Assembly: GCA_010093605.1 (NCBI GenBank)
Contig: MU004182.1
Coordinates: 1,149,032 to 1,213,031, forward strand
DNA from: Lophium mytilinum
Lineage: Eukaryota
DNA: 64,000 nt
Reading direction: 5' to 3'
The notes below the pieces were generated by a model. That model was given only the letters and a program-made list of their open reading frames with translations, searched no databases and was not told where the DNA came from. Positions 1 through 64,000 of this stretch are shown piece after piece. A program made the position numbers and the translations under genes. How positions within the stretch are numbered: position 1 is the first letter of the stretch; the number at the start of each line of letters is the position of its first letter.

Positions 1-1480
1 AGTAGCGGACCACGCTCCAGAGCGACTCGAGCGCGATGCGGGTGGAGATGAGCAAGGGGCGGAAGTAGCGGTCCATGACGGCGGCGAACAGGACGAGGGC
101 GACGCTGACCCAGGGCGCCCAGGCGCCGACGGCGTCGTGGTGCTCGCTTACGGGGTACATGCCGAGGAGGATCTCGTTGGAGACGACGGTGGTGACGAAG
201 ATTGCGGGGGAGAGGATGGCGCCGGCGATGGAGCCTAGGTAGATGCCAGCGGCGATGTATTTGGCGATGTGGTGCCGGAGGCTGCGCAGGCCGGTGGGTG
301 GTGATGGTTTGGGTGATGTGAGGTGGAACTTGTCGAGGAGCTTTTCTTGTCGGCTGCCTTCGAAGAGGACTTGGATCCATTGGCGACGGCCGGAGCTGAG
401 TACCTTGAAGAAGGCGTTGCGGACGGCGGCGGGACTGGAAAAGCTCGAAATTATACCGAAGATGCCGTAGAGAACTATGAAGATTAAGACTATCCAACTG
501 AAAGTCCAGAGCGACCAGACGCGGTCACTGCTACCGATTTGCCAGCTGATTTTACGCCCAATCCGTGCGACCATGTTGGAGCCAGACCTCATGGGAGATG
601 TTGGGGATAAGGTCGTGCAAAAATCGACACAATTACATTTCTTGAAAAGGGCATAGGTAAAGTCGTTTTCAAAACCCCAATCCGGACCAAAATTGCACTC
701 AGAATTCGAAGTCCTTGGACAGGCTGCGAATGACTGAAGTTCATCGAGATCGAACCTTTCGCCCCAGCCGTACATATAGATCCAGGCTGGTACGAGGCCT
801 ACAAAGATCAAGATGCCCCACCAGATGATGATAGCTTGTGCTCTGTGTCTACGTATTGTTGTTGACCAGTTGCTGTAGGTTTATTAGCTCGGCTCGTTGG
901 ACTCCCTGAGTGTCGTTGCATACAGAATAGGTGCTAGCATGATACCAGCTGCTGCCAGGATTGGGAAGATTCCAAGCAAATCTACATCGCCGTATTCCTT
1001 AGCCGAGTCAGCATCGCCTGGGCCAACGTTGAAGCGGTATTGAGCCAGCAATGCGAAAACGTGGATCACGGCGGTCGCCGAATAGGTCATTGTTGTGGCC
1101 AGAGCGGCCGTCGAGAGGAGAGTGTGTCGACGAAAAACAAGAGACAGAATTAGGAGCAGGTAGAAGAGAGCCCGAGGTAAAACATCGTACTGGCTAGATA
1201 TCGGATAGACACAAACTACGGGTATGCGGAAGGTCTCGTTGGAAAGCACGAAATCAGCCAGCTGGAACGCGGCCGTTACCCATTGATCAGCCGCACCAAA
1301 AGTGAGAGAAGCCACGTCATTCGGAAGGATTGTTAGATTGACGTTGTGGTGGTCCCCGGTTTTGGGATATGTGTATATGTTGACGTCCGCGTCGAAGCTC
1401 TGCTTGTATAAGGACCCATTCACCCAGCCAGTCGAACCAAGATATGTCCTGTTTGCAGCGACAAACGTCGAGTTTGGCAT
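1..1480 (-). CDS. Uncharacterised multi-pass membrane protein; 3' end runs off the window
   Basis: ORF 884..1480 has several hydrophobic segments (PVVCVYPISSQYDVLPRALFYLLL...). A predicted intron at 873..923 (GTATGC...CTAAT...TACAG) joins to NWSTTIRRHRAQAIIIWW, which continues towards position 1. Confidence 0.75.
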
Positions 1481-2165
1481 GACCCTCGGCTGACCGGCGG
1501 CCGAATACTGCGGCTATATGTCGTATTTGATGGTGGAAGGGCGAGGGGGCCTGGATTTGGACATTTCGGGCGACGGAAGGAGAGATAGGAAGGAAGCGAA
1601 AGGCATCACGAAATGAAAAGCACGAACCATGACAGCCCTCAGCCCTTTGTAAGAGAGTGGTGACTCCTAACGTAACGGGTGCGCTAGCGTGCCAGAAACT
1701 CGGTGAAAACCTCGTAAAGCGTCGCGTCGTATTCTAAGCTCCTTCCCAGAACATATCTGGCGCAACGGCACATGGTTCGTGCTAACTCCTGAGAAACTTA
1801 AACCTCACCCGCACGATGTGAGAGGCTGCAAATGCTACAAGGAAGGGGCTACATTAGTGTGTTTTCTGGTGTGGTTAGTACTGACAATTGGGTGTCGTCT
1901 GTTGTCATGGCGGACCAAAGTTTGAGTGTAAGAAGATTAGGTACCAGCAAAAGGAATATGGTGGCACACCATGTGATCGAGGGTCCAATCCATACTTTTC
2001 TCATCCCCACCACACCGATATCGCATCACAACTACTGCAGCCTAGCCTTAAACAATAATTCAGTTGGTATTGTATTTGGTACCTTTTCCCATGGCACTCC
2101 AAACGCCGCATCAGCCTTAACACTGTTCTAAAACTCCAAAGCCGATTCCGTGCAGTCCCGCCCAT

Positions 2166-2753
2166 TTACTCCTTATGATCGTGGATAAAGTTGTTCAATG
2201 CCGTCAACGCTTCGATGACCTCGTCCTTATTCACCTCAATGCCGTCACCGCCCTCCTCTCCTACTCGCGCGAACCCCTCCGCTCGACGCGAGTTGCGCCA
2301 CGTCTTTAACACGCGCCATTTGTTTTTGTTGGTGGTGGACTGTGAGGACTGCGTCCAGGAGGACGTAGGGACTTCGTCGTCTTCTTTCAGAGCGCGTAGC
2401 CATTCGACGACACCGAGGAAGATCCTATGTCTGTTAGGACGCTGAACGAGGAGATATGGGGTCTGTTGTCCATACTTCTTAATGATGTCCTCAGGATGAC
2501 CCCAGGATTGCGCGGCCTCTCTGAAGCTCGTCCCTTGGCCAGCAATGTCCAGGAAAATAAACAGACACTCCTCGATACTGATATCCTCGGCAGCGCTCAC
2601 GGGGGTCTTGTGCTCCATACACCAGTCAGCGAGCTGAACAAAGGTGATCTGATCCATGCGAGAGAAGTCGTAGAAGCGATTGGGCACGCCATTGAGCAGC
2701 GACAGCGAGCGGGACCTGCCGACTGGAATCGGCGACGCGGTTGGGCACTCCAT
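2166..2753 (-). CDS. PIF/Harbinger-transposase-derived protein: N-terminal HTH-like region and C-terminal motif kept, DDE core absent
   Basis: RFYDFSRMDQITFVQLADW...ISIEECLFIFLDIAGQGTSFREAAQSWGH resembles the Harbinger transposase N-terminus. KNKWRVLK and ALTALNNFIH resemble the C-terminal KxR(W/F)xIL and ALHNFI motifs. In-frame 51-nt intron at 2425..2475 (GTATGG...CTAAC...ATAG). Confidence 0.65.
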   Translation of the reverse strand: MECPTASPIPVGRSRSLSLLNGVPNRFYDFSRMDQITFVQLADWCMEHKTPVSAAEDISIEECLFIFLDIAGQGTSFREAAQSWGHPEDIIKKYGQQTPYLLVQRPNRHRIFLGVVEWLRALKEDDEVPTSSWTQSSQSTTNKNKWRVLKTWRNSRRAEGFARVGEEGGDGIEVNKDEVIEALTALNNFIHDHKE

Positions 2754-3630
2754 TCCTCCAGCAGTGGGCAGCTCAGAAGAGGCACGTAGACAGGTCGTGA
2801 GACTTATGGGCGCGCCATCTCACACCAAAAACACCTCCCCAAATCGGACGCACGCCAGCGGGGCCGGTTGCTTCTCACATGTGAAGCCTGCAGGGTCCTG
2901 AATGACATCAGCGGAGCCAGCCACTCTCCACCCCGCTCAGACACCCAGCGACTGGCACCACCTCAGCTTTCAGCTTGCTGCTTTTAAACTAGAGAGACAT
3001 CCTGACACGCTGGCCCGGCCCACTCGGCGCAGGCCCGCTGCATGCGGCACCCCTCAGGTCCGCCTGATGGTTGGTGGATGGCCGCCCTGCGATCGTCAGA
3101 TTACCGACAACCTCCCGATCGTCATGGTCATCCCACGCTCGACTTCACCGCCATACGTTCGTTTAGTTGACTACATCTCGGGGACTCCCGGCCCTAGAAT
3201 ATGATTGTGATCATCTCTGCGTCTGAGATGCAAGTTTCGGGTAGGTGAGGGGCTTGTACCACCTACCACAGTCGCAGGTGGGGAAACAGGAGGTGAGATT
3301 AGGCAGGTCGACGACATTGTGCAATTAGGGCGCAATATTGTTCTGGTAGTGAGCACTGTTTTCGAAAGGCTGTATGCGAACTCGCTATATTCACGTCTTT
3401 TGCCGATATTTGCCAGCTGAAGTACAGTCGTCCCATATCGTAGACTTGTATGTACAATAAAATTACATTCGTTGATTCGTAACCTATTAGTAAGATGGGA
3501 GTGTTAAAGACCAAGTTTATGCTACCCCTAATTTTGGCAGATTGTTAGGATCCCATCTCCGCGCTAGACCCCCTCTTGAATTGCACCTTGTCCTTGAACC
3601 AGTACACCGATTTTGCTCAGTTATGAAATG

Positions 3631-4896
3631 TCACACCAACCCCATCACCGGCACCTGCGAGTCCATCGCTGCCTCCCCTCGACAAGCCACAAGCAACATC
3701 CTCTCAAACACCCCCAGCTCGCCCTGGTTCTCCGGATCGAAAGCTCTCGCATACTGCCCATAAGTTGCCATACCTTTAGCAGCCCGCGTGCTCAACTCAG
3801 CCGCCCAGTCGCCGTCCTCAAGCTCCCATAGCTGCGGATCGACGGTGAAAGGCAGCCGATTAAGTGTCGGGCATTGGTTGCATACACCACCGTTGTTCAC
3901 GCACCACCAAGCGCCGCGGAGGAAGACGGACATCAAGACCGTCCGGCGGAGCGACTCGTAGAAGATCCACGACTGGTGCTCGCTCGGGAAGCTCATCGGC
4001 TCGGCGAAGGAACGGCGCCAGAGCTCAGCTGTCCACTTCTCCAGGACTGCGTTGTGCTTTTCAGCGACGTGGCGCTGGTCCAGCTCGCCGTCGAAGAGGC
4101 GGATGATTTGGTAGATCATGAGGGCTTGGACGGCGGCGAGGTGGTCTGGTAGGTTCCAGAACGAGGAGGACGATATTAGAGCTGAGATCTTGGCGCTGAT
4201 GGATTTGGAGATCGTGTTCTTGTTCCGTGGAGTCTTGAGGATGTAAAGGGCGGAGAGGGCGCAAGCGTCTTGGTATGCTACAGGCTCCCACTTTTCGTAG
4301 AGAGTTGGATGAATGAAGGGGGTGCTGCCCGCATATGCGAAGCTGCGGACATAGGTAGAGAGTTGCTCGATGACAAAATTGATTTGTAGATTGTTTAGTG
4401 AGCAAGGCTCCCAGATCTGTGGGGCTGGTGAGGGGAGGGTTGGTGTTTGATAGTGGCCCCAAGATGGACTCTGTGACTGCGAACCGTGCCGCGGAGACGG
4501 ATAAACGCTAGTTTCAGAGAATGAACGTTCAGCCCTAGAGAATGAGGATTCGACGCCCTCAACTGAGGGCCAACCGGGCTCAGGTGGCGTCCAAACTGAT
4601 TCGGAATCTGACGGTGTTATAAGGCGGCGTCTTCGGTCGGTTATTTCTGGAGATGTCTGGCGGACCACAACCTCTGCCTGACTTAATGCATCGCTAGCAT
4701 TTGCTCCGCGCTAAATAGTGTTAGCTACCTGTGGACGAGACCCTACTAGGTTGCATCGGTCAAGACTTGCATATTTACAAACTAGGCCTTTCGTGAAGCA
4801 TCGATTACAACATGGATACCCTAAATCGCAACGTCTTTTTGCTTTGACGCAGGCACCGCATGACTTTCGCCTTGTGGCCGATATGTAGCTGAGCAT
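3631..4896 (-). CDS. Zn(II)2Cys6 fungal transcription factor
   Basis: CGACVKAKRRCDLGYPCCNRCFTKGLVC binuclear cluster in exon 1. A predicted GC-AG intron at 4711..4770 joins in frame to the long ORF (TPFIHP, LAAVQALMIYQIIRLFDG, WIFYESLRRT). Confidence 0.9.
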
Positions 4897-5126
4897 GACT
4901 ATTCGGATAAGACCTCTTTCAAAGCTTTCGACCCGACGAGGATTGCGCTATTTCCTTTAATTCCGAGGTGGAGATGAACTAGAATAGAGGGTGGGGTAGC
5001 CTTCGACTCCAGGGTCTATCTATGTGGGAACGAGGTGCATGAACTTAAACAAGGTTAAAGCAGTCTGCTGGATGGGGTCGTCTTGCTGGATAGAGCGTGT
5101 GGAGTTTCGTGATGTGCTGACGGGGA

Positions 5127-5245
5127 GTTGAGAGTTATTTAGGGCGCATGAGTCGTGGTTTGAGACCAACCACATGCAGGCTAGCTAGCCTCGGAGTCAC
5201 ACAAAGTGGCAGAACACGAGTCCATGCGCTTACATGCAGTTCAAC
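5127..5245. repeat. Degenerate palindrome (foldback) with a perfect central palindrome
   Basis: GCGCATGAGTCGTGGTTTG (5144-5162) pairs with CAGAACACGAGTCCATGCGC (5210-5229). Perfect AGGCTAGCTAGCCT at the centre (5178-5191). Outer GTTGA/TCAAC match. Confidence 0.65.
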
Positions 5246-6049
5246 AGGTAGGAAGTTTCCATCCCGGTGTATTCCGGCGCTGTTTAGAGTTATTTCCAGA
5301 TTTTGCATTTGACCAGCTTGAACTACTGAGGTCATCCAGACGGCGGGCTGGTAAAATGCACTGCCACTTTCGTTTCAGGCCACACTACCTACGGAGTCCT
5401 TCCGGGAGCACTCCCTATTCGGCATAGTCATACTTCTTTATGTACGAGCTACAGGTCTCCATGCCGCCCAGTCAAACAATGTGCATCGAATTGGGACAAT
5501 CTCCCTCAGACAAAGTGCCATCGACGACCATTACCCGTTTAGCACACCTCCCATCTCTCTCAAGTGGGGACCAAAACTTGCATTTCGACCTACGACGATA
5601 GCATGGACATACTTTTGTTAGCGGGAGATGATGTTCAACACCTCTTTAGAATCCCATCGGCATTATGCTAAGTCCCGGAGTACTTGGCCTCATTTGTAGG
5701 CGGATAGCCGTCTCAAGCCACCGAAACCCTTTATACTACGACGCATGGATTAGATCCGTGCGTTGGTATGATGCTTCCTGATAGATATCCGTACATTCGT
5801 ACACCACTGCGTGAGGGTCCTCGCAGTGTTTTCAGCATTCTGAATAGGAGAGAAGTTGGGCATATTGGATACGTAATAAACTTTCGAGGCTGCCCCAGAC
5901 AGCGTCAACAGGGTGTACGCAGATTGGAAGTGCATCCGCTGCCCCTTGTGTCTGTTAGTACTTTGAAACCCCACAGACAGTTGCAGGCAAGTGTACGGAT
6001 GTCAATGGCATGACATTGTGGTGGAAATTCTATAGGCGATATAGGTTAC

Positions 6050-6259
6050 ATGGACGAGGCGCTTCGATTATAATTGAGTAGGATTCAGGATTCTCTTGGT
6101 AAAGCGCTATGGGTCATTTAGCGCGGGAAAATCTGTTACCAAAGTGGTCTTTGCGATAATCATCTAAGGACAGCGAAGCTGAAACAGAAGCCTTCTTATG
6201 GATGCAATTAAGCGAATATCCTAGTACGCTGCCCAGCAATTATTAGGAACCTCGTTCTA
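6050..6259. repeat. Weak degenerate palindrome
   Basis: ACGAGG/CCTCGT, ATAATTG/CAATTAT and TAGGA/TCCTA anchor pairs share a centre near 6155. Confidence 0.4.
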
Positions 6260-6922
6260 CGGGGGGATTATAGCAATCTTCGCTAGGTAGGGATACATCT
6301 GTGCTTGCTGTTACAGTTGATGCGAATGAAAAAAGGCTTACTTAGGATCAAGTAGGTTGTAGAAGACAGGAAGAGAGCGATGAAGTTGTAAAGAAAGGTT
6401 ACGCGCCAACGCGAAGGGGACCCAAAAGGGATAGGCTACGTCTGTGCGACACCCCTTTAGGCCTTCAATCTCCGGCAGAGTCTGCAACTGACACCAGCGG
6501 CAGCACATTTCGTGGGGAAACGAAACAAACCCCATGTCAACTTGGCGTATTGCAAACAAGCGATGGCGTAAAAGAATCCTTCGAAGCTTTGCTCTCGTGT
6601 TTCTGGTGCTTTCATGGCGCAGTCAAGCCACAACATGCCAACCTCCATGGTTAGACCAGGACCAAGCGTGGGTGTAACCTCGCGTGCCTCGCTTTGCTAT
6701 GATCCATATGTGAATACCATCATGTATTTAGTTCACTATTGCCTCCGCCTCGATTTCTCGTCATTCCCTGCTGAGAACTCTCTCGTTTCATTCATTCAAC
6801 TGCCCACCTCACTTCAATAGCGATTCTGCGAATCGAACATCTCCTTCCTTTACATCCATATTTTACAAGAGCAATCTTCACTACATACTTTGTCTACACA
6901 TATCGTATCTCTTAGTCCCAAA

Positions 6923-7865
6923 ATGCGGTCCTCTACCACTCTCGTTTGGGCTCTCGGGGCTACTCTTGCTATGGCGAGACCCACACACAAAACGACCACC
7001 GCCACCAAAGCGACCGCGACCGTCTGGCAACCTGCTGCAGGAAGTCAGCTCCAGATGATACTTTCCAAGACAATCGACACGTCCAAATCACTTGTGCCTG
7101 ACGTCGGCATCTTCGACGTCGACTTGTTCGACACTAGCAGCACTATCATTGCCGCTCTTAAGGCCAAGAACAAGAAGGTCATCTGCTACTTCAGCGCTGG
7201 TTCTTATGAGCCCAACCGGTCCGACTCCTCGGATTTCACATCCAGTGATCTTGGCAAGGTCATGGACGGCTGGCCAGATGAGAAGTGGCTAGATATTCGG
7301 ACGGCGAATGTCAAGAGCATCATGGCAAAGCGCATTCAGCTGGCTGCTGACAAAGGTTGCGACGGCATCGACCCTGACAACGTGGACGGTTTTGTAAGTA
7401 ACCGGCATTCGCTCTCCATGGCATTTCCTCTAGATCCTCCTTCGGACATAGCTAACGATACTCGGTGTGAAGGCCAACGACAGCGGGTTCAGCCTAAAAG
7501 CCTCCGATGCAACTACGTTCGTCAAGTACCTCGCTACCACCGCTAAGTCTAAGAACCTGGCTATCGGTTTGAAGAACGCCCTCGCTATCATCCCCGACGT
7601 AGTCGACTCCATCCAGTTTGCTGTCAACGAGCAATGCCATGAATACGACGAATGCGACGTCTATTCCGATCTGACCAACCAGGGCAAGCCTGTGTTCAAT
7701 GTCGAATATCCGGACTCCGCACCAAAAGTCAGCACGAGCGATCGCACGAAGTTTTGCGCTGCATATGATGGTGTTACGCTATCTACTACACTGAAGACGC
7801 TAGACCTTGATGGTTGGGTCGAGTTTTGCGACGGAACTACGGCAACGACTAGCACTCTCTCGTAG
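6923..7865 (+). CDS. Secreted GH114 endo-alpha-1,4-polygalactosaminidase (Ega3-like)
   Basis: Signal peptide; motifs FDVDLFD, KVICYFSAGS, WPDEKWLD, GCDGIDPDNVD, GLKNA, AVNEQC, KPVFNVEY. Intron 7394..7472. Confidence 0.92.
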
Positions 7866-8047
7866 ATATGAGTGACTCTAGTGCAAGGCTGAATATCAAC
7901 AAGGTGGCGAAAAGGAAGCATCACTCTCTGTAAATTATGGAACTTTGGCTGCTCTGGCTGTAGTCCAACTTTCTTTCCGATTCTTGTATCATATCTTCAA
8001 TCAAAAGATGCTCCAACGGCTGGCGGCCGATTCCCAGAATCATCGTT

Positions 8048-9924
8048 TCAAAGTCGCAGCTGCGCAATAACGATAGCTGCGAATAGATACAAAGACTGTT
8101 AAATCAGTCAGCTTAGCACGACTCGAGTAAAATAAGGTAAGGGAATACCCACTGCAGATACAAAATAGGGAAGTCCTAGTCCGGCACCACCGATCTTGAT
8201 AGCCTGAACCCACAGCACAGTCATCAACGGCGCACCAACAAGCGCACCAAGCGACTTAGTCAGCATGACAAGACTGAAGTCCTGCGCATGCGTAGTCTCG
8301 TCTTGGAGCGCGATAAGCGGCGACTTTACCAGGGAGTATAAGAATACGGAGTTGGCCGAGCCAACGGCATAGATCATGAGAGCTTTATCAAGCGTCAGCA
8401 AGATCATACGAAGTATTCAGAGGGGGTTTAACGAATTTCCTTACAAGCCAAGAGCATCCAAATTTTGAATGACATCGCAATGCATAGCACTCCGAGAATA
8501 GAAACGAGAATACTGCACTTTACGCCGAGGAAGTTTAGTCGGTTTTCGGAGCCATGAATGGTCTTGCTCGCCATCGATGTCCGGATAACGCGAGGGACGA
8601 CGATGGTAAGGAGGAGGATGTTAATGGCAGCTTTGGCGGAGAGGAGGTAGCCAGCCTAAGAAGAGGAATAAACAGTTCAGTATCATGCAGATGCTAGATG
8701 ATGGGCCATCATACCTCTGCGAATCTCCACTCGTATCGTGCCGAGATGTACTGAACGAGAAGTCTCGTGTCTGAGCTGGCTAAGTTGGTCAGGAAATAGG
8801 ATGCTAGTATGATCTGAAAGTTACGCCGGCCGACGACTAGTCTTGCAAGCGTCTTCAATGTGTGTAAGATGCGGGTTAAGAATGACTTGGGGGTGTCGAA
8901 TGCGCTTGAAAAGTTGTCTGGGCCCGTTGGTCTGTCTCCTAGGAGAGGGCCAGTCTCTGCGTCGTTTGCGTCGACGACAAGAAGGGGTTTAACGGGAATC
9001 TGTGTTTTTTCCGGGAGGAAGTAGATCGTTATACTCGCCAACAGTAGTAGAGCAATCGCAACCCAGAAGGGCAGCCAAAGACTCTGGCTCATGGTGATGG
9101 AAGCTAACGATGGGCCGACAAATGAAACTACGTAGGTTGCGGAGCCTGTTGTTGGGAGGTGTTAGTGTATATAACACGTTCATAGGGACATGCTCGCACC
9201 TATGTATGAAAAGTAGGAAGCGCTTTCGATTCATCATTAGCACAAGCGCTGAGATATTCCAAAAGAGAGGGGTAGGATACCTTTGGACGTATTCTCTAGT
9301 CAAGGTTGCTGTAAGCGCATATATAGTAGATGACAAAACGCATTCATGACCAAGGATGCTTAGGAATGGACCCGCAATAATGGCTTTTGTCGGGAATATG
9401 TGATCAAAATTGCCTAGAAAACGCTCAACTTCTCTGTAACATAACCATCACCCGGATTGACACATACCTACGACCAGAACCCAAGAACACATGAACAGTC
9501 GAGTGGCCATGTTGAGCCACAGCACGAGTCGAACGCCGAACTTCTCCGCTAGGAAGCTGAACGGAATCGTTACAATGAAGTCCAAGGTAATCGTAGTTGC
9601 TTCCATAATACCTTGCAGCCATGCAAGCTTCTGCTGTACTTCATCAATCTTGCATAGCTTCTCTGGTACCGAGCTACCGGGTCCAAATTTGCTTGGATCA
9701 TGTTGCTTGTAATGGTCTTGACATAAACGCATTTCAATGACGCGGTTCAGTGGGAGATCATAAAGCCGATTAGCCATATGCGTGAAGACTAAAAGAAGCA
9801 ACAGGGTCCATATCGCTCGTTGAGAAGTTCGTCCGGATTTGAGCAGATCTTCCTGTGCTCCTGAGCTTTCTAGTGATCTGTCTAGGAGCCCATCATGCTC
9901 TTCAGCACCCTCACTTGGTACCAT
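8048..9924 (-). CDS. MFS transporter (multi-exon)
   Basis: Hydrophobic exons (RVIEMRLCQDHY...CKIDEVQQKLAWLQG, LWLPFWVAIALL, LLVQYISARYEW, GLPYFVSA) separated by canonical introns. Last exon SLYLFAAIVIAQLRL*. Confidence 0.85.
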
Positions 9925-9989
9925 GATTAGGACAAGATATGTCCGAAGCAGATGCCCGGAGAAGGATTGACGTGCTATTAGTGTCTTCG

Positions 9990-10394
9990 ACTTATGATTT
10001 GCGTCGAGACTCTCTTAGGGGGCAAATATGTCAATGGTAGCGAGTGCACTCGAAATGAGAAGGACGCGTCCAGAAGGGGGAGATGAATGTCTTGAAGCAT
10101 GCTGTACTTATCAAGGTTATGATTGCTAGCAAAGGGCATCTAAAACGTCAAGGATTATACCACTTGGGCATTTAAAACTCCTGGCAAAGCTATCTAAGAG
10201 TTAGCAAGAATCATTCTTACAGCAATGCGGGTTGCTATTGGTATCAGATCCAACAATGATTGAGACTTGAGTTCCCATTGCTATGGCATCGTCAAGGAAA
10301 GGGCCCGTAACTCTCTCTCAGGATACTCGTAAGCTGTGACAGTGTTTCAGCCTTGCCGCCACAAGGCACTCAGCATGCCTCCCCAATACCTTCT
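9990..10394. repeat. Degenerate repeat copy A; internally palindromic; direct-orientation homolog at 12342..12800
   Basis: Collinear blocks shared with copy A': AGAAGGACGCGTCCAG, AGGGCATCTAA, ACTTGGGCAT.TAAAACTC, ACTCTCTCT, TTCAGCCTT, GCACTCA.CATGCCTCC. Internal inverted pairs GAAGCATGCTG/CAGCATGCCTC and AGCAATG/CATTGCT. Confidence 0.75.
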
Positions 10395-10700
10395 ATTTAA
10401 TATGTTATTTAAACACGCTATAACTAATTTTGATTAGGTTCAAAACGGTTCGGTCACCTTCACCGGGTTTAGACGTGCGGTATTGAATTGCTTAAGAGAT
10501 ACAGAGTCTGCATCGTACGTCCCGCCTCCTCCGCAAATCATCCTCTGTACCACGGAGACTTCTTATAGACGTCCAATTTAGCAGATCACAGTCATTGACA
10601 GCAACAAGCGCCAAGCCGGTATTGTCTGAGCAGCTTTCACCGCTCTTGATTTACGGGATTGGGTCACACTGAAAATAGACGGTTTTCCCACAGTGCGCTT

Positions 10701-12146
10701 CTATTCCGAGAACCAAGGATGTTTAAGTAGATCCACCGCTGAAGGCCGCTTCGCCGGGTCATATTGCAAAATCTGCCTCACTAGGGAGCACACGACTGCC
10801 GTCTCCTCATCACCAATTTCGTCCGGCTTATTCTTGGCAAACAGCACTTCAAGAGAATCATGTATGTGAGGAGGTTCTCCCTCCCCGTATGGCGCTAGGG
10901 GCTCGTGGTTTGGCCCATACCATATGCTAGCGCGCGGCCAAGCGGCCATGATAGAGTCGGGCAGTGGCTGAATAATGTCGTTAAGCTGGGTAAGATGGTC
11001 ATCGTCTGCATCATCTTGCTCTTCCTGCTCTTTCGAAAGCATCATAACCGCGAATAGTGACCTACCCGTTAGAAACTCAAACACCAGGCATCCAAAGCTC
11101 CAAATGTCGATGCCGGAACCAAATGGCTGGTGTAGAATCAACTCTGGAGCGCGGAGGCCGATAGGCGTCACCGTGTCGCTTGGCGGGTCAGCTAACCAGA
11201 AAGCTGTGGGCATGCCGTTAGAATACGATCTTTTCATGTTTCGTAGTATCAAGAGCAATTTACCTGCACCTAGATCCGAGAGCTTCACGTGAAGATTTGG
11301 GCCGCTTTCCACGTGATCGTAGAGCGGCTGTTTGAGATAGAGAATCTTCGGTGCCCATCTGTCGTCCTTCTCATCGATCCTGTGTACGGGTATCGCGGTG
11401 CTGGCCTCGTCCTGCTTGAGCTCACCTTCTTCTAGAGACTTGATGTCTTTTATAGAGAAGAGTAGATTGCCTGGTTGGACGTCACCGTGTACCACGCTAA
11501 TTTCATGCAGGAAGGCAAGGCCGCGCAGTGCATGGAGAAGTATCTGTTTAGCCATCCATTTAGGATACCTCTGCCGCTTTCCCTTCATGGCTGGTTTATT
11601 CTCCGGCAGTTCTTCCACTAGTGAGGCAGCGGTTGCGCCCATAGGCTCGAACACCAAGCACTGATGCTTGCCGTTAGGGCCTTGATGCTGAAAGATGTCC
11701 AGCAGCACGGTGACGTGTTGGGCGTTGGGGTGGGCGGGAGCCGCTTTCTCGAGATGGTCGAGAATCTTAAGCTCCGTATCCGTTGTGGAGGCTTTAGCAA
11801 CCATTATCTTAAGAGCGACATACCGCGGTGTGCTATGGTGGCGGTCCTTGTCAACGATAGGACGCGAAATACAAGCAGAACAAAAGAAAAAAGAGAATTA
11901 AGGATAGGGAGAAGAATAAACGTACCTCGTGCTAACGGCTAGCCATACAGTCGAGAATGAACCGTCTCCGAGCTTCCTGATTACCCTATACTTGCCGGCA
12001 CAGAAGGAATCTCCAAGAGAAACCGGGTGAAAGCCCCCAGGCCGATAGAGCTCTACCCACTCGCAACAGGCACTCGTTTTCTTGAATCTCCAAGACTGGC
12101 GACCTGGAGGGAGCTCGACCGGGGGGGTCACGGGAGGAGAGGGCAT
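10701..12146 (-). CDS. SRPK/Sky1-like Ser/Thr protein kinase (fungal expanded clade)
   Basis: ELYRPGGFHPV, KLGDGSFSTVWLA, GPNGKHQCLVFEPMG, HGDVQPGN, LSDLG, LRAPE, DIWSFGC, LLKHPWF. Two canonical introns. Confidence 0.9.
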
Positions 12147-12341
12147 CGCGATAGCAGTAAAAGACGCGGAAGAAGGAAGAAACCGCTGCGATCAAGTCGA
12201 AAGAGGCCAGTGACGGTTGACGTACACAGGACTACGCGGAAGAGCAATGACGGCTTATCACGCTCTTCAGCACTCTTACTCAGTACCATAAACAAGGTAT
12301 AAAGATGTCTAGAGAAGGATGGAGGTATTATTCGGGCGTTA

Positions 12342-12800
12342 ATTCATGGCTTGCATCAACCTTATGTTAGGGTACAATCATTATGATAGGTGGCGAAAGC
12401 ACATAGTAATAAGAAGGACGCGTCCAGGCCTAGTACTTAAAGAAATGTAGCTGGATGTCTAGAAGGAAGCAAGGGAGGGCAGGGCATCTAATTTGTGGCT
12501 ACTTATGCTACTTGGGCATGTAAAACTCTATACAAGGTATTTTAGGCATTGGCAAGTACCACTTCTAACTCACCTGCATGTAGTGTACTATGCAACGATA
12601 TGAAGCCCACAGTAATTGACAAGTACGTTCAAACAGCTATGGTACTGCTAATGAAAGTCCCGAGGACTCTCTCTACGGCCTTTCGCTGTCAGAAGTCAGG
12701 AAGTCTGCCTGAAGCAGCGGTGGCTGAGGCAGTGCTTCAGCCTTCCAACATAAAGCACTCACCATGCCTCCTCCCCACCTGAAATCCTTCTACTTCATCT
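12342..12800. repeat. Degenerate repeat copy A'; internally palindromic
   Basis: Collinear with 9990..10394. Internal inverted pairs TAGAAGGA/TCCTTCTA and CATTGGCAAGTACCA (12547-12561)/TGGTACTGCTAATG (12640-12653). Confidence 0.75.
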
Positions 12801-12863
12801 ACCCTTTGAACTTCCCAATGACCCTTTAGCCTTGAGCATCTCGGTCATACATCATCTTTGGAC

Positions 12864-15036
12864 ATGCGGTATTGGAGTACCTGGAGCGAAGTACTTTCAT
12901 GCCTCGCTCACCACCGCAGGTTCCTACCGTCAAGTTTCAATCTCAGCTCTTCTATAAAGCATCGCGTTCGGCAAATTAGCCATGACACGTCAGGGTCAAG
13001 ACCGCGGTATATCGGCTATGCGACGATTGCAGGCGTTGTTGGCACATCTTTCATTGTGAGCGTTGCTACCGTCAGCCTCTCCATCCATCGCACCAACACG
13101 AATAGGCAAAAATTAGCCACGGCGACTGAAGAACAGTGGCCAGTCCATGGGCACATAAAGTCTAGCACCGGGTCCAATTTGGCGTCATCTGGAATAACAA
13201 GATCTGACGGAAGCATCCCCTTTACCTACGATCAGCTGCGCCGGGAGGAGAAGACACGCCTCCTGGTTCTCGAAGCCGGAGAGCCAGAGGATGAACTGAG
13301 GTGTAGGCTGAACCATGTCTCTACTCTTCAGGACTCGCAATACGAGGCATTGTCATACGCGTGGGGCGAGCCTTCGACGACACATTCAATCTACACTCCG
13401 GAAGGTAGTGTTCTGATCACCGCCAGCCTATTTGGAGCCTTGCGTAGGCTGAGACTACCTGATCGGGCTCGAGTCATCTGGGCTGATCAACTATGTATAA
13501 ACCAAGAGGACGAAATTGAGAGAGGACATCAAGTGCAATTCATGAGAGAGATTTACGAAAACGCGACCCAGGTGATCATTTGGCTTGGAGAGGAATCATC
13601 TGTTGATCAGCGCGCCTTTCAATCTCTGGAGATCATCGAAAACAGTCTCGGACTGCCCTACCCGACGCCGGCTACTGGCATGGGCTGGAGAAGACAAAAG
13701 AGTAAGGCTTTGTCTGGAGGTACCATAATGGGGCCGCTCGCCAACGTCGATTCTGATCAACTAGCCAATCTGCTTCGGAGGCAGTGGTTCCGTCGTACAT
13801 GGATAGTCCAAGAAGTTGCAAGCACGAAGAAGGCCACCGTTATGTATGGGTCACAGATAGAAGCCATGGGAAGAGTTCGCAGATGTTTTCATGCGGCTCC
13901 AAACCTTGCCTGTGGACATAGGTTATGTGGAAGACGCCGATATCGTGAATTCCAGGAACAAAATCGCTGCTATCGAAACTGCTAGAAGATCCCGCAACGG
14001 ACCTTTGCACATGCCTCTTTTCCAGATGCTACTAGCCACCTCATACAATCAATGCTCCGATCCCAGAGACAAGGTATACGCTATCCTTGGATTGGGAAAA
14101 GACTGGGACCGGAATCAAGATATGAACCCAGATTACACCGTTGGAATGGGGGAGGTCTACAAGAGATTCGCAATTTGGGACAGCAAGCGAAACGCAAATC
14201 TACGTGTGTTGTCATGTGCGTCGGGCCCAAAAGAGGACGGAGAATCGAGGATGCCTTCGTGGACACCGGATTGGACTAACATTGAAAACGAATCTCCATT
14301 CGTTCGGTATAGCGATCGCACGGGATTTGCAGCTTCGGGCAAGATGTTAGCAATGGCCTGGCATTCACACGATGGCAACACTCTTCATGCTGAAGGGAAG
14401 CTGGTTGATACTGTTCGGGAGCTTGGTTCATTGCCCACTTTCACCCCAGCTACTGGAGTCTTTGAGATAAACCAAGAGAGCATATCGCGATTGCAAAAGT
14501 CAAAGAAGTGGCTTCAGGATTGTCAAAGACTTGCAGAATCTGTCAATGGCCCTTTGAGCAACGACGAGTACAACGCTTTCGCGCGAACCATGACTTGCAG
14601 CCTGACTGGCGATGCCTTCCCCGCTCCAAGTACCTACTCAGCATACTTCAAAGAGTATATGAGGTTCATGGATACCACGCCAGAGAAATACGCTGAATAC
14701 TACAAAGAGTTTGTGTCATCACCGAAACGGTTAATGGGGGCCGATGAGAGAAATCCTTACTTCAGAGGCCATACATTTATCGAATCTTCCCTACAACAAT
14801 GGACGTCGAAACGCCGGCTCTGCACCACCGAAAATAGACGATTGGCAGTGGTACCAAAGTCAGCAAGAGCTGGAGACGCAATCTGTGTTTTGTACGGTGG
14901 CGAAGTTCCCTACGTTCTCCGGCCTGCTCCCGATGGCTTCTATTTCGTTGTTGGAGAGTGCTATGTAGATGATATGATGCATGGCAAAGCTCTTTCAGTC
15001 CAAGGTCTTCGACCCACACGATTTCGGCTGCGGTAA
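12864..15036 (+). pseudogene. HET-domain (het-6-like) gene with one frameshift; pseudogene or sequence error
   Basis: HET motifs YEALSYAWG, WADQLCINQ, QVQFMREIY, WLG and WFRRTWIVQE are in one frame. CSDPRDKVYAILG, MPSWTPDW and VPYVLRP...VGECYVDDMMHG are in the next frame. The frame shifts by +1 at 13854-13860. Confidence 0.85.
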
Positions 15037-15426
15037 TCATGAAAGAATGAACTAGAGTCAGAGCATATACATTCTTTTTAGTACTCATCAACGCACCAAA
15101 AATTCTACTCGTGATCCTAGTTTCGCAAGCATGGAGAGAAAAGAACTTGAGGAACCAGTCCACCCATGCGAAGTCGACAGAGCCCCTTCTTGATGGCGAT
15201 GGCAGAGGAAGATAGGCCTGTCGTTGAGTAAACCGAGTTCCGTGTGCTGCAACCGTCCAAGAGCTCCCTCCACGAACCACAGCGTTGGCTCCTGTCCCCA
15301 GCCCTGCGGTGTTCTTCTACTCATGCTTCCCACCACGGAATGACATCGCAATGAGCCTCGAGGCCGTGCAGACCTTCGGTGCATGATACAGAGCGATCAT
15401 GAAGAGCGAAGCGAAGATCGTTATCA

Positions 15427-17718
15427 CTAAGTAAGTTGAAACGTCTCCAAAGGAACGCCGCGCGCCTTCAAAACCTCAGGCAGCATTCTAGGGTCCGAAT
15501 TCATCTCTTCGCCAGTGATCTTGTTCCGGAATGCTCCGAAGGTTTCGGGATCGCTGCGTACTCTATTTCTTCTTACCGGCTCCCATCCTTCAGGCAGAGG
15601 ACCCAGCCGGGGATCTTCAGACATTGGTATAGTCTGCGCTGTAATGGAGTTGAAGAGGTGATAGGTTGTTCCACCGGCGTTATCGGTTGCAACCTGTACG
15701 ATCCAAGGCTCGGGCAGCGGTCCAAGGAGCGCATTTGCGTCAGCTAAGCCATGGACGTAGCCACACCCAACAACCAGAAATCTTCCAGCTAAGGTCGGAC
15801 GTAAAAACATCGGAGAGTTGCACCCAAGAAAGACGCAGACAAGATCCTCTATCCAAACAGTTAGACTTAATTTCCAAGAGCCTGATATGATGGTTTTTAC
15901 CAGGCTTTGCTAATGTAGGACCCAGTCCAATATAACCTTCTTTTGTCGTTATGAAAGTGCGACCTGCGACATGTCCCATTATGCTTTTCAACTGAACATC
16001 AATCGCGTGTTCAACTTCCGCCCTACCTCCAGGACGAATAATATTGTTAAGTACGAAATTTTTCCACTCCTGAGTCTTTGGCTTGGCACTTATACTCGGC
16101 CACCGTTCTATAACCTCATTGTCGAGGAGCACTAATGCAAACGCAGTCTCTAAGCTCTCTCCTGTGATATATCGAGATGGAAGCGTCATCGCCTTTACTG
16201 CCCATGTCCGAACATCATCCGGTACGTCTTTACTCCACCACGAGGTTGGCTCGGTGGCAGTCTCGACAGTGGCACAACGAACTCCTAGCACCTCTAGCAT
16301 ATTTGGACGCTCGTACCGAAAATATGCACGAGATATCCCGCTGGAAATATGTTCACCAACGGCTGATATCCTTTCTTCTGCCGACGACCAGCTTGGAACC
16401 CAGGACGGAGCGTCGGCAATAGCAGTATTCATATCACAATACTGGAGCAGTTCCACTCGAGAATCATGATTCGAAGACGTAAGGAACGCGTCTTTGTAAA
16501 CCGTACCAACTGTGGCTGAGTAATCGGGTTCGATCTTTGCTAAGCTATTCGAGGCCGTAAGGCCTAGCAATCCGTAGATATAATCTCTGGGATTAGAACA
16601 CAACTGGTACATCATTGTACGAAGTAAGCGACCAAGCGAGAAATCTAATATTGGTCCAATAAGTCCTCCAAGAACGGACAGCAGTACACGAAGCTGAGGA
16701 GAAGGATAATCGCCTTTCACCGACATGCACCGCACCGCCCGACTTAAACGGGACCACAAGATTGTGTCATGTCCGCTCTGCACGAGCGCATGCTTATTGG
16801 CAAGATGAGCTTCCTGCCAGACCCATACACGGGAGAACCAAGAGCGTGTTAGTAGCTCTTGTACGGCCAGCCAAGTCCGGTCATCGTACGGTAAGACACA
16901 GTCCGGGTCATACCAGTCAGGTTCTTTGGCTGTGGGAGATCTCATTGCGCAGCTGTCCTTGGTAAATTCTACCTGAGCTGCGATGTAATCCAGTGTGTTG
17001 ATTGCCAATTTGCTGTTGTCTGCCTCTGGTCCAAGCCAGATGATAACGCGTTCAGCTGACTTGTATATGTTCGCCATACGCTTGACCTGCTCGTTGCGTT
17101 CATTCTCGTCACCTTGATACGGTGGTCTATTAGCATGGAAAGTGCAACAATTTAAATCTGAAAACACGTACCTTGATTTATGACCACAGCATCTACCCAT
17201 AGCATCCGAGATTTGTCGCAATATCGCAGGTACCTCAACGCGACGGAAAGATTTCGCGTAACCGGTAATAGCGATACGGCCTGGGATACAGCAGCGACAA
17301 CATAAGCGTTCTCTGGATTCTCTGCTGAACCCCAAGTATAGGATAAAGCTTCGTATCGCGGCTGATACTCGGTATATGGCATTTCTGGTGGTCGAGCATA
17401 GCGGGATCGCTCGATATTAGGCACTGGGTGCTCCCAAAAGTTCTGGCCTCTGCTGCCGAAGATATAATCTCCTTCAACGGTCTCAGAGACCCCCCATCCA
17501 GGCGGTAAGGTCTCCCTCACCTCTCTCAAAGACATTCTCTCCACTGGGCGCTCCTTAGGAACTACTAGGGGAGCATGACAGAGCTCGAACCGAATTGGAT
17601 CCTCAAATCTTCCCGGCAGGAGCTTTATGAGCCTGATCTCCTCGGTCTCTCGGTCCAGCGGGGCATATTGATAAGGCGCCGCTGCGGAGGGTATCGAGGC
17701 CTTTGATCCAGATTCCAT
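15427..17718 (-). CDS. HET-domain protein with three WW-like modules
   Basis: EIRLIKLLPG, YEALSYTWG, WVDAVVINQ, QVKRMANIY, WFSRVWVWQE, PRDYIYGLLG, PSWVPSW, VVGCGYVHGL. Introns 17113..17171 and 15849..15900. WW-like segments LPPGW...WEHP, GPLPEPW...EDPR and GPLPEGW...SDPR. Confidence 0.9.
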
Positions 17719-17955
17719 GGAAGACACTTTCGAACACTCAAGTGGGAGATGACTTTCTCCAAGAGGTAAGGCGATACCTTGCGAGTTTAGGGAGAACCGA
17801 ATGGAGAGACGAAGGAACTTGCAGCGGACGTGGATTCTGCCATTGTAGAATGTGTAGCGAGGCTGTGAATAAGCAAGGCAACGGTGCCAAGAACGACGTG
17901 CATTTGTAGTATGCATTGAATCCTTAGCGCATATCTCCTATCATGGACACTACGC

Positions 17956-18069
17956 CCACCTATTTATCACAACAGACCTAATCTTGCCTTAACCTTTGTA
18001 CCGGAGATAGCTTACAGAATACCTACTCTGTACCGTTAATCCTTAGGTTAGAATAATAATAGAGGGTGG
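17956..18069. repeat. Degenerate palindrome
   Basis: Nested pairs CCACC/GGTGG, ACCTAA/TTAGGT, TTAAC/GTTAA and TACAGAATA/TACTCTGTA around 18015-18022. Confidence 0.55.
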
Positions 18070-18115
18070 ACTTATCTAGAGACAAACATAGCATAAGAAT
18101 TTGCCTAGCAATGGA

Positions 18116-18290
18116 CCTGCTCCCGACGGTTTCTATTATGTTGTTGGAGAGTGCTCTGTGAATAATATCATGCACGGCAAAGCTCTTTCAGTTCAAGGTC
18201 TTCGAACCACACGATTTCGGCTGCGGTAATCTTGTAGGAGGTAGAGATGAGCCAGTCACAGCATATACATTCCTTTCAATACTCATCAAC
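18116..18290 (+). pseudogene. Orphan diverged copy of the last 38 codons and 3' UTR of the HET gene at 12864..15036
   Basis: 18116..18229 aligns without gaps to 14923..15036 (102/114 nt identical, including TAA) and translates PAPDGFYYVVGECSVNNIMHGKALSVQGLRTTRFRLR*. The 3' UTR block AGCATATACATTC...TACTCATCAAC is also shared. Confidence 0.92.
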
Positions 18291-18499
18291 ATCACCACCT
18301 AGTCATCATGACCACCCTTCAACATCAGTTCATCATCCTTCACAAAAAGTGAAACAAACTACACCCATACGCCCTCAACCTCGCACCCTTCAACTTCCCC
18401 AACGCCTCCATAAAAACGCCCCAAACACCCGTCCCTCCTCTATCAAACCATCCCCTCAACACCCTTACGCACTCTCATCATCCCAATCAAAGGGGCCTA

Positions 18500-18918
18500 T
18501 CAACTCCTAGAAGAAATCCAAACCAACATCCCAACCCCATACACGACCCACACCGCACAAAACGCCCCACCAATCCAGCGGCCGCGCCGCTCGAGCGCCT
18601 TCTTCGCCGCCTCCGCCGCTTCCTCCTCTTCCACCGTCAGAGCCGGCTCCACCCCTAGTCCGGGATTCGCTTGCTGCCACGCGCGGAACGCGAGGAAGTG
18701 CTGCCACTCACGCTGCCGGGTTGCCTCGTCCATGACCTCGAGGGGCTGCGTGGGGGTGGGAGGCGCGGCCGCCTCGTCGGGACCGTGGTAGGGAGGGGGA
18801 GCAAGGGCGGCGGTGTCATCATCGTCGGCGGCGGCGAGAGGGTGGTATTTTGTGGTTTGGGACTGCTTGCGGCGTTAGGATGTGGGGGGGACTGGAGGTT
18901 GGAAGCGCGACTTACCAT
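18500..18918 (-). CDS. Small C-terminally anchored membrane protein with a PPPY motif
   Basis: The first coding exon is ATG only, followed by intron GTAAGT...CTAAC...AAGCAG (18863..18915). Spliced product MSQTTKYHPLAAADDDDTAALAPPPYHGPDE...WIGGAFCAVWVVYGVGMLVWISSRS. Confidence 0.7.
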
Positions 18919-19091
18919 TTTAATGGTGTTAAGGTAGGACTTGGCAGGATGATGTGTGAGGTTGGAGAGGGGAAGGTTGGTCGAGTTTGCTTTATGGTGA
19001 GGTTATTGCAGTGGAGTGAGTGGGTAGGCGGCCTTAAAGGATGATGCGGCGCTCTCCGGTGTTACAAGGCTGTATTCTGGAGGAAAAAACA

Positions 19092-19124
19092 GCCTGGCAC
19101 GCCTGGCACGCCTGGCACGCCTGG
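19092..19124. repeat. 9-bp tandem repeat (GCCTGGCAC)x3 plus a partial copy
   Basis: Read directly from the sequence. Confidence 0.9.
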
Positions 19125-19982
19125 GCGGCACAGCCTGGTTGGCATTCTAGGATGGAGATCTTCAGACGCAGGGGCGAGCACCCCTTTCCAAACATGGAGG
19201 GAAGCATGTGGAAGTAGCATAGATGTGCGTAGAACAGGTGAAGGTGGGAAGCAGCTTGTCTTTTTTTATGACGTTGGTATTTTTTTTGTTTAAATATGCT
19301 CGCGATAGACGAAGCCCTGCTATCAATCTGGTGTGAGCGTACCGTGCAACTATCACGTTGAAAGCTCCCTTATTTTCCTCCACAACATACCAAAACGGTT
19401 CCTCTATGAAAGTGTAAGGAACCGTGAAAAAAAGTTCAGAAGGGTATCTCTGCCCGCGAAAGCAAATAGGACGGCGAGTGAGCTTTATTGTGCGTTGGAC
19501 GCTACGGCTAGGGGAATTTTCTCTTGTTGTTTCAATTTCTGTTTCACCATCATCTGCTTTTTGAATTCCGAGCCAGACTACCCTAATTAGGTGGATCCAA
19601 TAGAACCCAGAAAGATTTTGGGCACGCCTAGTCTCTTCAAGCAGGCATGCTGCAAATTCATCCACGCTTTTCCTCCGATGCAAACGAACATCACCTTCTG
19701 TGCAAGCAAATCGAGACTGAAAGGGATGACCACGGGTGTTGGGGGTCGGGGGAATAAACAAAGGAAATCGCTGAAATCAGGAGTGAAAAGGAATCTTGAT
19801 CTCGCAGCAGATGTAAACACAATCGCTCGCAATGCTGGGGGAACATGACCACGCTATGACGCTTCATACATGGATTTTTTTTGATACAAGAGAGGATTCG
19901 GAGATCTTCGGTCGGGAGGTTACTCGTGGTACGAGAGATCGCCGTTAATCTGTGCGACTATGCCTAGCTATGATGGCTTTGG

Positions 19983-21257
19983 CTACTGTACATGGTGGAT
20001 GTATTGGTTTTGGTAGTACTGTGGCTGAACGTGTTGCGCGTTCGAGACCGGAGTCGGTGTGGTAGGGTAAACCCTTGGGATGAGTCCAGCACATTTGCCG
20101 CCATCAAATTGATCGTTCTCAGGTGTGACCGGCGGAGTCAATACACCATGGTTGACAATAGCAGATCCATAGTGATGTTTCTGTGGGGTCTGGGGGCCGA
20201 TGTATACGTCTGTCGTCGGCTTTGGCTCTTCGCAATGCACGCTTGCTGGGGGCGTTGGTGGAGCATTGGCACGCCTCGCAATCTGTGCTTGTCGTTGCAA
20301 GAACTCATCCACAGTAAGAGATACCTGTGAGAGCGGAGCAATAGAGTACTTTCGGGATAGGACCTGCGATGGTTGGTACAGGTGGTTAGACAAGTTGAGA
20401 ACGGTCGATGGGTCGTAGGCGCCAGCCCAGTCCGAACTCTTCGATTGATTGCGAGACAGGATGCACCTAGCAAGGGCGAGTGAGGACCGTGCGAGGACAG
20501 ACGGGCGTGTTGAGACAAATTCCTTGTGGAATAGCGCAATCTCGGCAATATAGAGAGTCATATGTTCCACCTCTGGATCGTGCTCAACTTCGGACAGCGC
20601 AAGTTGCAGGAACGAGTCGACTGTAGGATGTCCGATGATCCAATTGAGAGTCTGAAGCACGTGCCATTCCATCTGGGTGAACATCTCATCATCATACAGG
20701 GAGCAGCACATTGACTTGAGCTCTCGGACGGTGGGTACACGGTCTTTCCGGTCTCCGTACTTGGCAGCGATGAGCAGGGCTGCGCAGCCCACAAGCTGAT
20801 AGTGTCGCTTGTAGACAACGCGTCTGGAGCAGTACCGGTCGAGTAGATTTACGGCGAGGAAGAGAGTCTCTGGGAGCAGTTGGAAAGCTGCATGTGCCTC
20901 TACCAGGAAGTCGAGAAGGTAAGGACGCATGAACCACTGGATCTCGGTCTGAATGTCGATAGAGTTGACATCAGGTAGTGTTTGTCCCTGATAAGACGTT
21001 AGCAAGATGATTTACATGAAGGGGGAATGGTGGTGTTGACTGACCTCCATGTGTTCCATGTGATCCAGGATGTCCTCTTGATATTCCTCTCTTGTCATCC
21101 TGGAAAGATCTTCTTGAATGACTCGCTGCTGCATCTTGGCAATGCTGCGAGCCCGTTCTCTCTCCGCCGCGCGCTGTACGTAGAGACCTTCATCCGGGCA
21201 GTCCACGAAGAAGCTGTCGCATTGTCCGTACCTGGACGGGTACCGTTGGTAGGCCAT
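19983..21257 (-). CDS. G1/S cyclin (fungal Cln/Puc1-type)
   Basis: Cyclin box QWFMRPYLLDFLVEAH...LFLAVNLLDRYCSRR...LVGCAALLIAAKY...MEWHVLQTLNW; TP/PEST-rich tail. Intron 20988..21044. Confidence 0.93.
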
Positions 21258-23020
21258 GATTGTGGGAGGTGAGCGATGTGAGTGTCGGAAAGAGTGGACG
21301 TCAGTTCGCCGGGATTGACTGAAGTGGAGTTGATGACCAAGATTGTTCGAGGTCCGAAGTGAGCGTCAGGTTCGATTGAACCGAATTAGAGAATGGCAGC
21401 CGAGTCACGGCAAATGTGAAAGACAGTAATTAGTTGGATAGAGTCAAATGAAGGTCTCTGGTTCCCGGGTCCAAGTTCTGGAGAGGCGGGAAAATAGTTA
21501 TAGCAGAGAACCTGGAACGGATCCTGATTAGCGGACGCGCGAAAGTAGAGCCATGCAAGGCCGTCTAAGATTGCCCATACCTGAAGAATTAGATGATTAC
21601 GTTTAAAGAGCGAAGTGTAGCGGAAAGAACCGAAAGACGACTTGGGAAGAACCGAAAATAGTCGAGCCCCTTGCTAATCGCATCCAGATACTAGCGCAGG
21701 AATGAGCCGGAGTTATTGTGGCTCTGTTAGCGGATCCTGGAAAGGGAGTATTGTTCGAGAGGCAGAGCACGAGTTAACGAGTCCACCTGGGGCTAGGGCG
21801 GGCCTGGGAATGTGAAGATTTCCCGGTCCGGTAAAGCACGGTTCTGAGGCAAGGACCTGTCAGTGAAGGCACGGCGAGATGTCTTTATGAGTAGTTACGA
21901 ACCTGAAGTTGTCTTGGTTCTTTGGTTGGATGTCCTGATTGGTTCAGATTCGAGGACAAGCAAGAGGCGAGTTATTCGTGTGTGGAAAGCAAAAAACACT
22001 ATCAAGATAGACGAGTTAGCAGTTGAACAAGCTGTCTCGACAAGATCTTAGTGGACAGGCGTGGAGGCAGTGGCTGGTGAGGTTGCAGTTGTTGGCGAGA
22101 AGGCGGAAGCTGGCGAGGTTGCAGTTGTTCACGCTCGTCGACGCGGTTGCCGATGGAATGAACCCGGTGATTCGACCGACGCCAACCAAATATGTGAATT
22201 CCCTGCCTGCCAGCCGGCTTCAACCAAGGGTTGCCGAGAAAGACGGCCCGTGGCTCGTGGCGCGCAGCTCGCCCATAGTGTAGGAAGCCTTGGCGATGGG
22301 CTTTTAGAGGCAGGAGCAAGCACTTGCAACCACTCTGATGGGGGCGTACGTTCAGACACTGGAGTGAGCCGGCGACGATGGGATGTTTCGGTGCAAATCG
22401 TGAATGCCACACTTATAGGGGTTGGTGTTGCCTCTGATATGACCTCGACCAGGGAAAACCCTCACTGAAGACCTCCAGGGTATTACTGGCACGAAACCAC
22501 CTCCTTCCAGCGGCTGACCAATTCAACAAGTCCACCCAATGGCGAAGTGCAAGCTTGCATAGTCTGGAGCGATGTCGTCGACTGATCGAGGTATATCTCG
22601 CGAAGAGCTCTGTCGGCGGTGATAGGGGGCGTCGTACAGGCCACGCAAGTCGATTGATCCACGGCTACTACTCTGGCTGGGGGAACTGAAGGAAAGTATT
22701 GAGACACTTACCGAGAGCACACAAGCAAGAAAATCCCGGTCGGAACGCACGCTGAAAATCACGGGGCGGACTGAGGAAACCGGCTGATAGGTCGGTTGGC
22801 GTTCGGAAGAGAAACGGGAGAGATGGCGAGAGACAGCTCCAGCGGCCACAGTCGAGGACGAGGCTGCAGAGGTCGAGGAAGAGGATAGAGCGAAGGGTCT
22901 GAAGAGCCAGAGGGTTCTGGTTTCTTCGAGAGGTCCTTATGGGGGAAACGGCCGGCTATGGGAGACCGAGGAGCGTTGATGAGTACTGGAAAGAGTCGTG
23001 CCACTCGTTGGTCAGCACGC
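21258..23020 (-). promoter_or_regulatory. Predicted long spliced 5' leader of the cyclin gene (three introns, one uORF)
   Basis: Candidate introns 21999..22711 (GTAAGT...GCTAAC...TAG), 21844..21902 (GTTCGT...CTGAC...CAG) and 21512..21580 (GTATGG...GCTAAT...CAG). Only 5 minus-strand ATGs in 1.76 kb, 4 of them inside these introns. uORF at 21603..21683. Confidence 0.65.
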
Positions 23021-26000
23021 CATCAAATCCAATACGCAAAAGCTCCAGCCGTGGGGAGGGAGGTGGTGGGCGAGGAGGAGGTGAAGAAGGAGAGGATGAG
23101 AGCAGGCGAAAGGTGAGGTTCGAAACGACACGGCCAGCATCAGAGCCTTGGAGGATGCAGCACGGCACTAATCCGCATCGGCGTCTCGTCCACTTCCCTG
23201 CTCTCACGCCGCGACAGCCAATCCCCGGAGCGCAGCGGACGCCCGACGTGGTGGATCGCTGCCCTTTGCTTTTGAGCCTTTGGCCTCAGCCAAGCCAGGA
23301 ACACCCAGCTCGCGCCGCCCGCAGAGCGATCCACGGCCGCCGCGAGCATCGCCGTGAGCTCCTTTGCGGCCGCCCCGCCGCCGCTGCTGCTGGAGGTATT
23401 GAGGCAGCTCGCAAGCCTCTGCTCGCGGCCTCATTTTCCTCCACCGCCAGCTGCTGCTGTCTCGGTGACGTCGCACTACACGGCGCGCAAATACATCGAC
23501 CGCACGCCCGCGTCCCATCGTGTCGTCAACCGCACCCATGCTGTCCGCGGCGTGGGCCCGCGACGGCTGAAGGTGCCAGCATCGTCGCCGTCTGCGGCGT
23601 GACTGGCCCTAGAGCGCGCCCGTCGTGCTCGAATCAGCGTGGCCCAGCCTCCGGTCAGCCTGAAGCCAGCGCATGCAGCTACACAAGGTTGCAGCTCTCA
23701 CGCAGCGAACCCACCATCGCCGTCCAATCTGCTCCGCTGGCCACCGCGAAACATCAGGACGTCTCCCCTGCCCGCTGCTGCACTGGCTGCCCCTTCAGGC
23801 CGTGGTGCCGTCCAGCCCCCAATCCTCACCCACCGCGCAGGCCACTCACTACTGCGGCCGCCCTGGAGCCCTGACGCTCATGTCCTGGAGCCCTGGAGCC
23901 CCAGATGCCTGCCGGCCCTGCTGGTGTGCTGGGGGTCGCCCGAGCTACTCCAGCCCGGGGGCCTCCTGAATATCGTGATATTTGATGGCTTGCCAGGCGC
24001 TTCCCCCATCAACGGCGTGGCCACGGCGAGAAAGGGGACACGGCTGCTATCTCAAGCCAAATGGGCAAACTGATACGCTTACGACTCCACGCTGTTTGCC
24101 CCCGCGCGCTGGACGCCGTCTGCCCCGGCGTCCCGCCTTGTGCTGCCAGACTGTTTGAGGGCGGAGCTCTAGCCGGATGAATTGCGTGCATGTAGTACTA
24201 TAGCGGAAACTGTCACAGTGACGGCGGTGGAGCCTCTGTCTCGCTACCAGAAACCGCACGGCGTACCGTCGAATGGAGCCGTCCCTTGCGTTAACGGTCC
24301 CAGCGCATGGGATCATCGTACAAGCCACTTCCACTCATTGCTGAGGCATCCTGCCCTGTGGAGCACGGCGGAACGGCCTCCTTAAACACAGCAGCGGGGG
24401 TCCTCTTCCGCTCTAATTTTGCAGGCGGCCTTTCAACGCGTCTGCCTCCAGCTTTTTGACATGTTGCGAGCATGTGGTGTGGCGAGTGCCAGGGGTTCGT
24501 GTCTATTTCGCTCCACCGCCGCCCGTATCCCCCTCCGCCACCACTAGATGCCCTTCCCAGCTGGAGACTTGCATCACTCATTGCGGGGTCAGACGCGATG
24601 GTGCTTATGATGGCAGACGCGGTGCTCTTAGGCCCCAGACGTCGGAAGTAGGACGTTGAGGCCGGACCAAGCATCCCCTCTGTGAGTGCCAACTCCACCT
24701 GATACAGCACTTCCTCCAAAACATGCCCACACAGTTGGCTTGACCGACACAGTCACGCGGCGAGCCGCCACGAGCACGTCAATTCCGTTTCTTGCCTTGA
24801 TACTGCAGCCATCTGACGATTATGCAGGAGGCAGGTACATATCTGGAAAATCTGCGATCATCATCTTGCAGACTGCCCCGATCGGGCCGTGATTCGTTCT
24901 AGATGGCCACTCTATTCCTGCAGACTCGGCTCTCTAGCTGAGGTGGCTGGCTGGGGTTCCGTGATTGTAAGACGCACCGGTCGTCCCTAGCGCGATCTCT
25001 CACTCTCTTGTAGGCGCCAATGGCGAACCGCGAACACTATCAAACTGTTGCATGGCATTTCCCTGATTCCGAGGCTGCTCATGCAAGCTATGGGCCGACT
25101 TCCGGGCTTGCGGGAACCAGATGCTCGCTTCTCTCACGCGTTTGATACCGACTCAATATTGCACTGGCCATTACAAATTCCGTCGCGAACATGTCGCGGT
25201 GCACGCGACGACGCGACGAAGTCGTCCACGTTTTCTAATTGACATGACACTATTTCCGAGTCAGCCCGCATATCTTCTAGAAGCCTTACCTTTACGAATG
25301 CTTCCTCCCGGCCGTGACCCACCTTCATCATGCAGTACAGCTCCTCCAACTGAGATTTTCTCACTGGCCCACTCCATTATGGAGCTCGTATGAATTGAAA
25401 TCTCTTGACCGCTCAGTCTCATCATGCAGAAACGTTCACCTGGACAGCGAAATTCTCGACTGCCCCCTCTCTACTGTGGAGTACAGCTACGTTGAATTCT
25501 GGACTTGCAAACTATGATATCCAGGCGATCTCATTGGCAGGACTGGTAGCGGAGGAGCCGCTTTGGTGAAGTGCAAGACTAACTCCTTCGCTCTGGCTTC
25601 TCCGCACCGCATCAACGAACCGTTAGCCAACTGTTGGCATTGCTGGCGTTTACAGCTTCGCAGGTTTCTTGCAAGAAGGACCCTGTCCGCATACGCGCGC
25701 TCCTCTTTGGTGCAAAGCACAGCCGTTTTTGGCCTGCGAGTCCCTTGAGTGCTGCCTCCCATGGGGAAGCCTGCTGGCACTTCAATTCCCGGTTTCGTAC
25801 GACACTATCGTCGTGGCTCAGATGTCGATCTATTAAGAGGCTGACGCCCCGCCTACAAATCGTTCCTTCGTGTGATTAGGTTGTGCCTGGATGTTAACGC
25901 CTCATAACCTGGGCTGCAACCCCATCCTGGACGGTAGATCAAGCAGTCAAGACGCCTATCAGCCTCTCAATTCCCGGAATTCGGTAATTTGCAGAGGCAC

Positions 26001-26150
26001 CTAAGTCCATGAGAAGAACATGTAGGATAAACATCAAGCCTTCATGCGGGGAGTGATAGAATACCGCTATCCAGTAGCTAAGTGCAACGGTCGTATCTCC
26101 ATGCATGAGTCCAATAACGACGACGCTTGACACCAACCCCCTCTTATGAC

Positions 26151-26479
26151 GGCCATATTTATGACTTCAGCAGTGGGCCAATACTCCGCACCCAAGAAGC
26201 TGACACTGCGTCCATGCTAGTTTGAGATAAGTGCCCGGAAGTGGCCCAGCAAATTGCCGGCGAATCCCCAGCCTCTCAGACCCAGCCCAGGCTCTGTCGT
26301 AACACAGTTACCAACCCAACTCGGTTTTTGAAACAATTGAAGCATGCTAGCTAATCGAGAGCCATTGGTCTCGCTTCGGCATCAGTGCTGAAGCCAGAGG
26401 ATCACAACAATATGTAAATATCAGCTTTGCAGCGGATATTATTACCTTTCATTTCCCCACTAGGTTAGCGTCATGGCCT
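26151..26479. repeat. Degenerate palindrome upstream of the kinase
   Basis: Inverted pairs GGCCAT/ATGGCC, TCCGC...AAGCTGA/TCAGCTT...GCGGA and CTTCAGCA/TGCTGAAG. Confidence 0.45.
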
Positions 26480-26858
26480 CTGCTTTTAGGTAAGCAAAAT
26501 TACGTGCGGTCAATTTCGGCTCTGCTTGTTCGCACCGCCACTCCTCCCGATGTTCACCTTCTCAAATAGTGCAGCTTCGCTTATATGTGTTTCACTTCTT
26601 CAAGTCTTGTAGATTCGTCGCGATATCCTTCAATGTTGCTCTATACATCCACCCCCCTCCGTGGACTACGCTCGGACCAGAATGTTGGGACACCGTACAT
26701 AGCAGGCGAAAGTCGCCGCGGTTCTCATCACTCAGCTTTAATTAGTCGCACCCAGATCGATATCCTTGAGTGTAAGTCGACGGGTCAAGGGACCAGAGAA
26801 TATACTGGCTATTCATCCAATGCAAGCTGCGACATTTCTGCGCAGGGGCAATAGCTTC

Positions 26859-27975
26859 ATGGCATCTACGAGTGAGTGGACTGGCTCATCGGGACACCTC
26901 TACAAGTTCAAGGAGCTACTCCAAGAAAGGGAACATTTTGGGCGGGTGTGGCTAGCGAGGTTTGTACATCTCTGGGTGCTCTACCGATAAGCTGTACTAA
27001 AACATTGCAGATCCGAAAATAAGGACTTTGTTTTGAAAGATGTTCCTCAAACGTTGTTTTCGAATTTCACCGAGTTGATCCAGCCCCAGCTTCGAGACAG
27101 CCCTTACATACGGCTTCCATGTGACAGCATCCCGAATCAGCGTATATTAGTGTTCAAGTACTTGAACAATGACTTATTAAGCCTCATACGCAGAAGCATT
27201 TCGATGCATGCTCGGAGACAAATCCTCAAAGCAATTTTACGAGGAATAGCCGAGCTGCACAGCCAAGACGTTGTTCATCTAGGCAAGTTGAGTTCAGCAC
27301 TGTGTACAGCTCTAAGCTAAGCGTCTTTCAGACGTGAAACCCGACAACATCATGATCGACTACCACCAAGAGGGCCAAGATCTAAGAATCGAACGCGTTC
27401 ACATCATAGACCTTGAAAACTCCGCCTACTTACCGAAAGGGAGATGCATCAAAGGGATGCTCCCTGGAAACGAAAACTGGCGCAGCCCAGAGGGTCACCT
27501 CAAGGGTGAACTCAACAAACCCACCGACATGTTCTCCTTCGGGGCCGTGGTAACTATATCCCATTTTAGTACTCGTACAGACCTTTGTCGCTGAAACCAT
27601 TAGTGCATCTATGCCATGCTAGGCCGCGTTATCTTTGGCCCTGATGCCGACTTCCAAAAGCACGTCGCGGCGGGCGCACTCCCGGAGATGGTGCGTCTCC
27701 AGCGCCAGATATCCTACTTCCCGGATCGGGACAATTTCAACGGGCTCATTACGCACGTGGGAGACAATGAACTCAGTTGCCAGGTTCTTGGAATGTTGTG
27801 GGATGACCGAGAGGCGGATTATCACTCCTATGAGCCGTTTTCTAGCTGGAAGGACGTCGAAGATTCTTTGTTTCGGGAGGTTGTCGCAGGAATGATGCAG
27901 CTGGATCCCACAAGGCGCATTTCGGCTCAGCAGGCCTTGGATCACGCTTGGTTTCGAGGGTTCGAGTTAGATTAG
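26859..27975 (+). CDS. Atypical protein kinase (DFG replaced by DLE)
   Basis: GRVWLA, FVLKD, VVHLDVKPDN, IIDLEN, NWRSPE, TDMFSFG, RRISAQQALDHAWF. Introns 26960..27010, 27283..27331 (GC-AG) and 27550..27603. The start could instead be 26820. Confidence 0.88.
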
Positions 27976-28045
27976 TAGTTCAAGAGGAGAAGCTGCGTTC
28001 ATGACGAGAAGTATCCCTTGGCCCGTCGTGGCGAAACGCTCAGAC

Positions 28046-28365
28046 TTTCTGTTGAAGACACTGTGTGAAGGGACGGTCTGACACCGTTTGGGGTGGCCCG
28101 CGAGGCTTTTAGTCTTGTTGAAATTGTCCTTTTCCGATCTTTTTGAATGTATTATAGGACCCCAGGCGGTGCTAGGCTAGTGTATCACAAGGCACGTGCT
28201 ATCTAGAATTGCACAGCCACAAGCTCATCTTTACTTACCTAATCATTGAAAACCATCTCAGGTCGGACGCTCATGTTCAAAAGTGGAAATGGAACTTGGC
28301 AAGCCCGGGTTTTCCCCAAGTGGTCGGCGCATACAGACAACCTTCAACATGTTTCATAACAGGAA
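28046..28365. mobile_element. Degenerate foldback/MITE-like element, same family as 36004..36505
   Basis: The left arm 28046-28185 pairs with the right arm 28244-28365 (CTGTT, TGAAGG, GTCTG, TTGGGG, TTTCC, TTTTGAA, GACC blocks). The left arm TGACACCGTTTG..TGGCCCG...GGAC..CA.GCGGTGCTA matches 36010-36104. Confidence 0.7.
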
Positions 28366-28831
28366 CATGTTCGTGAACTGTGTCGTGGGCGTTCATTAGC
28401 TCCGTTTCACGCTCCCAACCAAGTGTCGCACTGTCGCTCTTAAGTCTCTCAAAGCACGTCCATGGAGGGACCATAGTTGCGAGTCAACGCATTGCACGGT
28501 GCAAACCGGTATCACATTAGCTGAAACGGCAGGAAGATGGCGGAAAACTGTCACAAGCGATGAGCGCTCGGATATGAAACGGGGAGAGAAGAGGCGAGGT
28601 CGGCATCCATATTTAGCGCACGGAACCCGCATAAACTATACTCCGTAGCGCCTTAGTACCTTGGCAGATCTAAGAATTTTTGATGTGGAGACGAATTTGA
28701 AGATTGACGCAACACCACGACATTTTCCAGTCATGATACAGCCTCGAATCTAGCGGTCGGCAGGCTTTGCTGACACGCTCGCTCTATACATACGCGCTCG
28801 CGAGCTATCCTCAGCTGCGACTACATAAAAG

Positions 28832-31712
28832 ATGGAGATTCACCGCTCTCGATTCGTCCCATATCCTTCCTCCGCGATCAATGCGCTCGCCTTCTCACAT
28901 ACCACAAAAGACAAGACCAGCGGCGAGGACCCGTCATCTCTGCGATTGGCGATTGGACGAGCAAACGGAAATATCGAGATCTGGAATCCTGGAAAAGGCA
29001 CATGGGTTCAAGAGAAGACATTCAGCGGCGGGAAAGAAAGAAGTGTGGAAGGGCTAGCGTGGATCCAAGAGCCTGAAGAAGAGGGGAAAGATGGCAAAAC
29101 ACTCCCGGGTAGACTGCGTCTATTTAGCATTGGGTATTCTAATAACATCACCGAGTGGAATTTGGCCACTGGTCTTCCCGCGCGAAGCTCTGGAGGGAAC
29201 CACAGTGAAGTTTGGTGTTTCGCTGCGCAACCCCAGTGGGTCGAGCCCAAGAAGAAGTCTAGCGCTGCAAGAGAAGGAGAGTTCAGGGGTCAGAATCTGG
29301 TTGCAGGCTGCGCGGATGGAACTCTAGCTATGATATCGACCGCAGACGAAGATCTCAGGTTTGACAAGCTTATAGCTCGGCCTACGAAGAAGAAGGCGAG
29401 GGTGCTGAGTGTTGCTTTCCAGGACAGAAACCGTGTTGTGGCAGGCTACGCGGACAGCACCATACGGATCTTCGATAGCCGATCAGGAGCGGCTATCCGC
29501 AGCATATCGTTAGGTTCGGGCCCCAAGGGAGGTCCATCGGAGATCCTCGTATGGAAGATAAGATGCCTCACAAATGGCGACATTGTGTCGGGAGATTCGT
29601 TGGGAGAGCTACGTTTCTTCGGCGGAGAAAGCTATTCTCAAATTCAGCGTCTGGCAGGGCACGAAGCGGACATCCTCGACTTTGCTGTCAGTAGCGACGG
29701 CCAGTCCATCTTCACTGGTGGAATGGACCGCCGGACAGCATTATTCAAATGCGACCGGCAGAAGGGGAAGAAAGAAGTTGGCCATGGCTCGTGGGTCAAG
29801 GTCAGCCACAGTAAATTCCACGATCACGATGTCAAAGCTTTGGCGACCTACGACGGGAAGGACCTAAGCGTCGCCGTTTCAGGAGGTACGAATATTCCCG
29901 CCGTTCTTTGTAGCACGTTCTGACTTCTTAGGCATTGACACACAACCGATCCTTGTCCCCATCCGAGAGTTCGGAAAGGAGAACAGTCGATCTCTTCCTT
30001 TCCTACCTCAGGATCCGCCGTTAGCTAGTGCCCCAGGATCGCGTCTCCTGGTAAGCTGGTGGAACTGCGAGATCCGGATCTGGAGAGTCCCAAGGAACAC
30101 AGGAGCTGAGCAACGGCCAAAGCTTGTTGCAAAAATGGCACTTCTCGGTGAAGAACATATCACCTCTGCCGCTATTTCCAAAGACGGACTTGTTTTAGCC
30201 GTCGCCACGGTCGCTAAAGTCAAACTCTTTCAACTCGCATCACACAACACGCCAAAAGGGGAAAAATTCAGTATCTCCAAGTTACATTCCCCTTCTCTCC
30301 CTGGAGCACAATTGGTGCACTTTTCGAGCAATGGCAAATGGCTAGCGATAATCACGCCCACAGCAAAGGTTCACTTAGCACGTTTAGTCTCCGTGGACGA
30401 CTGCACCCAGCAGTGGACGGTTCTCCCTCGCCTCGTCACTCTTGAACGCTTCCCAAGAACGGCCGATCCTAGTGCACTGAACGGACTTTGGGGCAACTAC
30501 TACGACACCATCACCCACGCCGACTTCTCCGACGACGGCACAGTCCTAGCTGCAGGCGATCTCAGTGGTCACATCGATGTGTGGGTCGTTGAAGGCAATG
30601 AGGATCCTACTGCAGCGGCCGTAGATGTTGCCATCGAGGCGTCGTCATCTGTTGATGACGAGGAATCAGGAAGCGAAGACGATCAAAAGAAGCAATCAAT
30701 AGTCATCATGGGACAGCACTGGCGGCAACACCCCAATGCAGTCGCCATCCCGAAGCTCGACTCCGCACCTCTAGTGCTATCGTTCCGACCCGCTTCCTCG
30801 AGCTCGCGGCCCCAACCGAACGGCAATCCAGGCGTCCACGCAACTAGACACAACCCACATCCGCGCTCGCATGAGCTGCCGGGTGGAGAACAACGCTTCA
30901 TAGTTGTGACCGCCAAGCACAGCGTGTACGAGTTCGACCTGCTGAATGGCGGCTACAGCGGGATCTCGGCCTGGTCGAGACGCAACCCGACGTCCCATTT
31001 TCCCATGGCATTCACCGGTAACAAAGACAGGGCGAAGGGCTGCGTGTGGGATATTCATGAAGGAACTGAGCGTGTGTGGCTTTATGGTATCAATTGGCTG
31101 TTCATGCTTGACCTCTCCAAAGACCTCCCGGAACCGGAGACGATGTTGCTACAAAACGGCGCGAATCAAGTCTCTGCGCAGGAACTGTCCAAGAAACGGA
31201 AAAGGAAATCTGGCGAGGAGGGGCCCAGGAAGAAAAGTAGCGGTGCGGGCAGTGCTATCCCTGCTTCGAATGTGCTTAGCTCCGTGGGCAAGTTCACCGG
31301 TGGCAACTCTGACGAATCCCAATGGATCGGCTTGGACGCTGGGCTCACCCCAGATTTTGATGAAGACGAAGAAGATACTCGACTGATGCTGGCCAAAGCA
31401 CGGCGAGGTGTCAAGGCAGACATAGACGGCGAGGAGGAGGACGCCGTATTGGAAAACGGTACCGAGAACCACGTTAATGGCGACGCCGCCGAAGACAAGG
31501 CGCTCTCGAAGGGAAAGAGCAAGAAGCAAGAGGCGGTGAAGGAGCGCGGGCTTCGTGAGTCGTGGTGGCACACGTTCAAGTATCGCCCGATTCTGGGTAT
31601 CGTACCGATTGGAGAGCAGAGTGGGCCGCTGGAGGTGGTCCTCGTCGAACGGCCATCTTGGGATCTGGACCTTCCGCCAAGGCTCGTGGGGAATCATGAA
31701 CGTGCGTTTTAG
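28832..31712 (+). CDS. UTP4: U3 snoRNA-associated protein 4 (WD40; t-UTP/SSU processome)
   Basis: MEIHRSRFVPYPSSAINALAFSH...RLAIGRANGNIEIWNP, SVEGLAW, RLFSIG, HDHDVKAL; C-terminal KYRPILGIVP...LEVVLVERP. Intron 29886..29931. Confidence 0.93.
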
Positions 31713-33721
31713 GGTTTTTCGATAAGTACCCGGGTTAGCGGGAATGCAGAGACGCGCGGTACGTGGTTGGTGTAGGATGACGAATTAAAAGCGCGGTTTG
31801 GCGATCAATTATCTTGTGTCTGCTGGTGTCGGCAAGAACGAAAGGCGTATTCATTTCTTGACTGCCTCGCTATGAACGTGCAAGAAGGGGCTGTAAACAC
31901 TACTACAGAGTGTCCTGGGTTGATATCAGGCATATGGGAGGGGCTGTGGAACTAGGGATAGGATGGATATCGGAAACAGAGACGAGTTGATTTATCCCCC
32001 ATCTTCAACCTCCACGTTTTGTAAAGTGGGGATCTGAGTAGACAAGTACAATGCGGATGGTGTGATAGCGACTTGACTTGAAGATGCCACATCAACGCTT
32101 GAGCAAGGCAGATATGTTGTGCTATGGTAATAGGTGTGGTAAACGTCAGATTGACGCTAGAGCAAATCAGACTAATTGGATATGTCAATAGGCAAGAAAG
32201 ACTATCGTTCAGTCATGCAATTCTCCGAGCGTATTAGAATAGGTGGCAAGAACAACAGTCGTATTCGGCTTCCACGTCGCATTTGCAATATCAGTATTGG
32301 ATCTTCAGAGAAAAGCGTACGTCCTGATACATATGCAGGGAAGCTCCACCTAGATTTTCGGGCCCCGATCTACGTAAGCGCAGACAACCTAATCTTACCG
32401 TGGCACAGTAGGGAACGAACAGCCTTAATGGGCCCGCCGCGTCAGCGCCTCCGGACTCGTGACTACGTACGTTGGCTCTCGAGCGTGAGGATGCAGAACC
32501 TTGGCCAGTCGTCGAGTGAGACAGCAGACGAATAGCCTGATGCAACGCAACACTAGATATACAGACTAATCCGAGAAGCGCTGATTGGCTCGGTGGTGAA
32601 GGCTCTTTCAGGGTCTAGCATGGAGACCCGTGACTTATAGGTACTGAACTACGGTAGGGAAAAGACAATGTCCAGAGCAGGCTGGTAATGGAGGCCTGGA
32701 TGTAGCAGAGGGCGGAGAGGCAGCGGCGATAGCGTGACGAGGCCGTCTTGTATGCTGCTTACGATGCCCCTTCTGCAAATTCGAAGCACGCGTAAGGCTC
32801 ATTTTATTGCTGAGGGCGATGGTAGCAGAGTGGATGCTTGCGTGGCCCAGCAGGACGAGGTCCAAGGCGCTAGTCCTCTCCGGACGTTTTGACGCGCGTG
32901 TCCTCAGCACCCTACGAATCTGTCGCAGACGGACTGCTTGAAAGCAGCCGGCCTGCGCTCTGCAGCTTCATCGTAACGGCTCTGTCTCCCTGATTGTCGT
33001 GCATGCAGCCTCAGGCCCTCGCTGCGCTGTGTTTCCCTGTGCCGTGTTGAGCGCTGCGAACTGGAACGTGAGGATTTGCACCAGATCCCGGAGGCGAAAA
33101 CGCGGCAGTGCCCAGACCCACTCCCAAAATAACAGACTGCCGGAAAGCCTCATCTGCAAGGTGCGTTGGATGCTCTTCTCTGCTGCGTGAAGAGACGGTC
33201 GACCTCGAGCGCCGGGCTGCGATTGCCTGCGTCTCTTATTGCATTGCTGCCCGCTGCAGTAGCAAGGCACCGGCATCCCGCTGGTTCCAAGGTTGCTTGT
33301 TCGGCGTGCCGAAAGACGACTTCGACTGCCGGGCCTTCTCATTGGCTCTTGGTGCTTACGACGACGCCTTTGGGTGTTGCGCGGCCCCGTCACCCAACGA
33401 CTGACACCTCCAGACTATACGCACTCCGCTATTCCTCCTCTCTCTCCTCACCACTCGACATCCATTCTCGACTCGACCGCCATCTTGCCCTTTGCGCTGT
33501 CGCCCTGCGACTCATCAAGACTCGGAGTATTCTGGTTGCTTGCCAACCCGCCCTGCGCCCCGGCCGCTTCATCATCGGGCTGTGCAGCACGCCCGTCGCA
33601 GCCTGCCACCCCGTCAAAGCCGCGACACCACCCACTTCCACACCTCCATCCTTCCTACCAACATCGCACTCGCATCTGGATACAAGACAGCACCCGTTGC
33701 GTTCGATCGCACTCCGACACC

Positions 33722-35129
33722 ATGGCCGACTCCAACGCCACCCAGCGAGGGGCTTCGGCCGCCTCCATCGACAACGACAAGCTGGCCCAGGACCTCACCG
33801 AGCAGTTTCGACAGGTGCTGAGCACGAAGCGCATGACTGAATTGACCAGCCGCTCCGTGAATTCGCGATCCGCATCGCCCGCGCCGCGAGACTTTGGCAC
33901 CCCTCAACCACCGTCCCTGGCTCACAACGCTCCGCCGCCCTCCTACTCGTCGCTACGAAACATACCATTAGTACCCCAACCTCCGCAGGACGCCCGCTCA
34001 ATACGGTTCAAGAACATGCTATACTCATTGTCCAGCCTGCCCGTCCGCTGGGAGAACCCCGGCTTGCTCGACGAAGCCCTGAAGGTCGTGCCACTGGAAA
34101 ACATCTACAATGAAGCAGAAGAAGAGAGCCAGATCCTGCGAGCAGAAGCTGAGAGCTTAGGATCGGGCAAGAAGGCCGCATGGGGATACCAGGACTGCGT
34201 CATCCGAGCGCTTTTGCGATGGTTCAAGCGTTCGTTCTTCACATGGGTCAACAATCCTCCGTGCTCGAGGTGCTACTCTCCAACCATCGCCGTCGGCATG
34301 TCGCCACCACTCCCTGATGAACAAGCACGAGGCGCCAGCCAAGTCGAGCTCTACCAGTGCTCTGTTCAGGGCTGCCAGACATTCGAACGATATCCACGAT
34401 ATAGCGACGCCTTTGTTCTTCTCCAGACTCGCAGGGGCCGGTGCGGAGAATGGGCCAATTGCTTCAGCATGCTCTGCCGTGCTCTTGGCTCAAGAGTCCG
34501 CTGGGTGTGGAACAGTGAAGACCATGTTTGGACGGAGGTCTACTCGGTTCACCGAAAGAGATGGATTCACGTTGACGCTTGTGAAGAAGCGTGGGACAAG
34601 CCACGGCTGTACACCGAAGGTATGTTTCAACCATGTCGCTCGTCATTATCATCTAGACTAGTGCTAACACAACCTTGCAGGCTGGGGTAGAAAGCTCGCA
34701 TACTGCATTGCGTTCTCAGCCGACGGTGCCATGGACGTGACTCGACGATATGTTCGCAACTCCACCAAGCATGCCATTGAGAGGACACGAGCACCAGAGG
34801 CCGTCTTGCTCCACATCATGGACGAGATCCGCGCCAACCGTCGAAGCAATCTCTCCAAGCAGGACAAGTTCCGTCTCGAGGGCGAAGACATGAGGGAGAA
34901 CAGGGAGCTCAGACATTATGTCATATCATCGATCGCCCACGAGGTCTCAAGGATTACCACAGACGACATCCTCAATGGTCGCCCACCCCCACGGCCCGAC
35001 CCGGATGCACAGAAAGCCCTCGAGGGCCGACAGAGCGGCTCCGCAGAGTGGATCCGACGACGCGGGGAAGGCGGCCGTGGCGCACCAAATCAGCAGAACC
35101 CCCACGATCGCGATCAAAATCAACGGTGA
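33722..35129 (+). CDS. PNG1: Peptide:N-glycanase
   Basis: [18 protein letters not shown], two Zn-binding Cys pairs, transglutaminase triad [11 protein letters not shown] / EDHVW / HVDACE. Intron 34620..34680, then [24 protein letters not shown]. Confidence 0.95.
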
Positions 35130-36003
35130 AGCTTCCAAGCTAGCATCGCATCCTTCCCTCTCATTCACTACACCATTTCACCACTGGGTCAAAGATACCC
35201 ATAGAGGATAGGTCCACCATTGGCCTCATCCAAATTCGTCAGCATAGCGCCATGCCGCGACGCCCCACCAGTCGCTCACCTCAATATCATCACATAAGCT
35301 CACTTCCACATTCACCTCAGAGCTACTTGTACGCTAAGCATATTGGTCTCGGGACCGTCTCGATACGGCGCAATGGAGTTTACGGCGAATAGGCAGAGCA
35401 ACCAGCTCTCTGCTTTAACATGTGCGATGTCGCTATTTGGCCGGCGTTTCTCATTTATCCATCTTTGATGGTTCAATATCCAATCTTGTTTAGCATTTTG
35501 TTGCGGGGGGCACCGGTTCGTCATTTAAGATGATACTTTTCATTATATTTTTACCCTTCTACCCGCGGGCCTCCGGGCAGCGCTGTTTATACCACTGGCA
35601 TTGAGTCCGAAGTCTAGCACTTGTCCGGTTTTTGTTTCCTTTGTTACCAAGCAGCAGGGACTAGCAGATATTCAAAGACGAACTGGGGTCTTTGCGGAGT
35701 TCTAACTTTCGTTTGTTCTTTTGCATGGAGGGTGGGGCCGTTTGGGGGCCACGACGACGTGATGGAACCACGGTTGCTTCTTTTGTTTTTTTTGTCTAAT
35801 TTCAGCGACATGGACACGCGGAGATGTCTGGATGTACGTTGGGCGCGGGATGCTGCAAAAGCGAGGGCTGGGAGAGAGGCTAGCATTCAGCTGGCGGTGG
35901 ATGAGATAGAGAAATCAGATGATTTAGCACGTTCATACTCGCTTTCCTGTCTGCCGTGATTGCGTCGTGATACAACCTAATATGCAAAAGGTGGCAAACT
36001 CCA

Positions 36004-36505
36004 ACCGTTTGACACCGTTTGAGCTGGCCCGGAGAACTATAAGGCTTGCCAAAGCTGATAATACATGAGAGCAATGGCATCCTAGGGGACTTCAAGCGGT
36101 GCTAAACAAGCGTACGCAAGTACAGAAATAGTAGGTATATCGCTAATTTTTACTGCCACTTATTTACTACACCGTCTTATGGCTGCACCTGTCTGCCACT
36201 GCTTGGAGTGCTTCAATGCATTTTTAAAGATATAAACGAGATGGAAATGCTTAAATTTAGGCTACATGGAAACCTGGTAAAGCACTCTAAATAGTAGTAG
36301 ATAAGTGCACCTATAGTACTTACTTGGTGAGACAGCGTAAGAGCATGAATTAATAGCCTACATCTCCATGAGGTATATCCACTATTTCTGTGTTTTTATA
36401 CCATTGTTTAACACCGCTTGAGGTCCTCCAATATGCTATTTCTACTCATGAAATACCAGCTTTGGCAAGCCTGAAAGCTTGCTGGGCCACCTTGGAAGGC
36501 GCTGA
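36004..36505. mobile_element. Foldback/MITE-like element with ~130-bp imperfect terminal inverted repeats
   Basis: 36042..36109 versus the reverse complement of 36404..36472: 57/69 identical. Pairing extends inward (ACAGAAATAGT) and outward (TGGCCC). Confidence 0.85.
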
Positions 36506-36558
36506 AGCTCTGCAGCAGTACAAATAAATCTGCAGCGAGGCATAGTAATGTTTTGCAG

Positions 36559-36716
36559 CTGCCGCTGCTTGTGGTGCTTTAATGTATTTTTGAAGATAGA
36601 AATAAGATGGAAACTCTTAGCTTTGGGCTATATAGAAACTTGTTTAGGTACTCCAGGCAGTGGCAGACCGATGCACCTACATTACCTACCAGGTGGAACA
36701 GCCATAAGGGAGCATG
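36559..36716. repeat. Direct duplicate of the element interior 36193..36347
   Basis: Collinear, with differences dominated by C/T and G/A transitions (CTCCAGGCAGTGGCAGA versus CTCTAAATAGTAGTAGA). Confidence 0.85.
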
Positions 36717-37743
36717 GTAAACAATTGGCAGTAGAGACTGGCAGTCCACGAATCTATAAGACGTGCCTGACCTGCTAGGCCGGCGACATAACCCTCATAC
36801 CGCCCAAGTTCGGCGACGTTCGCTTATAGTGTGGAGACATCGTGAGAAAAGATGTTGGTGTTGCAAGCCCTGCACCGGCCTGAACAAGACCGGTCAGCGA
36901 CTTTGACGTTTGGCGAACAAGCTTAACATGCCGGGCTCGGGGGGTGGTGCGGGCGCAGATGAGCGCGGGCGTGATTCGCTGGCGTCAGCAAGGGATTCGA
37001 GTTGGACCTTGAGTTGGGGCTAAATATAGCAACTGAAACGCTGAACAAAACCATGACAGACCCAGGACTGCGCCGTCCGAACAGGCAAAGGACGGTCGGG
37101 CGGGCAGCCCGCCGGAAATGAGGACTTGCGCCACAGCAGCTGGCGAGGAGCTGTGGCGGACGGGGTATGAAGGTTGCGCACGCCTGAAAGAGGCCGCGAA
37201 TAGCGAGTTGAGGTAATCCGCTATTTTGGGCGCTGATGACCAAGATGCGAGATTGGGTGTTGAAGTGCGAGGATTAAGCCCGGTGCTGTTCTGGCTGGCG
37301 TATTCACGTTCTGGTGTGCTGGAGACGAGTGAAGGAAGGAACGCCCAACGAGTGCCGCGAGTGCAGGAGCGTTTCTATGCGAATTGGCCGTGAATCTCGC
37401 ATTTGCTTACCACGAGCCAGAAACAAGCAACGCTGCACCGCCATGTTTAGCGGAGTATGGGTCCCGATGGCGTTAGCACTTGTGAGGCTGTGGGACGGCT
37501 GGCTCCAGGGCTGTTCGTGGAGTCGCACAGGCCACCAAAGCTGAGAATGAGCTGTACAGTACATATAAGCGTACTTCGCCCTCCTCACCCACCATCTCTA
37601 CAGCCACCCATATCGCGTGTCTTTTGTCTTTTTAGCATTCGCTTCCTGCTCCTGAACTGCGAGCGACTACCGTCGGTGCACCACCACCCGCCCACGCTCC
37701 CTCCACCTAGTTCCCCTCAGCCTGCTCGTAATCAGCCGCAACA

Positions 37744-38824
37744 ATGGGTAAAGCAGGACGCTTTGCGTGCATTTTCGTGCCAATGGCACTGAGCATCGCC
37801 TCGCTCATCTGTCTGGCCCTCGTTTTCAGCGGCCAGCTAAACAAGGACAACTCGCTGCAGAACGAGTTGTACTTCTTCAAGGTGAGATTTCCTCGGCCTT
37901 GCTGCGCCTCTATCAGCTGAAATGCCCCCATACTAACGCGCAAAAAAGGCGGACACGCGAGAATTTAATGCGAATCCGGTGAAGTTACCGAATGAGAATT
38001 ACGACAACACGCTGTTCGATGCCCTGAAGGGCGCCGCGTCCAGCAAGGACCTCAAAGACTTCTATACCGTCGGGCTGTGGAACTACTGCGAGGGCGACAC
38101 CGATAAGGATGGCAAGAACCCCAAGGTCACCTACTGCTCGCCCCGCAAGACGTCCTACTGGTTCAACCCCATCGAGGTCTGGGACCTGAAGAACACGACT
38201 GCGCAAAAGGTGTTTGGCAACAAGATGGACAAGGGGCTCAATGCGTACAAGAAGGTTACCGGGTGGATGTTCGCCGCCTACGTGATTGCATTCTGGGTGA
38301 CCGTCGCCGAGATCGTGCTCGGCATCTTCGCCATCTTCTCCCGCTGGGGCAGCTTCGTGACCACCATCGCGTCCTCCGTAAGCCTTCCCAACCCCTCACC
38401 CACCCAATCCCAAAGCTAACCCGCAACCCCCCAGATCTCCACCTTCTTCATCTTCGGCGCCGCCGTGACTTCCACCGCCATCTACGCCGCGCTGACGGGC
38501 ACCTTCGACTCGGTGCTGAAGCCGTACAATATCAAGGCGTCGATGAGCAAGCAGATGCTCGGCGTTGTATGGCTAGCCGTCGCCTTCTCCCTCGCGTCCG
38601 GTCTCTTCTGGATGTTCAGCACCTGCTGCTGCTCCGGCAAGAGCAAGAACAAGAAGGTCACGGTCGAGAAGACGCCGTACACGTACGAGCGCGTTGCCAG
38701 CCCCTACCTCGGCGCCCGCGCCCAGGGCGGCGAGGACTCGCTCCCGCTCAATCCCATGCCGCATGGTGCGCATGCGGGCGCGCCTACGGGCGCGTATGAG
38801 CCGTTCAGGCAGCAGCATGTGTAG
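37744..38824 (+). CDS. SUR7/PalI family membrane protein
   Basis: MGKAGRFACIFVPMALSIASLICL, DFYTVGLWNYCEG, YWFNPIEVW, SRWGS, four TM segments, CCCSG, VTVEKTPYTYERVASPY. Introns 37882..37948 and ~38378..38434. Confidence 0.92.
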
Positions 38825-39927
38825 ACGGCGGTATTAGGAGTATGAACAGAAAGAGCGAGCGCGATTTGGGATCTTCCGAGCGAGCGAGCAAAGCAGCAAC
38901 TTGGGCGACGATATGCCGTTTCACGAGATGCATGAGGGATTGGCCTAACTTCCGGATTTTTTGACTGCAATGTTGGGGATGTCATGGTCCACGGGGAAAG
39001 TGGCATTATCACGGCGTTTATATCAGGGCAGCTCCTGGGGTTTGGGGAGAATTTACATGTTGCGGATTCCTTACTTTAGCCAGATACCTTTTATATCTGC
39101 AATCGGGCTTGATAGTGGGCCCCGGTTTCGCTGTAATCGATCTGAACTTGAAGAATTAACATGGAGAATTTTCTCCGTCTGGCTATGTTTGCAAGCAATG
39201 TCCACACTTATCAAATGCATTTCCCTAATAGAGAAATTTCCAGGGTGCTCTGACTCGCAACCAGCGCCCAACCTCATCCCCCCTGCTCACGCGCTTGTAA
39301 GCCTTTTGTGATGTTTAATTTCGAGGAATCCGTAAGCTGCATAGCAGGCCCTCTAGGCCCCACGCCTCGCCTCGCTAGGGCTTTGTCAGATGTCCTGGAA
39401 ATTGGGGCGATCTAACTTTACTCCCCCGGGGCTGGACTTGGGTAGCGCTGAGGGGTGCGTAAAGCGTATATCGCTTGATAACTGTGTTTGTCCGCCGACT
39501 GGCGGAAATTTGTTTTGCAAACAGGCGGTCTACATATCTTTGTGGAGGTGGTGCTGGGGGAATAGTACGGGGGGTTTGCCGATGCTGGAGAGGAATGGGT
39601 AAGGACTTCAGTAGGAAGATGGAGGAAGGGGGTTTGTTTCTGTGTTTGAGAGCTCGCGGGGTAGATTGGTTTGGTTGGGCTGGGGGAAGTTGGTGGCTGC
39701 TTCGGTTTCTGAGAAGGTGGAATGGTCGACGTGTTACGATACCGAGTTAATGGGATAGGAAGGGTGAAAAGTGTATGCGTTTGATGGAAAGAGTGCGTAT
39801 GTTTATGGGTTAGCGCTTTTTTGCGTTGGGTTAGGATGGTATGCCATTTTCAGCTTGACATTCTTGATCACAACGACGTGCTGGAGCTATGCTATAGCAG
39901 ACTGGGCTATGCTTTCATCAGCACCTT

Positions 39928-40144
39928 AAGAATTGTTGGAACTTGCTAAAGACTTTCGTTTCTTATCCACAATGGTAGACCTTTTCAAGAACTTTGATGG
40001 AGCGTACGTAACTTTGTTGCTCTATGAGCTACAGTACCATAATGGCTTATTTGGGAAGAATATGCACCATTTGTGTCATTGATTCCGTAAATATTCGTTT
40101 AGGTAAGAGGGAAAATCATCGGTTTCTTTGATACTAAAACTCTT
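39928..40144. repeat. Degenerate palindrome
   Basis: Nested pairs CACAATGGT/ACCATTTGTG, CTTTTCAA...ATGG/CCAT...TTGGGAAG and GACTTTC..TCTTA/TAAGA..GAAAATC. Confidence 0.55.
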
Positions 40145-40263
40145 GCCGGCTACTCAAAACGTGAAAATTCCTCCCATTTGTATCTCATCTACACGCTAAA
40201 ACTACGTAGAAACATAAATCTAAGCTTGATGCCATCGTAGCTTCGTCTCTTTTACACTTCATC

Positions 40264-41815
40264 CTACGATTTCTGCTTTCTTGCCTCCTTACCTTCCTTC
40301 CCCCCCTTCTTCTTCAACCCCAAATACCTCCTGATGACCTCCGCACACTCCCCAACTAGCTCAATCGGTACCTCATGCCCCGCATCCAACACTCTAACCA
40401 CCACATTCGCCTCCCCAAGCACCTTCTGCGCATCCTCCGAAACCTCCTCCGCCACCACAATCTCATCCCTGGCCCCAAGCAACAACAGCACCTTTCCAGA
40501 CTCCATCCCCATCTTCTGCGCCTCCGAATCCTTCGGATGCAGATTCTGCTGCTCAAGCCTTGCCCCAATCCGCGCCCACGTCTCCTGCTGCCCATGCACC
40601 GGCGTATTCTGAATACTCGAGATGAACGCGGGGACGAAGGCGCGGTGATGCTTGATCTGCCAGTCCACGACCTTGGAGACGGTCGACGCCGGGTGGTTCA
40701 GCAGCAGCGGTGACGTGGAGCTCTCGTACAGGCTCGGGCTAGAGATGCCGCTGCGGACGGACCCCGCGTCTGAATCTCGCTTCCATTTAACCTTCTTCTC
40801 AGCGACCTTGCCTTCGTTCGCGGAGCTGGGTTCGGGTTCGATGCTCCGCGCGGCGGCATCGCCCGTCCATAGGCGTCGGCCCACCATGCTCTCGACGAGG
40901 GTGGCGGGGAGGAGGCTGGTTTGGGCATACAGCATGGAAGTTTTCCAGCTGGTGTGGGACTTGCGTAGAAGGCCGCCGGGTGCGATGAGGATGAGGTTGG
41001 AGACGAGGTGGGGGAAGTGAGCGGTGAAGTTGGCGGCGATGGCGCCGCCGAAGGAGTAGCCGAGGAGGGAGAAGGAGGTCCACGGGGTGCGGCAGCTGGC
41101 GAGGGCGAGCAGGAGCTGGCTGGTGTAGAGGCGGTAGTCGTGCGGGAGGGCTTTGGGGGAGGAGGAGTAGCCGCGGCCGAAGAAGTCTGTTGAGGTGTGA
41201 GTCAGGGAGGGGGGTCGTCTGGACGGGGGGGCTGAATGAGGGGAGAAATATATGAAGATGAGAGGGTAGAAACGGCATGGATTTGAATAAAGCTTGAGAT
41301 GAAGGATCCCTTTTGAACTGATGGAGTGACGTATAATGAAAACGTGATGCAGGTTGTAAGAAGAATCTAGACTGTTTTGATATTTTTTGAACGGAAAGGC
41401 AATGATGAGACGTGAGATGGGATAAGCACGCACCCATTAACAACACTCGACACCCCTTCTCTACGAGATGATGGGCCAAAGCTGCCAAAGCAATGCTCGG
41501 AGTGCTGATCCCGTGAAGCATGACTACCTTCTTGCCGTCCTCAGGGCCCCATTCATAGACCCTGATGCTTCCATAGGGCGTGTCCACATCTCGACCACCG
41601 GGAATGGCATCAGGCGGATATGGGACAGCAGCAATTTCTTCTTCAGACAGCTTAGGAAATAGCGTCTCCCTTGGCGACAGGATAGCGTTCTTGGACCTTC
41701 CAGAGGATATGCTCCTAGAGATGACTAGAATGCTGAGCAGCGCTCCAGCAGTCACAGCCAGGGGAACGACAGTCTGGCGGCTCACGTGCGTGGAGGCCCG
41801 TTGAAGATATGCCAT
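40264..41815 (-). CDS. Alpha/beta hydrolase with an N-terminal membrane anchor
   Basis: TPYGSIRVYEWGPEDG, HGISTP, DFFGRGYS, nucleophile elbow GYSFGG, GARD, AGHE. Intron 41187..41433. Confidence 0.9.
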
Positions 41816-42632
41816 GCTTAAGTCAGAATGGAACTACGAGAATGGATGTGGATACAATAGAGGCTCGCGAGCTGGGCTGCAATTGGAGATTTTTTTCGCT
41901 GCAGGACGTCTGGCGACATCGAGTTAGATCGACCGCGCCACAGGGTGACAAAGCTAGGCTATTTTAGCCACAGCTAGCATCTATTTTGGCGTGCCCTGGT
42001 GCGCTTGTGCCCTCCAGCATGGTGTGGCAGCCTCGGCCTGGTCTCGGTGGAGGCGTAACTTTAGAGGCCTTTCTTGGGTTGCGTTTGAGGCCGCGCACTT
42101 CGATGCCCGCATGAAACATCCTCATGCAGCGCCGCAGCCTCTCGTCGTGGGCCGCCAGGATGGCTTCTCCAGATCAAGTTGCCAGCAGCTGGGTATACTC
42201 AGCCGCCAGCTCACCGCAGAGATGGCTACAAGCCTTCAAACGAGCTACCTCGATTCGCCGCAACCAGCCAAGAGATGCGCGCTGTGCGTCCGGTGGCTGT
42301 GTGCAGGTGAAGCTGATCCACTTGCGAAGGGCTGACCACCAACGCAAAGTGGAATCTGGGGCTGATGCAGTGCAGTCCATGTGCAGACCGAGCCCTACCT
42401 CCACCATACATACCCACGATACCCGTGCCATTCCGTCCTGTTCCCTCTTTCCCGTCGTCCTCTTCATGCAGCCCGGCGTTTGCTGAAGCCTCCACCCCCA
42501 GGCATTTCCGCCGAGAGCTCTCCACTGCTACGCGCTCATCAGCGGCCGATCCTTCTTTTCGATTCCCACCTGCCCACGTTGAGGCCAATTGTATACGGTC
42601 CTACCACGGTGGGATCTCTGTGCTGTTAGGAT

Positions 42633-44454
42633 ATGGATACGAGCACATGGAAAGCGCCGCAGCAGCTCCCCGAGCGGCTGCCTTTCTCCAAAAAAAAGCT
42701 CCCCAAGAAGGTGATGCTATCGTGAGTTCTGGCATGCTCCAGATATTGGAACAGTACGCTGATGGGCGCAGATATATCCTCGACTATGTTATAATTATGT
42801 ATGTTGGCCCCCAATCTGCGAAACACACGACCTCCTGCCCGAACCGGACTGACCCCCAGCTATAGAGTCCTAATTGCCGGCTTCTTTGCTCTCGACGCCG
42901 TTGAGCCATACCACCAGCACTTCTCCCTTCAAAACTACACACTACATTACCCGTATGCCGAACATGAGCGCGTCCCGGTGCCGTGGCTTGTGGTCATCGC
43001 TTGTCTAGGCCCAGCAGCCGTTATCGCCGTTTATACCCTCGTGATCGATGGACTCTTCTCACACCAGGTCGCGACGACTTCGACAGGCAGGAGGAGGAAG
43101 TTGACTGGCAAATACAGATTGAAGGACAGGCTCTGGGAGTTGAATTGCGGAATATTAGGGTTGGCGTTGGCCGTTGGCGCCTCGTTCGTCATTGTTGGTA
43201 GAGACACCCATAGTCCCGCATATACTCTCCCAATACTGACGCAATACAGGCGCTCTAAAGAATGCCATTGGCAAACCAAGACCAGATCTAATCGCGAGGT
43301 ATGCGCTGCGGAGATTTTTAGAAGACTAGCGCTGACTATGAATAGATGTATGCCCAAGACGCAGACCGACCCCCCAGGACTCAAGCTGTCAGATCATAGC
43401 ATCTGCACCAATAAGGACAATGCCGTTCTCAAAGATGGCTTCCGGAGCTTTCCCTCCGGACACAGCAGCAGTAGGTTTGAACACTCGAATACTTTTAGAC
43501 GCAACACTGATGCGCATAGCTGCTTTTGCTGGCCTCTTCTACCTCTCTATCTACCTAGTAGGCAAAATGCACGTACTAGACTCCAAGGGCGAAGTATGGA
43601 AGACTTTCATCATTCTCATTCCCACTCTCGGCGCTGCCCTAATCGCCGGATCCCGTATCATGGACGCCCGCCATCACCCTTTCGACGTCCTTTCTGGTAG
43701 TGCTCTCGGCATTCTCGTAGCATGGGGAGCATACCGCCAGTACTTCCCACCAGTGACAGAACCCTGGAAGAAAGGCCGTGCCTATCCCATCCGTGCCTGG
43801 GGCAAAGAGCCCGTCGCGCCCGTCCCAATGGCCCAAGTAGAAGAAGACGTCCAACCCCTCCGACCCCGTGTCCCTGACACCGAACGCGGACACGCTTCGG
43901 GCTTCTCCTCACCCACCGTCGTCGTTGGCTCCGGCGACACCGATCCCAACGCCAACGTCTTCCGCGCCCAAATTTCCGCCTCACAACGCAGCCGCGATGG
44001 GACCGCCTACCGCGGACCCCCCTCCTCCGCCTACAGCACCAACCCGCCAGAGCGACATGGCACCAATCTCACTGCCTCCTCTACCTACACCGGCACTCTC
44101 CCTGCCTCAAACCCCTTCGCGCCCCGCGACGCACACGACCCCTACGGCTACTCCTCGTCCGAGGAAGACGACTCCTACGAGCTGCAGCCCACGTACACCC
44201 TCACGAACCCGCATGGCGGGCCGCCCGTTGCCTACGATCCTGCATTTGGCCAGGACACGAGCTACCACGCGCAAGCTGTGACGCCCGTGCCCACACCGCC
44301 GCCACTGGCTCCAACCGTGAGGAAACCGCTGGCTCCCAGTACGAGTGGGGATATAGGAGAAGGCGGTGCAGCGCCGCCACAGCCGCCTGTGCATGCGGCG
44401 GGGACGACGGGGGAGTTTAGGGGCGTGCAGCTTACCGAAACGTACGCGAAGTGA
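42633..44454 (+). CDS. PAP2-family lipid phosphate phosphatase (Dpp1/Lpp1-like) with a long disordered tail
   Basis: After splicing: KNAIGKPRPD, SFPSGH, SRIMDARHHPFD. Five short canonical introns. First exon MDTSTWKAPQQLPERLPFSKKKLPKKVMLS. Confidence 0.9.
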
Positions 44455-44806
44455 GGGTACCGAATGATGTTCTTGAGTTTGCGAGCGAGCGAGCTAGTGA
44501 GCCGGTTGAGAGTGAAAACGGGGGTTGGAGGAGCGTAGATTGATTGATACGTATGGCAGGATCCTCGGCGAATACGTGTACGTTCTGGTGTTTAATAGTT
44601 CTGGAGTCTGGATGCGGGGGTTTTTAGGTTTACCGGCGAAGCGATGTGGAGCGGTGCTCCTTGCGCGGATGAGAGAGAAGAGGATGGGGAGAGTTGCAGA
44701 CGATTGAGCGTCTGGCGGGAGGGAGGTTGTGTCAGCGGCCGATGGGTTGAAGAGGGTGTGAGGTTGAGGGGCAGTGGTGGATCATGAATACTCTGTATCC
44801 AGGGTT

Positions 44807-44966
44807 GCAGAAGTACAGCTAATGAATGAAGAAACCATCTCAAAGCTCTATGTGCTGCCTTGTTTGACCTACGCAGTTCTGATGATTAGGGGGTCATCCA
44901 CGAAGCGTAGGGCACGTTGCGTAGCATGCTGTTCTTCTAACTCAGCTTTCATGCAGTCGCTTCTGC
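44807..44966. repeat. Degenerate palindrome between convergent genes
   Basis: GCAGAAG...ATGAA...GAAGAA (44807-44833) pairs with 44932-44966. CCTACGC...GATGA (44868-44885) pairs with TCATC...GCGTAGG (44894-44911). The two centres agree within 3 nt. Confidence 0.7.
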
Positions 44967-45197
44967 CAGAACTTGTGACAAAAGTGAGAAGGTTCTAGGC
45001 AGAGGTACCTTGTGGGATTGCAAAGCGGCCACGAGGAGGGCGCCTAATGTGCGACAAACCATGGACACATTAAATCTACACTCATGCTTGTATACAAGAC
45101 TATTGCTGCTACACCCACTAGTCTCCGGCAAGTCGATACAAAACGGGAGGACAACAAGTCCCATCTGGACCCAACATCGTACATACATCCCCACCTC

Positions 45198-47484
45198 TCA
45201 CGTCCCCACCGGCCCCAGAAACCCCTCCAACCTTCCCCTATCCATCTCCACCAACCCCACTCTCGCATCCCAGCTCTCCCAGATCTCGCGACTATAGTAC
45301 CTCGTCCACAGATCCTCGAACAGCAGCTGCGGATGGTGCGATATCAAACTCGTGAAAGCAGAGACATCAAAACCTTCACCCTTCGCGGACGCGAAATAGC
45401 CATCCCGTCGCGCCCGCATGACCGCAGCCGTAAAGACCTGGATCCAAAACGCCTTCTGCGTCAATCCCGGTATCTGCGGACCCGCAAGCGTCGACATCGC
45501 TTCTGAGGCGGCGGCGGAAGGGTTGCGAAAGGGGGTGGTGAAGAGGACGAAGAGGGCATAGAGGAGGTGCGCGTGGGTGGTGATTTCTGGCAGCTTGGCA
45601 GCAGAGAATTCCTGGGATTTCGCGAGTTCTTTGATTTGGCTGAGGATGAGAGCTTTGCGGAGTTCGATGTCGTCTTTGTTTCTTGAGGGGACAGACGACT
45701 CAACTACGATCAAGTCCTGGTCGTCTTCGTCGTCTTCGTTGGTGCGGAGGGAGGGGGGTTGGGCTTTGGTCTCCTCGTTGAGAAGGTTGTTTTTAGCTTG
45801 TGGTAAGCCTCCGCTTTGTGAGATTCCGATTACGTTTGGGAGGGGTTGGATATCGGGGTTCTTGAATTCCATACGTGCGGGGACTGAGTCCCACACTTTT
45901 GCTGTGTAGTACTTCTTCCACAGGTTCTCGTCCTTCAGGTCCGGAAACAGCGACGAGAAAGTCTCGAAGGTCATGTTGGCCAAGGAGGGCTTCTTTTCTG
46001 CGTTGGCTGTGGAAGTAGACGAGAAAGACTGGAAGGCTGGGAGTCCTGCAACAGCAGCGTGGGTGATCTGAACCCAGAACAATGCTTGAGTCTCGGAGTA
46101 GGCTGGGACAGATGAGTCGGTGGCTCGTAGCTGGAGGGTCATAGACTGCAGAGCTCGCAAGGTCGCTTTGATGATTAGGCCGCGGCGTTGGTTGGTCGTC
46201 ATGTACTCTCGGACGACGAGGAAACCAAACTGGGCGAGGCGGTAGCTGTGTGCTGTATCTTTGACTTCACCAGAGGTAGGCGTGGAAGCCTGAGGGCGGG
46301 AGCTTGGGGCTTTGGGGATATAGTCTGGCAATGGGGCAAGATCAGGCAGGCACCAATTTTCTTTTGCCTCTGGACTGAAGAGGAGAGCTTTGGTGTAGTG
46401 AGGTTGCCATATACGGCCATTCATCAGAGAGGGCGTATACAGCAGTACCTGTTGGAAATCTTCTGCGCTTGGCAAGGCCCCATCGTTCACTTCATCGCGA
46501 TACCTGAGAATGGCGAGACGGATATGATGAAGCCAGAAAATGGTCATGGTCCTGCACATTTCACAGATTAGTTGAATTTCTAAGGCTTCTTCTTGAAGCG
46601 ACGTACCTGTGTTGAGTATTCGTGAATCTTTGTGGATTGCTATCTCTCAATTGTTCCAATTGTTGGAGAAAGACTTCAACTGCGTCCCAAATTGATCCCA
46701 TCTTTGACAGAACATCCAAGTAAATCATATACCCGGCTTTCAAATGACATCGGTGATCCCACGCCGGTAGTTGTGCTGTAGTGAGCAGCTTCCAGAATTC
46801 GCCTGCGGAGATGTCGGTCAAACCTTCACTGCCTATCTTGGCTCTGAGTTCCTCATCGGTCGGCATTGCAGTGGTTGGGGCGATCGGTGATTTCTCCTTC
46901 CCTGGCCGCTTTTTCTGCTGCTGTTCCAAGGTCGTGTGAATCTCTTCGAAGATTTGCCAGACGTGGTCATCCTCCAATAGACTAAGCCCCGGCTGACTGA
47001 AAATCTTCCATTTCAACAACTGTGGCAAGGCTCTGAGCCTAGACTCATACTCCTCTTTTATCTTCCTAACCGTCTCATCCCGAGTATCAGGCGGTAAGAG
47101 GTCCTGCTTCGCCAACGCAACCCAGAAGTACTGTCCACCAGCATCGAGAAGCTGCTTTGCGTGCATCTCCAATAGCTCGAAAGAAAAGTTTCGATACCAC
47201 TCGTCTTGTGCCGTAACATCAACTAGAAACAGCACTCCTGACTCTGAGTCCAGGAGATGACGGGCGAGGGGAGCGATCTTGTCACACCCTCCGAAGTCCC
47301 AGAAGTTGATCTCTTTCTTCCCAAGCTTGACAGTTTCGATGTTGAACCCGATGGTTGGAATAGTGGTTATGACTGCGCCTGTTTTGAGCTTGTATAGCAG
47401 CGTTGTTTTGCCCGTCCAGCTTGAGCCGAGAAGAACGCATTTGTGATCGGCAGGGCGTCGCCAATGGGCGAGTCTGGATAGCAT
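45198..47484 (-). CDS. ARF-like small GTPase fused to three repeats of an uncharacterised domain
   Basis: GSSWTGKTTLLYKLK, TIPTIGFNIETV, WDFGGCDKI, AKQD. Intron 46552..46606. Repeated FW...F....P.L....W..(H/Y)Y...PD..PLP pattern. Confidence 0.88.
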
Positions 47485-47805
47485 AAGGCCTGCGATTGAT
47501 AAATTGAACTTTGGAAAGGGGTTTTGAGATGGTTTGGCGTTAATTTGTCGCCAATTGGTTGCCTTTCTGGGAAATTTCTGAAAGGGTGAAGAGTGATACG
47601 GTAAGGAGGATGAGAGACACAAGGGACGAGAAGAGAGAAGGGAACCGACGAGATTGAACTGCTCGGAAGTCTTGAATGCACTGAATGGGTGATTCTATAT
47701 ACGTGCTGTGCGCTTGCCAGGCTACAGCAGAAATGTGTCTCTTTTGTTAGTCTCATATTTGTGGCTGAAAGCTAAAATCTTCGAGCCATCAATTCGGTAA
47801 GCTCT

Positions 47806-48048
47806 TGCATCAATGCAGCTTTGACTTAACTGCCTAATATCCAAGAATTAAGATACTTATCATGAATTTGAAACAATCAACAAATCGATAGAGATGGATG
47901 GGGCTCTGGGGTATAAATGATATTGTGCCGGACAGCACCAACGCTTAGACGCATTGGCCCAACGTGTTGGACTTCTTTCAAAGCTTGCCATGATTATTAT
48001 GGTCTAGTCGACTGTCTTGTCACCTCCAGGTCAAGGATGAAGAATGCA
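47806..48048. repeat. Degenerate palindrome in the divergent promoter; related to the 36-kb family
   Basis: TGCAT...TTGAC pairs with GTCAA...ATGCA, and ATCATG..TTTGAAA..AACA pairs with TGTT..TTTCAAA..CATGAT, both centred at 47927. CCAAC..GAC..TGGCCC...GCTTGCCA resembles 36001-36051. Confidence 0.65.
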
Positions 48049-48171
48049 CGGCTGAAGTGGTGGTCCTGACATGTGACCGCGGGGAATAAGCGTCATGTCC
48101 AGGCACGAGCTTCAACGTACCACAGCTTCAGCAATCACCAGACAGGTCTCAAAACCTGCCGAGATTTCGAC

Positions 48172-50163
48172 ATGGGCCAAGGATCCTCAGCAGATAGCCA
48201 CCCGCTTTCTTTAGGTACTTACAGCTCCCGCGTTGTGTACGCTAATCATAGCTGTTGAAGCTATACTATGCGTCTCTAACACGTCTTTGTTGCCTACTAA
48301 ATACATCCAGAACAGCTCAGTCACGCTCTCGCCCAACGCTTTGCCCAGAAATGCTACACTCCTCTTGAGCTCTACTGCTTCAACTCCGTCTTCCGATCCC
48401 TCGCAGACTCCGAGTCTGGAATCCGATACTGGAGTGAGGCCACACTATGTCGCTTCCTAGAGCTCCCAGACGCGCTGGGCGTCGGCTCTGTAGTCTTCCA
48501 CATGGCGAGCTATCTCGGCGCGTTCCCTTTCCCTAGCCAGGCACCGGCGATTCTTACGACTGAAGCGATGTTGAAGGTGGTTACCATACTCACGGAGAGG
48601 TATGGGGCCGTGATAAAGAAACGAGGGCGTGAGATGTGGTTAAGGGAGCTATACCGAAGCTTAGCTGTCTACGATAGGGGACTAGGCTCTCAATATAGAG
48701 ACGCAGAGAGGGATAAGAGTCTGGAAAAACCTCGGGACGAGGCAGGCGGACCAAATACTGGAGGAGGCAGCAGCCAAGGCTTCGCCGTGGATCAGCCTAT
48801 CGAAGACGATGAGGATGAAGATGCGGACGACGATGAGCTGGTTCTGGCAGCACTGGACTCGATGGATGCTACAGAAGTGTTCAGGCACGGCGAGAAATCG
48901 AATGTACATCACTCGATAATACCAACGGACAATTTCCTGAAAATCGTCGAGTTATTGCTTCTCATCGCCCCAATAGATCCTCAGCAAAGCTTGTCGGCTC
49001 TCGCGCCTGAGATATCTAACAAACGTATCTCTGAGCTGAGACACACTGCCAATATGATACTCTCGTCGTTTGGTGTGGAACAACATCCTGGCGTCACTTT
49101 CAAGACCTTCACAGCTGTAATCTCATCATCACTGCCGTATCTTTTCGATGGCCTGAATCCATTATTCGAACACTTTCTGTTCGCGAAAGACTTCGATCTA
49201 TCTAAGCGCAAGTCTTCTACTGTACCGAGATCTCTCGAGGTCGCCCCTGTCATCCTGGATACCCTACCTCCACCTGAACCTATACTAAGAGAAGCTGGCG
49301 AAATCCTGGATCTTAATGTACTCAGCCAACTTTCGTTCTTCATCAAAGGCACAAACCTGTTCCGGCGTCTGCGTCCACTATATTCTGGTAACAAAGCCGG
49401 GTTCAGCATGGGCTCTTTCGAAAAGGCCGTCTTCAACTGGCGAGCCCCCTCCCTCCTCCTCGTATCCGGCACCCTTCTCCCAGCTAGTCCTACAAACGCA
49501 CGAGAGCGAACCTTATCCGACTCTTTACCTCCAGCGCGTCTCCACAACAGCATCGCTCTCACCCCTTCCCTAAGCGTAGAGGACACAACGCTTACGTTTG
49601 GCGCCTATATCCCCGGCCACTGGAGACAGTCCCATAAGACCTGCTTCGGCGACTCCGGGACCACCCTCTTCCAACTAGCGCCCACTCACGATGTGTTCCC
49701 AGCTTCAAACTTTAGCACCGACTACGTCTACTTCAATAAGCCACCCACACATCCTTCGGGTCTTGGGTTCGGGTCTGCACTCCCGCACCAGACGCAGGCA
49801 CTCCACGGGCAAGGGGGAGCACATCACATACCCCTCGGCCCCGTATCCTTGCATCTCGACGACGCGCTCGAATTTGGCATTTTCACGCATCTTGCCTCGG
49901 GCGGTGGATCATTTCACACTTCACAGCTGCCTTGTCGTAAGAACAAAGACTGGCAGGACAGGTTCGAGATTGAGTCGCTGGAGGTCTGGGGATGTGGTGG
50001 AGACGAAGAGGCAGAGACGCAACGAAAAGAGTATGCTTGGCAAGAGCGAGAGGCTGAGAATCGGCGGAGAGTCAACCTAGGAACGGGAGATATTGATGCG
50101 GACCGAGAGCTATTGAAGATGGCAGGCCTGATTGGGGGTGGTATGAGTGGTGGAAGTGTTTGA
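48172..50163 (+). CDS. RTC5: TLDc-domain protein Rtc5
   Basis: MGQGSS N-terminus. Intron 48215..48310 gives [24 protein letters not shown]. TLDc motifs [53 protein letters not shown]. Confidence 0.92.
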
Positions 50164-50481
50164 TAGCACGTCTACAAGCCCGCTTTTGGGTATCATAATG
50201 AGGAGTTTGGGCCTTGAACTTTTACACTACCTCGTCATAAATAAATAGCCGCACACTCGTTCACCGCAGCGTGAGGGGCCTCGCAGTATGTTCGGCGTTC
50301 CGAGCGAGAGAAGTCTGGTATTTTGAGCAATGAGTAAGCTCGCGAGGGTACCTCATACAACGTCAGCAGGTTGTACACAGAACTGAAGTGTGTCAACAGC
50401 CCCGGTTTATGTACGGTGTATGTATAGGGACGGTGATAGGAAGGTGTACGGATATGTGTGGCAAGGTACTATCAGACGATG

Positions 50482-50823
50482 GCAATGAATGATGACAGAG
50501 ACTGGAATCGACCCCTTGGAACATGATTTATGCCTGTACAGTGCCTGTATAAAAGTCTGCACGTTCTTATTTGCTACTGTTTGAGATACTCCGGAACATG
50601 AAGAGCAATTCAGAAAAGACATCAATTCTAAGCAGCGCAAATTGTTATGAACTCAAACACTCTCAAAAATCTCGTTTTACCATTACCGAAGCTAGATCCG
50701 CATAGCAAGGAAAGGAGAAAGAGATCTCTAGAAAGAAAGCACAAATTGTGTCATATCACGGTAGACATGACTTGTAATCAAGCCGGGAGTTGTATTTTAC
50801 AGCTTCCATCATCATTCGATGGC
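50482..50823. repeat. Degenerate palindrome between convergent genes
   Basis: GCAATGAATGATGACAGAGACTG pairs with CAGCTTCCATCATCATTCGATGGC. Inner pair TGTTTGAG/CTCAAACA. Confidence 0.55.
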
Positions 50824-50923
50824 CCAACGCCAATTATGCTAAACACGTAGTATAATACACCCCTCCATCTCCCACCGAGCTCTCTATCCTGCTCATCACC
50901 CCTCGATCCAGTCGTTGTGCAAT

Positions 50924-51350
50924 CTACCCTTGCCTATACTCAATTAGCACTAGCTATCTTAATACTCCAGACTTCACACATACCTCTGCTTATGCTTCGG
51001 ATTCTTATCACAGATGATATACACGTACTTCCCGCCCTTCCTTCGCACACTCTGTAACATATATTAGCATCCACGCCTACAACCACAACCACATCCTCTC
51101 TACGAAAATAGCACGTCGTTCGTACCTTGCACCCGTCACAAAGCTTCTTCACCGAACTCCGCACCTTCATCCCCCTCGTCTGGCTAAATGCCGCTGACAC
51201 AGCTCCCGCTCCAGCCCTCGCGGTAATGCTCGGCCGCCATAATGATGTCGAGGTTGAGATTGCGCGTGTGGTGAAGAGGCGGGCGAAGGGTGCGGAGGAG
51301 GGCGCGAAGAGGGTTTGGCGGAGGGGGAGGAAGAAGGTTCGGGGGAGCAT
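50924..51350 (-). CDS. RTC6: Mitochondrial ribosomal protein bL36m
   Basis: Arg/Ser-rich presequence, then RGMKVRSSVKKLCDGCK|SVRRKGGKYVYIICDKNPKHKQR|QG* across two canonical introns. Confidence 0.93.
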
Positions 51351-51509
51351 TGTCGCTACGATTCCCAGTGGTTCGGTGGTAATAGAATGGAAAGAGCGCA
51401 ATTGAGACGATTCCGGCCCTCTAGCGGTGCGGGCAGTGCGTGTTGGATGAGCTTCGAGATGACTTGACGGTTGCTCGTGAAGTCCAAATGCCAAGGCGGG
51501 AAAGACCAG

Positions 51510-51545
51510 ATCACGTGATGGGGAGGCGAGGCTTGCGCACGTGAC
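51510..51545. promoter_or_regulatory. Two CACGTG E-boxes (Cbf1-like) in the bL36m/F-box divergent promoter
   Basis: ATCACGTGAT at 51510-51519 and CACGTGAC at 51538-51545. Confidence 0.5.
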
Positions 51546-51684
51546 CTTTGACTTCAACTACATTCGCTCGGGTAATAGTAAGACTGCACTCGCTCCGAAA
51601 CAAAACACTCGCTGTTCTCCCGGTATTTTACTTCTTTCCAAATCAACAGGAGATTCGAGTTCGGCCAAAGCATATTCATCAATT

Positions 51685-53067
51685 ATGAATGTGTTCCCCA
51701 CCCCTGAGTCTGTAGACTCCTCATTGCTCCGCTTACCGAATGAGCTCCTCCTCGAAATCCTAACTTTAGCCATTGGCCGTAAAAACACGCAGCTCGACAA
51801 TGATCGAAGCAAAGACCACTGGACCGCATGGTCGCTCACCCAAGTATGCAAACGCATCAGCGAGATAGCATATCCTCTCCTATACCGCAATATCGACTTC
51901 ATGTCTCCCACCCTATGTAGCCTGCTTCCAATATCCACTGCCGGAAACCAACTCTCACATTCATTGTATGCAAACCCCTCGCTCGGCGCCATGTGCAAGG
52001 AACTTGTCATATGGATCCCGCCAATCGAGGACAAATGGATCGGGAATATGGGGGACAACGACTATCAACTCTGCGAGTACGTCGCCGCTACCGACCTCCT
52101 AACCAAGCTCCCCAACGTACAGAACCTGGAAAGCTGCAACGCGGTTGAGAACTCCGACCATGTGTGGCGGATGCTCGAAGCCGCCTTCGACAACATGCCA
52201 CGCATCACCGACCTCACGATCAGCCAAGACTACGGTTCCATTTTCATCGAACGCCTCTTCACTCCCGCCACCCGCTTTCCCGCCCTCCGCCGCCTCCACA
52301 TCGTCGGCTGCCTCGCCTTCTCCTCCAGCAACATCGCCGACGCCGCCTGGTTCCAGGCGCCCCTCGCCCCGCTCACGGCGCTGAACATCCACGACTTCGC
52401 CGGCAGCCCTTCCGACTTCGCCACCTTCCTCAGCTGGCCGCAGGCGCTCTCAGACCTCACCTTCCACCCCGACAAGGCCACATTCACCCTCTCGGACTTC
52501 CAAGCCATCCTCGCGCCCCACCAGTCCACGCTGAAGAAGCTGTACGTCGGCGACCTCGGCCGCACAAACAACCGCCTCGATCTGACCGACTTCCCGAAGC
52601 TAGGAACCCTCAATTTCCCGGCTCTAGCGCATAGGGAGACCCTCGGCGATCATGCACGGCTCCTCGCCGCCCCGGCGCTGCGTAGCTTCTCGTGGCACTT
52701 CGGCGTCGATCAGGGCCTGAATGGGCTGGAAGCGTTCCAACAGCCTGAGGCGGATGCGCTGCGTGCATTTGTGAAGGGGGTGCTGGCGTGTGGGTGTCCG
52801 CTGCGGCGGGTGGAGATCTGGTTTCTGGGGAAAGCGGAATTTTCGATACCGATTGCTAAAGATAGGGATGCGGTGGAGAAGATGATGCGGGCTATTATGA
52901 GGTATCCGTGGGACTGGATGGATGAGCTACGGGACGACTTCGAGAAGTTGGGAGTGCTGCTGACGTACGATCCTCCGTTCGGCGAGCCGAGAAGCGTTAC
53001 TAGAGAGCAGTATGAGGAGGAGTTCCAGCGGTGGACGTCTGGAAATGGGGGTGAGAGTGAGTCTTGA
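51685..53067 (+). CDS. F-box protein with an LRR-like region
   Basis: LLRLPNELLLEIL...SLTQVCKRISEIAYPLLYRNI followed by repeated LxxLxL segments; intronless. Confidence 0.85.
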   Translation: MNVFPTPESVDSSLLRLPNELLLEILTLAIGRKNTQLDNDRSKDHWTAWSLTQVCKRISEIAYPLLYRNIDFMSPTLCSLLPISTAGNQLSHSLYANPSLGAMCKELVIWIPPIEDKWIGNMGDNDYQLCEYVAATDLLTKLPNVQNLESCNAVENSDHVWRMLEAAFDNMPRITDLTISQDYGSIFIERLFTPATRFPALRRLHIVGCLAFSSSNIADAAWFQAPLAPLTALNIHDFAGSPSDFATFLSWPQALSDLTFHPDKATFTLSDFQAILAPHQSTLKKLYVGDLGRTNNRLDLTDFPKLGTLNFPALAHRETLGDHARLLAAPALRSFSWHFGVDQGLNGLEAFQQPEADALRAFVKGVLACGCPLRRVEIWFLGKAEFSIPIAKDRDAVEKMMRAIMRYPWDWMDELRDDFEKLGVLLTYDPPFGEPRSVTREQYEEEFQRWTSGNGGESES

Positions 53068-53126
53068 AGGACTCGGGAGGTGGAAGTCTGGAAATGGCGG
53101 CGAGAGTGAGCCTTGAAGGAATTGGG
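53030..53126 (+). repeat. Tandem 48-bp duplication spanning the F-box stop codon
   Basis: GGTGGACGTCTGGAAATGGGGGTGAGAGTGAGTCTTGAAGGACTCGGG versus GGTGGAAGTCTGGAAATGGCGGCGAGAGTGAGCCTTGAAGGAATTGGG. Confidence 0.9.
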
Positions 53127-53289
53127 CGAAAAAGACTTGTGTAAATACTGAAATGATGTAACTGTACTCATTTCCTACCCACACGTGCGCAATTGGTATT
53201 GACAATGCCGCCTCCCTGACAAACCCGTGAGATGCACCATTTTGCTCCATGCTTTCTAGACTCCCTGCCTAACCTACCGTTCCCTGTGC

Positions 53290-55161
53290 TTATAGCATGA
53301 CAACTCCTACTCCACGCATGTTCTTCTCGCTTGGCAGGTTCCTCGCATCCAGACCTCCGGGTAAAGGTGCTGTACGGTAATTGAAAAGGTAGAAGTTGAG
53401 CTGGCCATCACCGGCGCCGAATTTTTGCTCTTCGAGGAACAGGGGATTGTCCAAGAGAGTCAGTGCGTTGAAGACGTCGAATTTCGCCTGTGGATGAGGT
53501 CAGTAACGGACTAATCTTGTTCTCCAAGAGCATCAAAGTGAAACTTATGGAGACAGGCATGCTTTTACTCACATTCTTCGCCAGAATCAACGCATCCTTA
53601 ATGAGCGCATTCAACTTCGGCTTCAGTAGCGTCTTATCCTTGTCAAACGCCGTCTCGGTCGCGTAATAGTACAAATACGCCGCCCTCACTACCTTATGCT
53701 TCTTATGATTAATGACCGTGCTCTCAAGACAGTAGAAGGAGACGTAGTCCGTGATCTTCTTGGTATTAGGGTCCTCCACAACATACGACCACACGACTTG
53801 CTCTTCCACAGTCTTGGAAGGCAGTAGCCAGTGCTCCACCTCCTCGCGTGTGAAGATCTGGGCTAGCTGCATTGTTGCGAGGTAGCGCTTCAGGAGGTCA
53901 AGGACGTTGTCGATATCTTTGTTCTCCATTGGACGTAGGCCTGGTAGGTTCGTCCTCTCGGGTAGTTTGTATTTGATGACCTGCCGCTGCTTTGTGCTAC
54001 CAGGGGGTAGGTGGGAAAACTTGCACTCGTATAGCTTCTCCCAGTCTAGAGCCCGGTGGAAGTACCGGCAGGTTGAGATTGGTGTAGGGATGAGCACGCC
54101 GGCAGTGTAGATAGCCTGGAAGATGCCCTCCAGGTAGCAGCGACGGGTGATCTCCTTGATGAGAACCGGAGCGAGGCGTTTTGATCGGAGCTTCTTGTGG
54201 ACGACTAGGAAATTAACTTCTGAGCAGTGGACGAGCTTTTCCCGGACGCGAAGTTCAACGGGAATCGCAGAGATGAATGCTACGAGCTTGCCTGAGGCCG
54301 ATGCTCGGACACCAACGTGCCACTCCTTTTTCCAACCTGGCGACTTGAGAGCCCTGCTTTCGTCAGTTTCAGCCATAAGAGCGTACAATGTATAGCTTAC
54401 CAGTCCAAAAACGATCTCGAGTAATTGAACCTAAACTGCGCATCATCATCCTCGACATAATGCCCCGTCAGCAGCTCATACGTTTCATCTAGCTACGCAA
54501 GCATTAGCCCAACTCCCCAATAATCCCACTGTCTCCAACGTACCTGCTTCTCATCCTCCAAATCCATCGTCACCCACTCAAACCCAGGATACATCTGACT
54601 CGGCTCCTTCCCCACTCTGTCCAGATCAATCTCCTTAATCGCCCCATCCTCCTGCTTCCCCTTCGCCTCATCAAACTTGGTCACCGGCTGCGTATTCCAA
54701 AACGCATGGCTCGCCATATCCTTCTTATTCTTCCCCCCCGGCGCCGTCCCCGTCAGCACATCGCTAACCGTCAACTTGCGCAACAGCTCCTGCACGCTGA
54801 CCTTCTTATCCGACGCCTGCGAGTCCATCTCCTGCTTGAGCGCCGGGTTCGTCTCTAGCAGCGCCGCCAGCTGCTCTTTCGACAGCTTGTCGCCAATCTC
54901 CCCCGCGTCCTTGTCGTCCGAGCTCGCGGTGGATTTGCCCGTCAGCGCGGCTTTGAGCTTGCGCTTTTTGCTGCTCTTTTTCTTCGTGGGAGCGGAGGTG
55001 CCGTCGCCGGAGGGGGCTGCGGGCGTGGGCTCGTCGGAGCCGCTGCTGGCGGCGGAGTCGTCTTCGACGGTTACGGAGGGGTTGGTGGATTCGGCGATGG
55101 CTGCGGCGGCGGCCGCGCCTGAGGCGGAGGACTCGCCCGGTTTGGATTCTTGGGCGGGCAT
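53290..55161 (-). CDS. NMT1: Glycylpeptide N-tetradecanoyltransferase (N-myristoyltransferase)
   Basis: [74 protein letters not shown], terminal GVGVVML*. Three introns. Confidence 0.97.
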
Positions 55162-55376
55162 TGTGGTGGGTTGGGTATGTCGAGGTTAGGTGTTGAAGGT
55201 GGTTTGTGGGAGTTTCGAGGTTGGTGTGGTGAAGTAGTCCGGGGAAAGGCCAGGTGGGAGAGCTGACCTCATTTATAGTGGGATGGTGGGGCTCGAAACC
55301 AGAGCGACATCAGAGCAATATCAGGCACCGATTTTGTAGATCACTAGAATCGAGTAATGAAAGCTTAAAGAGCCAC

Positions 55377-55562
55377 GGAGAACACATTGTAGACCTCAGA
55401 AACTGTGCAATAATACCACAGAATTAATCTGGTCATCTTGAGCTCAGACGACTTTGGCGGTCCCTAGTCTATGTCACGGAGGAAGCACAACAGAATTGGC
55501 CAGATATATGGTAGAATCACACCAGTAATTAGGTAAAAAGTCTCTATCTACATTCCTTCTGC
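55377..55562. repeat. Degenerate palindrome upstream of NMT1
   Basis: Nested pairs TGTAGA/TCTACA, TACCA/TGGTA and ATCTGGTCA/TGGCCAGAT around ~55467. Confidence 0.55.
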
Positions 55563-55790
55563 ATCCACCGTCCGAGTATTTACGCCAACCTTACGTTGAT
55601 CTTCCCCTATAATACACAGCTCAAAGCCTGATCCCATGACCGTAATCTCATCAGAAGAAAGTCCAATCTCTTTCAAGTCGTGGCCACGTATACACACAAA
55701 AATCCTCGCTCGCTGAAAACAAATCAATTAGCTCCACCACATAGCCCTCTGTGCACTTTTACTTTCTTCTTGTCGACGACTCCTTGGCTC

Positions 55791-57144
55791 CTACCCATGC
55801 AACGACGCAACGCTCCTCGCCGCATCAGGCGTCGACGGCTCATGAGTAACATGAATCGACGGCAGACGCTCGAGATGCGGTAACTGTGGCGTGTGTGTAG
55901 CTATAGGGCTTGTGTAGGGTGGCGCTTCCTCCCACGTTCCATTCTCGTAGTTAGGCGGACTGACATGCGGGATGTCGGTGTCGATCCCGGGTGTTGCTGG
56001 TCCCTGGCTGATAGACCTCGACCGCGACTCTTGTAACGAGATGACTTCGAAGTCATCTCCTGCGCTAGTACCGGTGATGGTGCGTTGTGCATTGGGGAAA
56101 TCGTACTCATCCGACGCCCGTGTTGAAGCTGTCATGATAGACGAAGCAGACGGGCCGCGGTAGTGCGTGTTCAGTGTAGATGCTGTTTGACTTGCGCCCC
56201 CAATAGATGCCGAAGAGTCGAGAAGCGGACGCACATCGCTCTCCGTCGAGTTCGCACGCAGGCGTGTGCCATCGTGCCGCTGGACACCTAGTTCGGCGTA
56301 CTGTACACTGGAGACGCGGCGCTCACGGTTCGCGGCTGCGACTTGGTGCTCAGCGATGAGGCTTTGGGAAGCAGTCTGTGACGCAGCGCTCTCGGCGCGC
56401 TGGCGGATCTCCGCAAGGGCAGAGTGGTCACCCCTTGCGCGGGCCTCGCGTCTGAGTCGTCGCCGTTCTTCGCGCTCGCGCTGTTCGGCTCGGCGCGCAA
56501 GGCGGATCTGGTAGAGGGATGCCATCTCGTCTTCTCGTCTCTGCTCTTCTTCGTCGTTGGTTTCGGGGAACTCGAGGACGGTGTCGACGCCGCCCCGCTC
56601 GCCTTCTCGCGCTAGGATGCGTTCGTTTTCGCGGGCGGCAGTGGAGTATGAAGGAAGCGTCATGACGCTGCGGACTGATGTATTGCGGTCGACGGTGGCA
56701 GCTGCGGTGGCGGTAGTGTCATCGTTCGTGGACGCTGTCATCTCCCGGTCACGACTTGCAGCCCGACTGCGTCCATTTTCCGGCTCTTGAAGCCGATCCG
56801 AGTATTCATGGCTTCTCTTCCACGGCGTCCAATTCCACTTCGATTTCCGTTTCTTCTGTGCTTTCTGTGTACCTATAGGGCCCGCGGCCTCTCTCGCTAT
56901 TCTCGCTTTGTATTTTTGACGATTCGCGCGGATCCGGCTCCATACGATGAAGCCCACAATGAGTATGATGCACGCGGCGACAACAACAACGGAGATCTGA
57001 GCGCGGTAAGTATTGGCTCTATGCTGCAGTCTTGGTGGCAAGAAGAAAGTAGCTTACGACGACGGTCTTAGTACTGTTCCCGCTGGTATTGACAGCCCGT
57101 CTGGTACTCGAAGAGTCTACGTTGCGAACTACGGGGATCCGCAT
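55791..57144 (-). CDS. Uncharacterised single-pass membrane protein with a coiled-coil/disordered tail
   Basis: Exon 1 MRIPVVRN...KTVV, an intron starting GTAAGC, TM segment ISVVVVAACIILIVGFIVW, then DRNTSVRSVMTLPSY, REGERGGVDTVLEFPET and PPNY/PPY motifs. Confidence 0.8.
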
Positions 57145-57954
57145 GGTTTCTGCGGACTGTGAAGCACAATCATGCAAAGGGGGTCTTTCTATCGGTCTCT
57201 CAAGAACGGTCAGACAAGAGATATCCGGAAGCTGTGGCACTCCAGCCTAGACGGGTTGGGAGCTCGGTATTCCGGAAGTGAATTGGTCGATGGATAATGT
57301 CGGAGTATGATAGGAGGACGAAGAGATCTCGATGTCAATGCTGTCAATGTTCAGGGCAGGAACACAGGTGCTGGTTGCTGGGGCCCTCTGAAGTGGAGTT
57401 GTCTGAGGTTGCCGGGGTGGTCGGGGCTGACGGTTTTTGTGGCTCAGCGCTGGCAGAGCGACGAACCTTGGAAACCTTGGAAGTGGCTGCAAGAGGCGGC
57501 TGTGTTGAGCCGCTAGAGGTGGGCTGATGCGCACGGGTTGAGTTGAGGATGCTCTTCGTAGCGATTCATCGCTGATGTGAGCGTATAGAGAGGTAATTTG
57601 AATAGGAGTAGTGAAGCGTGGAGAGAGTCCTGACAACAGTAAGCTCCAGGCCAGGCTCGTGAAAGGCCCTCGGTCAGCTTGGAGCGTATCCCAGCGCTAT
57701 TTCGGGAGGGGAAGCGAAGCGGCGACAAAGGGTAGCTTTCCGCTCCCTGATTGGCTCCCTCCGCCACCGCTATAAGCGCTGCCTTTTTCAGGGTTTTGAG
57801 GTGGAGAATTACGCGGACCCTGGTGGGTATCGCGGGATATGTGATTGCAAACTATATAGCATGAAAGATATTTCGTACACTTCGTAAATGTGGCCCCGTT
57901 CCGTTTTATCACCCAATACACACTTCATACCATACTTCCAAAAATCTGTGACCA

Positions 57955-59537
57955 TCACATCCTCTTGTCCAACTTCTTCAGGAACCGTCCCACGCCCTTT
58001 TCAATCTTATCGGTGCGCCGCTCGAAATTACCTGGCTGCACTCCCGGACCGGCGCCTATCACAGCAGGCTGTTTCCCGTGCAAGGCCTCGCTCTCGGTGG
58101 GTCTATATAGCTGAGTGTGAAGAGAGTTTTGGACACCATACTGGTCTGGCGTTTGACCATAGGCGTATTGCGGATACCCTCCCTGGGGAGGGAAACCCGG
58201 TGATTGTGCAGCTGGATAGCCGGGAGCTTGAGGGTAGCCGGGCGTCGGCGGATGGCCCGGTGACTGAACAGGCGCGTATCCGGGCGATGCTGGATAATTG
58301 GCGTATTGCTGGGACATGGACGCAGGCATGGTAGCTTGACGATGTATGCCGGGCTGCGGCGGTGCTTCTTGCGGAGGCGGCGCGAATGAATGAGCGTATC
58401 CTTGGCCCTGGGGAGGGCCAGCGCTCGAGCTCTGTGGGGGTGGCGGTGGGAACGACCCAGAAGTGTTTGATCGCTGGATACCTGGAGTGGGCGGTCCTGG
58501 AAACCCTTGAGTGGGCTGTCGTGAAGGCGGCCCTGGCATATATGGTTGGTTGGTAGCTTGAGGCGCAAAGGAGTTCTGATGGTAAGGCGGAGCGCCGAAT
58601 TGGCCCTGGTGGTCACTAATTGCCGCTGCAGTCAAACCAGTGCCAGCTTCTGCATCAGGTGGAGGAGGAGTCTTCTCACGATGGGCAATGGGTTCTGGTG
58701 CTGCAGGAGCTGCAGGATTGTACGCCATGGGCGCGAAGCTCGCGGGAGCCTCGTGCTGCGATCCACTGGCTACTGTACTGGCTGGAGTGGGCACAGTCGG
58801 TGGCCCATTGAACGACTGCGTTGTACTGATACTTACACTCCGAGCCGGGTAGTTTCTTGAGATTGCTGCTTGTTCCAGCTTCTCCACCACTGGGCTCATA
58901 GTAGTATCTCTATGGTCCGGGGGAGCAGTCGAAACAGCGGCCGGCGCTTCCAGGATCTGTAACTGATGAGGCTGAAGAACCCTCTTTAGAGAGTCAAGGA
59001 ATAAAGAAGCATCCTCAGTGGTCCAGAAGTATATGTCCACAGTATGCAATCCATACATGTATTTGCCGTCGTTCCGAGGATCTGGGGCCGGGAGGTGCCA
59101 CTGAGACAAGTCTTGCTGTGGACTCGAGGATGCACTGTTCCCTTGGCCTCGAAAGGCATCGACTGTAATGGTGAAGAGGGTGGGGTGCTTATATGATTGC
59201 TCGACTCGCACCGAATCAGTGACTACCGGATTCGAAGTGATGTCAGCCGAGATCTATTGAAGTATGCCTAATGAGCAACTCACAGCCGGAGAAGGCAGTC
59301 TGCTCAGGTGTCCCAGCATGGTTTGCTACCTCCAGCCTCCCTCGCTGATGGATAGGGTTGTGGTAGAGGTATACATAGGAGGACTTGTCGAAGGCATGGT
59401 GGGGAGGCTTTGCAGAAGGCGGGCCGAAGAAATAGTGAACGTCTGCGAAGCTGCCTCCTATTAGTACAAAATCTCGAAACCTAAACTGTCAATACATACA
59501 GCGTCAACAAAGACACTTCTCCCTGCTGTTGAGGCAT
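57955..59537 (-). CDS. Uncharacterised fungal protein with a Pro/Gln-rich C-terminus
   Basis: Spliced MPQQQGEVSLLTL|FADVHYFFGPP...FDKSSYVYLYH, YKHPTLFTITVD, LHTVDIYFW, YNPAAPAAPEPIAHREKTPPP, KGVGRFLKKLDKRM*. Two canonical introns. Confidence 0.85.
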
Positions 59538-60044
59538 GCTGCTGTGCTCGTGAAGGTAAGACGTGAAAGCTGAAGATATCGCGAGAGCACAAATCACGAA
59601 ACAAGCGCACAACAACAGCAACAACAAGAGACAAAGAAGAAAAGTCGCAAGCTTAGCCGCGAGGTATCAACAGCGCCGATATCAAACTATATAAACATCC
59701 AGTGGAATCGAGCCTCGATCTATTTCAAGACCTGTCGCGTCCCACGCGCCCAGGGTCAGCGGCTGCCGACCCAATCGCCGAAGTTCTGCGGCCTCGAAAG
59801 ATTTCTACTCCACGACCCTCACGACACCACCGCAGCGCCCATCCCCAATTGGCCACTCCCCGCGCCCTACACATCCTCGCCGCCATCACTGCTGCATCTC
59901 CGACCTCAATATCACTTCCAGCGCGCCCCAGCACCTTCGCGCGGGGAGGTCGCCCGCTCGCCAGGCCCGCAAGGGCTCCCTACGCACTCCCGCATCCCAT
60001 CCCGTCCTATATAACCCACCTCACCACCGCCACTCGCCGCAGCT

Positions 60045-61049
60045 ATGTCGCTCGTCAACCTCGCCCACGTATGCTCGCATCTCCAGAACGCCTCCAAAGC
60101 CCGCCTGGGCCTGACCTCGATCCCCGTCACGAAGCTGCACGTCGCGCTGATGCTGGGCCTGCAGAAGCAGGGCTTCATCTCCAGCGTGACGCTCGGCGGG
60201 CCCGCGCCCCCGAAGCCAGTGCTCCTACAAAAGCCCCCGAAATACCGTGGCACCCCAGAAGAGCGGGAGGCGAAGAATCTGGCGGAGCAGCTGCGGGAGG
60301 CGCGCAAGCTGGAGCGGCGGCAGAAGAAGGGGCTTTTGCTGAATGCGAGGCAGCTCGAGAAGGTTATTGGGAGCAATGAGGTCACGAGACGGATGGAGGA
60401 GCAGAGGGCGGCGCTGAAAGCGAAGGGGGTAGAGACGCTGGTGGAGACACAAGATGGGCAAGAGGGGGATGGTGGGCATGTTATGGGCATTACGGAAATC
60501 GTTGAACGGCTGACGGCCCTGGGCTTCGACGAAACAGGAACTAGGCCGGAAATCTGGCCCGAGTCGCTGCGTGATGCGTACCCGGCGCCGCAGGCTGCAG
60601 TTCGCTCGGCTTTGCTGGACGCGTGGGTAGCGAAGCATCCTGAGATGGCGGAGGTAGCAGCGCCCGCGCTTCTCAAGGCGGCAGAACAAGCGGAACTTGA
60701 AGCGGAAGAAGCAGCAACGCCTGAGGTGGCTTGGGGCAGGGCTCCGGAATGGTCGTACAAAGAAGTCGTTCCCGCGAACCCTGGACAGCGACGGCTGTGG
60801 GTTGGACTGAAGTACTGGAAGAACGAGCCTGTGCTGAACAAAATGCACCTTATTAGCAAGCCGACGAGGCGGATATGGGTGAACTCGGACGATTTAGCGA
60901 AGATCACAAGAGGGCGCGAGTCGGCGTTTGTGAAGGGGTTGACGAAGACGGGAGAGTGCATGTTTGTGACGACGGATAAGGGGATTATGGAGGCGAGAGA
61001 GTGCGTGGAGAAGAAACTTGGGGGCATGGTGTTGTGCAGGGTGATATAG
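60045..61049 (+). CDS. MRPS8: Mitochondrial ribosomal protein uS8m with a large internal insertion
   Basis: MSLVNLAHVCSHLQNASKARLGLTSIP...GFISSV; RRLWVGLKYWKNEPVL...ISKPTRRIW; GECMFVTTDKGIMEARECVEKKLGGMVLCRV. Confidence 0.93.
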   Translation: MSLVNLAHVCSHLQNASKARLGLTSIPVTKLHVALMLGLQKQGFISSVTLGGPAPPKPVLLQKPPKYRGTPEEREAKNLAEQLREARKLERRQKKGLLLNARQLEKVIGSNEVTRRMEEQRAALKAKGVETLVETQDGQEGDGGHVMGITEIVERLTALGFDETGTRPEIWPESLRDAYPAPQAAVRSALLDAWVAKHPEMAEVAAPALLKAAEQAELEAEEAATPEVAWGRAPEWSYKEVVPANPGQRRLWVGLKYWKNEPVLNKMHLISKPTRRIWVNSDDLAKITRGRESAFVKGLTKTGECMFVTTDKGIMEARECVEKKLGGMVLCRVI

Positions 61050-61517
61050 ACTACGAGGATAAAGGGTTGGAGATAGACCGCTTGTATCATACTGCATTTC
61101 TGGGTGTTCATACACAGGGAGGGCATATGTTAAATGTAGTGTACGAATATCAAAAGGCTTGAGAGTGAGCCCACTCTATGCATAACCTAGAATCACTTGA
61201 AGAATGAGCTTGTTTCTGGAAAAATGTTTCGTTGATAGATACGAAAGTAAATAATGGTACACCCTAGATATCCGATATGAAAGCCATTTTGGCACCCATG
61301 CAACCCTTTCCATCTTTCCAGTGACCAATCCAATACCGAAGCCAATAAATAAAAACGCCGGTGGCCCATGATACCTCCTAGATCCCATGCCATGCTCGAA
61401 TAAAAAGATCCAGAAGCCTTCATCATACAGATCCTTCACGTAGTTTCGTTCCCGGGTATCTTCTACTTCTCACAAAAGTACAAAATATTTTCCAACATAT
61501 AACATAACCTCCTCAGC

Positions 61518-64000
61518 CTACATCATACCTCCCTCGGAAAGAAAGTATGCGTCCCTCTCCCCAACTACGCCTTGCTGGCTCCCAGGCCGGAGTGGCGAGC
61601 GAGCGGGAACATGAGGCGGGTAGAGGCCCTGATCAACACTGAGCATCGGGTCTGGAGTCCGACTTCCCAACTTCGCCTCTCCGAACTCAAAGCCTTTGTA
61701 TTCGTTTATGCGGCTGTAGTCCGATGCCCTTGCAACATTGATGCGATCGTAATCCGGCGCCCTCTCGACGTCGATGCGATCAATTTGCCGCGCCTTCCCA
61801 GAGCCCACTTGTTCGCGCAGCTTTTCTGGCGCACGCTGGAGTTGTCTCTGCGTGGTTATGGCATCCAACTCTCTCCGGATATTGTCCTGAGCCTCGAGCT
61901 CTTGGACCACGTTGGGTCGGGACTCGTCCCAGTCGCGTTGCCAACACCAACTTGCTAGCTGTGAGGCTTCGACCATGCCGTGCGCGCTGCTTGTTTCCCA
62001 TGGTGGGGTGCGCTTGAGATCGGCGCAAAGGAAATATTGTACGCCCTCCGAGTACTTCAGGCCCTGTGTGTCGACGGATAGTTTTGAAAGGACCTGGAGG
62101 ACGCCATACAGGAGAACCCATCGACCGAGACGAGATTCACGAGGGGATACGCCTTTAAGATCTGCTGCGAGCTCGAACTGCTCAAAATAATCAATAAGAG
62201 CGTTGCCTATATTCGATATTAGTTATAGTCTAGAAAGGAAGGCGAAGGAAGGCGAAGGAAGACTAACCTGCAAAGGAGACCCCAAGCCTCTGGATGTTGG
62301 TTGCATCGCTGAAGACAATAGAGAGTTGAAGATGGGTCTTCGCGTCTTTCGTGGGGTCGGTTTTTGATTTCTTCAGCGAACTGAAGAAGCTTTTCTTAGC
62401 TTGAGCTTTCGGCGCGTTAACGAATCGTGGGAGAAGCGGATAAGGATGTGGTATATGCAAGTATCCGTGTTTGTTGTCGAAGCCAACCAGCATATCAGTC
62501 AGAGGCAAGTCGGCAGAGTCAGCCTGGAATTCCTCCTCTGGGTCTCGATTGCTCATTTGCCATTTTTTCCCAGGCCGTTCTTCTTGTGAGTCCCAGACGA
62601 CTTCGCGGTTTACAAGGTAGTCGTATAAAGCACCAAAGTCTTCTTGGAGGCTTTGAATGGCTTTTCGGTTTAGCCATCCTTTGTTGGGACTTGGTGGCCA
62701 CACTCCATACGCCTCGACGTAGAAATTGAGAAGGAATTGCCGGAACGCTGTGAAGCTTTTGAAAATCGGGTTATTCGCAGAATTTTTTGGATCCTCCCAC
62801 ATGTCAGAGAAGTCAAACGTAGATAACCTCTCCTCAGCTTCCAGGGTCCTTAGTTTCAATGTTTTGGCAGACATGCCTAGATTCCGCCTGGTGACGGGCG
62901 ATAGTCGCCTAAACTCCGCCATAGCTTCAACCTCGGGGCTCATCATGCCAACAAGGTGAACAAATGATTCAATGTACCCGGCGTCCCATCTGATTGTGTC
63001 TTGCTCCGCCCATGCCAATAGACTGAGTGCACGCCGTCGACTATTTCTCAAGTCGTCGAGTTTCCGGCTAGACAGGTATTGGGTAATCATCTGAACACTC
63101 CGCATTCGAGCGCTCATCTGGGAATGCTCATTGTGATCTAGGTCATACATGACCTCAATCTCCGGCTGTAGGGTCGAAAGCATCTCGAATAGATCTCTGC
63201 CCACGATCGGCTGGTTCTGCAAAATGGCCAAAAAGTTGCGCACTGCTATGTGATGCAACCTGTATTCATGAACAGACCGCATATGGGCTGGTGCTGCAAA
63301 CCATATCTCATGCGTCGGCCGAATTGATTCGCGTTCATAGAACGATCCAGTTTCGTGGGAGCTCCCGGCTGTAGATGCTGGAGGAGTTGGGCCATTAAAA
63401 CCATTCTGTAGGTTACGGCGGCCTCCAGAATCCGCGGAATAGTATCCTCCATTCCTCGACGAAGATCGAGTAGGCGGCGCCTGCATGTAGTGATCTTGAA
63501 AGCCCTGGGAAGACAGGTGTCCTGGATCCATCCCATCCGGAAGATACCTTGAGTTTGTGTTCATACTCGAGTAGCGAGCGCCATAAGTCGATGATTCAGG
63601 ACTCATTGGAGGTGTCATTTCATCCTCAAACGAGTCGATCGCACCGAAAACTAGTTGATTCATAAGCCAAGAAGATCCTGAGGCCTCGAGCGCCTCGTAA
63701 CGAACGCGAAGCTGGGGCAGCGGATTATCGCTATTGGCCTGCTCCTCTTTGAAATATATCAACACGCTTCCATTTTGCATTTCTTCGTCCTAGGAATCAT
63801 AAGCTTGCTGACGTATACAGTACACGCTTCAATGTAACTTACATATTGGAAGCCACGATAGGGGCGGGCGCCATGATCGTTCCCATGCCAGATGGTGAAG
63901 TTTGCCCAGCTTCTGTCCGTCGCACCAGCAAGGGACGTGGATGAATCCGCCCTAGAGGATGAGTTGGCCCGCCTTGAGAGGGGCGGCGCAGAGCCACCTT
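61518..64000 (-). CDS. Uncharacterised fungal protein; 5' end lies beyond the window
   Basis: 505-aa central exon (HHIAVRNFLA, WDAGYIESFVHLVGM, FRQFLLNFY...WPP, LQEDFGALYDYLV, HIPHPYPLLP) flanked by canonical introns. The last exon contains ARLGRWVLLYGVLQVLSKLSVDTQGLKY. Confidence 0.82.

Follow-up and report, generated by a model that had tools for sequence, protein, structure and literature searches.

A probable cluster of old hairpin MITEs from two dispersed families in one spacer of a 64,000-nucleotide ascomycete window, with the other claimed spacer palindromes at chance level

The foldback (FB) elements of Drosophila consist of two long inverted arms made of tandem sub-repeats, with arms reaching up to kilobases, and nested MITEs are known from plants, where a MITE inserted within another MITE leaves its own target-site duplication (TSD). 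TSDs of 9 bp are not unique to the Mutator superfamily, as Merlin elements make duplications of 8-9 bp. For the Mutator superfamily, TSDs of 9-11 bp and long TIRs are the features given in the description of the Epichloe festucae MITEs (PMC3227409, after Wicker et al. 2007), where the Mutator-assigned elements EFT-24m and EFT-26m are described with 9-bp TSDs and TIRs of 115-116 bp (Fleetwood et al. 2011, PMC3227409), and where EFT-24m is given a mean pairwise identity of 49% (PMC3227409). A keyword literature search retrieved nothing pairing foldback and MITE for ascomycetes, nor anything on fungal palindromic MITEs.

Here we analysed a stretch of 64,000 nucleotides from an ascomycete fungus, hereafter the window, in whose spacers an initial annotation had recognized 13 degenerate palindromes. 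In all likelihood, 12 of these 13 are at chance level as palindromes, and the region at 36.0-36.7 kb is an old, non-coding cluster of hairpin MITEs belonging to two dispersed families, referred to as A and H. As far as the Epichloe elements are described in PMC3227409, EFT-24m and EFT-26m resemble the A and H elements in their Pezizomycotina host, small size, non-coding nature and high degeneracy, as well as in their location in spacers near genes, and nesting is also considered in that source; the inverted arms of ~90-130 bp found here compare with TIRs of 115-116 bp, and a 9-bp TSD is shared, putative in our case and limited to a single H element, H1 (PMC3227409). This likeness is one of described features and not of sequence, and the superfamily is suggested here by a single TSD. 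Whereas TIRs around a unique core are described for EFT-24m and EFT-26m, the A element, ~270 bp long without its insert and with arms of ~130 bp, is almost wholly palindromic, its centre spanning at most 10 nt. As in FB elements, nearly the entire A or H element corresponds to two long inverted fold-back arms, but these carry no tandem array and the elements measure only 230-270 bp. As in the plant nested MITEs, the A element closes up once H1 and one TSD copy are removed; unlike them, the single nested case found here allows no claim of insertion preference.

The cluster is located in a tandem spacer, following a transglutaminase-like gene and preceding the next + strand gene. BLAST self-comparison of the whole window yielded six matches (E<=1e-3), the only inverted pair among them being the arms of the A element (36022-36139 and 36374-36492; 119 columns, 76% identity, E 5e-17), and the interval 36004-36505 displayed a DNA MFE of -86.6 versus -54.5 +/- 4.3 in its shuffles (fold z -7.5). 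The left A arm (36004-36132, + strand) pairs with 36374-36492 at 91/118 positions; this left/right pairing scored 62 versus a null of 10.4 +/- 1.9, a value attained by none of 300 shuffles. It is followed by the left copy of a 9-bp direct repeat, AGGTATATC (36133-36141), a putative TSD matching the right copy (36371-36379) at all nine positions, with the latter overlapping the right A arm at its inner end. Between both copies lies the nested hairpin element H1 (36142-36370, 229 bp), and beyond them the inverted right A arm (36380-36510, - strand), delimited by BLAST and arm pairing; in eight contigs carrying this arm elsewhere, the sequence past 36479 resembles that found in the left arm at its outer end (agreement 0.88). 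A second family-H hairpin element with a degenerate left end, H2 (36511-36742), adjoins the outer A element, and H1 aligns with it as a direct repeat in two segments (50/61 and 63/88 identical positions), neither score being attained in 300 shuffles. The arms of H1 pair with each other at 27/36 positions, a score found in one of 300 shuffles, and those of H2 do so weakly (29/38; attained by 26/300). Conversely, 69/89 positions pair between the left arm of H1 and the right arm of H2 (0/300 shuffles), a better match than H1 achieves between its own two arms, and therefore recombination or conversion between copies must also have taken place.

With regard to coding potential, the longest stop-to-stop frame in 35950-36800 comprises 90 aa, and a scan of 22 window ORFs, with Pfam matches in 11, detected no transposase family. 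TRF revealed no array of tandem sub-repeats in the arms of the cluster, reporting a 10-nt unit repeated 1.9 times (36004-36022) and an 11-nt unit repeated 1.9 times (36593-36613). The segment 36750-36777, which might be a third A fragment, paired weakly (21/27, with 12/300 shuffles attaining its score) and is not claimed. The inverted arms, small size (usually under 500 bp), non-coding nature and many dispersed copies expected of MITEs are all present, the last as contig pile-ups with differing flanks, together with one exact 9-bp repeat at H1 as a putative TSD.

This 9-bp duplication is a single instance, as no flanking duplication of at least 6 nt was found in the searched flanks of the A element or of H2. 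Its left copy abuts the left terminus of H1 at 36142, a terminus defined independently by repeat-pair alignment, and an exact match of such length turned up no more than 8 times per 20000 trials under any of three palindrome models, and 6 times in 20000 shuffled flanks. We propose that a family-A element of ~270 bp was present first in the tandem spacer, that the 229-bp H1 later inserted at its centre, duplicating 9 bp of target, and that a second H copy, H2, was placed just to the right of the A element. Movement would have depended on a transposase supplied in trans, which for H may have been a Mutator-like enzyme in view of its 9-bp duplication and long arms (~90 nt, although the own arms of H1 pair only over the 27/36 positions indicated above); both kinds of elements would now be inactive and decaying by ordinary mutation. 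An alternative origin is local duplication and inversion, for instance by template switching during repair, in place of the insertion of mobile elements; the modules are in fact interleaved (A, H1, A', H2) and form no simple nest, H1 and H2 are direct repeats, and the best partner of the left arm of H1 is the right arm of H2. However, A and H each match many contigs with unrelated flanks and occur apart, the copy near 28 kb being devoid of H and H being flanked elsewhere by non-A sequence, and an exact 9-bp flanking repeat stands precisely at the independently defined terminus of H1, all of which makes a local origin unlikely. Returning to insertion by mobile elements, the location of H1 at the exact centre of A could point to a preference of H for palindrome centres, by targeting of an extruded hairpin or cruciform loop, and some H copies might also act as sources of hairpin RNA, given that one H-like joined form sits in a high-depth RNA contig of run X3; we regard this idea as improbable.

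The dispersal of both families was assessed with contigs of the probable source genome aligned to 20 kb of the window, a comparison in which contig counts are not copy numbers. Contig depth was 154-215 in 28 of 30 bins, rising to 1380 at 28001-28667 and to 3510 at 36005-36671; these were the only pile-ups, and 236 of the 264 aligned contigs were less than 99% identical to the window, 153 of them less than 90%. Families A and H each matched dozens of other contigs. Matches to H1 start at 36184-36190 with flanks of low agreement, and therefore these contigs stem from different places; furthermore, contig joints connect 36225 to 36610-36614 with 5-21 other letters in between, and thus short-loop hairpin copies exist elsewhere. 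Runs X4 and X9 reached few parts of the spacers, and coverage by the related organism of run X4 stopped at the repeats.

The pile-up near 28 kb corresponds to a diverged relative of family A (28011-28184, + strand), in which 28073-28191 aligns to both arms of the 36-kb element with 68-70% identity (z 8.0). At >=80% identity this relative was covered by up to 31 further contigs from the probable source genome, a contig count and not a copy number, with 31 contigs over position 28091 and matching records 2-4 running from 28011/28015 to 28174/28184. As a palindrome, the claimed interval 28046-28365 was recovered as the best of its own spacer with a score of 20 versus 19.0 +/- 3.7 in shuffled sequence, and its outer arms, when tested specifically, gave 15 versus 10.5 +/- 1.7, a score attained by 7/300 shuffles; it therefore stands as a repeat copy whose palindromic nature is unproven. 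A head-to-head palindrome centred near 28062 was considered and discarded (7 versus 7.8 +/- 1.4), as was the inverted partner at 28270-28370, which displayed no likeness to the 36-kb arms (p about 0.15-0.18). The searched flanks of this copy contained no duplication of at least 6 nt.

The remaining spacers were evaluated with a selection-aware test, in which 24 ORF-free spacers were divided into 32 tiles and the best local palindrome of each tile was compared with dinucleotide shuffles. Only the tile 35957-36925 exceeded every shuffle (120 versus 21.2 +/- 4.7), and no other tile was better than its shuffles at p<0.089. Mean best scores were 16.3 in 23 spacer tiles, 15.8 in shuffled spacer tiles and 16.4 in 97 ORF-covered tiles of 400 nt, without difference among them (Mann-Whitney p 0.53 and 0.77). 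The reported absence of palindromes from coding sequence hence finds no basis in these ORF-covered tiles, and is a product of where the earlier reader looked. Planted palindromes with 100-nt arms at 60% identity were recovered in 50/60 cases, and in 46/60 after adding 5% indels; accordingly, the test is sensitive down to 60-65% arm identity, and below ~60% eroded palindromes are indistinguishable from chance by all the tests used. Einverted-like scoring of the 11 unconfirmed loci gave p values of 0.086-0.99, and their DNA fold z ranged from -1.29 to +1.65, in both cases with the exception of 5127-5245; the 12 claimed intervals other than that at 36 kb all had a fold z between -2.41 and +1.65. 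This interval gave an einverted-like p of 0.023 (uncorrected, one of 13 tests) and a fold z of -2.41, with 2/50 shuffles as stable, and was recovered as the best palindrome of its own spacer with a score of 18 versus a shuffled mean of 18.5; it is marginal at fixed interval, and a small real hairpin may exist there.

Two general readings had been offered for the spacer palindromes. One of them is a functional, genome-wide hairpin or cruciform system, in which the palindromes would serve as precursors of small RNAs or as boundary elements, or would be scars left by template-switch repair. At the 36-kb locus alone it finds some agreement, the RNA contigs of run X3 containing family-H and family-A sequence; by contrast, outside that locus the claimed intervals have fold energies that do not rise above noise, no Rfam match was obtained in the window at gathering score, and palindromes are in no excess over shuffles, so that such a system is scarcely credible. 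ARAGORN detected no tRNAs in the window. The other reading is that very old foldback transposons, eroded by RIP or otherwise, densely populate the spacers at about one per 5 kb. In its favour, the 36-kb and 28-kb loci truly carry such repeats, and at the fixed coordinates of the claims each of the 13 intervals has a global palindrome score higher than its shuffles (z 0.8-4.4 without that at 36 kb). Nevertheless, when the best intervals were chosen in shuffled spacers, the same fixed-interval scoring gave a mean z of 3.94 (42 of 64 shuffles; the 22 with intervals <60 nt were left out), equalling or exceeding the range of the claims. The apparent significance at fixed coordinates is a boundary-selection effect, reproduced in shuffled DNA, and the selection-aware scores equal both the null and ORF-covered DNA. 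Strand-symmetric local composition was discarded as the source of the fixed-interval excess because shuffling within blocks of 10-20 nt and shuffling whole intervals yielded nearly the same z.

Sequence relationships among the claimed elements also argue against a dense foldback population. In an all-versus-all comparison, only 2 of 78 element pairs displayed homology (z>3): the asserted relationship of the 28-kb and 36-kb elements holds, that of the 10-kb and 12.5-kb elements holds as a direct repeat, and the 47.8-kb element is not homologous. Besides those at 28 and 36 kb, three claimed loci fall within the 20 kb compared (26151-26479, 39928-40144 and 44807-44966), and none of the three attracted extra contigs at >=80% identity. 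As for the observation that many arm mismatches are transitions, it applies to the real repeats, with transition:transversion counts of 16:11 between the 36-kb arms and 30:9 between H1 and H2, but not to the other 12 claimed loci, whose pooled mismatches (153 transitions and 254 transversions) are near the 1:2 ratio of unrelated sequence. RIP is recognized by C:G to T:A transitions being in excess, together with a TpA/ApT above ~0.89 and a (CpA+TpG)/(ApC+GpT) below ~1.03. The real copies differ from one another by an excess of transitions, but the two indices disagree, a TpA/ApT of 1.26 fitting this process and a (CpA+TpG)/(ApC+GpT) of 1.34 not, so that the repeats are at most candidates for RIP; the GC content of the repeats is 0.43 versus 0.53 in the window. 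Taken together, these findings leave the dense-population reading very improbable and close to refuted.

Neither a dense foldback population nor a genome-wide hairpin system is therefore sustained, because spacer inverted-repeat scores equal those of shuffled controls apart from the 36-kb and 28-kb pair, which is the outcome that the initial annotation had itself named as contrary to its proposal. Its view of non-autonomous foldback transposons survives for the 36-kb locus (36004-36505) and the related 28-kb copy and fails for the rest of the spacers; of the 13 claimed palindromes, that at 36 kb is clearly real, that at 28 kb is confirmed in part, and 11 are not above chance. The elements at 36 and 28 kb are an ordinary degenerate MITE set and not a genome-wide hairpin system.

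The main value of this analysis is thus a negative result. By-eye "concentric" matching in spacers yields about one palindrome per spacer in any DNA, and therefore the headline pattern does not deserve to be retained as evidence of a genome-wide system. What is left is a pair of uncharacterised, MITE-like ascomycete families and one clean nested insertion with a 9-bp duplication, of use for repeat annotation in this genome; the 36-kb cluster is one of typical degenerate fungal MITEs near genes, and opens no new question. Possible metagenome relatives were sought with a 19-nt core of the H arm, retrieving six loci whose similarity was seed-limited (19-28 nt, plus two stretches of 39 and 25 nt at 74-88%); we consider them chance matches and not relatives because BLAST similarity was confined to the seed.

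Degenerate palindromes had been proposed by the initial annotation for most intergenic spacers, on the basis of 13 intervals. Self-BLAST of the whole window (E<=1e-3) returned six repeat pairs, of which one was inverted, 36022-36139 with 36374-36492 (119 columns, 76%, E 5e-17), and a repeat finder reported 20 inverted pairs, the longest four all within 36.0-36.7 kb and the remaining 16 with arms of 14-27 nt and found within ORFs too. Under einverted-like scoring with 300 dinucleotide shuffles per claimed interval, 36004-36505 scored 153 vs 35.4 +/- 6.5 in shuffles, 5127-5245 had a p of 0.023, uncorrected for 13 tests, and the other 11 had p values of 0.086-0.99; softer and transition-tolerant local scoring of the 13 intervals agreed with this result. 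The DNA folding energy z was -7.5 for 36004-36505 (0/50 shuffles equally low), -2.4 for 5127-5245 (2/50) and between -1.29 and +1.65 for the other 11.

Global alignment of each interval with its own reverse complement gave z values of 0.8-4.4 for the 12 intervals other than that at 36 kb. Local composition was considered as the source of this excess and rejected, as shuffling in 10- or 20-nt blocks leaves it in place. The best palindromic intervals of dinucleotide-shuffled spacers, scored globally, displayed a mean z of 3.94, with 95% above 2 (42 of 64 shuffles; 22 were dropped, their best interval being below 60 nt), and the excess of the claimed intervals is due to boundaries chosen to fit. 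A selection-aware test was carried out on 24 spacers without open frames of at least 110 codons (15,622 nt, 32 tiles), each tile being scored, with permissive parameters, by the best match obtained when it was locally aligned with its reverse complement, against 100 dinucleotide and 100 block shuffles. Tile 35957-36925 alone stood out (120 vs 21.2 +/- 4.7); the palindrome at 36004-36505 is also the one inverted BLAST pair, and exceeds shuffles in the einverted-like, folding and selection-aware tests. The same test re-found 5127-5245 and 28046-28365 exactly, as the best palindromes of their own spacers (18 vs a shuffled mean of 18.5, and 20 vs 19.0); the next-lowest dinucleotide p values among the 32 tiles were 0.089, 0.099 and 0.099, and block-shuffle p values of 0.040 and 0.050 in two tiles approximate the chance yield of 31 tests. 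Planted palindromes with 100-nt arms were detected in 59/60 cases at 65% identity and 50/60 at 60%, and with 5% indels in 56/60 and 46/60, respectively.

Mean best scores of 400-nt tiles were 16.3 in spacers (n=23), 15.8 in shuffled spacers and 16.4 in ORF-covered sequence (n=97). Since coding tiles score like spacer tiles, the absence of palindromes from coding sequence stated by the initial annotation reflects where it had looked. Spacer scores match both shuffled and ORF controls, apart from the 36k and 28k loci, which is the outcome named beforehand as counting against dense spacer palindromes; dense spacer palindromes are thus unsupported, and a palindrome in most spacers is no real feature. 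The reported abundance of transitions among arm mismatches holds for real repeats, which an excess of transitions marks (transitions:transversions 16:11 for the two arms at 36k and 30:9 for the pair of inner copies), but not for the other 12 claimed palindromes, whose summed 153:254 is close to the 1:2 ratio that unrelated sequence would give. As for homology among the claimed elements, 2/78 pairs exceeded z 3: 10094-10381 paired with 12454-12800 at z 14.9, and 28046-28365 paired with 36004-36505 at z 8.0, whereas 47806-48048, grouped with the latter pair, matched neither member in these 78 comparisons.

The 36k locus is composed of four modules. The left arm (A, 36004-36139) pairs with an inverted right arm (A', 36374-36510) at 91/118 positions, and these enclose H1 (36140-36373), a direct repeat (50/61 and 63/88) of H2 (36511-36745). 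The arms of H1 pair with each other at 27/36 (1/300 shuffles) and those of H2 at 29/38 (26/300), while the left arm of H1 pairs with the right arm of H2 at 69/89 over 89 nt, a score reached by 0/300 shuffles. According to RNA contigs (run X3), in which introns are short and GT..AG, the cluster sits in a tandem spacer, beginning ~70 nt past the transcript contig end (35935) of a transglutaminase-like gene, with the next + strand gene several hundred nt downstream. Within the cluster there was no open frame >90 aa, no tandem sub-repeat array and no match to an Rfam family or tRNA.

An exact 9-nt direct repeat, AGGTATATC, at 36133-36141 and 36371-36379, adjoins 36142-36370 on both sides, and the left terminus, 36142, was set independently by an inverted pair (I3) of the repeat finder. 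Simulation of 20000 palindromes at each of 15%, 23% and 30% divergence yielded an equally long direct match 0, 2 and 8 times, respectively, and shuffled flanks yielded one in 6/20000. The 11 nt preceding the left copy form the exact reverse complement of the 11 nt following the right one; hence, minus H1 and one repeat copy, the A hairpin would be continuous, with a centre of ~10 nt. The sequence thus bears the signature of a putative H1 insertion that split an A element at its centre and produced a target-site duplication (TSD) of 9 bp. Searches for duplications flanking the A element, H2 and the 28k copy returned none.

Genomic contigs from run X1, the probable source genome, were aligned to 26000-45999 at >=80% identity. 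Contig depth was flat, 154-215, in 28/30 bins, and rose to 1380 in 28001-28667 and 3510 in 36005-36671; identity was <99% in 236/264 aligned contigs and <90% in 153. No extra contigs were found at 26151-26479, 39928-40144 or 44807-44966, claimed palindromes within these aligned 20 kb. Matching began at 36184-36190 in 42 contigs, which come from different loci, as their preceding sequence is dissimilar. Other H copies are short-loop hairpins, as seen where contigs join 36225 to 36610-36614 across 5-21 other letters. No A-like flanks accompany H copies elsewhere, nor does the A-like 28k copy contain H, so A (~270 bp) and H (229 bp in H1) are separate families. Run X3 also contains the joined form (36225 to 36613), which represents an H-like short-loop hairpin located elsewhere in the genome, within an RNA contig whose depth is 3695; neighbouring gene contigs have depths of 400 to 1400, several times lower, and at least one H copy therefore lies within an abundant transcript.

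Both 36k arms align with 28073-28191 of the 28k locus (68-70% identity). Position 28091 is covered by 31 genomic contigs, and the stretch found in other genomic contigs is 28011-28184, on which the claimed palindrome 28046-28365 is not centred. For the outer arms of this palindrome (28046-28108 with 28301-28365) the score is 15 vs 10.5 +/- 1.7 (reached by 7/300 shuffles), and the putative right arm shows no resemblance to the 36k arms. The repeat copy, homologous to the 36k arms, is real; the palindromic form (20 vs 19.0 in shuffles) is unproven.

The 36k locus and the 28k copy are best read as MITEs (miniature inverted-repeat transposable elements), degenerate and of a known type, that lie in the genome of a member of Pezizomycotina and include a nested insertion; contig matches, differing flanks and the 9-bp repeat uphold the suggested foldback transposons here, though not as a dense spacer population. 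Such non-autonomous DNA transposons would be mobilised in trans by a transposase recognising their inverted ends, and H would have inserted at the middle of an A element, duplicating 9 bp of target; the order A, H1, A', H2, together with H1/H2 cross-pairing, would imply some later recombination or conversion. The 9-bp duplication and ~90-nt arms of H fit Mutator-type MITEs of Epichloe festucae, EFT-24m and EFT-26m, described in PMC3227409 with a 9-bp TSD and terminal inverted repeats of 115-116 bp; on a single TSD, membership of H in the Mutator superfamily is possible, if somewhat doubtful. The elements are old, given 76-77% identity between arms and <90% identity for most other copies. C-to-T repeat mutation (RIP) at the repeats is not demonstrated, as RIP indices disagree, and PMC3227409 argues that MITEs below ~400 bp largely escape RIP.

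GC content is ~52% across the 64 kb, and the genes are typical of a filamentous ascomycete (two HET-domain, cyclin, N-myristoyltransferase, TLDc, Arf-like, WD40 and protein-kinase). Scanning of 22 long ORFs against Pfam gave matches for 11, with no transposase among them. Other repeats were direct. The pair at 9870-10400 and 12235-12790 is ~500 bp long and was aligned by BLAST in pieces with identities of 68% and 82%. Each copy spans the upstream region plus the initial few codons of a gene on the minus strand, in one case a membrane-protein-like ORF with its start near 9924, in the other an ORF that lies upstream of a protein-kinase gene and starts near 12300; the two open alike (MVPSEGAEE, MVLSKSAEE), and the pair resembles a duplication of promoter plus 5' end rather than a palindrome. 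A repeat of ~165 bp in two distant spacers, 5781-5945 and 50241-50403 (71.5% identity, E 2e-16), retains a short GC-rich palindrome in both copies, lies near, without overlapping, the claimed elements at 5.1k, 6.0k and 50.5k, and may constitute a third dispersed family. Finally, 14923-15092, within a long ORF (13891-15036) next after a HET-domain ORF, is repeated at 18116-18290 (177 columns, 83% identity, E 2e-46), in a spacer by the second HET-domain gene (15740-17916, minus strand), and probably represents part of a HET-locus gene that was duplicated.

Follow-up and report, generated by a model that had tools for sequence, protein, structure and literature searches.

HET-domain genes in populations of Neurospora crassa are gained and lost, with local rearrangements, in an otherwise conserved gene order (Zhao et al. 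2015, PMC4540973). Between old haplogroups at these loci, homologous stretches diverge by about 0.25 per bp. The hetB locus of Aspergillus fumigatus has idiomorphic alleles: alternative haplotypes that occupy one locus with unrelated gene content (Auxier et al. 2024, PMC11138114).

A pair of HET-domain genes in Lophium mytilinum invites comparison with both systems. One of the two, here called the HET-WW gene, lies between the 3' end of its neighbour, HET1, and a second, diverged copy of that 3' end, the orphan. At silent sites the two tails differ about as much as the old Neurospora haplogroups do (PMC4540973). The unrelated gene content of hetB haplotypes, for its part, is what one reading of the orphan needs: versions of the locus with and without the HET-WW gene. 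There are also differences. At least 25 isolates and functional tests stand behind the Neurospora loci, whereas here there is one genome, and polymorphism is not shown; the portions of that report drawn on here describe no bracketing tail duplicate (PMC4540973). No second haplotype is known for the Lophium locus, and the corresponding portions of the hetB report mention no gene-fragment relics (PMC11138114).

All positions below refer to the window, the whole 64-kb stretch of DNA that was analysed. (L. mytilinum belongs to the Dothideomycetes.) The main features are these:

12864..15036, plus strand: HET1, with a HET domain and about 720 codons (669 aa in public model P0017); source of the tail that was duplicated
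14923..15036, plus strand: coding portion of copy A, comprising the final 37 codons and TAA of HET1
15037..15099, plus strand: the repeat unit's 3' UTR portion in copy A; its right end is the end of homology
15427..17718, minus strand: the HET-WW gene (P0095, 726 aa), intact; exons 17718-17172, 17112-15901 and 15848-15427
17956..18069, no strand: claimed palindrome, unconfirmed; ordinary DNA upstream of the HET-WW gene
18116..18229, plus strand: coding-derived portion of the orphan (copy B), 37 codons and TAA
18230..18299, plus strand: UTR-derived portion of the orphan (copy B), drawn from the repeat alignment and the homology limits

The original prediction described a match between 14923-15036 and 18116-18229, and this stands: 102 of 114 nt are identical, without an indel, across the last 37 codons and the stop, and both copies end in the same TAA. 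It also described a duplicated 3' UTR. The match does continue for about 65 nt past the stop, but this part is more decayed than had been implied (46 of 63 aligned columns identical, with 9 gap columns). The repeat comprises two blocks, 14923-15046 with 18116-18239 (124 nt, 88%) and 15056-15092 with 18254-18290 (37 nt, 89%), with a net offset of 5 nt between them. Its limits are sharp: homology ends at about 14921/18114 on the left and 15099/18299 on the right, and the flanks beyond score like their shuffles (12.5 versus 12.5 ± 1.8, and 12.0 versus 11.9 ± 1.5). A search left of the orphan for duplicated downstream DNA was negative.

The tail repeat is a genuine rearrangement scar and no product of misassembly. 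By blastn, 14923-15092 matches 18116-18290 with an E value of 2.8e-48, the region's sole strong self-match in the window; the runner-up ungapped 114-mer reaches only 50/114 on the plus strand and 49/114 on the minus strand. Logan contigs from two runs, X1 and X2 (word depth about 160), each cover 12400-19000 in a single piece and agree with it throughout, without a difference or a gap. (A run search with 11001-21000 returned these two runs alone, both from one sample, the probable source of the assembly; only one isolate is public.) No third tail copy at 85% likeness or above is present in the isolate's read-derived contigs. The palindrome predicted at 17956-18069 did not materialise: 17900-18130 contains no inverted repeat (seed 6, minimum length 10), and the DNA fold of 17945-18080, at -7.5 kcal/mol, is typical of its shuffles (-8.69 ± 2.34; z = +0.51), 136 of 200 of which fold as well or better.

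The bracketed block consists of a single compact, intact gene, preceded by about 395 bp and followed by about 330 bp. Once spliced, it translates to exactly P0095, and Pfam HET is found there with an E value of 1.6e-31. An intact HET gene thus sits where it had been predicted, but the WW part of its label is without profile support: the WW profile (Pfam PF00397, gathering score 26.9 bits) has no hit in P0095 even at E <= 1. Two relatives score 10.5 bits (P0096, E 0.68) and 10.0 bits (P0097, an L. mytilinum paralog, E 0.92), and a distant relative, P0129, carries a precomputed PF00397 hit. By eye, P0095 contains WW-like strings: LPPGW...W..P near the amino terminus, and two LGPLPExW...DPR units at the carboxyl terminus. 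Judged from these sub-threshold motifs, the protein may be called WW-like at most. The HET gene is the block's sole coding content; no transposase-like domain was found in it, nor any inverted repeat of at least 20 nt pairing the ends of 15100-18115. Base composition is uniform across the block.

HET1 itself is less orderly. Two further features concern it:

13844..13955, plus strand: 112-nt "intron" of the public model, GT..AG, whose removal takes out about 37 conserved codons and brings the gene back into frame
13857..13866, plus strand: +1 frameshift, one extra base in a conserved stretch directly after the HET domain

The reading of HET1 is split between two open frames, with an overlap at about 13860. 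The amino-terminal ORF contains Pfam HET (PF06985; E 6.2e-31, 108 bits against a gathering cut-off of 22.5), as does P0017 (E 1.9e-30); P0017 matches the carboxyl-terminal ORF (391 aa) at 100% identity. As a whole, the gene lines up collinearly with 13 full-length homologs (686-782 aa). In tblastn comparisons with five homologs, frame +3 ends at 13856 in all five, and in four of them frame +1 resumes at 13867, three homolog residues on; the fifth, P0001, aligns in frame +1 from 13810, overlapping, and through a stop. The letters at 13857-13866 are identical in the read-derived contigs at about 160x. HET1 thus carries a +1 frameshift in the sequenced strain, masked by the public model and newly described here. 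The model's intron, which yields the junction of ...KKATVM with NKIAAIE, is doubtful: 13844-13955 contains no CTRAY branch site, and it aligns in frame with homologs. It probably is an annotation device, one that probably hides a pseudogene.

Known relatives of HET1 are distant. Its best hits are Helotiales-like (53-54%), compared with 46% for the Dothideomycete Lepidopterella. (A horizontal origin of HET1 was considered from these hits and no claim is made.) A quick FastTree analysis of the carboxyl-terminal region places HET1 as a lone branch outside every named clade, with a chosen outgroup that is not monophyletic. Public protein collections hold no protein at 54%-100% identity to the parent's carboxyl-terminal 391 aa. 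A metagenome scan with the same ORF matched 16 stretches, one of which was confirmed: L001, on a contig of 1.3 kb, with 38% identity across 61 aa and of no use for synteny. The original prediction had called for a full-length gene bearing the orphan 3' end, and for isolates with another arrangement; on the first count, public proteins include no orphan-like tail, which tells against that prediction, though only weakly with one L. mytilinum isolate sampled. The best match of the 37-aa orphan has 58% identity and lies in a 75-aa protein. A phmmer search with the orphan against 1.84 billion representatives returned four hits; the parent is absent from them, so the collection's clustering at 50% may be concealing other near matches. 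Among known tails, HET1 and the orphan share ...GKALSVQGLR.TRFRLR, versus ...GESLSxDx-xxxEFxLR in the 13 full-length homologs. The two tails therefore are mutually nearest relatives, and the source of the orphan is the same gene lineage rather than a distant paralog.

How the orphan has changed bears on its history. Five codons of the 37-codon tail differ silently, as predicted, but amino-acid changes number six (F8Y, Y14S, D16N, D17N, M18I, and P31T) rather than two; the conservative pair alone had been given. Nei-Gojobori counts (Sd 6, Nd 6) give a dS of 0.245 and a dN of 0.077. The earlier proposal that the orphan diverged inside a functional gene relies on a bias toward silent changes, and this bias is not significant (dN/dS 0.31; Fisher p 0.076 versus neutrality). 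A ratio of 0.31 is compatible with the value of about 0.5 expected for a constrained parent and a free orphan lineage. As a pairwise figure over 37 codons, it bears no signal of balancing selection. Both copies have changed: at a site where I is found in 63 of 69 homologs and retained in the orphan, the parent has M. In the GEC[Y] motif, by contrast, it is the orphan that departs: Y is present in 66 of 69 homologs and S in none, and the orphan's Y-to-S change looks like unconstrained decay. Indels tell a different story, with none in the 114 coding-derived bases versus 9 gap columns in the UTR part of about 60 nt, a weak hint that the orphan may have been constrained for part of its history. 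The 12 coding-part differences comprise eight transitions and four transversions. (RIP of the duplicate was considered and rejected: those four are transversions, and only two of the eight transitions lie in a CpA/TpG context, as read by eye from the codons.) Nothing about the orphan's surroundings resembles a gene: an in-frame TAG lies eight codons upstream, similarity to HET1 is absent upstream of 18113, and no ORF of at least 60 aa covers the orphan in its frame. It probably is a functionless relic.

The most likely origin of this relic, at a rough probability of 45%, is one local copy-and-paste rearrangement that made it in place. The orphan would be a 5'-truncated copy, of about 180 bp, of HET1's last 37 codons, stop, and about 65 nt of 3' UTR. 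We infer two possible routes: a short templated insertion that placed the HET1 tail in the spacer 5' of the HET-WW gene; or insertion of a single-gene HET-WW unit, with duplication of its target. Either would leave one intact gene between direct repeats. Thereafter the relic would have changed freely through ordinary point mutation, with selection still acting on the parent until recent times; today the parent has a frameshift of its own. In favour of an in-place relic are the bounded repeat, the mutually nearest tails, the absence of a third copy and of ORF context, the Y-to-S change at a near-invariant site, a dN/dS compatible with 0.5, the ordinary mutation spectrum, and the one compact gene bracketed.

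Partial-duplicate pseudogene fragments, such as templated insertions at repaired breaks, usually are noticed when young. The orphan resembles them in being short, 5'-truncated, and non-coding, in repeating nearby DNA in direct orientation between arbitrary ends, and in decaying by point mutation. Unlike them, it is about 10-17% diverged, and it brackets exactly one gene of the same superfamily. This divergence is a difficulty for an in-place origin. If the copies started identical, a dS of 0.245 implies a very old event, and none of the observations points to an old arrangement. The indel-free coding part, set against the UTR gap columns, likewise hints at past constraint on the orphan. For the target-duplication route, moreover, we know of no usual mechanism that duplicates a target of 180 bp. 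Two conventional sources of repeats or fragments were rejected. A transposon target-site duplication lacks terminal inverted repeats and a mobility gene, and the duplication is about 180 bp; a retro-copied pseudogene fragment lacks an A run after 18299, where the sequence continues CCTAGTCATCATGACC...

A somewhat less probable origin, and still a serious contender, is a scar between two long-diverged versions of the locus (or paralogs): one with HET1 followed by the HET-WW gene, the other with only a HET1-type gene. One illegitimate crossover would have joined them, breaking the first version 5' of the HET-WW gene and the second at codon 355 of its HET gene, the tail of which was left as the orphan. 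Decayed gene pieces at the borders of haplotype blocks may offer a parallel: in Leotiomycetes such as Botrytis, truncated, decayed gene pieces from the alternative haplotype lie at mating-type idiomorph borders, although that is a different kind of locus in a different fungal class. The absence of indels from the coding-derived part, set against the 9 gap columns of the UTR part, the dN/dS below 1, and the family-typical I retained by the orphan all fit; duplicated downstream DNA is neither required nor seen. The dS of 0.245 matches the 0.251 per bp between ancient Neurospora het-e haplogroups, and Neurospora HET loci show both presence/absence and rearrangements amid conserved surroundings (PMC4540973). 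Weighing on the other side are the non-significant selection signal, the orphan's serine at a nearly invariant site, and the lack, in public proteins with one isolate sampled, of an orphan-type tail or of any protein in the 54%-100% identity range to the parent. This origin also needs a prior presence/absence polymorphism plus a rare crossover. Because only one isolate is public and database proteins include no orphan-like tail, in-situ duplication and a haplotype-recombination scar are not separable. The fuller claim, that the orphan marks a breakpoint between ancient haplotypes of a real allorecognition locus, making the interval between the kinase gene (10701-12191) and the cyclin gene (19983-21011) a candidate het locus with the fossil of a lost allele, is slightly less probable still.

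Much less likely is Campbell-type integration, in which circular DNA carrying the HET-WW gene and a diverged donor HET tail recombined by a single crossover with the resident tail to leave two hybrid tails. One event would account for the arbitrary repeat ends, the differing copies, and exactly one bracketed gene. Yet there is no evidence of such circles here, and base composition is even across the block. Moreover, the nearest relatives of P0095 are in the same order (Mytilinidion, 51%; its own paralog, 50%), so nothing marks the gene as incoming.

The orphan is still less likely to be a working element, either part of the HET-WW leader with antisense pairing to the HET1 mRNA tail or a piece of a promoter or terminator. 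Its position, about 400 bp before the HET-WW start codon and downstream of the next gene on the minus strand, would suit such a role, and it has perfect runs of 23, 17, and 16 nt in common with the parent tail. It has no ORF and no predicted structure, however, and its decay looks unconstrained, the invariant codon included. Finally, a chance match or assembly artefact is hardly conceivable, given the blastn E value, the distance to the next best match, and read-derived contigs that cross both copies without a difference.

At present, the locus amounts to a minor rearrangement scar beside two HET genes that evolve fast. What it offers in practice is a corrected public HET1 gene model (a frameshift and a doubtful intron) and a neighbour whose "WW" label is unsupported by profile. 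To our knowledge, no het locus has been characterised so far in the Dothideomycetes. Should the orphan represent a lost allele in fossil form, it would mark a candidate allorecognition locus in this group, and such relics would provide a cheap, single-genome marker of haplotype turnover at HET loci.

The last 37 codons and stop of HET1, a plus-strand HET gene, recur beyond a second, minus-strand HET gene as an orphan copy, which under every reading except that of a working element is a dead relic (probability about 0.9). The features concerned are as follows.

12864-15036, plus strand, HET1, parent of the duplicated tail (public model P0017, 669 aa)
14923-15099, plus strand, copy A, the HET1 tail: coding 14923-15036, 3' UTR 15037-15099
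15427-17718, minus strand, HET-WW, exons 17718-17172, 17112-15901 and 15848-15427, with a translation exactly equal to P0095 (726 aa)
18116-18299, copy B, the orphan: coding-derived 18116-18229, UTR-derived 18230-18299
14923-15046 against 18116-18239, repeat block 1, 88% identical over 124 nt
15056-15092 against 18254-18290, repeat block 2, 89% identical over 37 nt, offset by 5 nt relative to block 1
18500-19002, minus strand, directly right of the orphan, a small set of proline-rich ORFs

The direct repeat of the original prediction was recovered: 102 of 114 nt are identical, with zero indels, and TAA closes both copies. It is the sole strong self-match of the region in the window (blastn E 2.8e-48); the runner-up ungapped 114-mer match anywhere in the window reaches 50/114. 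Stop codon and 3' UTR are both duplicated, as had been noted, but in the UTR-derived part only 46 of 63 aligned columns are identical, with 9 gap columns. Both tails end GKALSVQGLR.TRFRLR, an ending missing from 13 aligned homologs; the orphan thus shares its gene lineage with the neighboring HET1. The homology has sharp edges, near 14921/18114 (left) and near 15099/18299 (right), and beyond them the flanks align at shuffle level; the comparison of the orphan's two sides shows that its left side holds no copy of the downstream DNA.

Flank comparisons (lenient local alignments, 300 shuffles each): score; shuffle mean; shuffles scoring at least as high
Downstream of copy A against downstream of copy B: 12.5; 12.5 +/- 1.8; 148/300
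Upstream of copy A against upstream of copy B: 12.0; 11.9 +/- 1.5; 144/300
Left of orphan against right of orphan: 11.5; 11.2 +/- 1.5; 117/300

The palindrome claimed at 17956-18069 did not hold up: that stretch contains no inverted repeat with a 6-nt seed, and its DNA fold is no better than those of shuffled sequences (z = +0.51; an equal or better fold was reached by 136 of 200 shuffles). A 7-nt inverted match (AAATTCT/AGAATTT, with CCTAG beside each) was seen by eye at the ends of the bracketed block, 15094-15120 and 18088-18115; it falls under the repeat finder's threshold and is about what chance allows.

Codon comparison upheld the predicted count of five silent differences. The two conservative replacements are present, but the total is six: F8Y, Y14S, D16N, D17N, M18I, and P31T, from copy A to orphan. 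By the Nei-Gojobori method, 6 synonymous changes fall on 28.7 sites and 6 non-synonymous changes on 82.3 sites (dS 0.245, dN 0.077). The ratio of 0.31 leans toward the constrained divergence that had been proposed, but it does not depart significantly from neutrality (Fisher p 0.076), and the split also agrees with a ratio of 0.5, expected for a constrained parent and a free orphan. The coding-derived 114 nt have no indel, but the UTR part, roughly 60 nt long, has 9 gap columns; this contrast is a hint of past constraint on the orphan, though its estimated likelihood ratio is no more than 2-5. The differences comprise 8 transitions and 4 transversions, the result of ordinary mutation rather than RIP.

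Replacements were polarized against 69 of 93 family members, the other 24, in whose last 50 residues the motif regular expression was unmatched, being excluded. At Y14S the orphan carries S, where 66 of the 69 have Y and none S; at M18I the parent carries M, whereas the orphan retains the I of 63 members. For D16N, where 41 members have D and 7 have N, the derived state is probably the orphan's; D17N is ambiguous, as 47 members have G, 12 have D and 7 have N; and F8Y and P31T are uninformative because both sites vary among the 13 aligned homologs. Change has thus affected both tails, and at least one of the orphan's changes looks unconstrained.

How did the orphan arise? Simple tandem duplication is rejected: the bracketed block would then be doubled, and it is unique. 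An origin in place has close to an even chance. Either the tail would have served as template for a short insert upstream of HET-WW, or the HET-WW unit would have been inserted with a long target duplication. Both begin with identical copies, so that a silent divergence of 0.245, accumulated through ordinary mutation without RIP, would imply great age. An illegitimate crossover between diverged haplotypes, with and without HET-WW, is a somewhat less probable but serious alternative; here the divergence would predate the event. This is the concrete form of the original prediction that the orphan may be the remnant of a displaced allele or paralog. Tail dS (0.245) resembles the divergence of 0.251/bp given for ancient Neurospora het-e haplogroups in a study that also describes presence/absence of HET loci with local rearrangements (PMC4540973), and idiomorphic het alleles are described in Aspergillus fumigatus (PMC11138114). 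Integration through a single crossover of a circle carrying HET-WW and a diverged tail, which likewise brings its divergence with it, is unlikely. From sequence alone these four routes are not separable.

That the orphan is a working element is more improbable still. It has an in-frame TAG 8 codons upstream, and no ORF of at least 60 aa covers it in its HET1-derived frame; it thus lacks ORF context. An artefactual repeat deserves next to no credence: in Logan assemblies of two runs (word depth about 160; probably the same sample as the genome, so not independent biological support), 12400-19000 lies in single contigs with zero differences and zero gaps, and no further read-derived contig matches either tail at 85% likeness or above.

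Between the repeats lies a single compact gene, flanked by about 395 bp on its upstream side and about 330 bp on its downstream side. This gene, HET-WW, is intact. P0095 has a HET domain (E 1.6e-31) but no match to the WW profile even at E <= 1; P0096 and P0097, its relatives, reach no more than 10 bits, where the cut-off is 26.9. WW-like strings are visible by eye, and the label can go no further than 'WW-like'. The nearest relatives of HET-WW belong to the same order: a Mytilinidion resinicola protein (51%) and another L. mytilinum gene, located on a different contig (50%). Part of the HET-WW 3' end, at 15440-15529 and 16149-16172, has an 83%-alike counterpart on a further read-derived contig of about 14 kb, which is probably the locus of the paralog P0097.

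Classic ligands of WW domains are PPxY motifs. The proline-rich ORF set, whose neighbor HET-WW has the WW-like strings, includes a PPPY motif (…LAPPPYHGPDE…), is hydrophobic toward its C-terminus (…GGAFCAVWVVYGVGMLVWISS), and gave nothing significant in Pfam. GC skew swings from -0.48 (18250-18749) to +0.41 (18750-19249), with GC up to 0.63, a pattern consistent with a C-rich leader or spacer and then minus-strand proline-rich coding sequence; across the HET pair, base composition is even.

The surroundings are ordinary and gene-dense. A protein kinase gene and a cyclin gene flank the pair; farther out lie WD40, transglutaminase-like, hydrolase, PAP2, Arf, TLDc, and N-myristoyltransferase genes. 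No transposon-type domain was found in 21 long ORFs scanned in the window.

HET1 itself provided an unexpected by-product. Its overlapping ORFs, 12864-13865 and 13861-15033, are collinear with 13 full-length homologs (686-782 aa). In tblastn, the frame +3 alignment stops at 13856 for all five homologs tried, and frame +1 resumes at 13867, three homolog residues on, in four; with the exception, P0001, it begins at 13810 and runs through a stop. Ten bases at 13857-13866 where nine are expected imply a +1 frameshift in a conserved stretch; read-derived contigs agree on these letters. P0017, a named L. mytilinum protein 100% identical to the C-terminal ORF, jumps from ...KKATVM to NKIAAIE..., implying a 112-nt intron (13844-13955) that would excise about 37 codons aligning well with the family. 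This interval contains no CTRAY branch site; both HET-WW introns, on inspection, do. HET1 is frameshifted, and the public model probably hides it. With no other stops over about 725 codons, HET1 appears to have been disabled recently and, in this strain, is probably a young pseudogene.

Protein searches found no full-length protein with the orphan tail, only one isolate of the species being sequenced; against 1.84 billion representatives, the 37-aa orphan had 4 matches, the best at 58% identity in a 75-aa protein. Besides P0017, the parent's C-terminal 391 aa match at best at 53-54% identity (16 matches among longer proteins, 78 among near-length ones). The best HET1 matches are mostly Helotiales-like or soil sequences; L. 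mytilinum belongs to the Dothideomycetes (Mytilinidiales), and the Dothideomycete Lepidopterella reaches only 46%. HET1 forms a lone branch in a quick tree, an isolation that may reflect birth-and-death turnover or old transfer. The orphan beside it is a gene-fragment relic, of a kind already known, at a fast-turnover HET locus.

Follow-up and report, generated by a model that had tools for sequence, protein, structure and literature searches.

A fungal HET-domain protein with a WW domain before the HET core and a fused pair of predicted degenerate WW folds near the C-terminus

The gene at positions 17718-15427 on the minus strand of the window (the whole stretch of 64,000 nucleotides from Lophium mytilinum that was analysed) has three exons and a spliced product of 726 amino acids, running from an ATG at 17718-17716 to a stop codon at 15429-15427. 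This product is identical to a database entry from the same species, P0004, which is named 'HET-domain-containing protein'. Exon 1 (17172..17718) encodes Met1 to Gln182 and the first base of codon 183, is followed by a GT donor at 17171 and has a product that matches P0004; exon 2 (15901..17112) encodes residues 183-587, with codons split at both ends, and exon 3 (15427..15848) encodes residues 587-726 and the stop. Intron 1 (17113..17171), which was read from the sequence, is 59 nt long with GT..AG borders and lies within the HET domain, between INQ and G; intron 2 (15849..15900) is 52 nt long, also GT..AG, with a CTAAC branch site and a position that is conserved in the family. A contig from one public sequencing run omits exactly 59 nt and 52 nt, that is, it bridges both introns; the RNA type of this run is a guess, and the contig is used here solely for what it bridges. 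The two introns were absent from the initial annotation of this gene. A second HET gene, which lacks WW units, adjoins it at 12822-15036 on the plus strand.

The product is a Dothideomycete HET protein (putatively TIR-like) of the stand-alone kind, and its chassis runs from an N-terminal hairpin through the HET core, a helical middle part and a beta-barrel to a terminal strand. All of its features lie on the minus strand. The N-terminal segment (17569..17679; residues 14-50, YxYxPL..IRL..LLPG) is conserved in the family and forms two strands, residues 27-33 and 43-50, according to the AF2 model, which over the full length has a pLDDT of 94.0 and a pTM of 0.92. A proline-rich variable linker (17356..17424; residues 99-121, with five Pro in this protein) leads into the first HET strand and, at 3.25 bits, has the highest entropy of all regions. 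The HET domain itself (16811..17355; residues 122-283), which contains intron 1, matches Pfam PF06985 with 110.1 bits against a gathering score of 22.5 (E 1.6e-31) over profile positions 1-146 of 146, as the initial annotation had led us to expect, and its residue E283 is invariant among 120 sequences. The resemblance of this core to TIR domains is weak at the level of structure: with the 726-aa model, the best match in a VIA fold search was the SpbK TIR (Z 5.0, rmsd 3.6 A, 96 residues aligned), and about 25 of 50 same-fold candidates were TIR, ThsB or SEFIR-type by title, one chain being at Z>=5. Foldseek, run on the full-length model, found no match to the HET core at E<=1e-3.

Downstream of the HET core, the most variable long region (15965..16339; residues 441-565) has a mean entropy of 3.00 bits and only 37-43% identity across four Mytilinidiales proteins. 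It is followed by a beta-barrel region (15733..15964; residues ~566-625, with strands across 568-615) that contains intron 2 and whose boundaries were set here and are not Pfam's. A precomputed hit to Het-6_barrel (PF26639.1) is listed for P0004, although our own hmmscan did not give it, perhaps for want of that model, and we take this region to be the part of the protein behind that hit. The protein ends in a tail (15430..15486; residues 708-726) with a helix at 710-715 and a terminal strand at 721-725, which is the most conserved of all regions, with an entropy of 1.82 bits.

The first of three additional modules, WW-N (17425..17508; residues 71-98, LPPGWGVSETVEGDYIFGSRGQNFWEHP), lies after the N-terminal hairpin and ahead of residue 122, where the Pfam HET match begins. 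An inserted segment had previously been placed at 17425-17509; its position before the HET core stands, but its true span is one base shorter. WW-N carries W75, W95 and P98, and is the only module in which two signature tryptophans are found ~20-22 residues apart. When 42 amino acids containing the module were compared alone with the PDB, 13 sequences were matched at E<=10, 11 of them WW proteins, with a best E of 1.2e-4. A profile of the module built from the family matched 116 PDB sequences at E<=1 (best E 2.8e-11), of which the best 60 were all WW proteins, and it recovered the single-WW chain 2m3o at E 2.6e-7. Among 5.8 billion proteins, the same profile found 39 at E<=1e-3, comprising HET relatives, a multi-WW protein of Ectocarpus and insect NEDD4 ligases. 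In the AF2 model the module has strands at 76-80, 85-89 and 92-94 with a pLDDT of 96-98, and its diagnostic residues are maintained in relatives (W75 and W95 each in 151 of 165, P98 in 162 of 164). WW-N is a true WW domain, with both signature tryptophans kept. The loop between its second and third strands takes very large insertions in some proteins, for example P0033.

The remaining two modules follow the barrel as a fused pair: WW-C1 (15607..15723; residues 629-667), with W635, S663 in place of the second Trp and P666, and WW-C2 (15487..15603; residues 669-707), whose first loop is long and which has W675, P706 and, at the site of the second Trp, N703. Both coincide with C-terminal repeats reported earlier at about 15487-15725, and the accompanying statement that they lack the second Trp is correct. 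Across 142 relatives, the eight most frequent residues at this position do not include Trp in either module. The two are clearly related to each other (hhalign probability 98.3%, E 1.2e-14), and WW-N aligns with C1 at 88.3%. With a profile of the pair, 55 of the 58 PDB sequences matched at E<=10 were WW proteins; the best E was 2.6e-9, and the best stretch lay on C1. These E values for the pair and for WW-N, together with the PDB matches of the N module and the alignment of C1 with C2, place the resemblance to WW domains above chance.

Structural models point in the same direction. DSSP assigns strands in all three WW units (pLDDT 89-98), forming three-stranded sheets; in the AF2 model those of C1 lie at 635-641, 647-653 and 659-661, and those of C2, which are short, at 675-677, 693-695 and 701-702. 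The VIA search superposed C1 on WW chains with Z 4.0-4.3 and rmsd 1.2-1.9 A over 31-34 residues, which covers each single-WW chain from end to end, and 15 of the first 18 matches to the C-terminal region were WW entries (Z 3.1-4.3); by the tool's own note Z values up to 4.3 are common for unrelated folds, although in our judgement much higher values would be unlikely for so short a domain. Foldseek listed tandem-WW entries in all of its first 13 rows for the full-length model (E 0.044-0.17), and for a model of the C-terminal 101 amino acids (pLDDT 93.8, pTM 0.75) all 23 rows listed to rank 25 were WW entries, with a best E of 2.5e-3; with neither model did a match reach E 1e-3. With the Atlas model, the aligned part was a Pfam WW domain in 8 of 10 structure matches, and its residues 668-712, corresponding to C2, gave TM values of 0.63-0.69 against the WW parts of other proteins, which is a lead that falls under the bar. 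For C2, then, the evidence for the fold consists of its homology to C1, the DSSP strands and this Atlas lead. Taken together, sequence comparison and modelling indicate that C1 and C2 are degenerate WW folds, homologous to each other.

Scoring against the Pfam WW profile (PF00397), by contrast, divides the family. P0004 itself has no match at E<=10, but three of 16 relatives scanned are at or above the gathering score of 26.9 bits, while another eight reach only 10-26.4 bits and the other five give no hit. The three are P0249, in which the N module scores 27.2 bits, and P0052 and P0197, which score 34.9 and 35.0 bits respectively on two stretches each, the best being on C1. The condition set beforehand for refuting the proposal, that the segments neither model as three-stranded WW folds nor score against WW profiles, does not hold. 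That all three segments are of WW type is upheld by profile E values of 2.8e-11 and 2.6e-9, the 98.3% probability for C1 and C2, the three-stranded models and the relatives that reach the Pfam cut-off, and is not upheld by the Pfam profile applied to this protein.

The C-terminal pair, to judge by sequence, most resembles WW domains of the Nedd4/Rsp5 type (LGPLPxxW ... N..T ... DPR). The pair profile matches these domains and their tandems (Su(dx) WW3-4, 1tk7; WWP1, 6j1x; Itch, 5cq2; Smurf2, 2kxq; Rsp5, 3olm/4lcd) with E values of 2.6e-9 to 9.1e-5, and shares with them an LGPLPxGWE start, an F/Y-x-N-x-x-T centre and an (E)DPR end. Fold matches were obtained to Rsp5 (Z 4.3, rmsd 4.3 A, 64 residues aligned) and to MAGI3 WW1 (Z 4.3, rmsd 1.7 A, 34 residues aligned). 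Unlike Nedd4/Rsp5 domains, C1 and C2 possess neither the second Trp nor the groove Tyr; they are joined without a linker (DPRLGPLP), the first loop of C2 is about eight residues longer and contains a conserved DDP, and the pair belongs to a death-domain protein rather than a HECT ligase.

The pair also recalls the atypical tandems in which one unit has a single Trp. WW tandems of SAV1, KIBRA and MAGI bind PY motifs and dimerise. When the C-terminal model was searched with Foldseek, these (SAV1 WW2, and the KIBRA and MAGI tandems 6jjx and 6kkg) came out best (E 2.5e-3 to 1.3e-2, prob 0.91-0.98), yet as tandems they superpose on our pair with TM values of just 0.27-0.33 and rmsd of 8.5-15 A, which shows that the two C-terminal units are oriented to each other in a different way. 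This bears on the suggestion that the one-Trp pair is a self-association module gathering HET/TIR-like domains, much as atypical WW domains dimerise in SAV1. SAV1 tandem entries do recur among the matches, including 7bqf ('Dimerization of SAV1 WW tandem'), and the second WW of SAV1 likewise aligns without a second Trp; moreover, TIR signalling works by assembly, and filament or higher-order assemblies (SpbK, MyD88 and MAL) occur among the TIR-type matches of the HET core. Nevertheless, TM values to SAV1 tandems specifically are low (0.28-0.33, rmsd 8.5-9.0 A), and the terminal strand at 721-725 is present in the full-length model and absent from the isolated C-terminal model, an indication that this end of the chain folds back onto its own protein. 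We consider self-association unlikely. A complex prediction between the body (residues 1-625) and the pair (residues 626-712), made without alignments, scored 0.00 with an uncertain partner fold and carries no weight either way.

If the modules were conventional WW domains, the residues that contact proline-rich ligands should be in place. The WW core is conserved, that is, the first Trp, the core aromatic, Asn, Thr and final Pro; the Pro that follows the second-Trp position is P98 in 162 of 164 relatives, P666 in 139 of 142 and P706 in 140 of 142. The ligand site is another matter. Where the second Trp would be, C1 varies among relatives, and C2 has Asn in 96 of 142 of them. The groove Tyr, whose equivalences come from HMMER alignments and not from a structure, corresponds to I86 in WW-N, where 135 of 166 relatives have Ile (77) or Leu (58), and to H650 in C1 and A692 in C2, both of which are variable in the family. 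The His of the Tyr pocket that accommodates PPxY has no conserved counterpart in alignments of the WW-N profile. By these alignments, C1 and C2 appear to have lost the canonical ligand residues (groove Tyr and second Trp), and WW-N to have lost half of them. The face of WW-N that would meet a ligand conserves W95, T93 and, at 86, an aliphatic residue, and a proline-type ligand is possible for this module. The proline-rich linker at 99-121 is a conceivable ligand of WW-N within the same molecule.

The initial annotation had regarded the three modules as working receptors for PPxY-type proline motifs, or integrated decoys, in which capture of a ligand frees the HET death domain. This would be in keeping with what WW-N retains, namely its two Trp, the closing Pro and, two residues ahead of the second Trp, a Thr/Ser, and with the homology of the modules to Nedd4/Rsp5-type domains, which are binders of PY motifs; it also has a parallel in the het-B Bh type, where the domain at the C-terminus, which has a lectin fold, is described as setting recognition specificity (PMC10890737). 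The loss of ligand residues just described stands against it, as does the fact that the modules are conserved rather than variable and are constitutive in the subfamily, and we regard this explanation as distinctly unlikely.

This conservation is seen across a large family. More than 100 representative proteins retain the architecture, and their source names span many genera of the Pezizomycotina. Among 120 proteins listed with the C-terminal pair, the accompanying Pfam families are HET, Het-6_barrel or WW alone, and four have no Pfam entry. Entropies of 2.18 bits for WW-N and 2.23 bits for C2 compare with 2.09 for the HET domain and 1.82 for the tail, but 3.00 for residues 441-565; by this measure the WW modules rank with the better conserved regions, on a par with the HET core. 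R667 and D705, which belong to the two DPR motifs, are two of only six invariant columns among 120 sequences. An apparent loss of the C-terminal pair in 40 of 185 relatives was dismissed, because in all 40 the translation ends inside unspliced intron 2 and the absence is false; sets of unspliced proteins will therefore contain many truncated members in which the C-terminal pair is falsely missing. Some relatives have been automatically named 'WW domain-containing protein', and so the architecture is already partly visible in databases.

Stand-alone HET proteins combine PF06985 with PF26639, and the adjoining gene encodes one of them. Alignment with this neighbour extends over residues 121-312 (E 5e-24) and 335-627 (E 6e-15), which take in the HET core, the middle region and the barrel, but the neighbour has no WW-N, only a short stretch lying between its N-terminal segment and YEALSY, and no C-terminal pair, for after the barrel it has 13 further residues against 99 in the WW-bearing protein. 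The WW units are loop insertions at two points of a chassis that the two proteins share: a two-Trp WW domain lies between the hairpin and the first HET strand, and two one-Trp units, joined without a linker, separate the barrel from the terminal strand. It might be argued that such insertions are simply tolerated and have a role limited to stability, given that the chassis of other HET proteins works without units at both sites, that five relatives have the C-terminal pair and no WW-N, and that the strand 2-3 loop of WW-N itself accepts very large inserts. However, units that are conserved as strongly as the HET core, include the invariant R667 and D705 and are retained in relatives from many genera make this a very unlikely account.

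What we consider probable is that the three inserted WW folds are fixed interaction or regulatory elements of a HET protein, and not polymorphic sensors of proline motifs. Their conservation is easier to reconcile with a fixed role than with a polymorphic sensor, and this functional reading draws only on alignment-based residue equivalences and conservation. Within the protein the modules may keep the death domain in place or set its position, or else they may be docking sites for a conserved partner of a non-PPxY kind, while variation that determines specificity, if there is any, would more likely reside in residues 441-565. High conservation is also compatible with a sensor of a conserved target. 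A more speculative elaboration is that the linker-less pair is a captured copy of an Rsp5/Nedd4-type WW region and that the family guards the Rsp5 ubiquitin-ligase pathway, its WW units serving as bait for mycoviral or other antagonist factors that strike the WW domains of Rsp5 through non-canonical surfaces, with capture freeing the TIR-like death domain. We think this highly improbable; were it true, the family would be a fungal, non-NLR counterpart of the integrated-decoy immune receptors, such as the plant NLR-ID receptors, whose extra domain imitates a host target of a pathogen factor and captures that factor.

HET domains are the commonest death modules in filamentous fungi. A 2025 review presents HET-6, PIN-C and TOL of N. 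crassa as studied examples and states that over-expression of a HET domain suffices for cell death, while giving the biochemical activity and structure of the domain as 'ND' (PMC12881547). Another article describes the activation of stand-alone HET proteins as still unknown (PMC10890737). It also describes the het-B Bh type, which likewise is a HET protein outside the NLR class to which an interaction domain has been added at the C-terminus, although the added fold is a lectin and not WW, and it places a HET domain followed by a C-terminal domain in roughly 5-10% of Sordariales HET proteins (PMC10890737). In the literature that we searched on HET and WW domains there is no description of HET proteins carrying WW domains, and a search on Het-6_barrel or PF26639 returned no papers. 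One HET-domain paper cites an unrelated WW protein, PRO40.

This study has shown that the combination of a HET domain, one true WW domain and a fused degenerate WW pair defines a large and conserved fungal family that is undescribed in the papers searched. The degenerate ligand sites of its modules predict a non-canonical role, which is easily tested, as the modules are open to deletion, to mutation and to use as baits. WW folds placed in defined loops of a widespread subfamily offer a concrete handle on HET activation.

The HET-WW gene comprises three open frames in succession on the minus strand; an ATG at 17718, an intron of 52 nt at 15900-15849 (GTAAAA ... CTAAC ... AG) and a stop codon at 15429-15427 can be read from the DNA, and a preceding intron of 59 nt (GT donor at 17171, AG at 17113) falls inside the HET motif, between ...VINQ and GDENER.... 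Joining the three exon translations gives a 726-residue protein identical to P0004, the database entry named HET-domain-containing protein from Lophium mytilinum (order Mytilinidiales, Dothideomycetes). One contig from X1, a public sequencing run assigned as RNA by guess only, matches the locus without differences while omitting exactly 52 nt (15849-15900) and also 59 nt (17113-17171, after a stated shift of 2), both gaps having CT..AC ends on the plus strand; absence of both predicted GT..AG introns is the pattern expected from a spliced transcript.

The initial annotation called this a HET-domain protein, which is borne out by a Pfam HET match over residues 122-283 of P0004 (110.1 bits, E 1.6e-31). 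A VIA search with the full-length model gave top matches spanning residues about 115-340, and roughly half of the 50 matches listed were TIR, ThsB or SEFIR-type entries, others being nucleoside 2-deoxyribosyltransferases. The best was the SpbK TIR (Z 5.0, rmsd 3.6 A, 96 aligned), and the HET core also matched the TIRs of MyD88 (Z 4.8) and SARM1 (Z 4.6); these Z values are weak, and they agree in kind with HET-TIR homology but fall short of proof. Passages of two publications describe such remote homology (PMC10890737; PMC12881547), and a passage in the second, a 2025 review, states that the biochemical activity and structure of HET have not been determined. Outside the WW units only L21, E283, D359 and W420 are invariant in a 120-sequence alignment. 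E283 (window about 16813-16811) lies in the WxQE motif that closes the Pfam HET match, D359 (about 16585-16583) in a DPRD motif and W420 (about 16402-16400) in a PSWVP motif; E283 is a candidate catalytic Glu of a putative TIR-like enzyme.

The segment WW-N (residues 71-98), which follows the N-terminal hairpin and precedes HET strand 1, is a WW domain. A 42-residue stretch containing it retrieved, by itself, 13 PDB sequences at E<=10, 11 of them WW proteins (SAV1, SMURF1/2, CEP164, a designed WW, Su(dx) and YAP1; best E 1.2e-4). A2, a profile built from 36 family members, matched 116 PDB sequences at E<=1, of which the best 60 were all WW proteins; the matches covered the whole WW, with E values of 2.8e-11 for NEDD4L, 3.2e-9 for YAP1, 6.5e-8 for Prp40 and about 3e-7 for single NEDD4 WW chains. 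Among 5.8 billion proteins A2 had 39 matches at E<=1e-3: besides HET relatives, these were insect NEDD4 ligases and a single multi-WW protein of Ectocarpus. WW-N reaches 27.2 bits on Pfam WW (cut-off 26.9) in the relative P0249; P0004 itself gave no Pfam WW match at E<=10, and four other relatives score 24.5-25.5 bits and three more about 10. As had been predicted, WW-N is three-stranded in the AF2 model (76-80, 85-89 and 92-94; pLDDT 96-98), and W75 and W95 (151/165 each), H97 (144/164) and P98 (162/164) are conserved. In the relative P0033 the loop joining strands 2 and 3 is interrupted by a very large insertion.

Profile comparison identifies C1 (629-667) and C2 (669-707), the two C-terminal repeats, as homologues (hhalign probability 98.3%, E 1.2e-14), with WW-N aligning to C1 at 88.3% and to C2 at 49.1%. 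Their joint profile, A3, matched 58 PDB sequences at E<=10, 55 of them WW proteins and the three lowest serpins; the best matches were Su(dx) WW3-4 (2.6e-9), WWP1 (2.3e-7), Itch (1.1e-6) and Rsp5 (9.1e-5), in keeping with the Rsp5/Nedd4 type initially assigned, and the best stretch was always C1, from LGPLP through DPR. Pfam WW reaches 34.9 bits in Fusarium relatives (two matched stretches summed, C1 the better). In models of the full-length protein (pLDDT 94.0, pTM 0.92) and of the last 101 residues alone (pLDDT 93.8, pTM 0.75) C1 has the three strands anticipated for the repeats, and C2 has three short ones and a long first loop. Single-WW chains aligned by VIA to the C-terminal model do so end to end on C1 (MAGI3 WW1, Z 4.3, 1.7 A, 34/34; FE65, Z 4.0, 1.9 A, 33/33; Pin1, Z 4.0, 1.2 A, 31/31), and WW entries make up 15 of the 18 top matches. 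Foldseek listed WW entries exclusively to rank 25 with this model (best E 2.5e-3), and with the 726-residue model its top 13 matches were tandem-WW entries (E 0.044-0.17). Residues 668-712 of the Atlas model align to WW parts of YAP/Nedd4/WWOX/KIBRA-type clusters (TM 0.63-0.69), the aligned part being Pfam WW in 8 of 10 rows, all 'under the bar', which is a lead towards a WW-type fold for C2. SAV1 tandem entries recur among the matches, and self-association in the manner of SAV1 is an unlikely reading of the C-terminal pair. We regard the WW identity, taken alone, as almost certain.

Residue equivalences, guided by the HMMER alignments of the A2 and A3 searches against PDB, indicate that the core-building residues are conserved in C1 and C2: respectively, of 142, the first Trp in 127 and 137, the aromatic F/Y in 132 and 129, Asn in 106 and 111, Thr in 106 and 121, and the final Pro in 139 and 140. 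By the same alignments the strand-2 Tyr of the canonical proline groove appears lost in all three units, being I/L in 135/166 WW-N sequences (I86 in P0004) and variable in C1 and C2. The second Trp is kept in WW-N (W95) and apparently lost in C1 and C2 only, as the initial annotation had seen; it is variable in C1 (S663 in P0004) and Asn in 96/142 in C2 (N703). C2 has conserved basic residues at R694 (R/K 98/142) and K696 (K/R 84/142), the DPR motifs ending both repeats are nearly invariant, and the 120-sequence alignment has only six invariant columns, R667 and D705 among them. That these are working proline-motif sensors or decoys coupled to HET activation, as originally envisaged, could appeal to W95; with the groove Tyr apparently gone throughout, we consider it distinctly improbable.

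The convergent neighbour, a HET gene free of WW units (12822-15036, plus strand, at least one intron near 13861-13985), has its stop about 390 nt from that of the HET-WW gene; the X1 contig, of 5161 nt, continues past 15300 in its direction for about 2.7 kb, which does not imply one transcript. Its product aligns to P0004 residues 121-312 (E 5e-24) and 335-627 (E 6e-15) and ends 13 residues later (...ALSVQGLRPTRFRLR), where P0004 has 99. By eye this short tail resembles that of P0004 (KARGVPLETFQLT), from which we infer that the C pair was inserted between the barrel (the region taken to underlie the Het-6_barrel match, PF26639) and the terminal strand. This strand (721-725) forms in the full-length model and is absent from the isolated C-terminal model, a difference suggesting that its pairing partner is the body of the protein. 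Direct repeats of 124 nt (88% identity) and 37 nt (89%) flank the HET-WW gene at 14923-15092 and 18116-18290 (plus strand, spacing about 3.2 kb). Of the two copies, the first corresponds to the 3' end of the neighbour and the sequence downstream of it; the second is a relic, with an open frame at 18092-18229 that contains ...PAPDGFYYVVGECSVNNIMHGKALSVQGLRTTRFRLR. The HET-WW gene thus has a duplicated end of another HET gene on either side, which could be a trace of insertion or local duplication. Upstream of the gene pair, two open frames at 10701-12191 (minus strand) have protein-kinase-like motifs (..GDGSFSTVWLA.., ..HGDVQPGNLLF..).

Representative relatives of P0004 number 51,493 at E<=1e-3, of which 2,597 remain at E<=1e-30. 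In a family alignment of 185 sequences WW-N is present in 166 and both C repeats in 142, and five relatives, four lichen-fungus proteins and P0048, have the C pair without WW-N. A variant lacking the C pair, suggested by 40 relatives, was rejected: all 40 stop a few residues past ...PG, the position of intron 2, and so are unspliced ORF calls. These sequences (P0050-P0188) end, for example, in PGK.., reading through into a phase-1 intron of conserved position. Unspliced protein sets therefore contain artificial forms without the C pair. Among 8,000 scored candidates A3 matched 197 proteins at E<=1e-3; the 120 listed contain no Pfam family beyond HET, Het-6_barrel and WW, and four of them have no Pfam entry. 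P0270 (Fusarium beomiforme, 819 residues) has an extra precomputed Pfam match, PF01636, beside HET and Het-6_barrel. The source names cover many genera, which we take to be Dothideomycetes, Sordariomycetes, Leotiomycetes and lichen-forming fungi.

Mean column entropy is 1.82 bits in the tail, 2.09 in HET, 2.12 in the barrel, 2.18 in WW-N, 2.23 in C2, 2.51 in C1, 3.00 in residues 441-565 and 3.25 in the variable Pro-rich linker that follows WW-N (residues 99-121, five Pro). The same pattern is seen in the three proteins most closely related to P0004, one from Mytilinidion and two Lophium paralogues, which are 37-43% identical to it in 441-565 and 62-67% in C2. Inert inserts, a reading to which the WW-less neighbour might lend itself, are very improbable beside this conservation.

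HET proteins and WW domains are each well known, and WW is already flagged by databases in some relatives, several being auto-named 'WW domain-containing protein' in UniRef. No paper on HET proteins with WW domains was found in the literature searched, the sole paper with both terms citing an unrelated WW protein. Taken as a whole, fold identity, insertion, conservation and ligand loss together with a fixed-module function are somewhat more probable than an even chance; the functional half is more tentative and falls a little short of it. On this proposal WW-N and the C pair would serve this HET subfamily as fixed elements for interaction or regulation, either within the molecule or through a conserved partner of non-PPxY type, and variable recognition, if any, would lie outside the WW modules.
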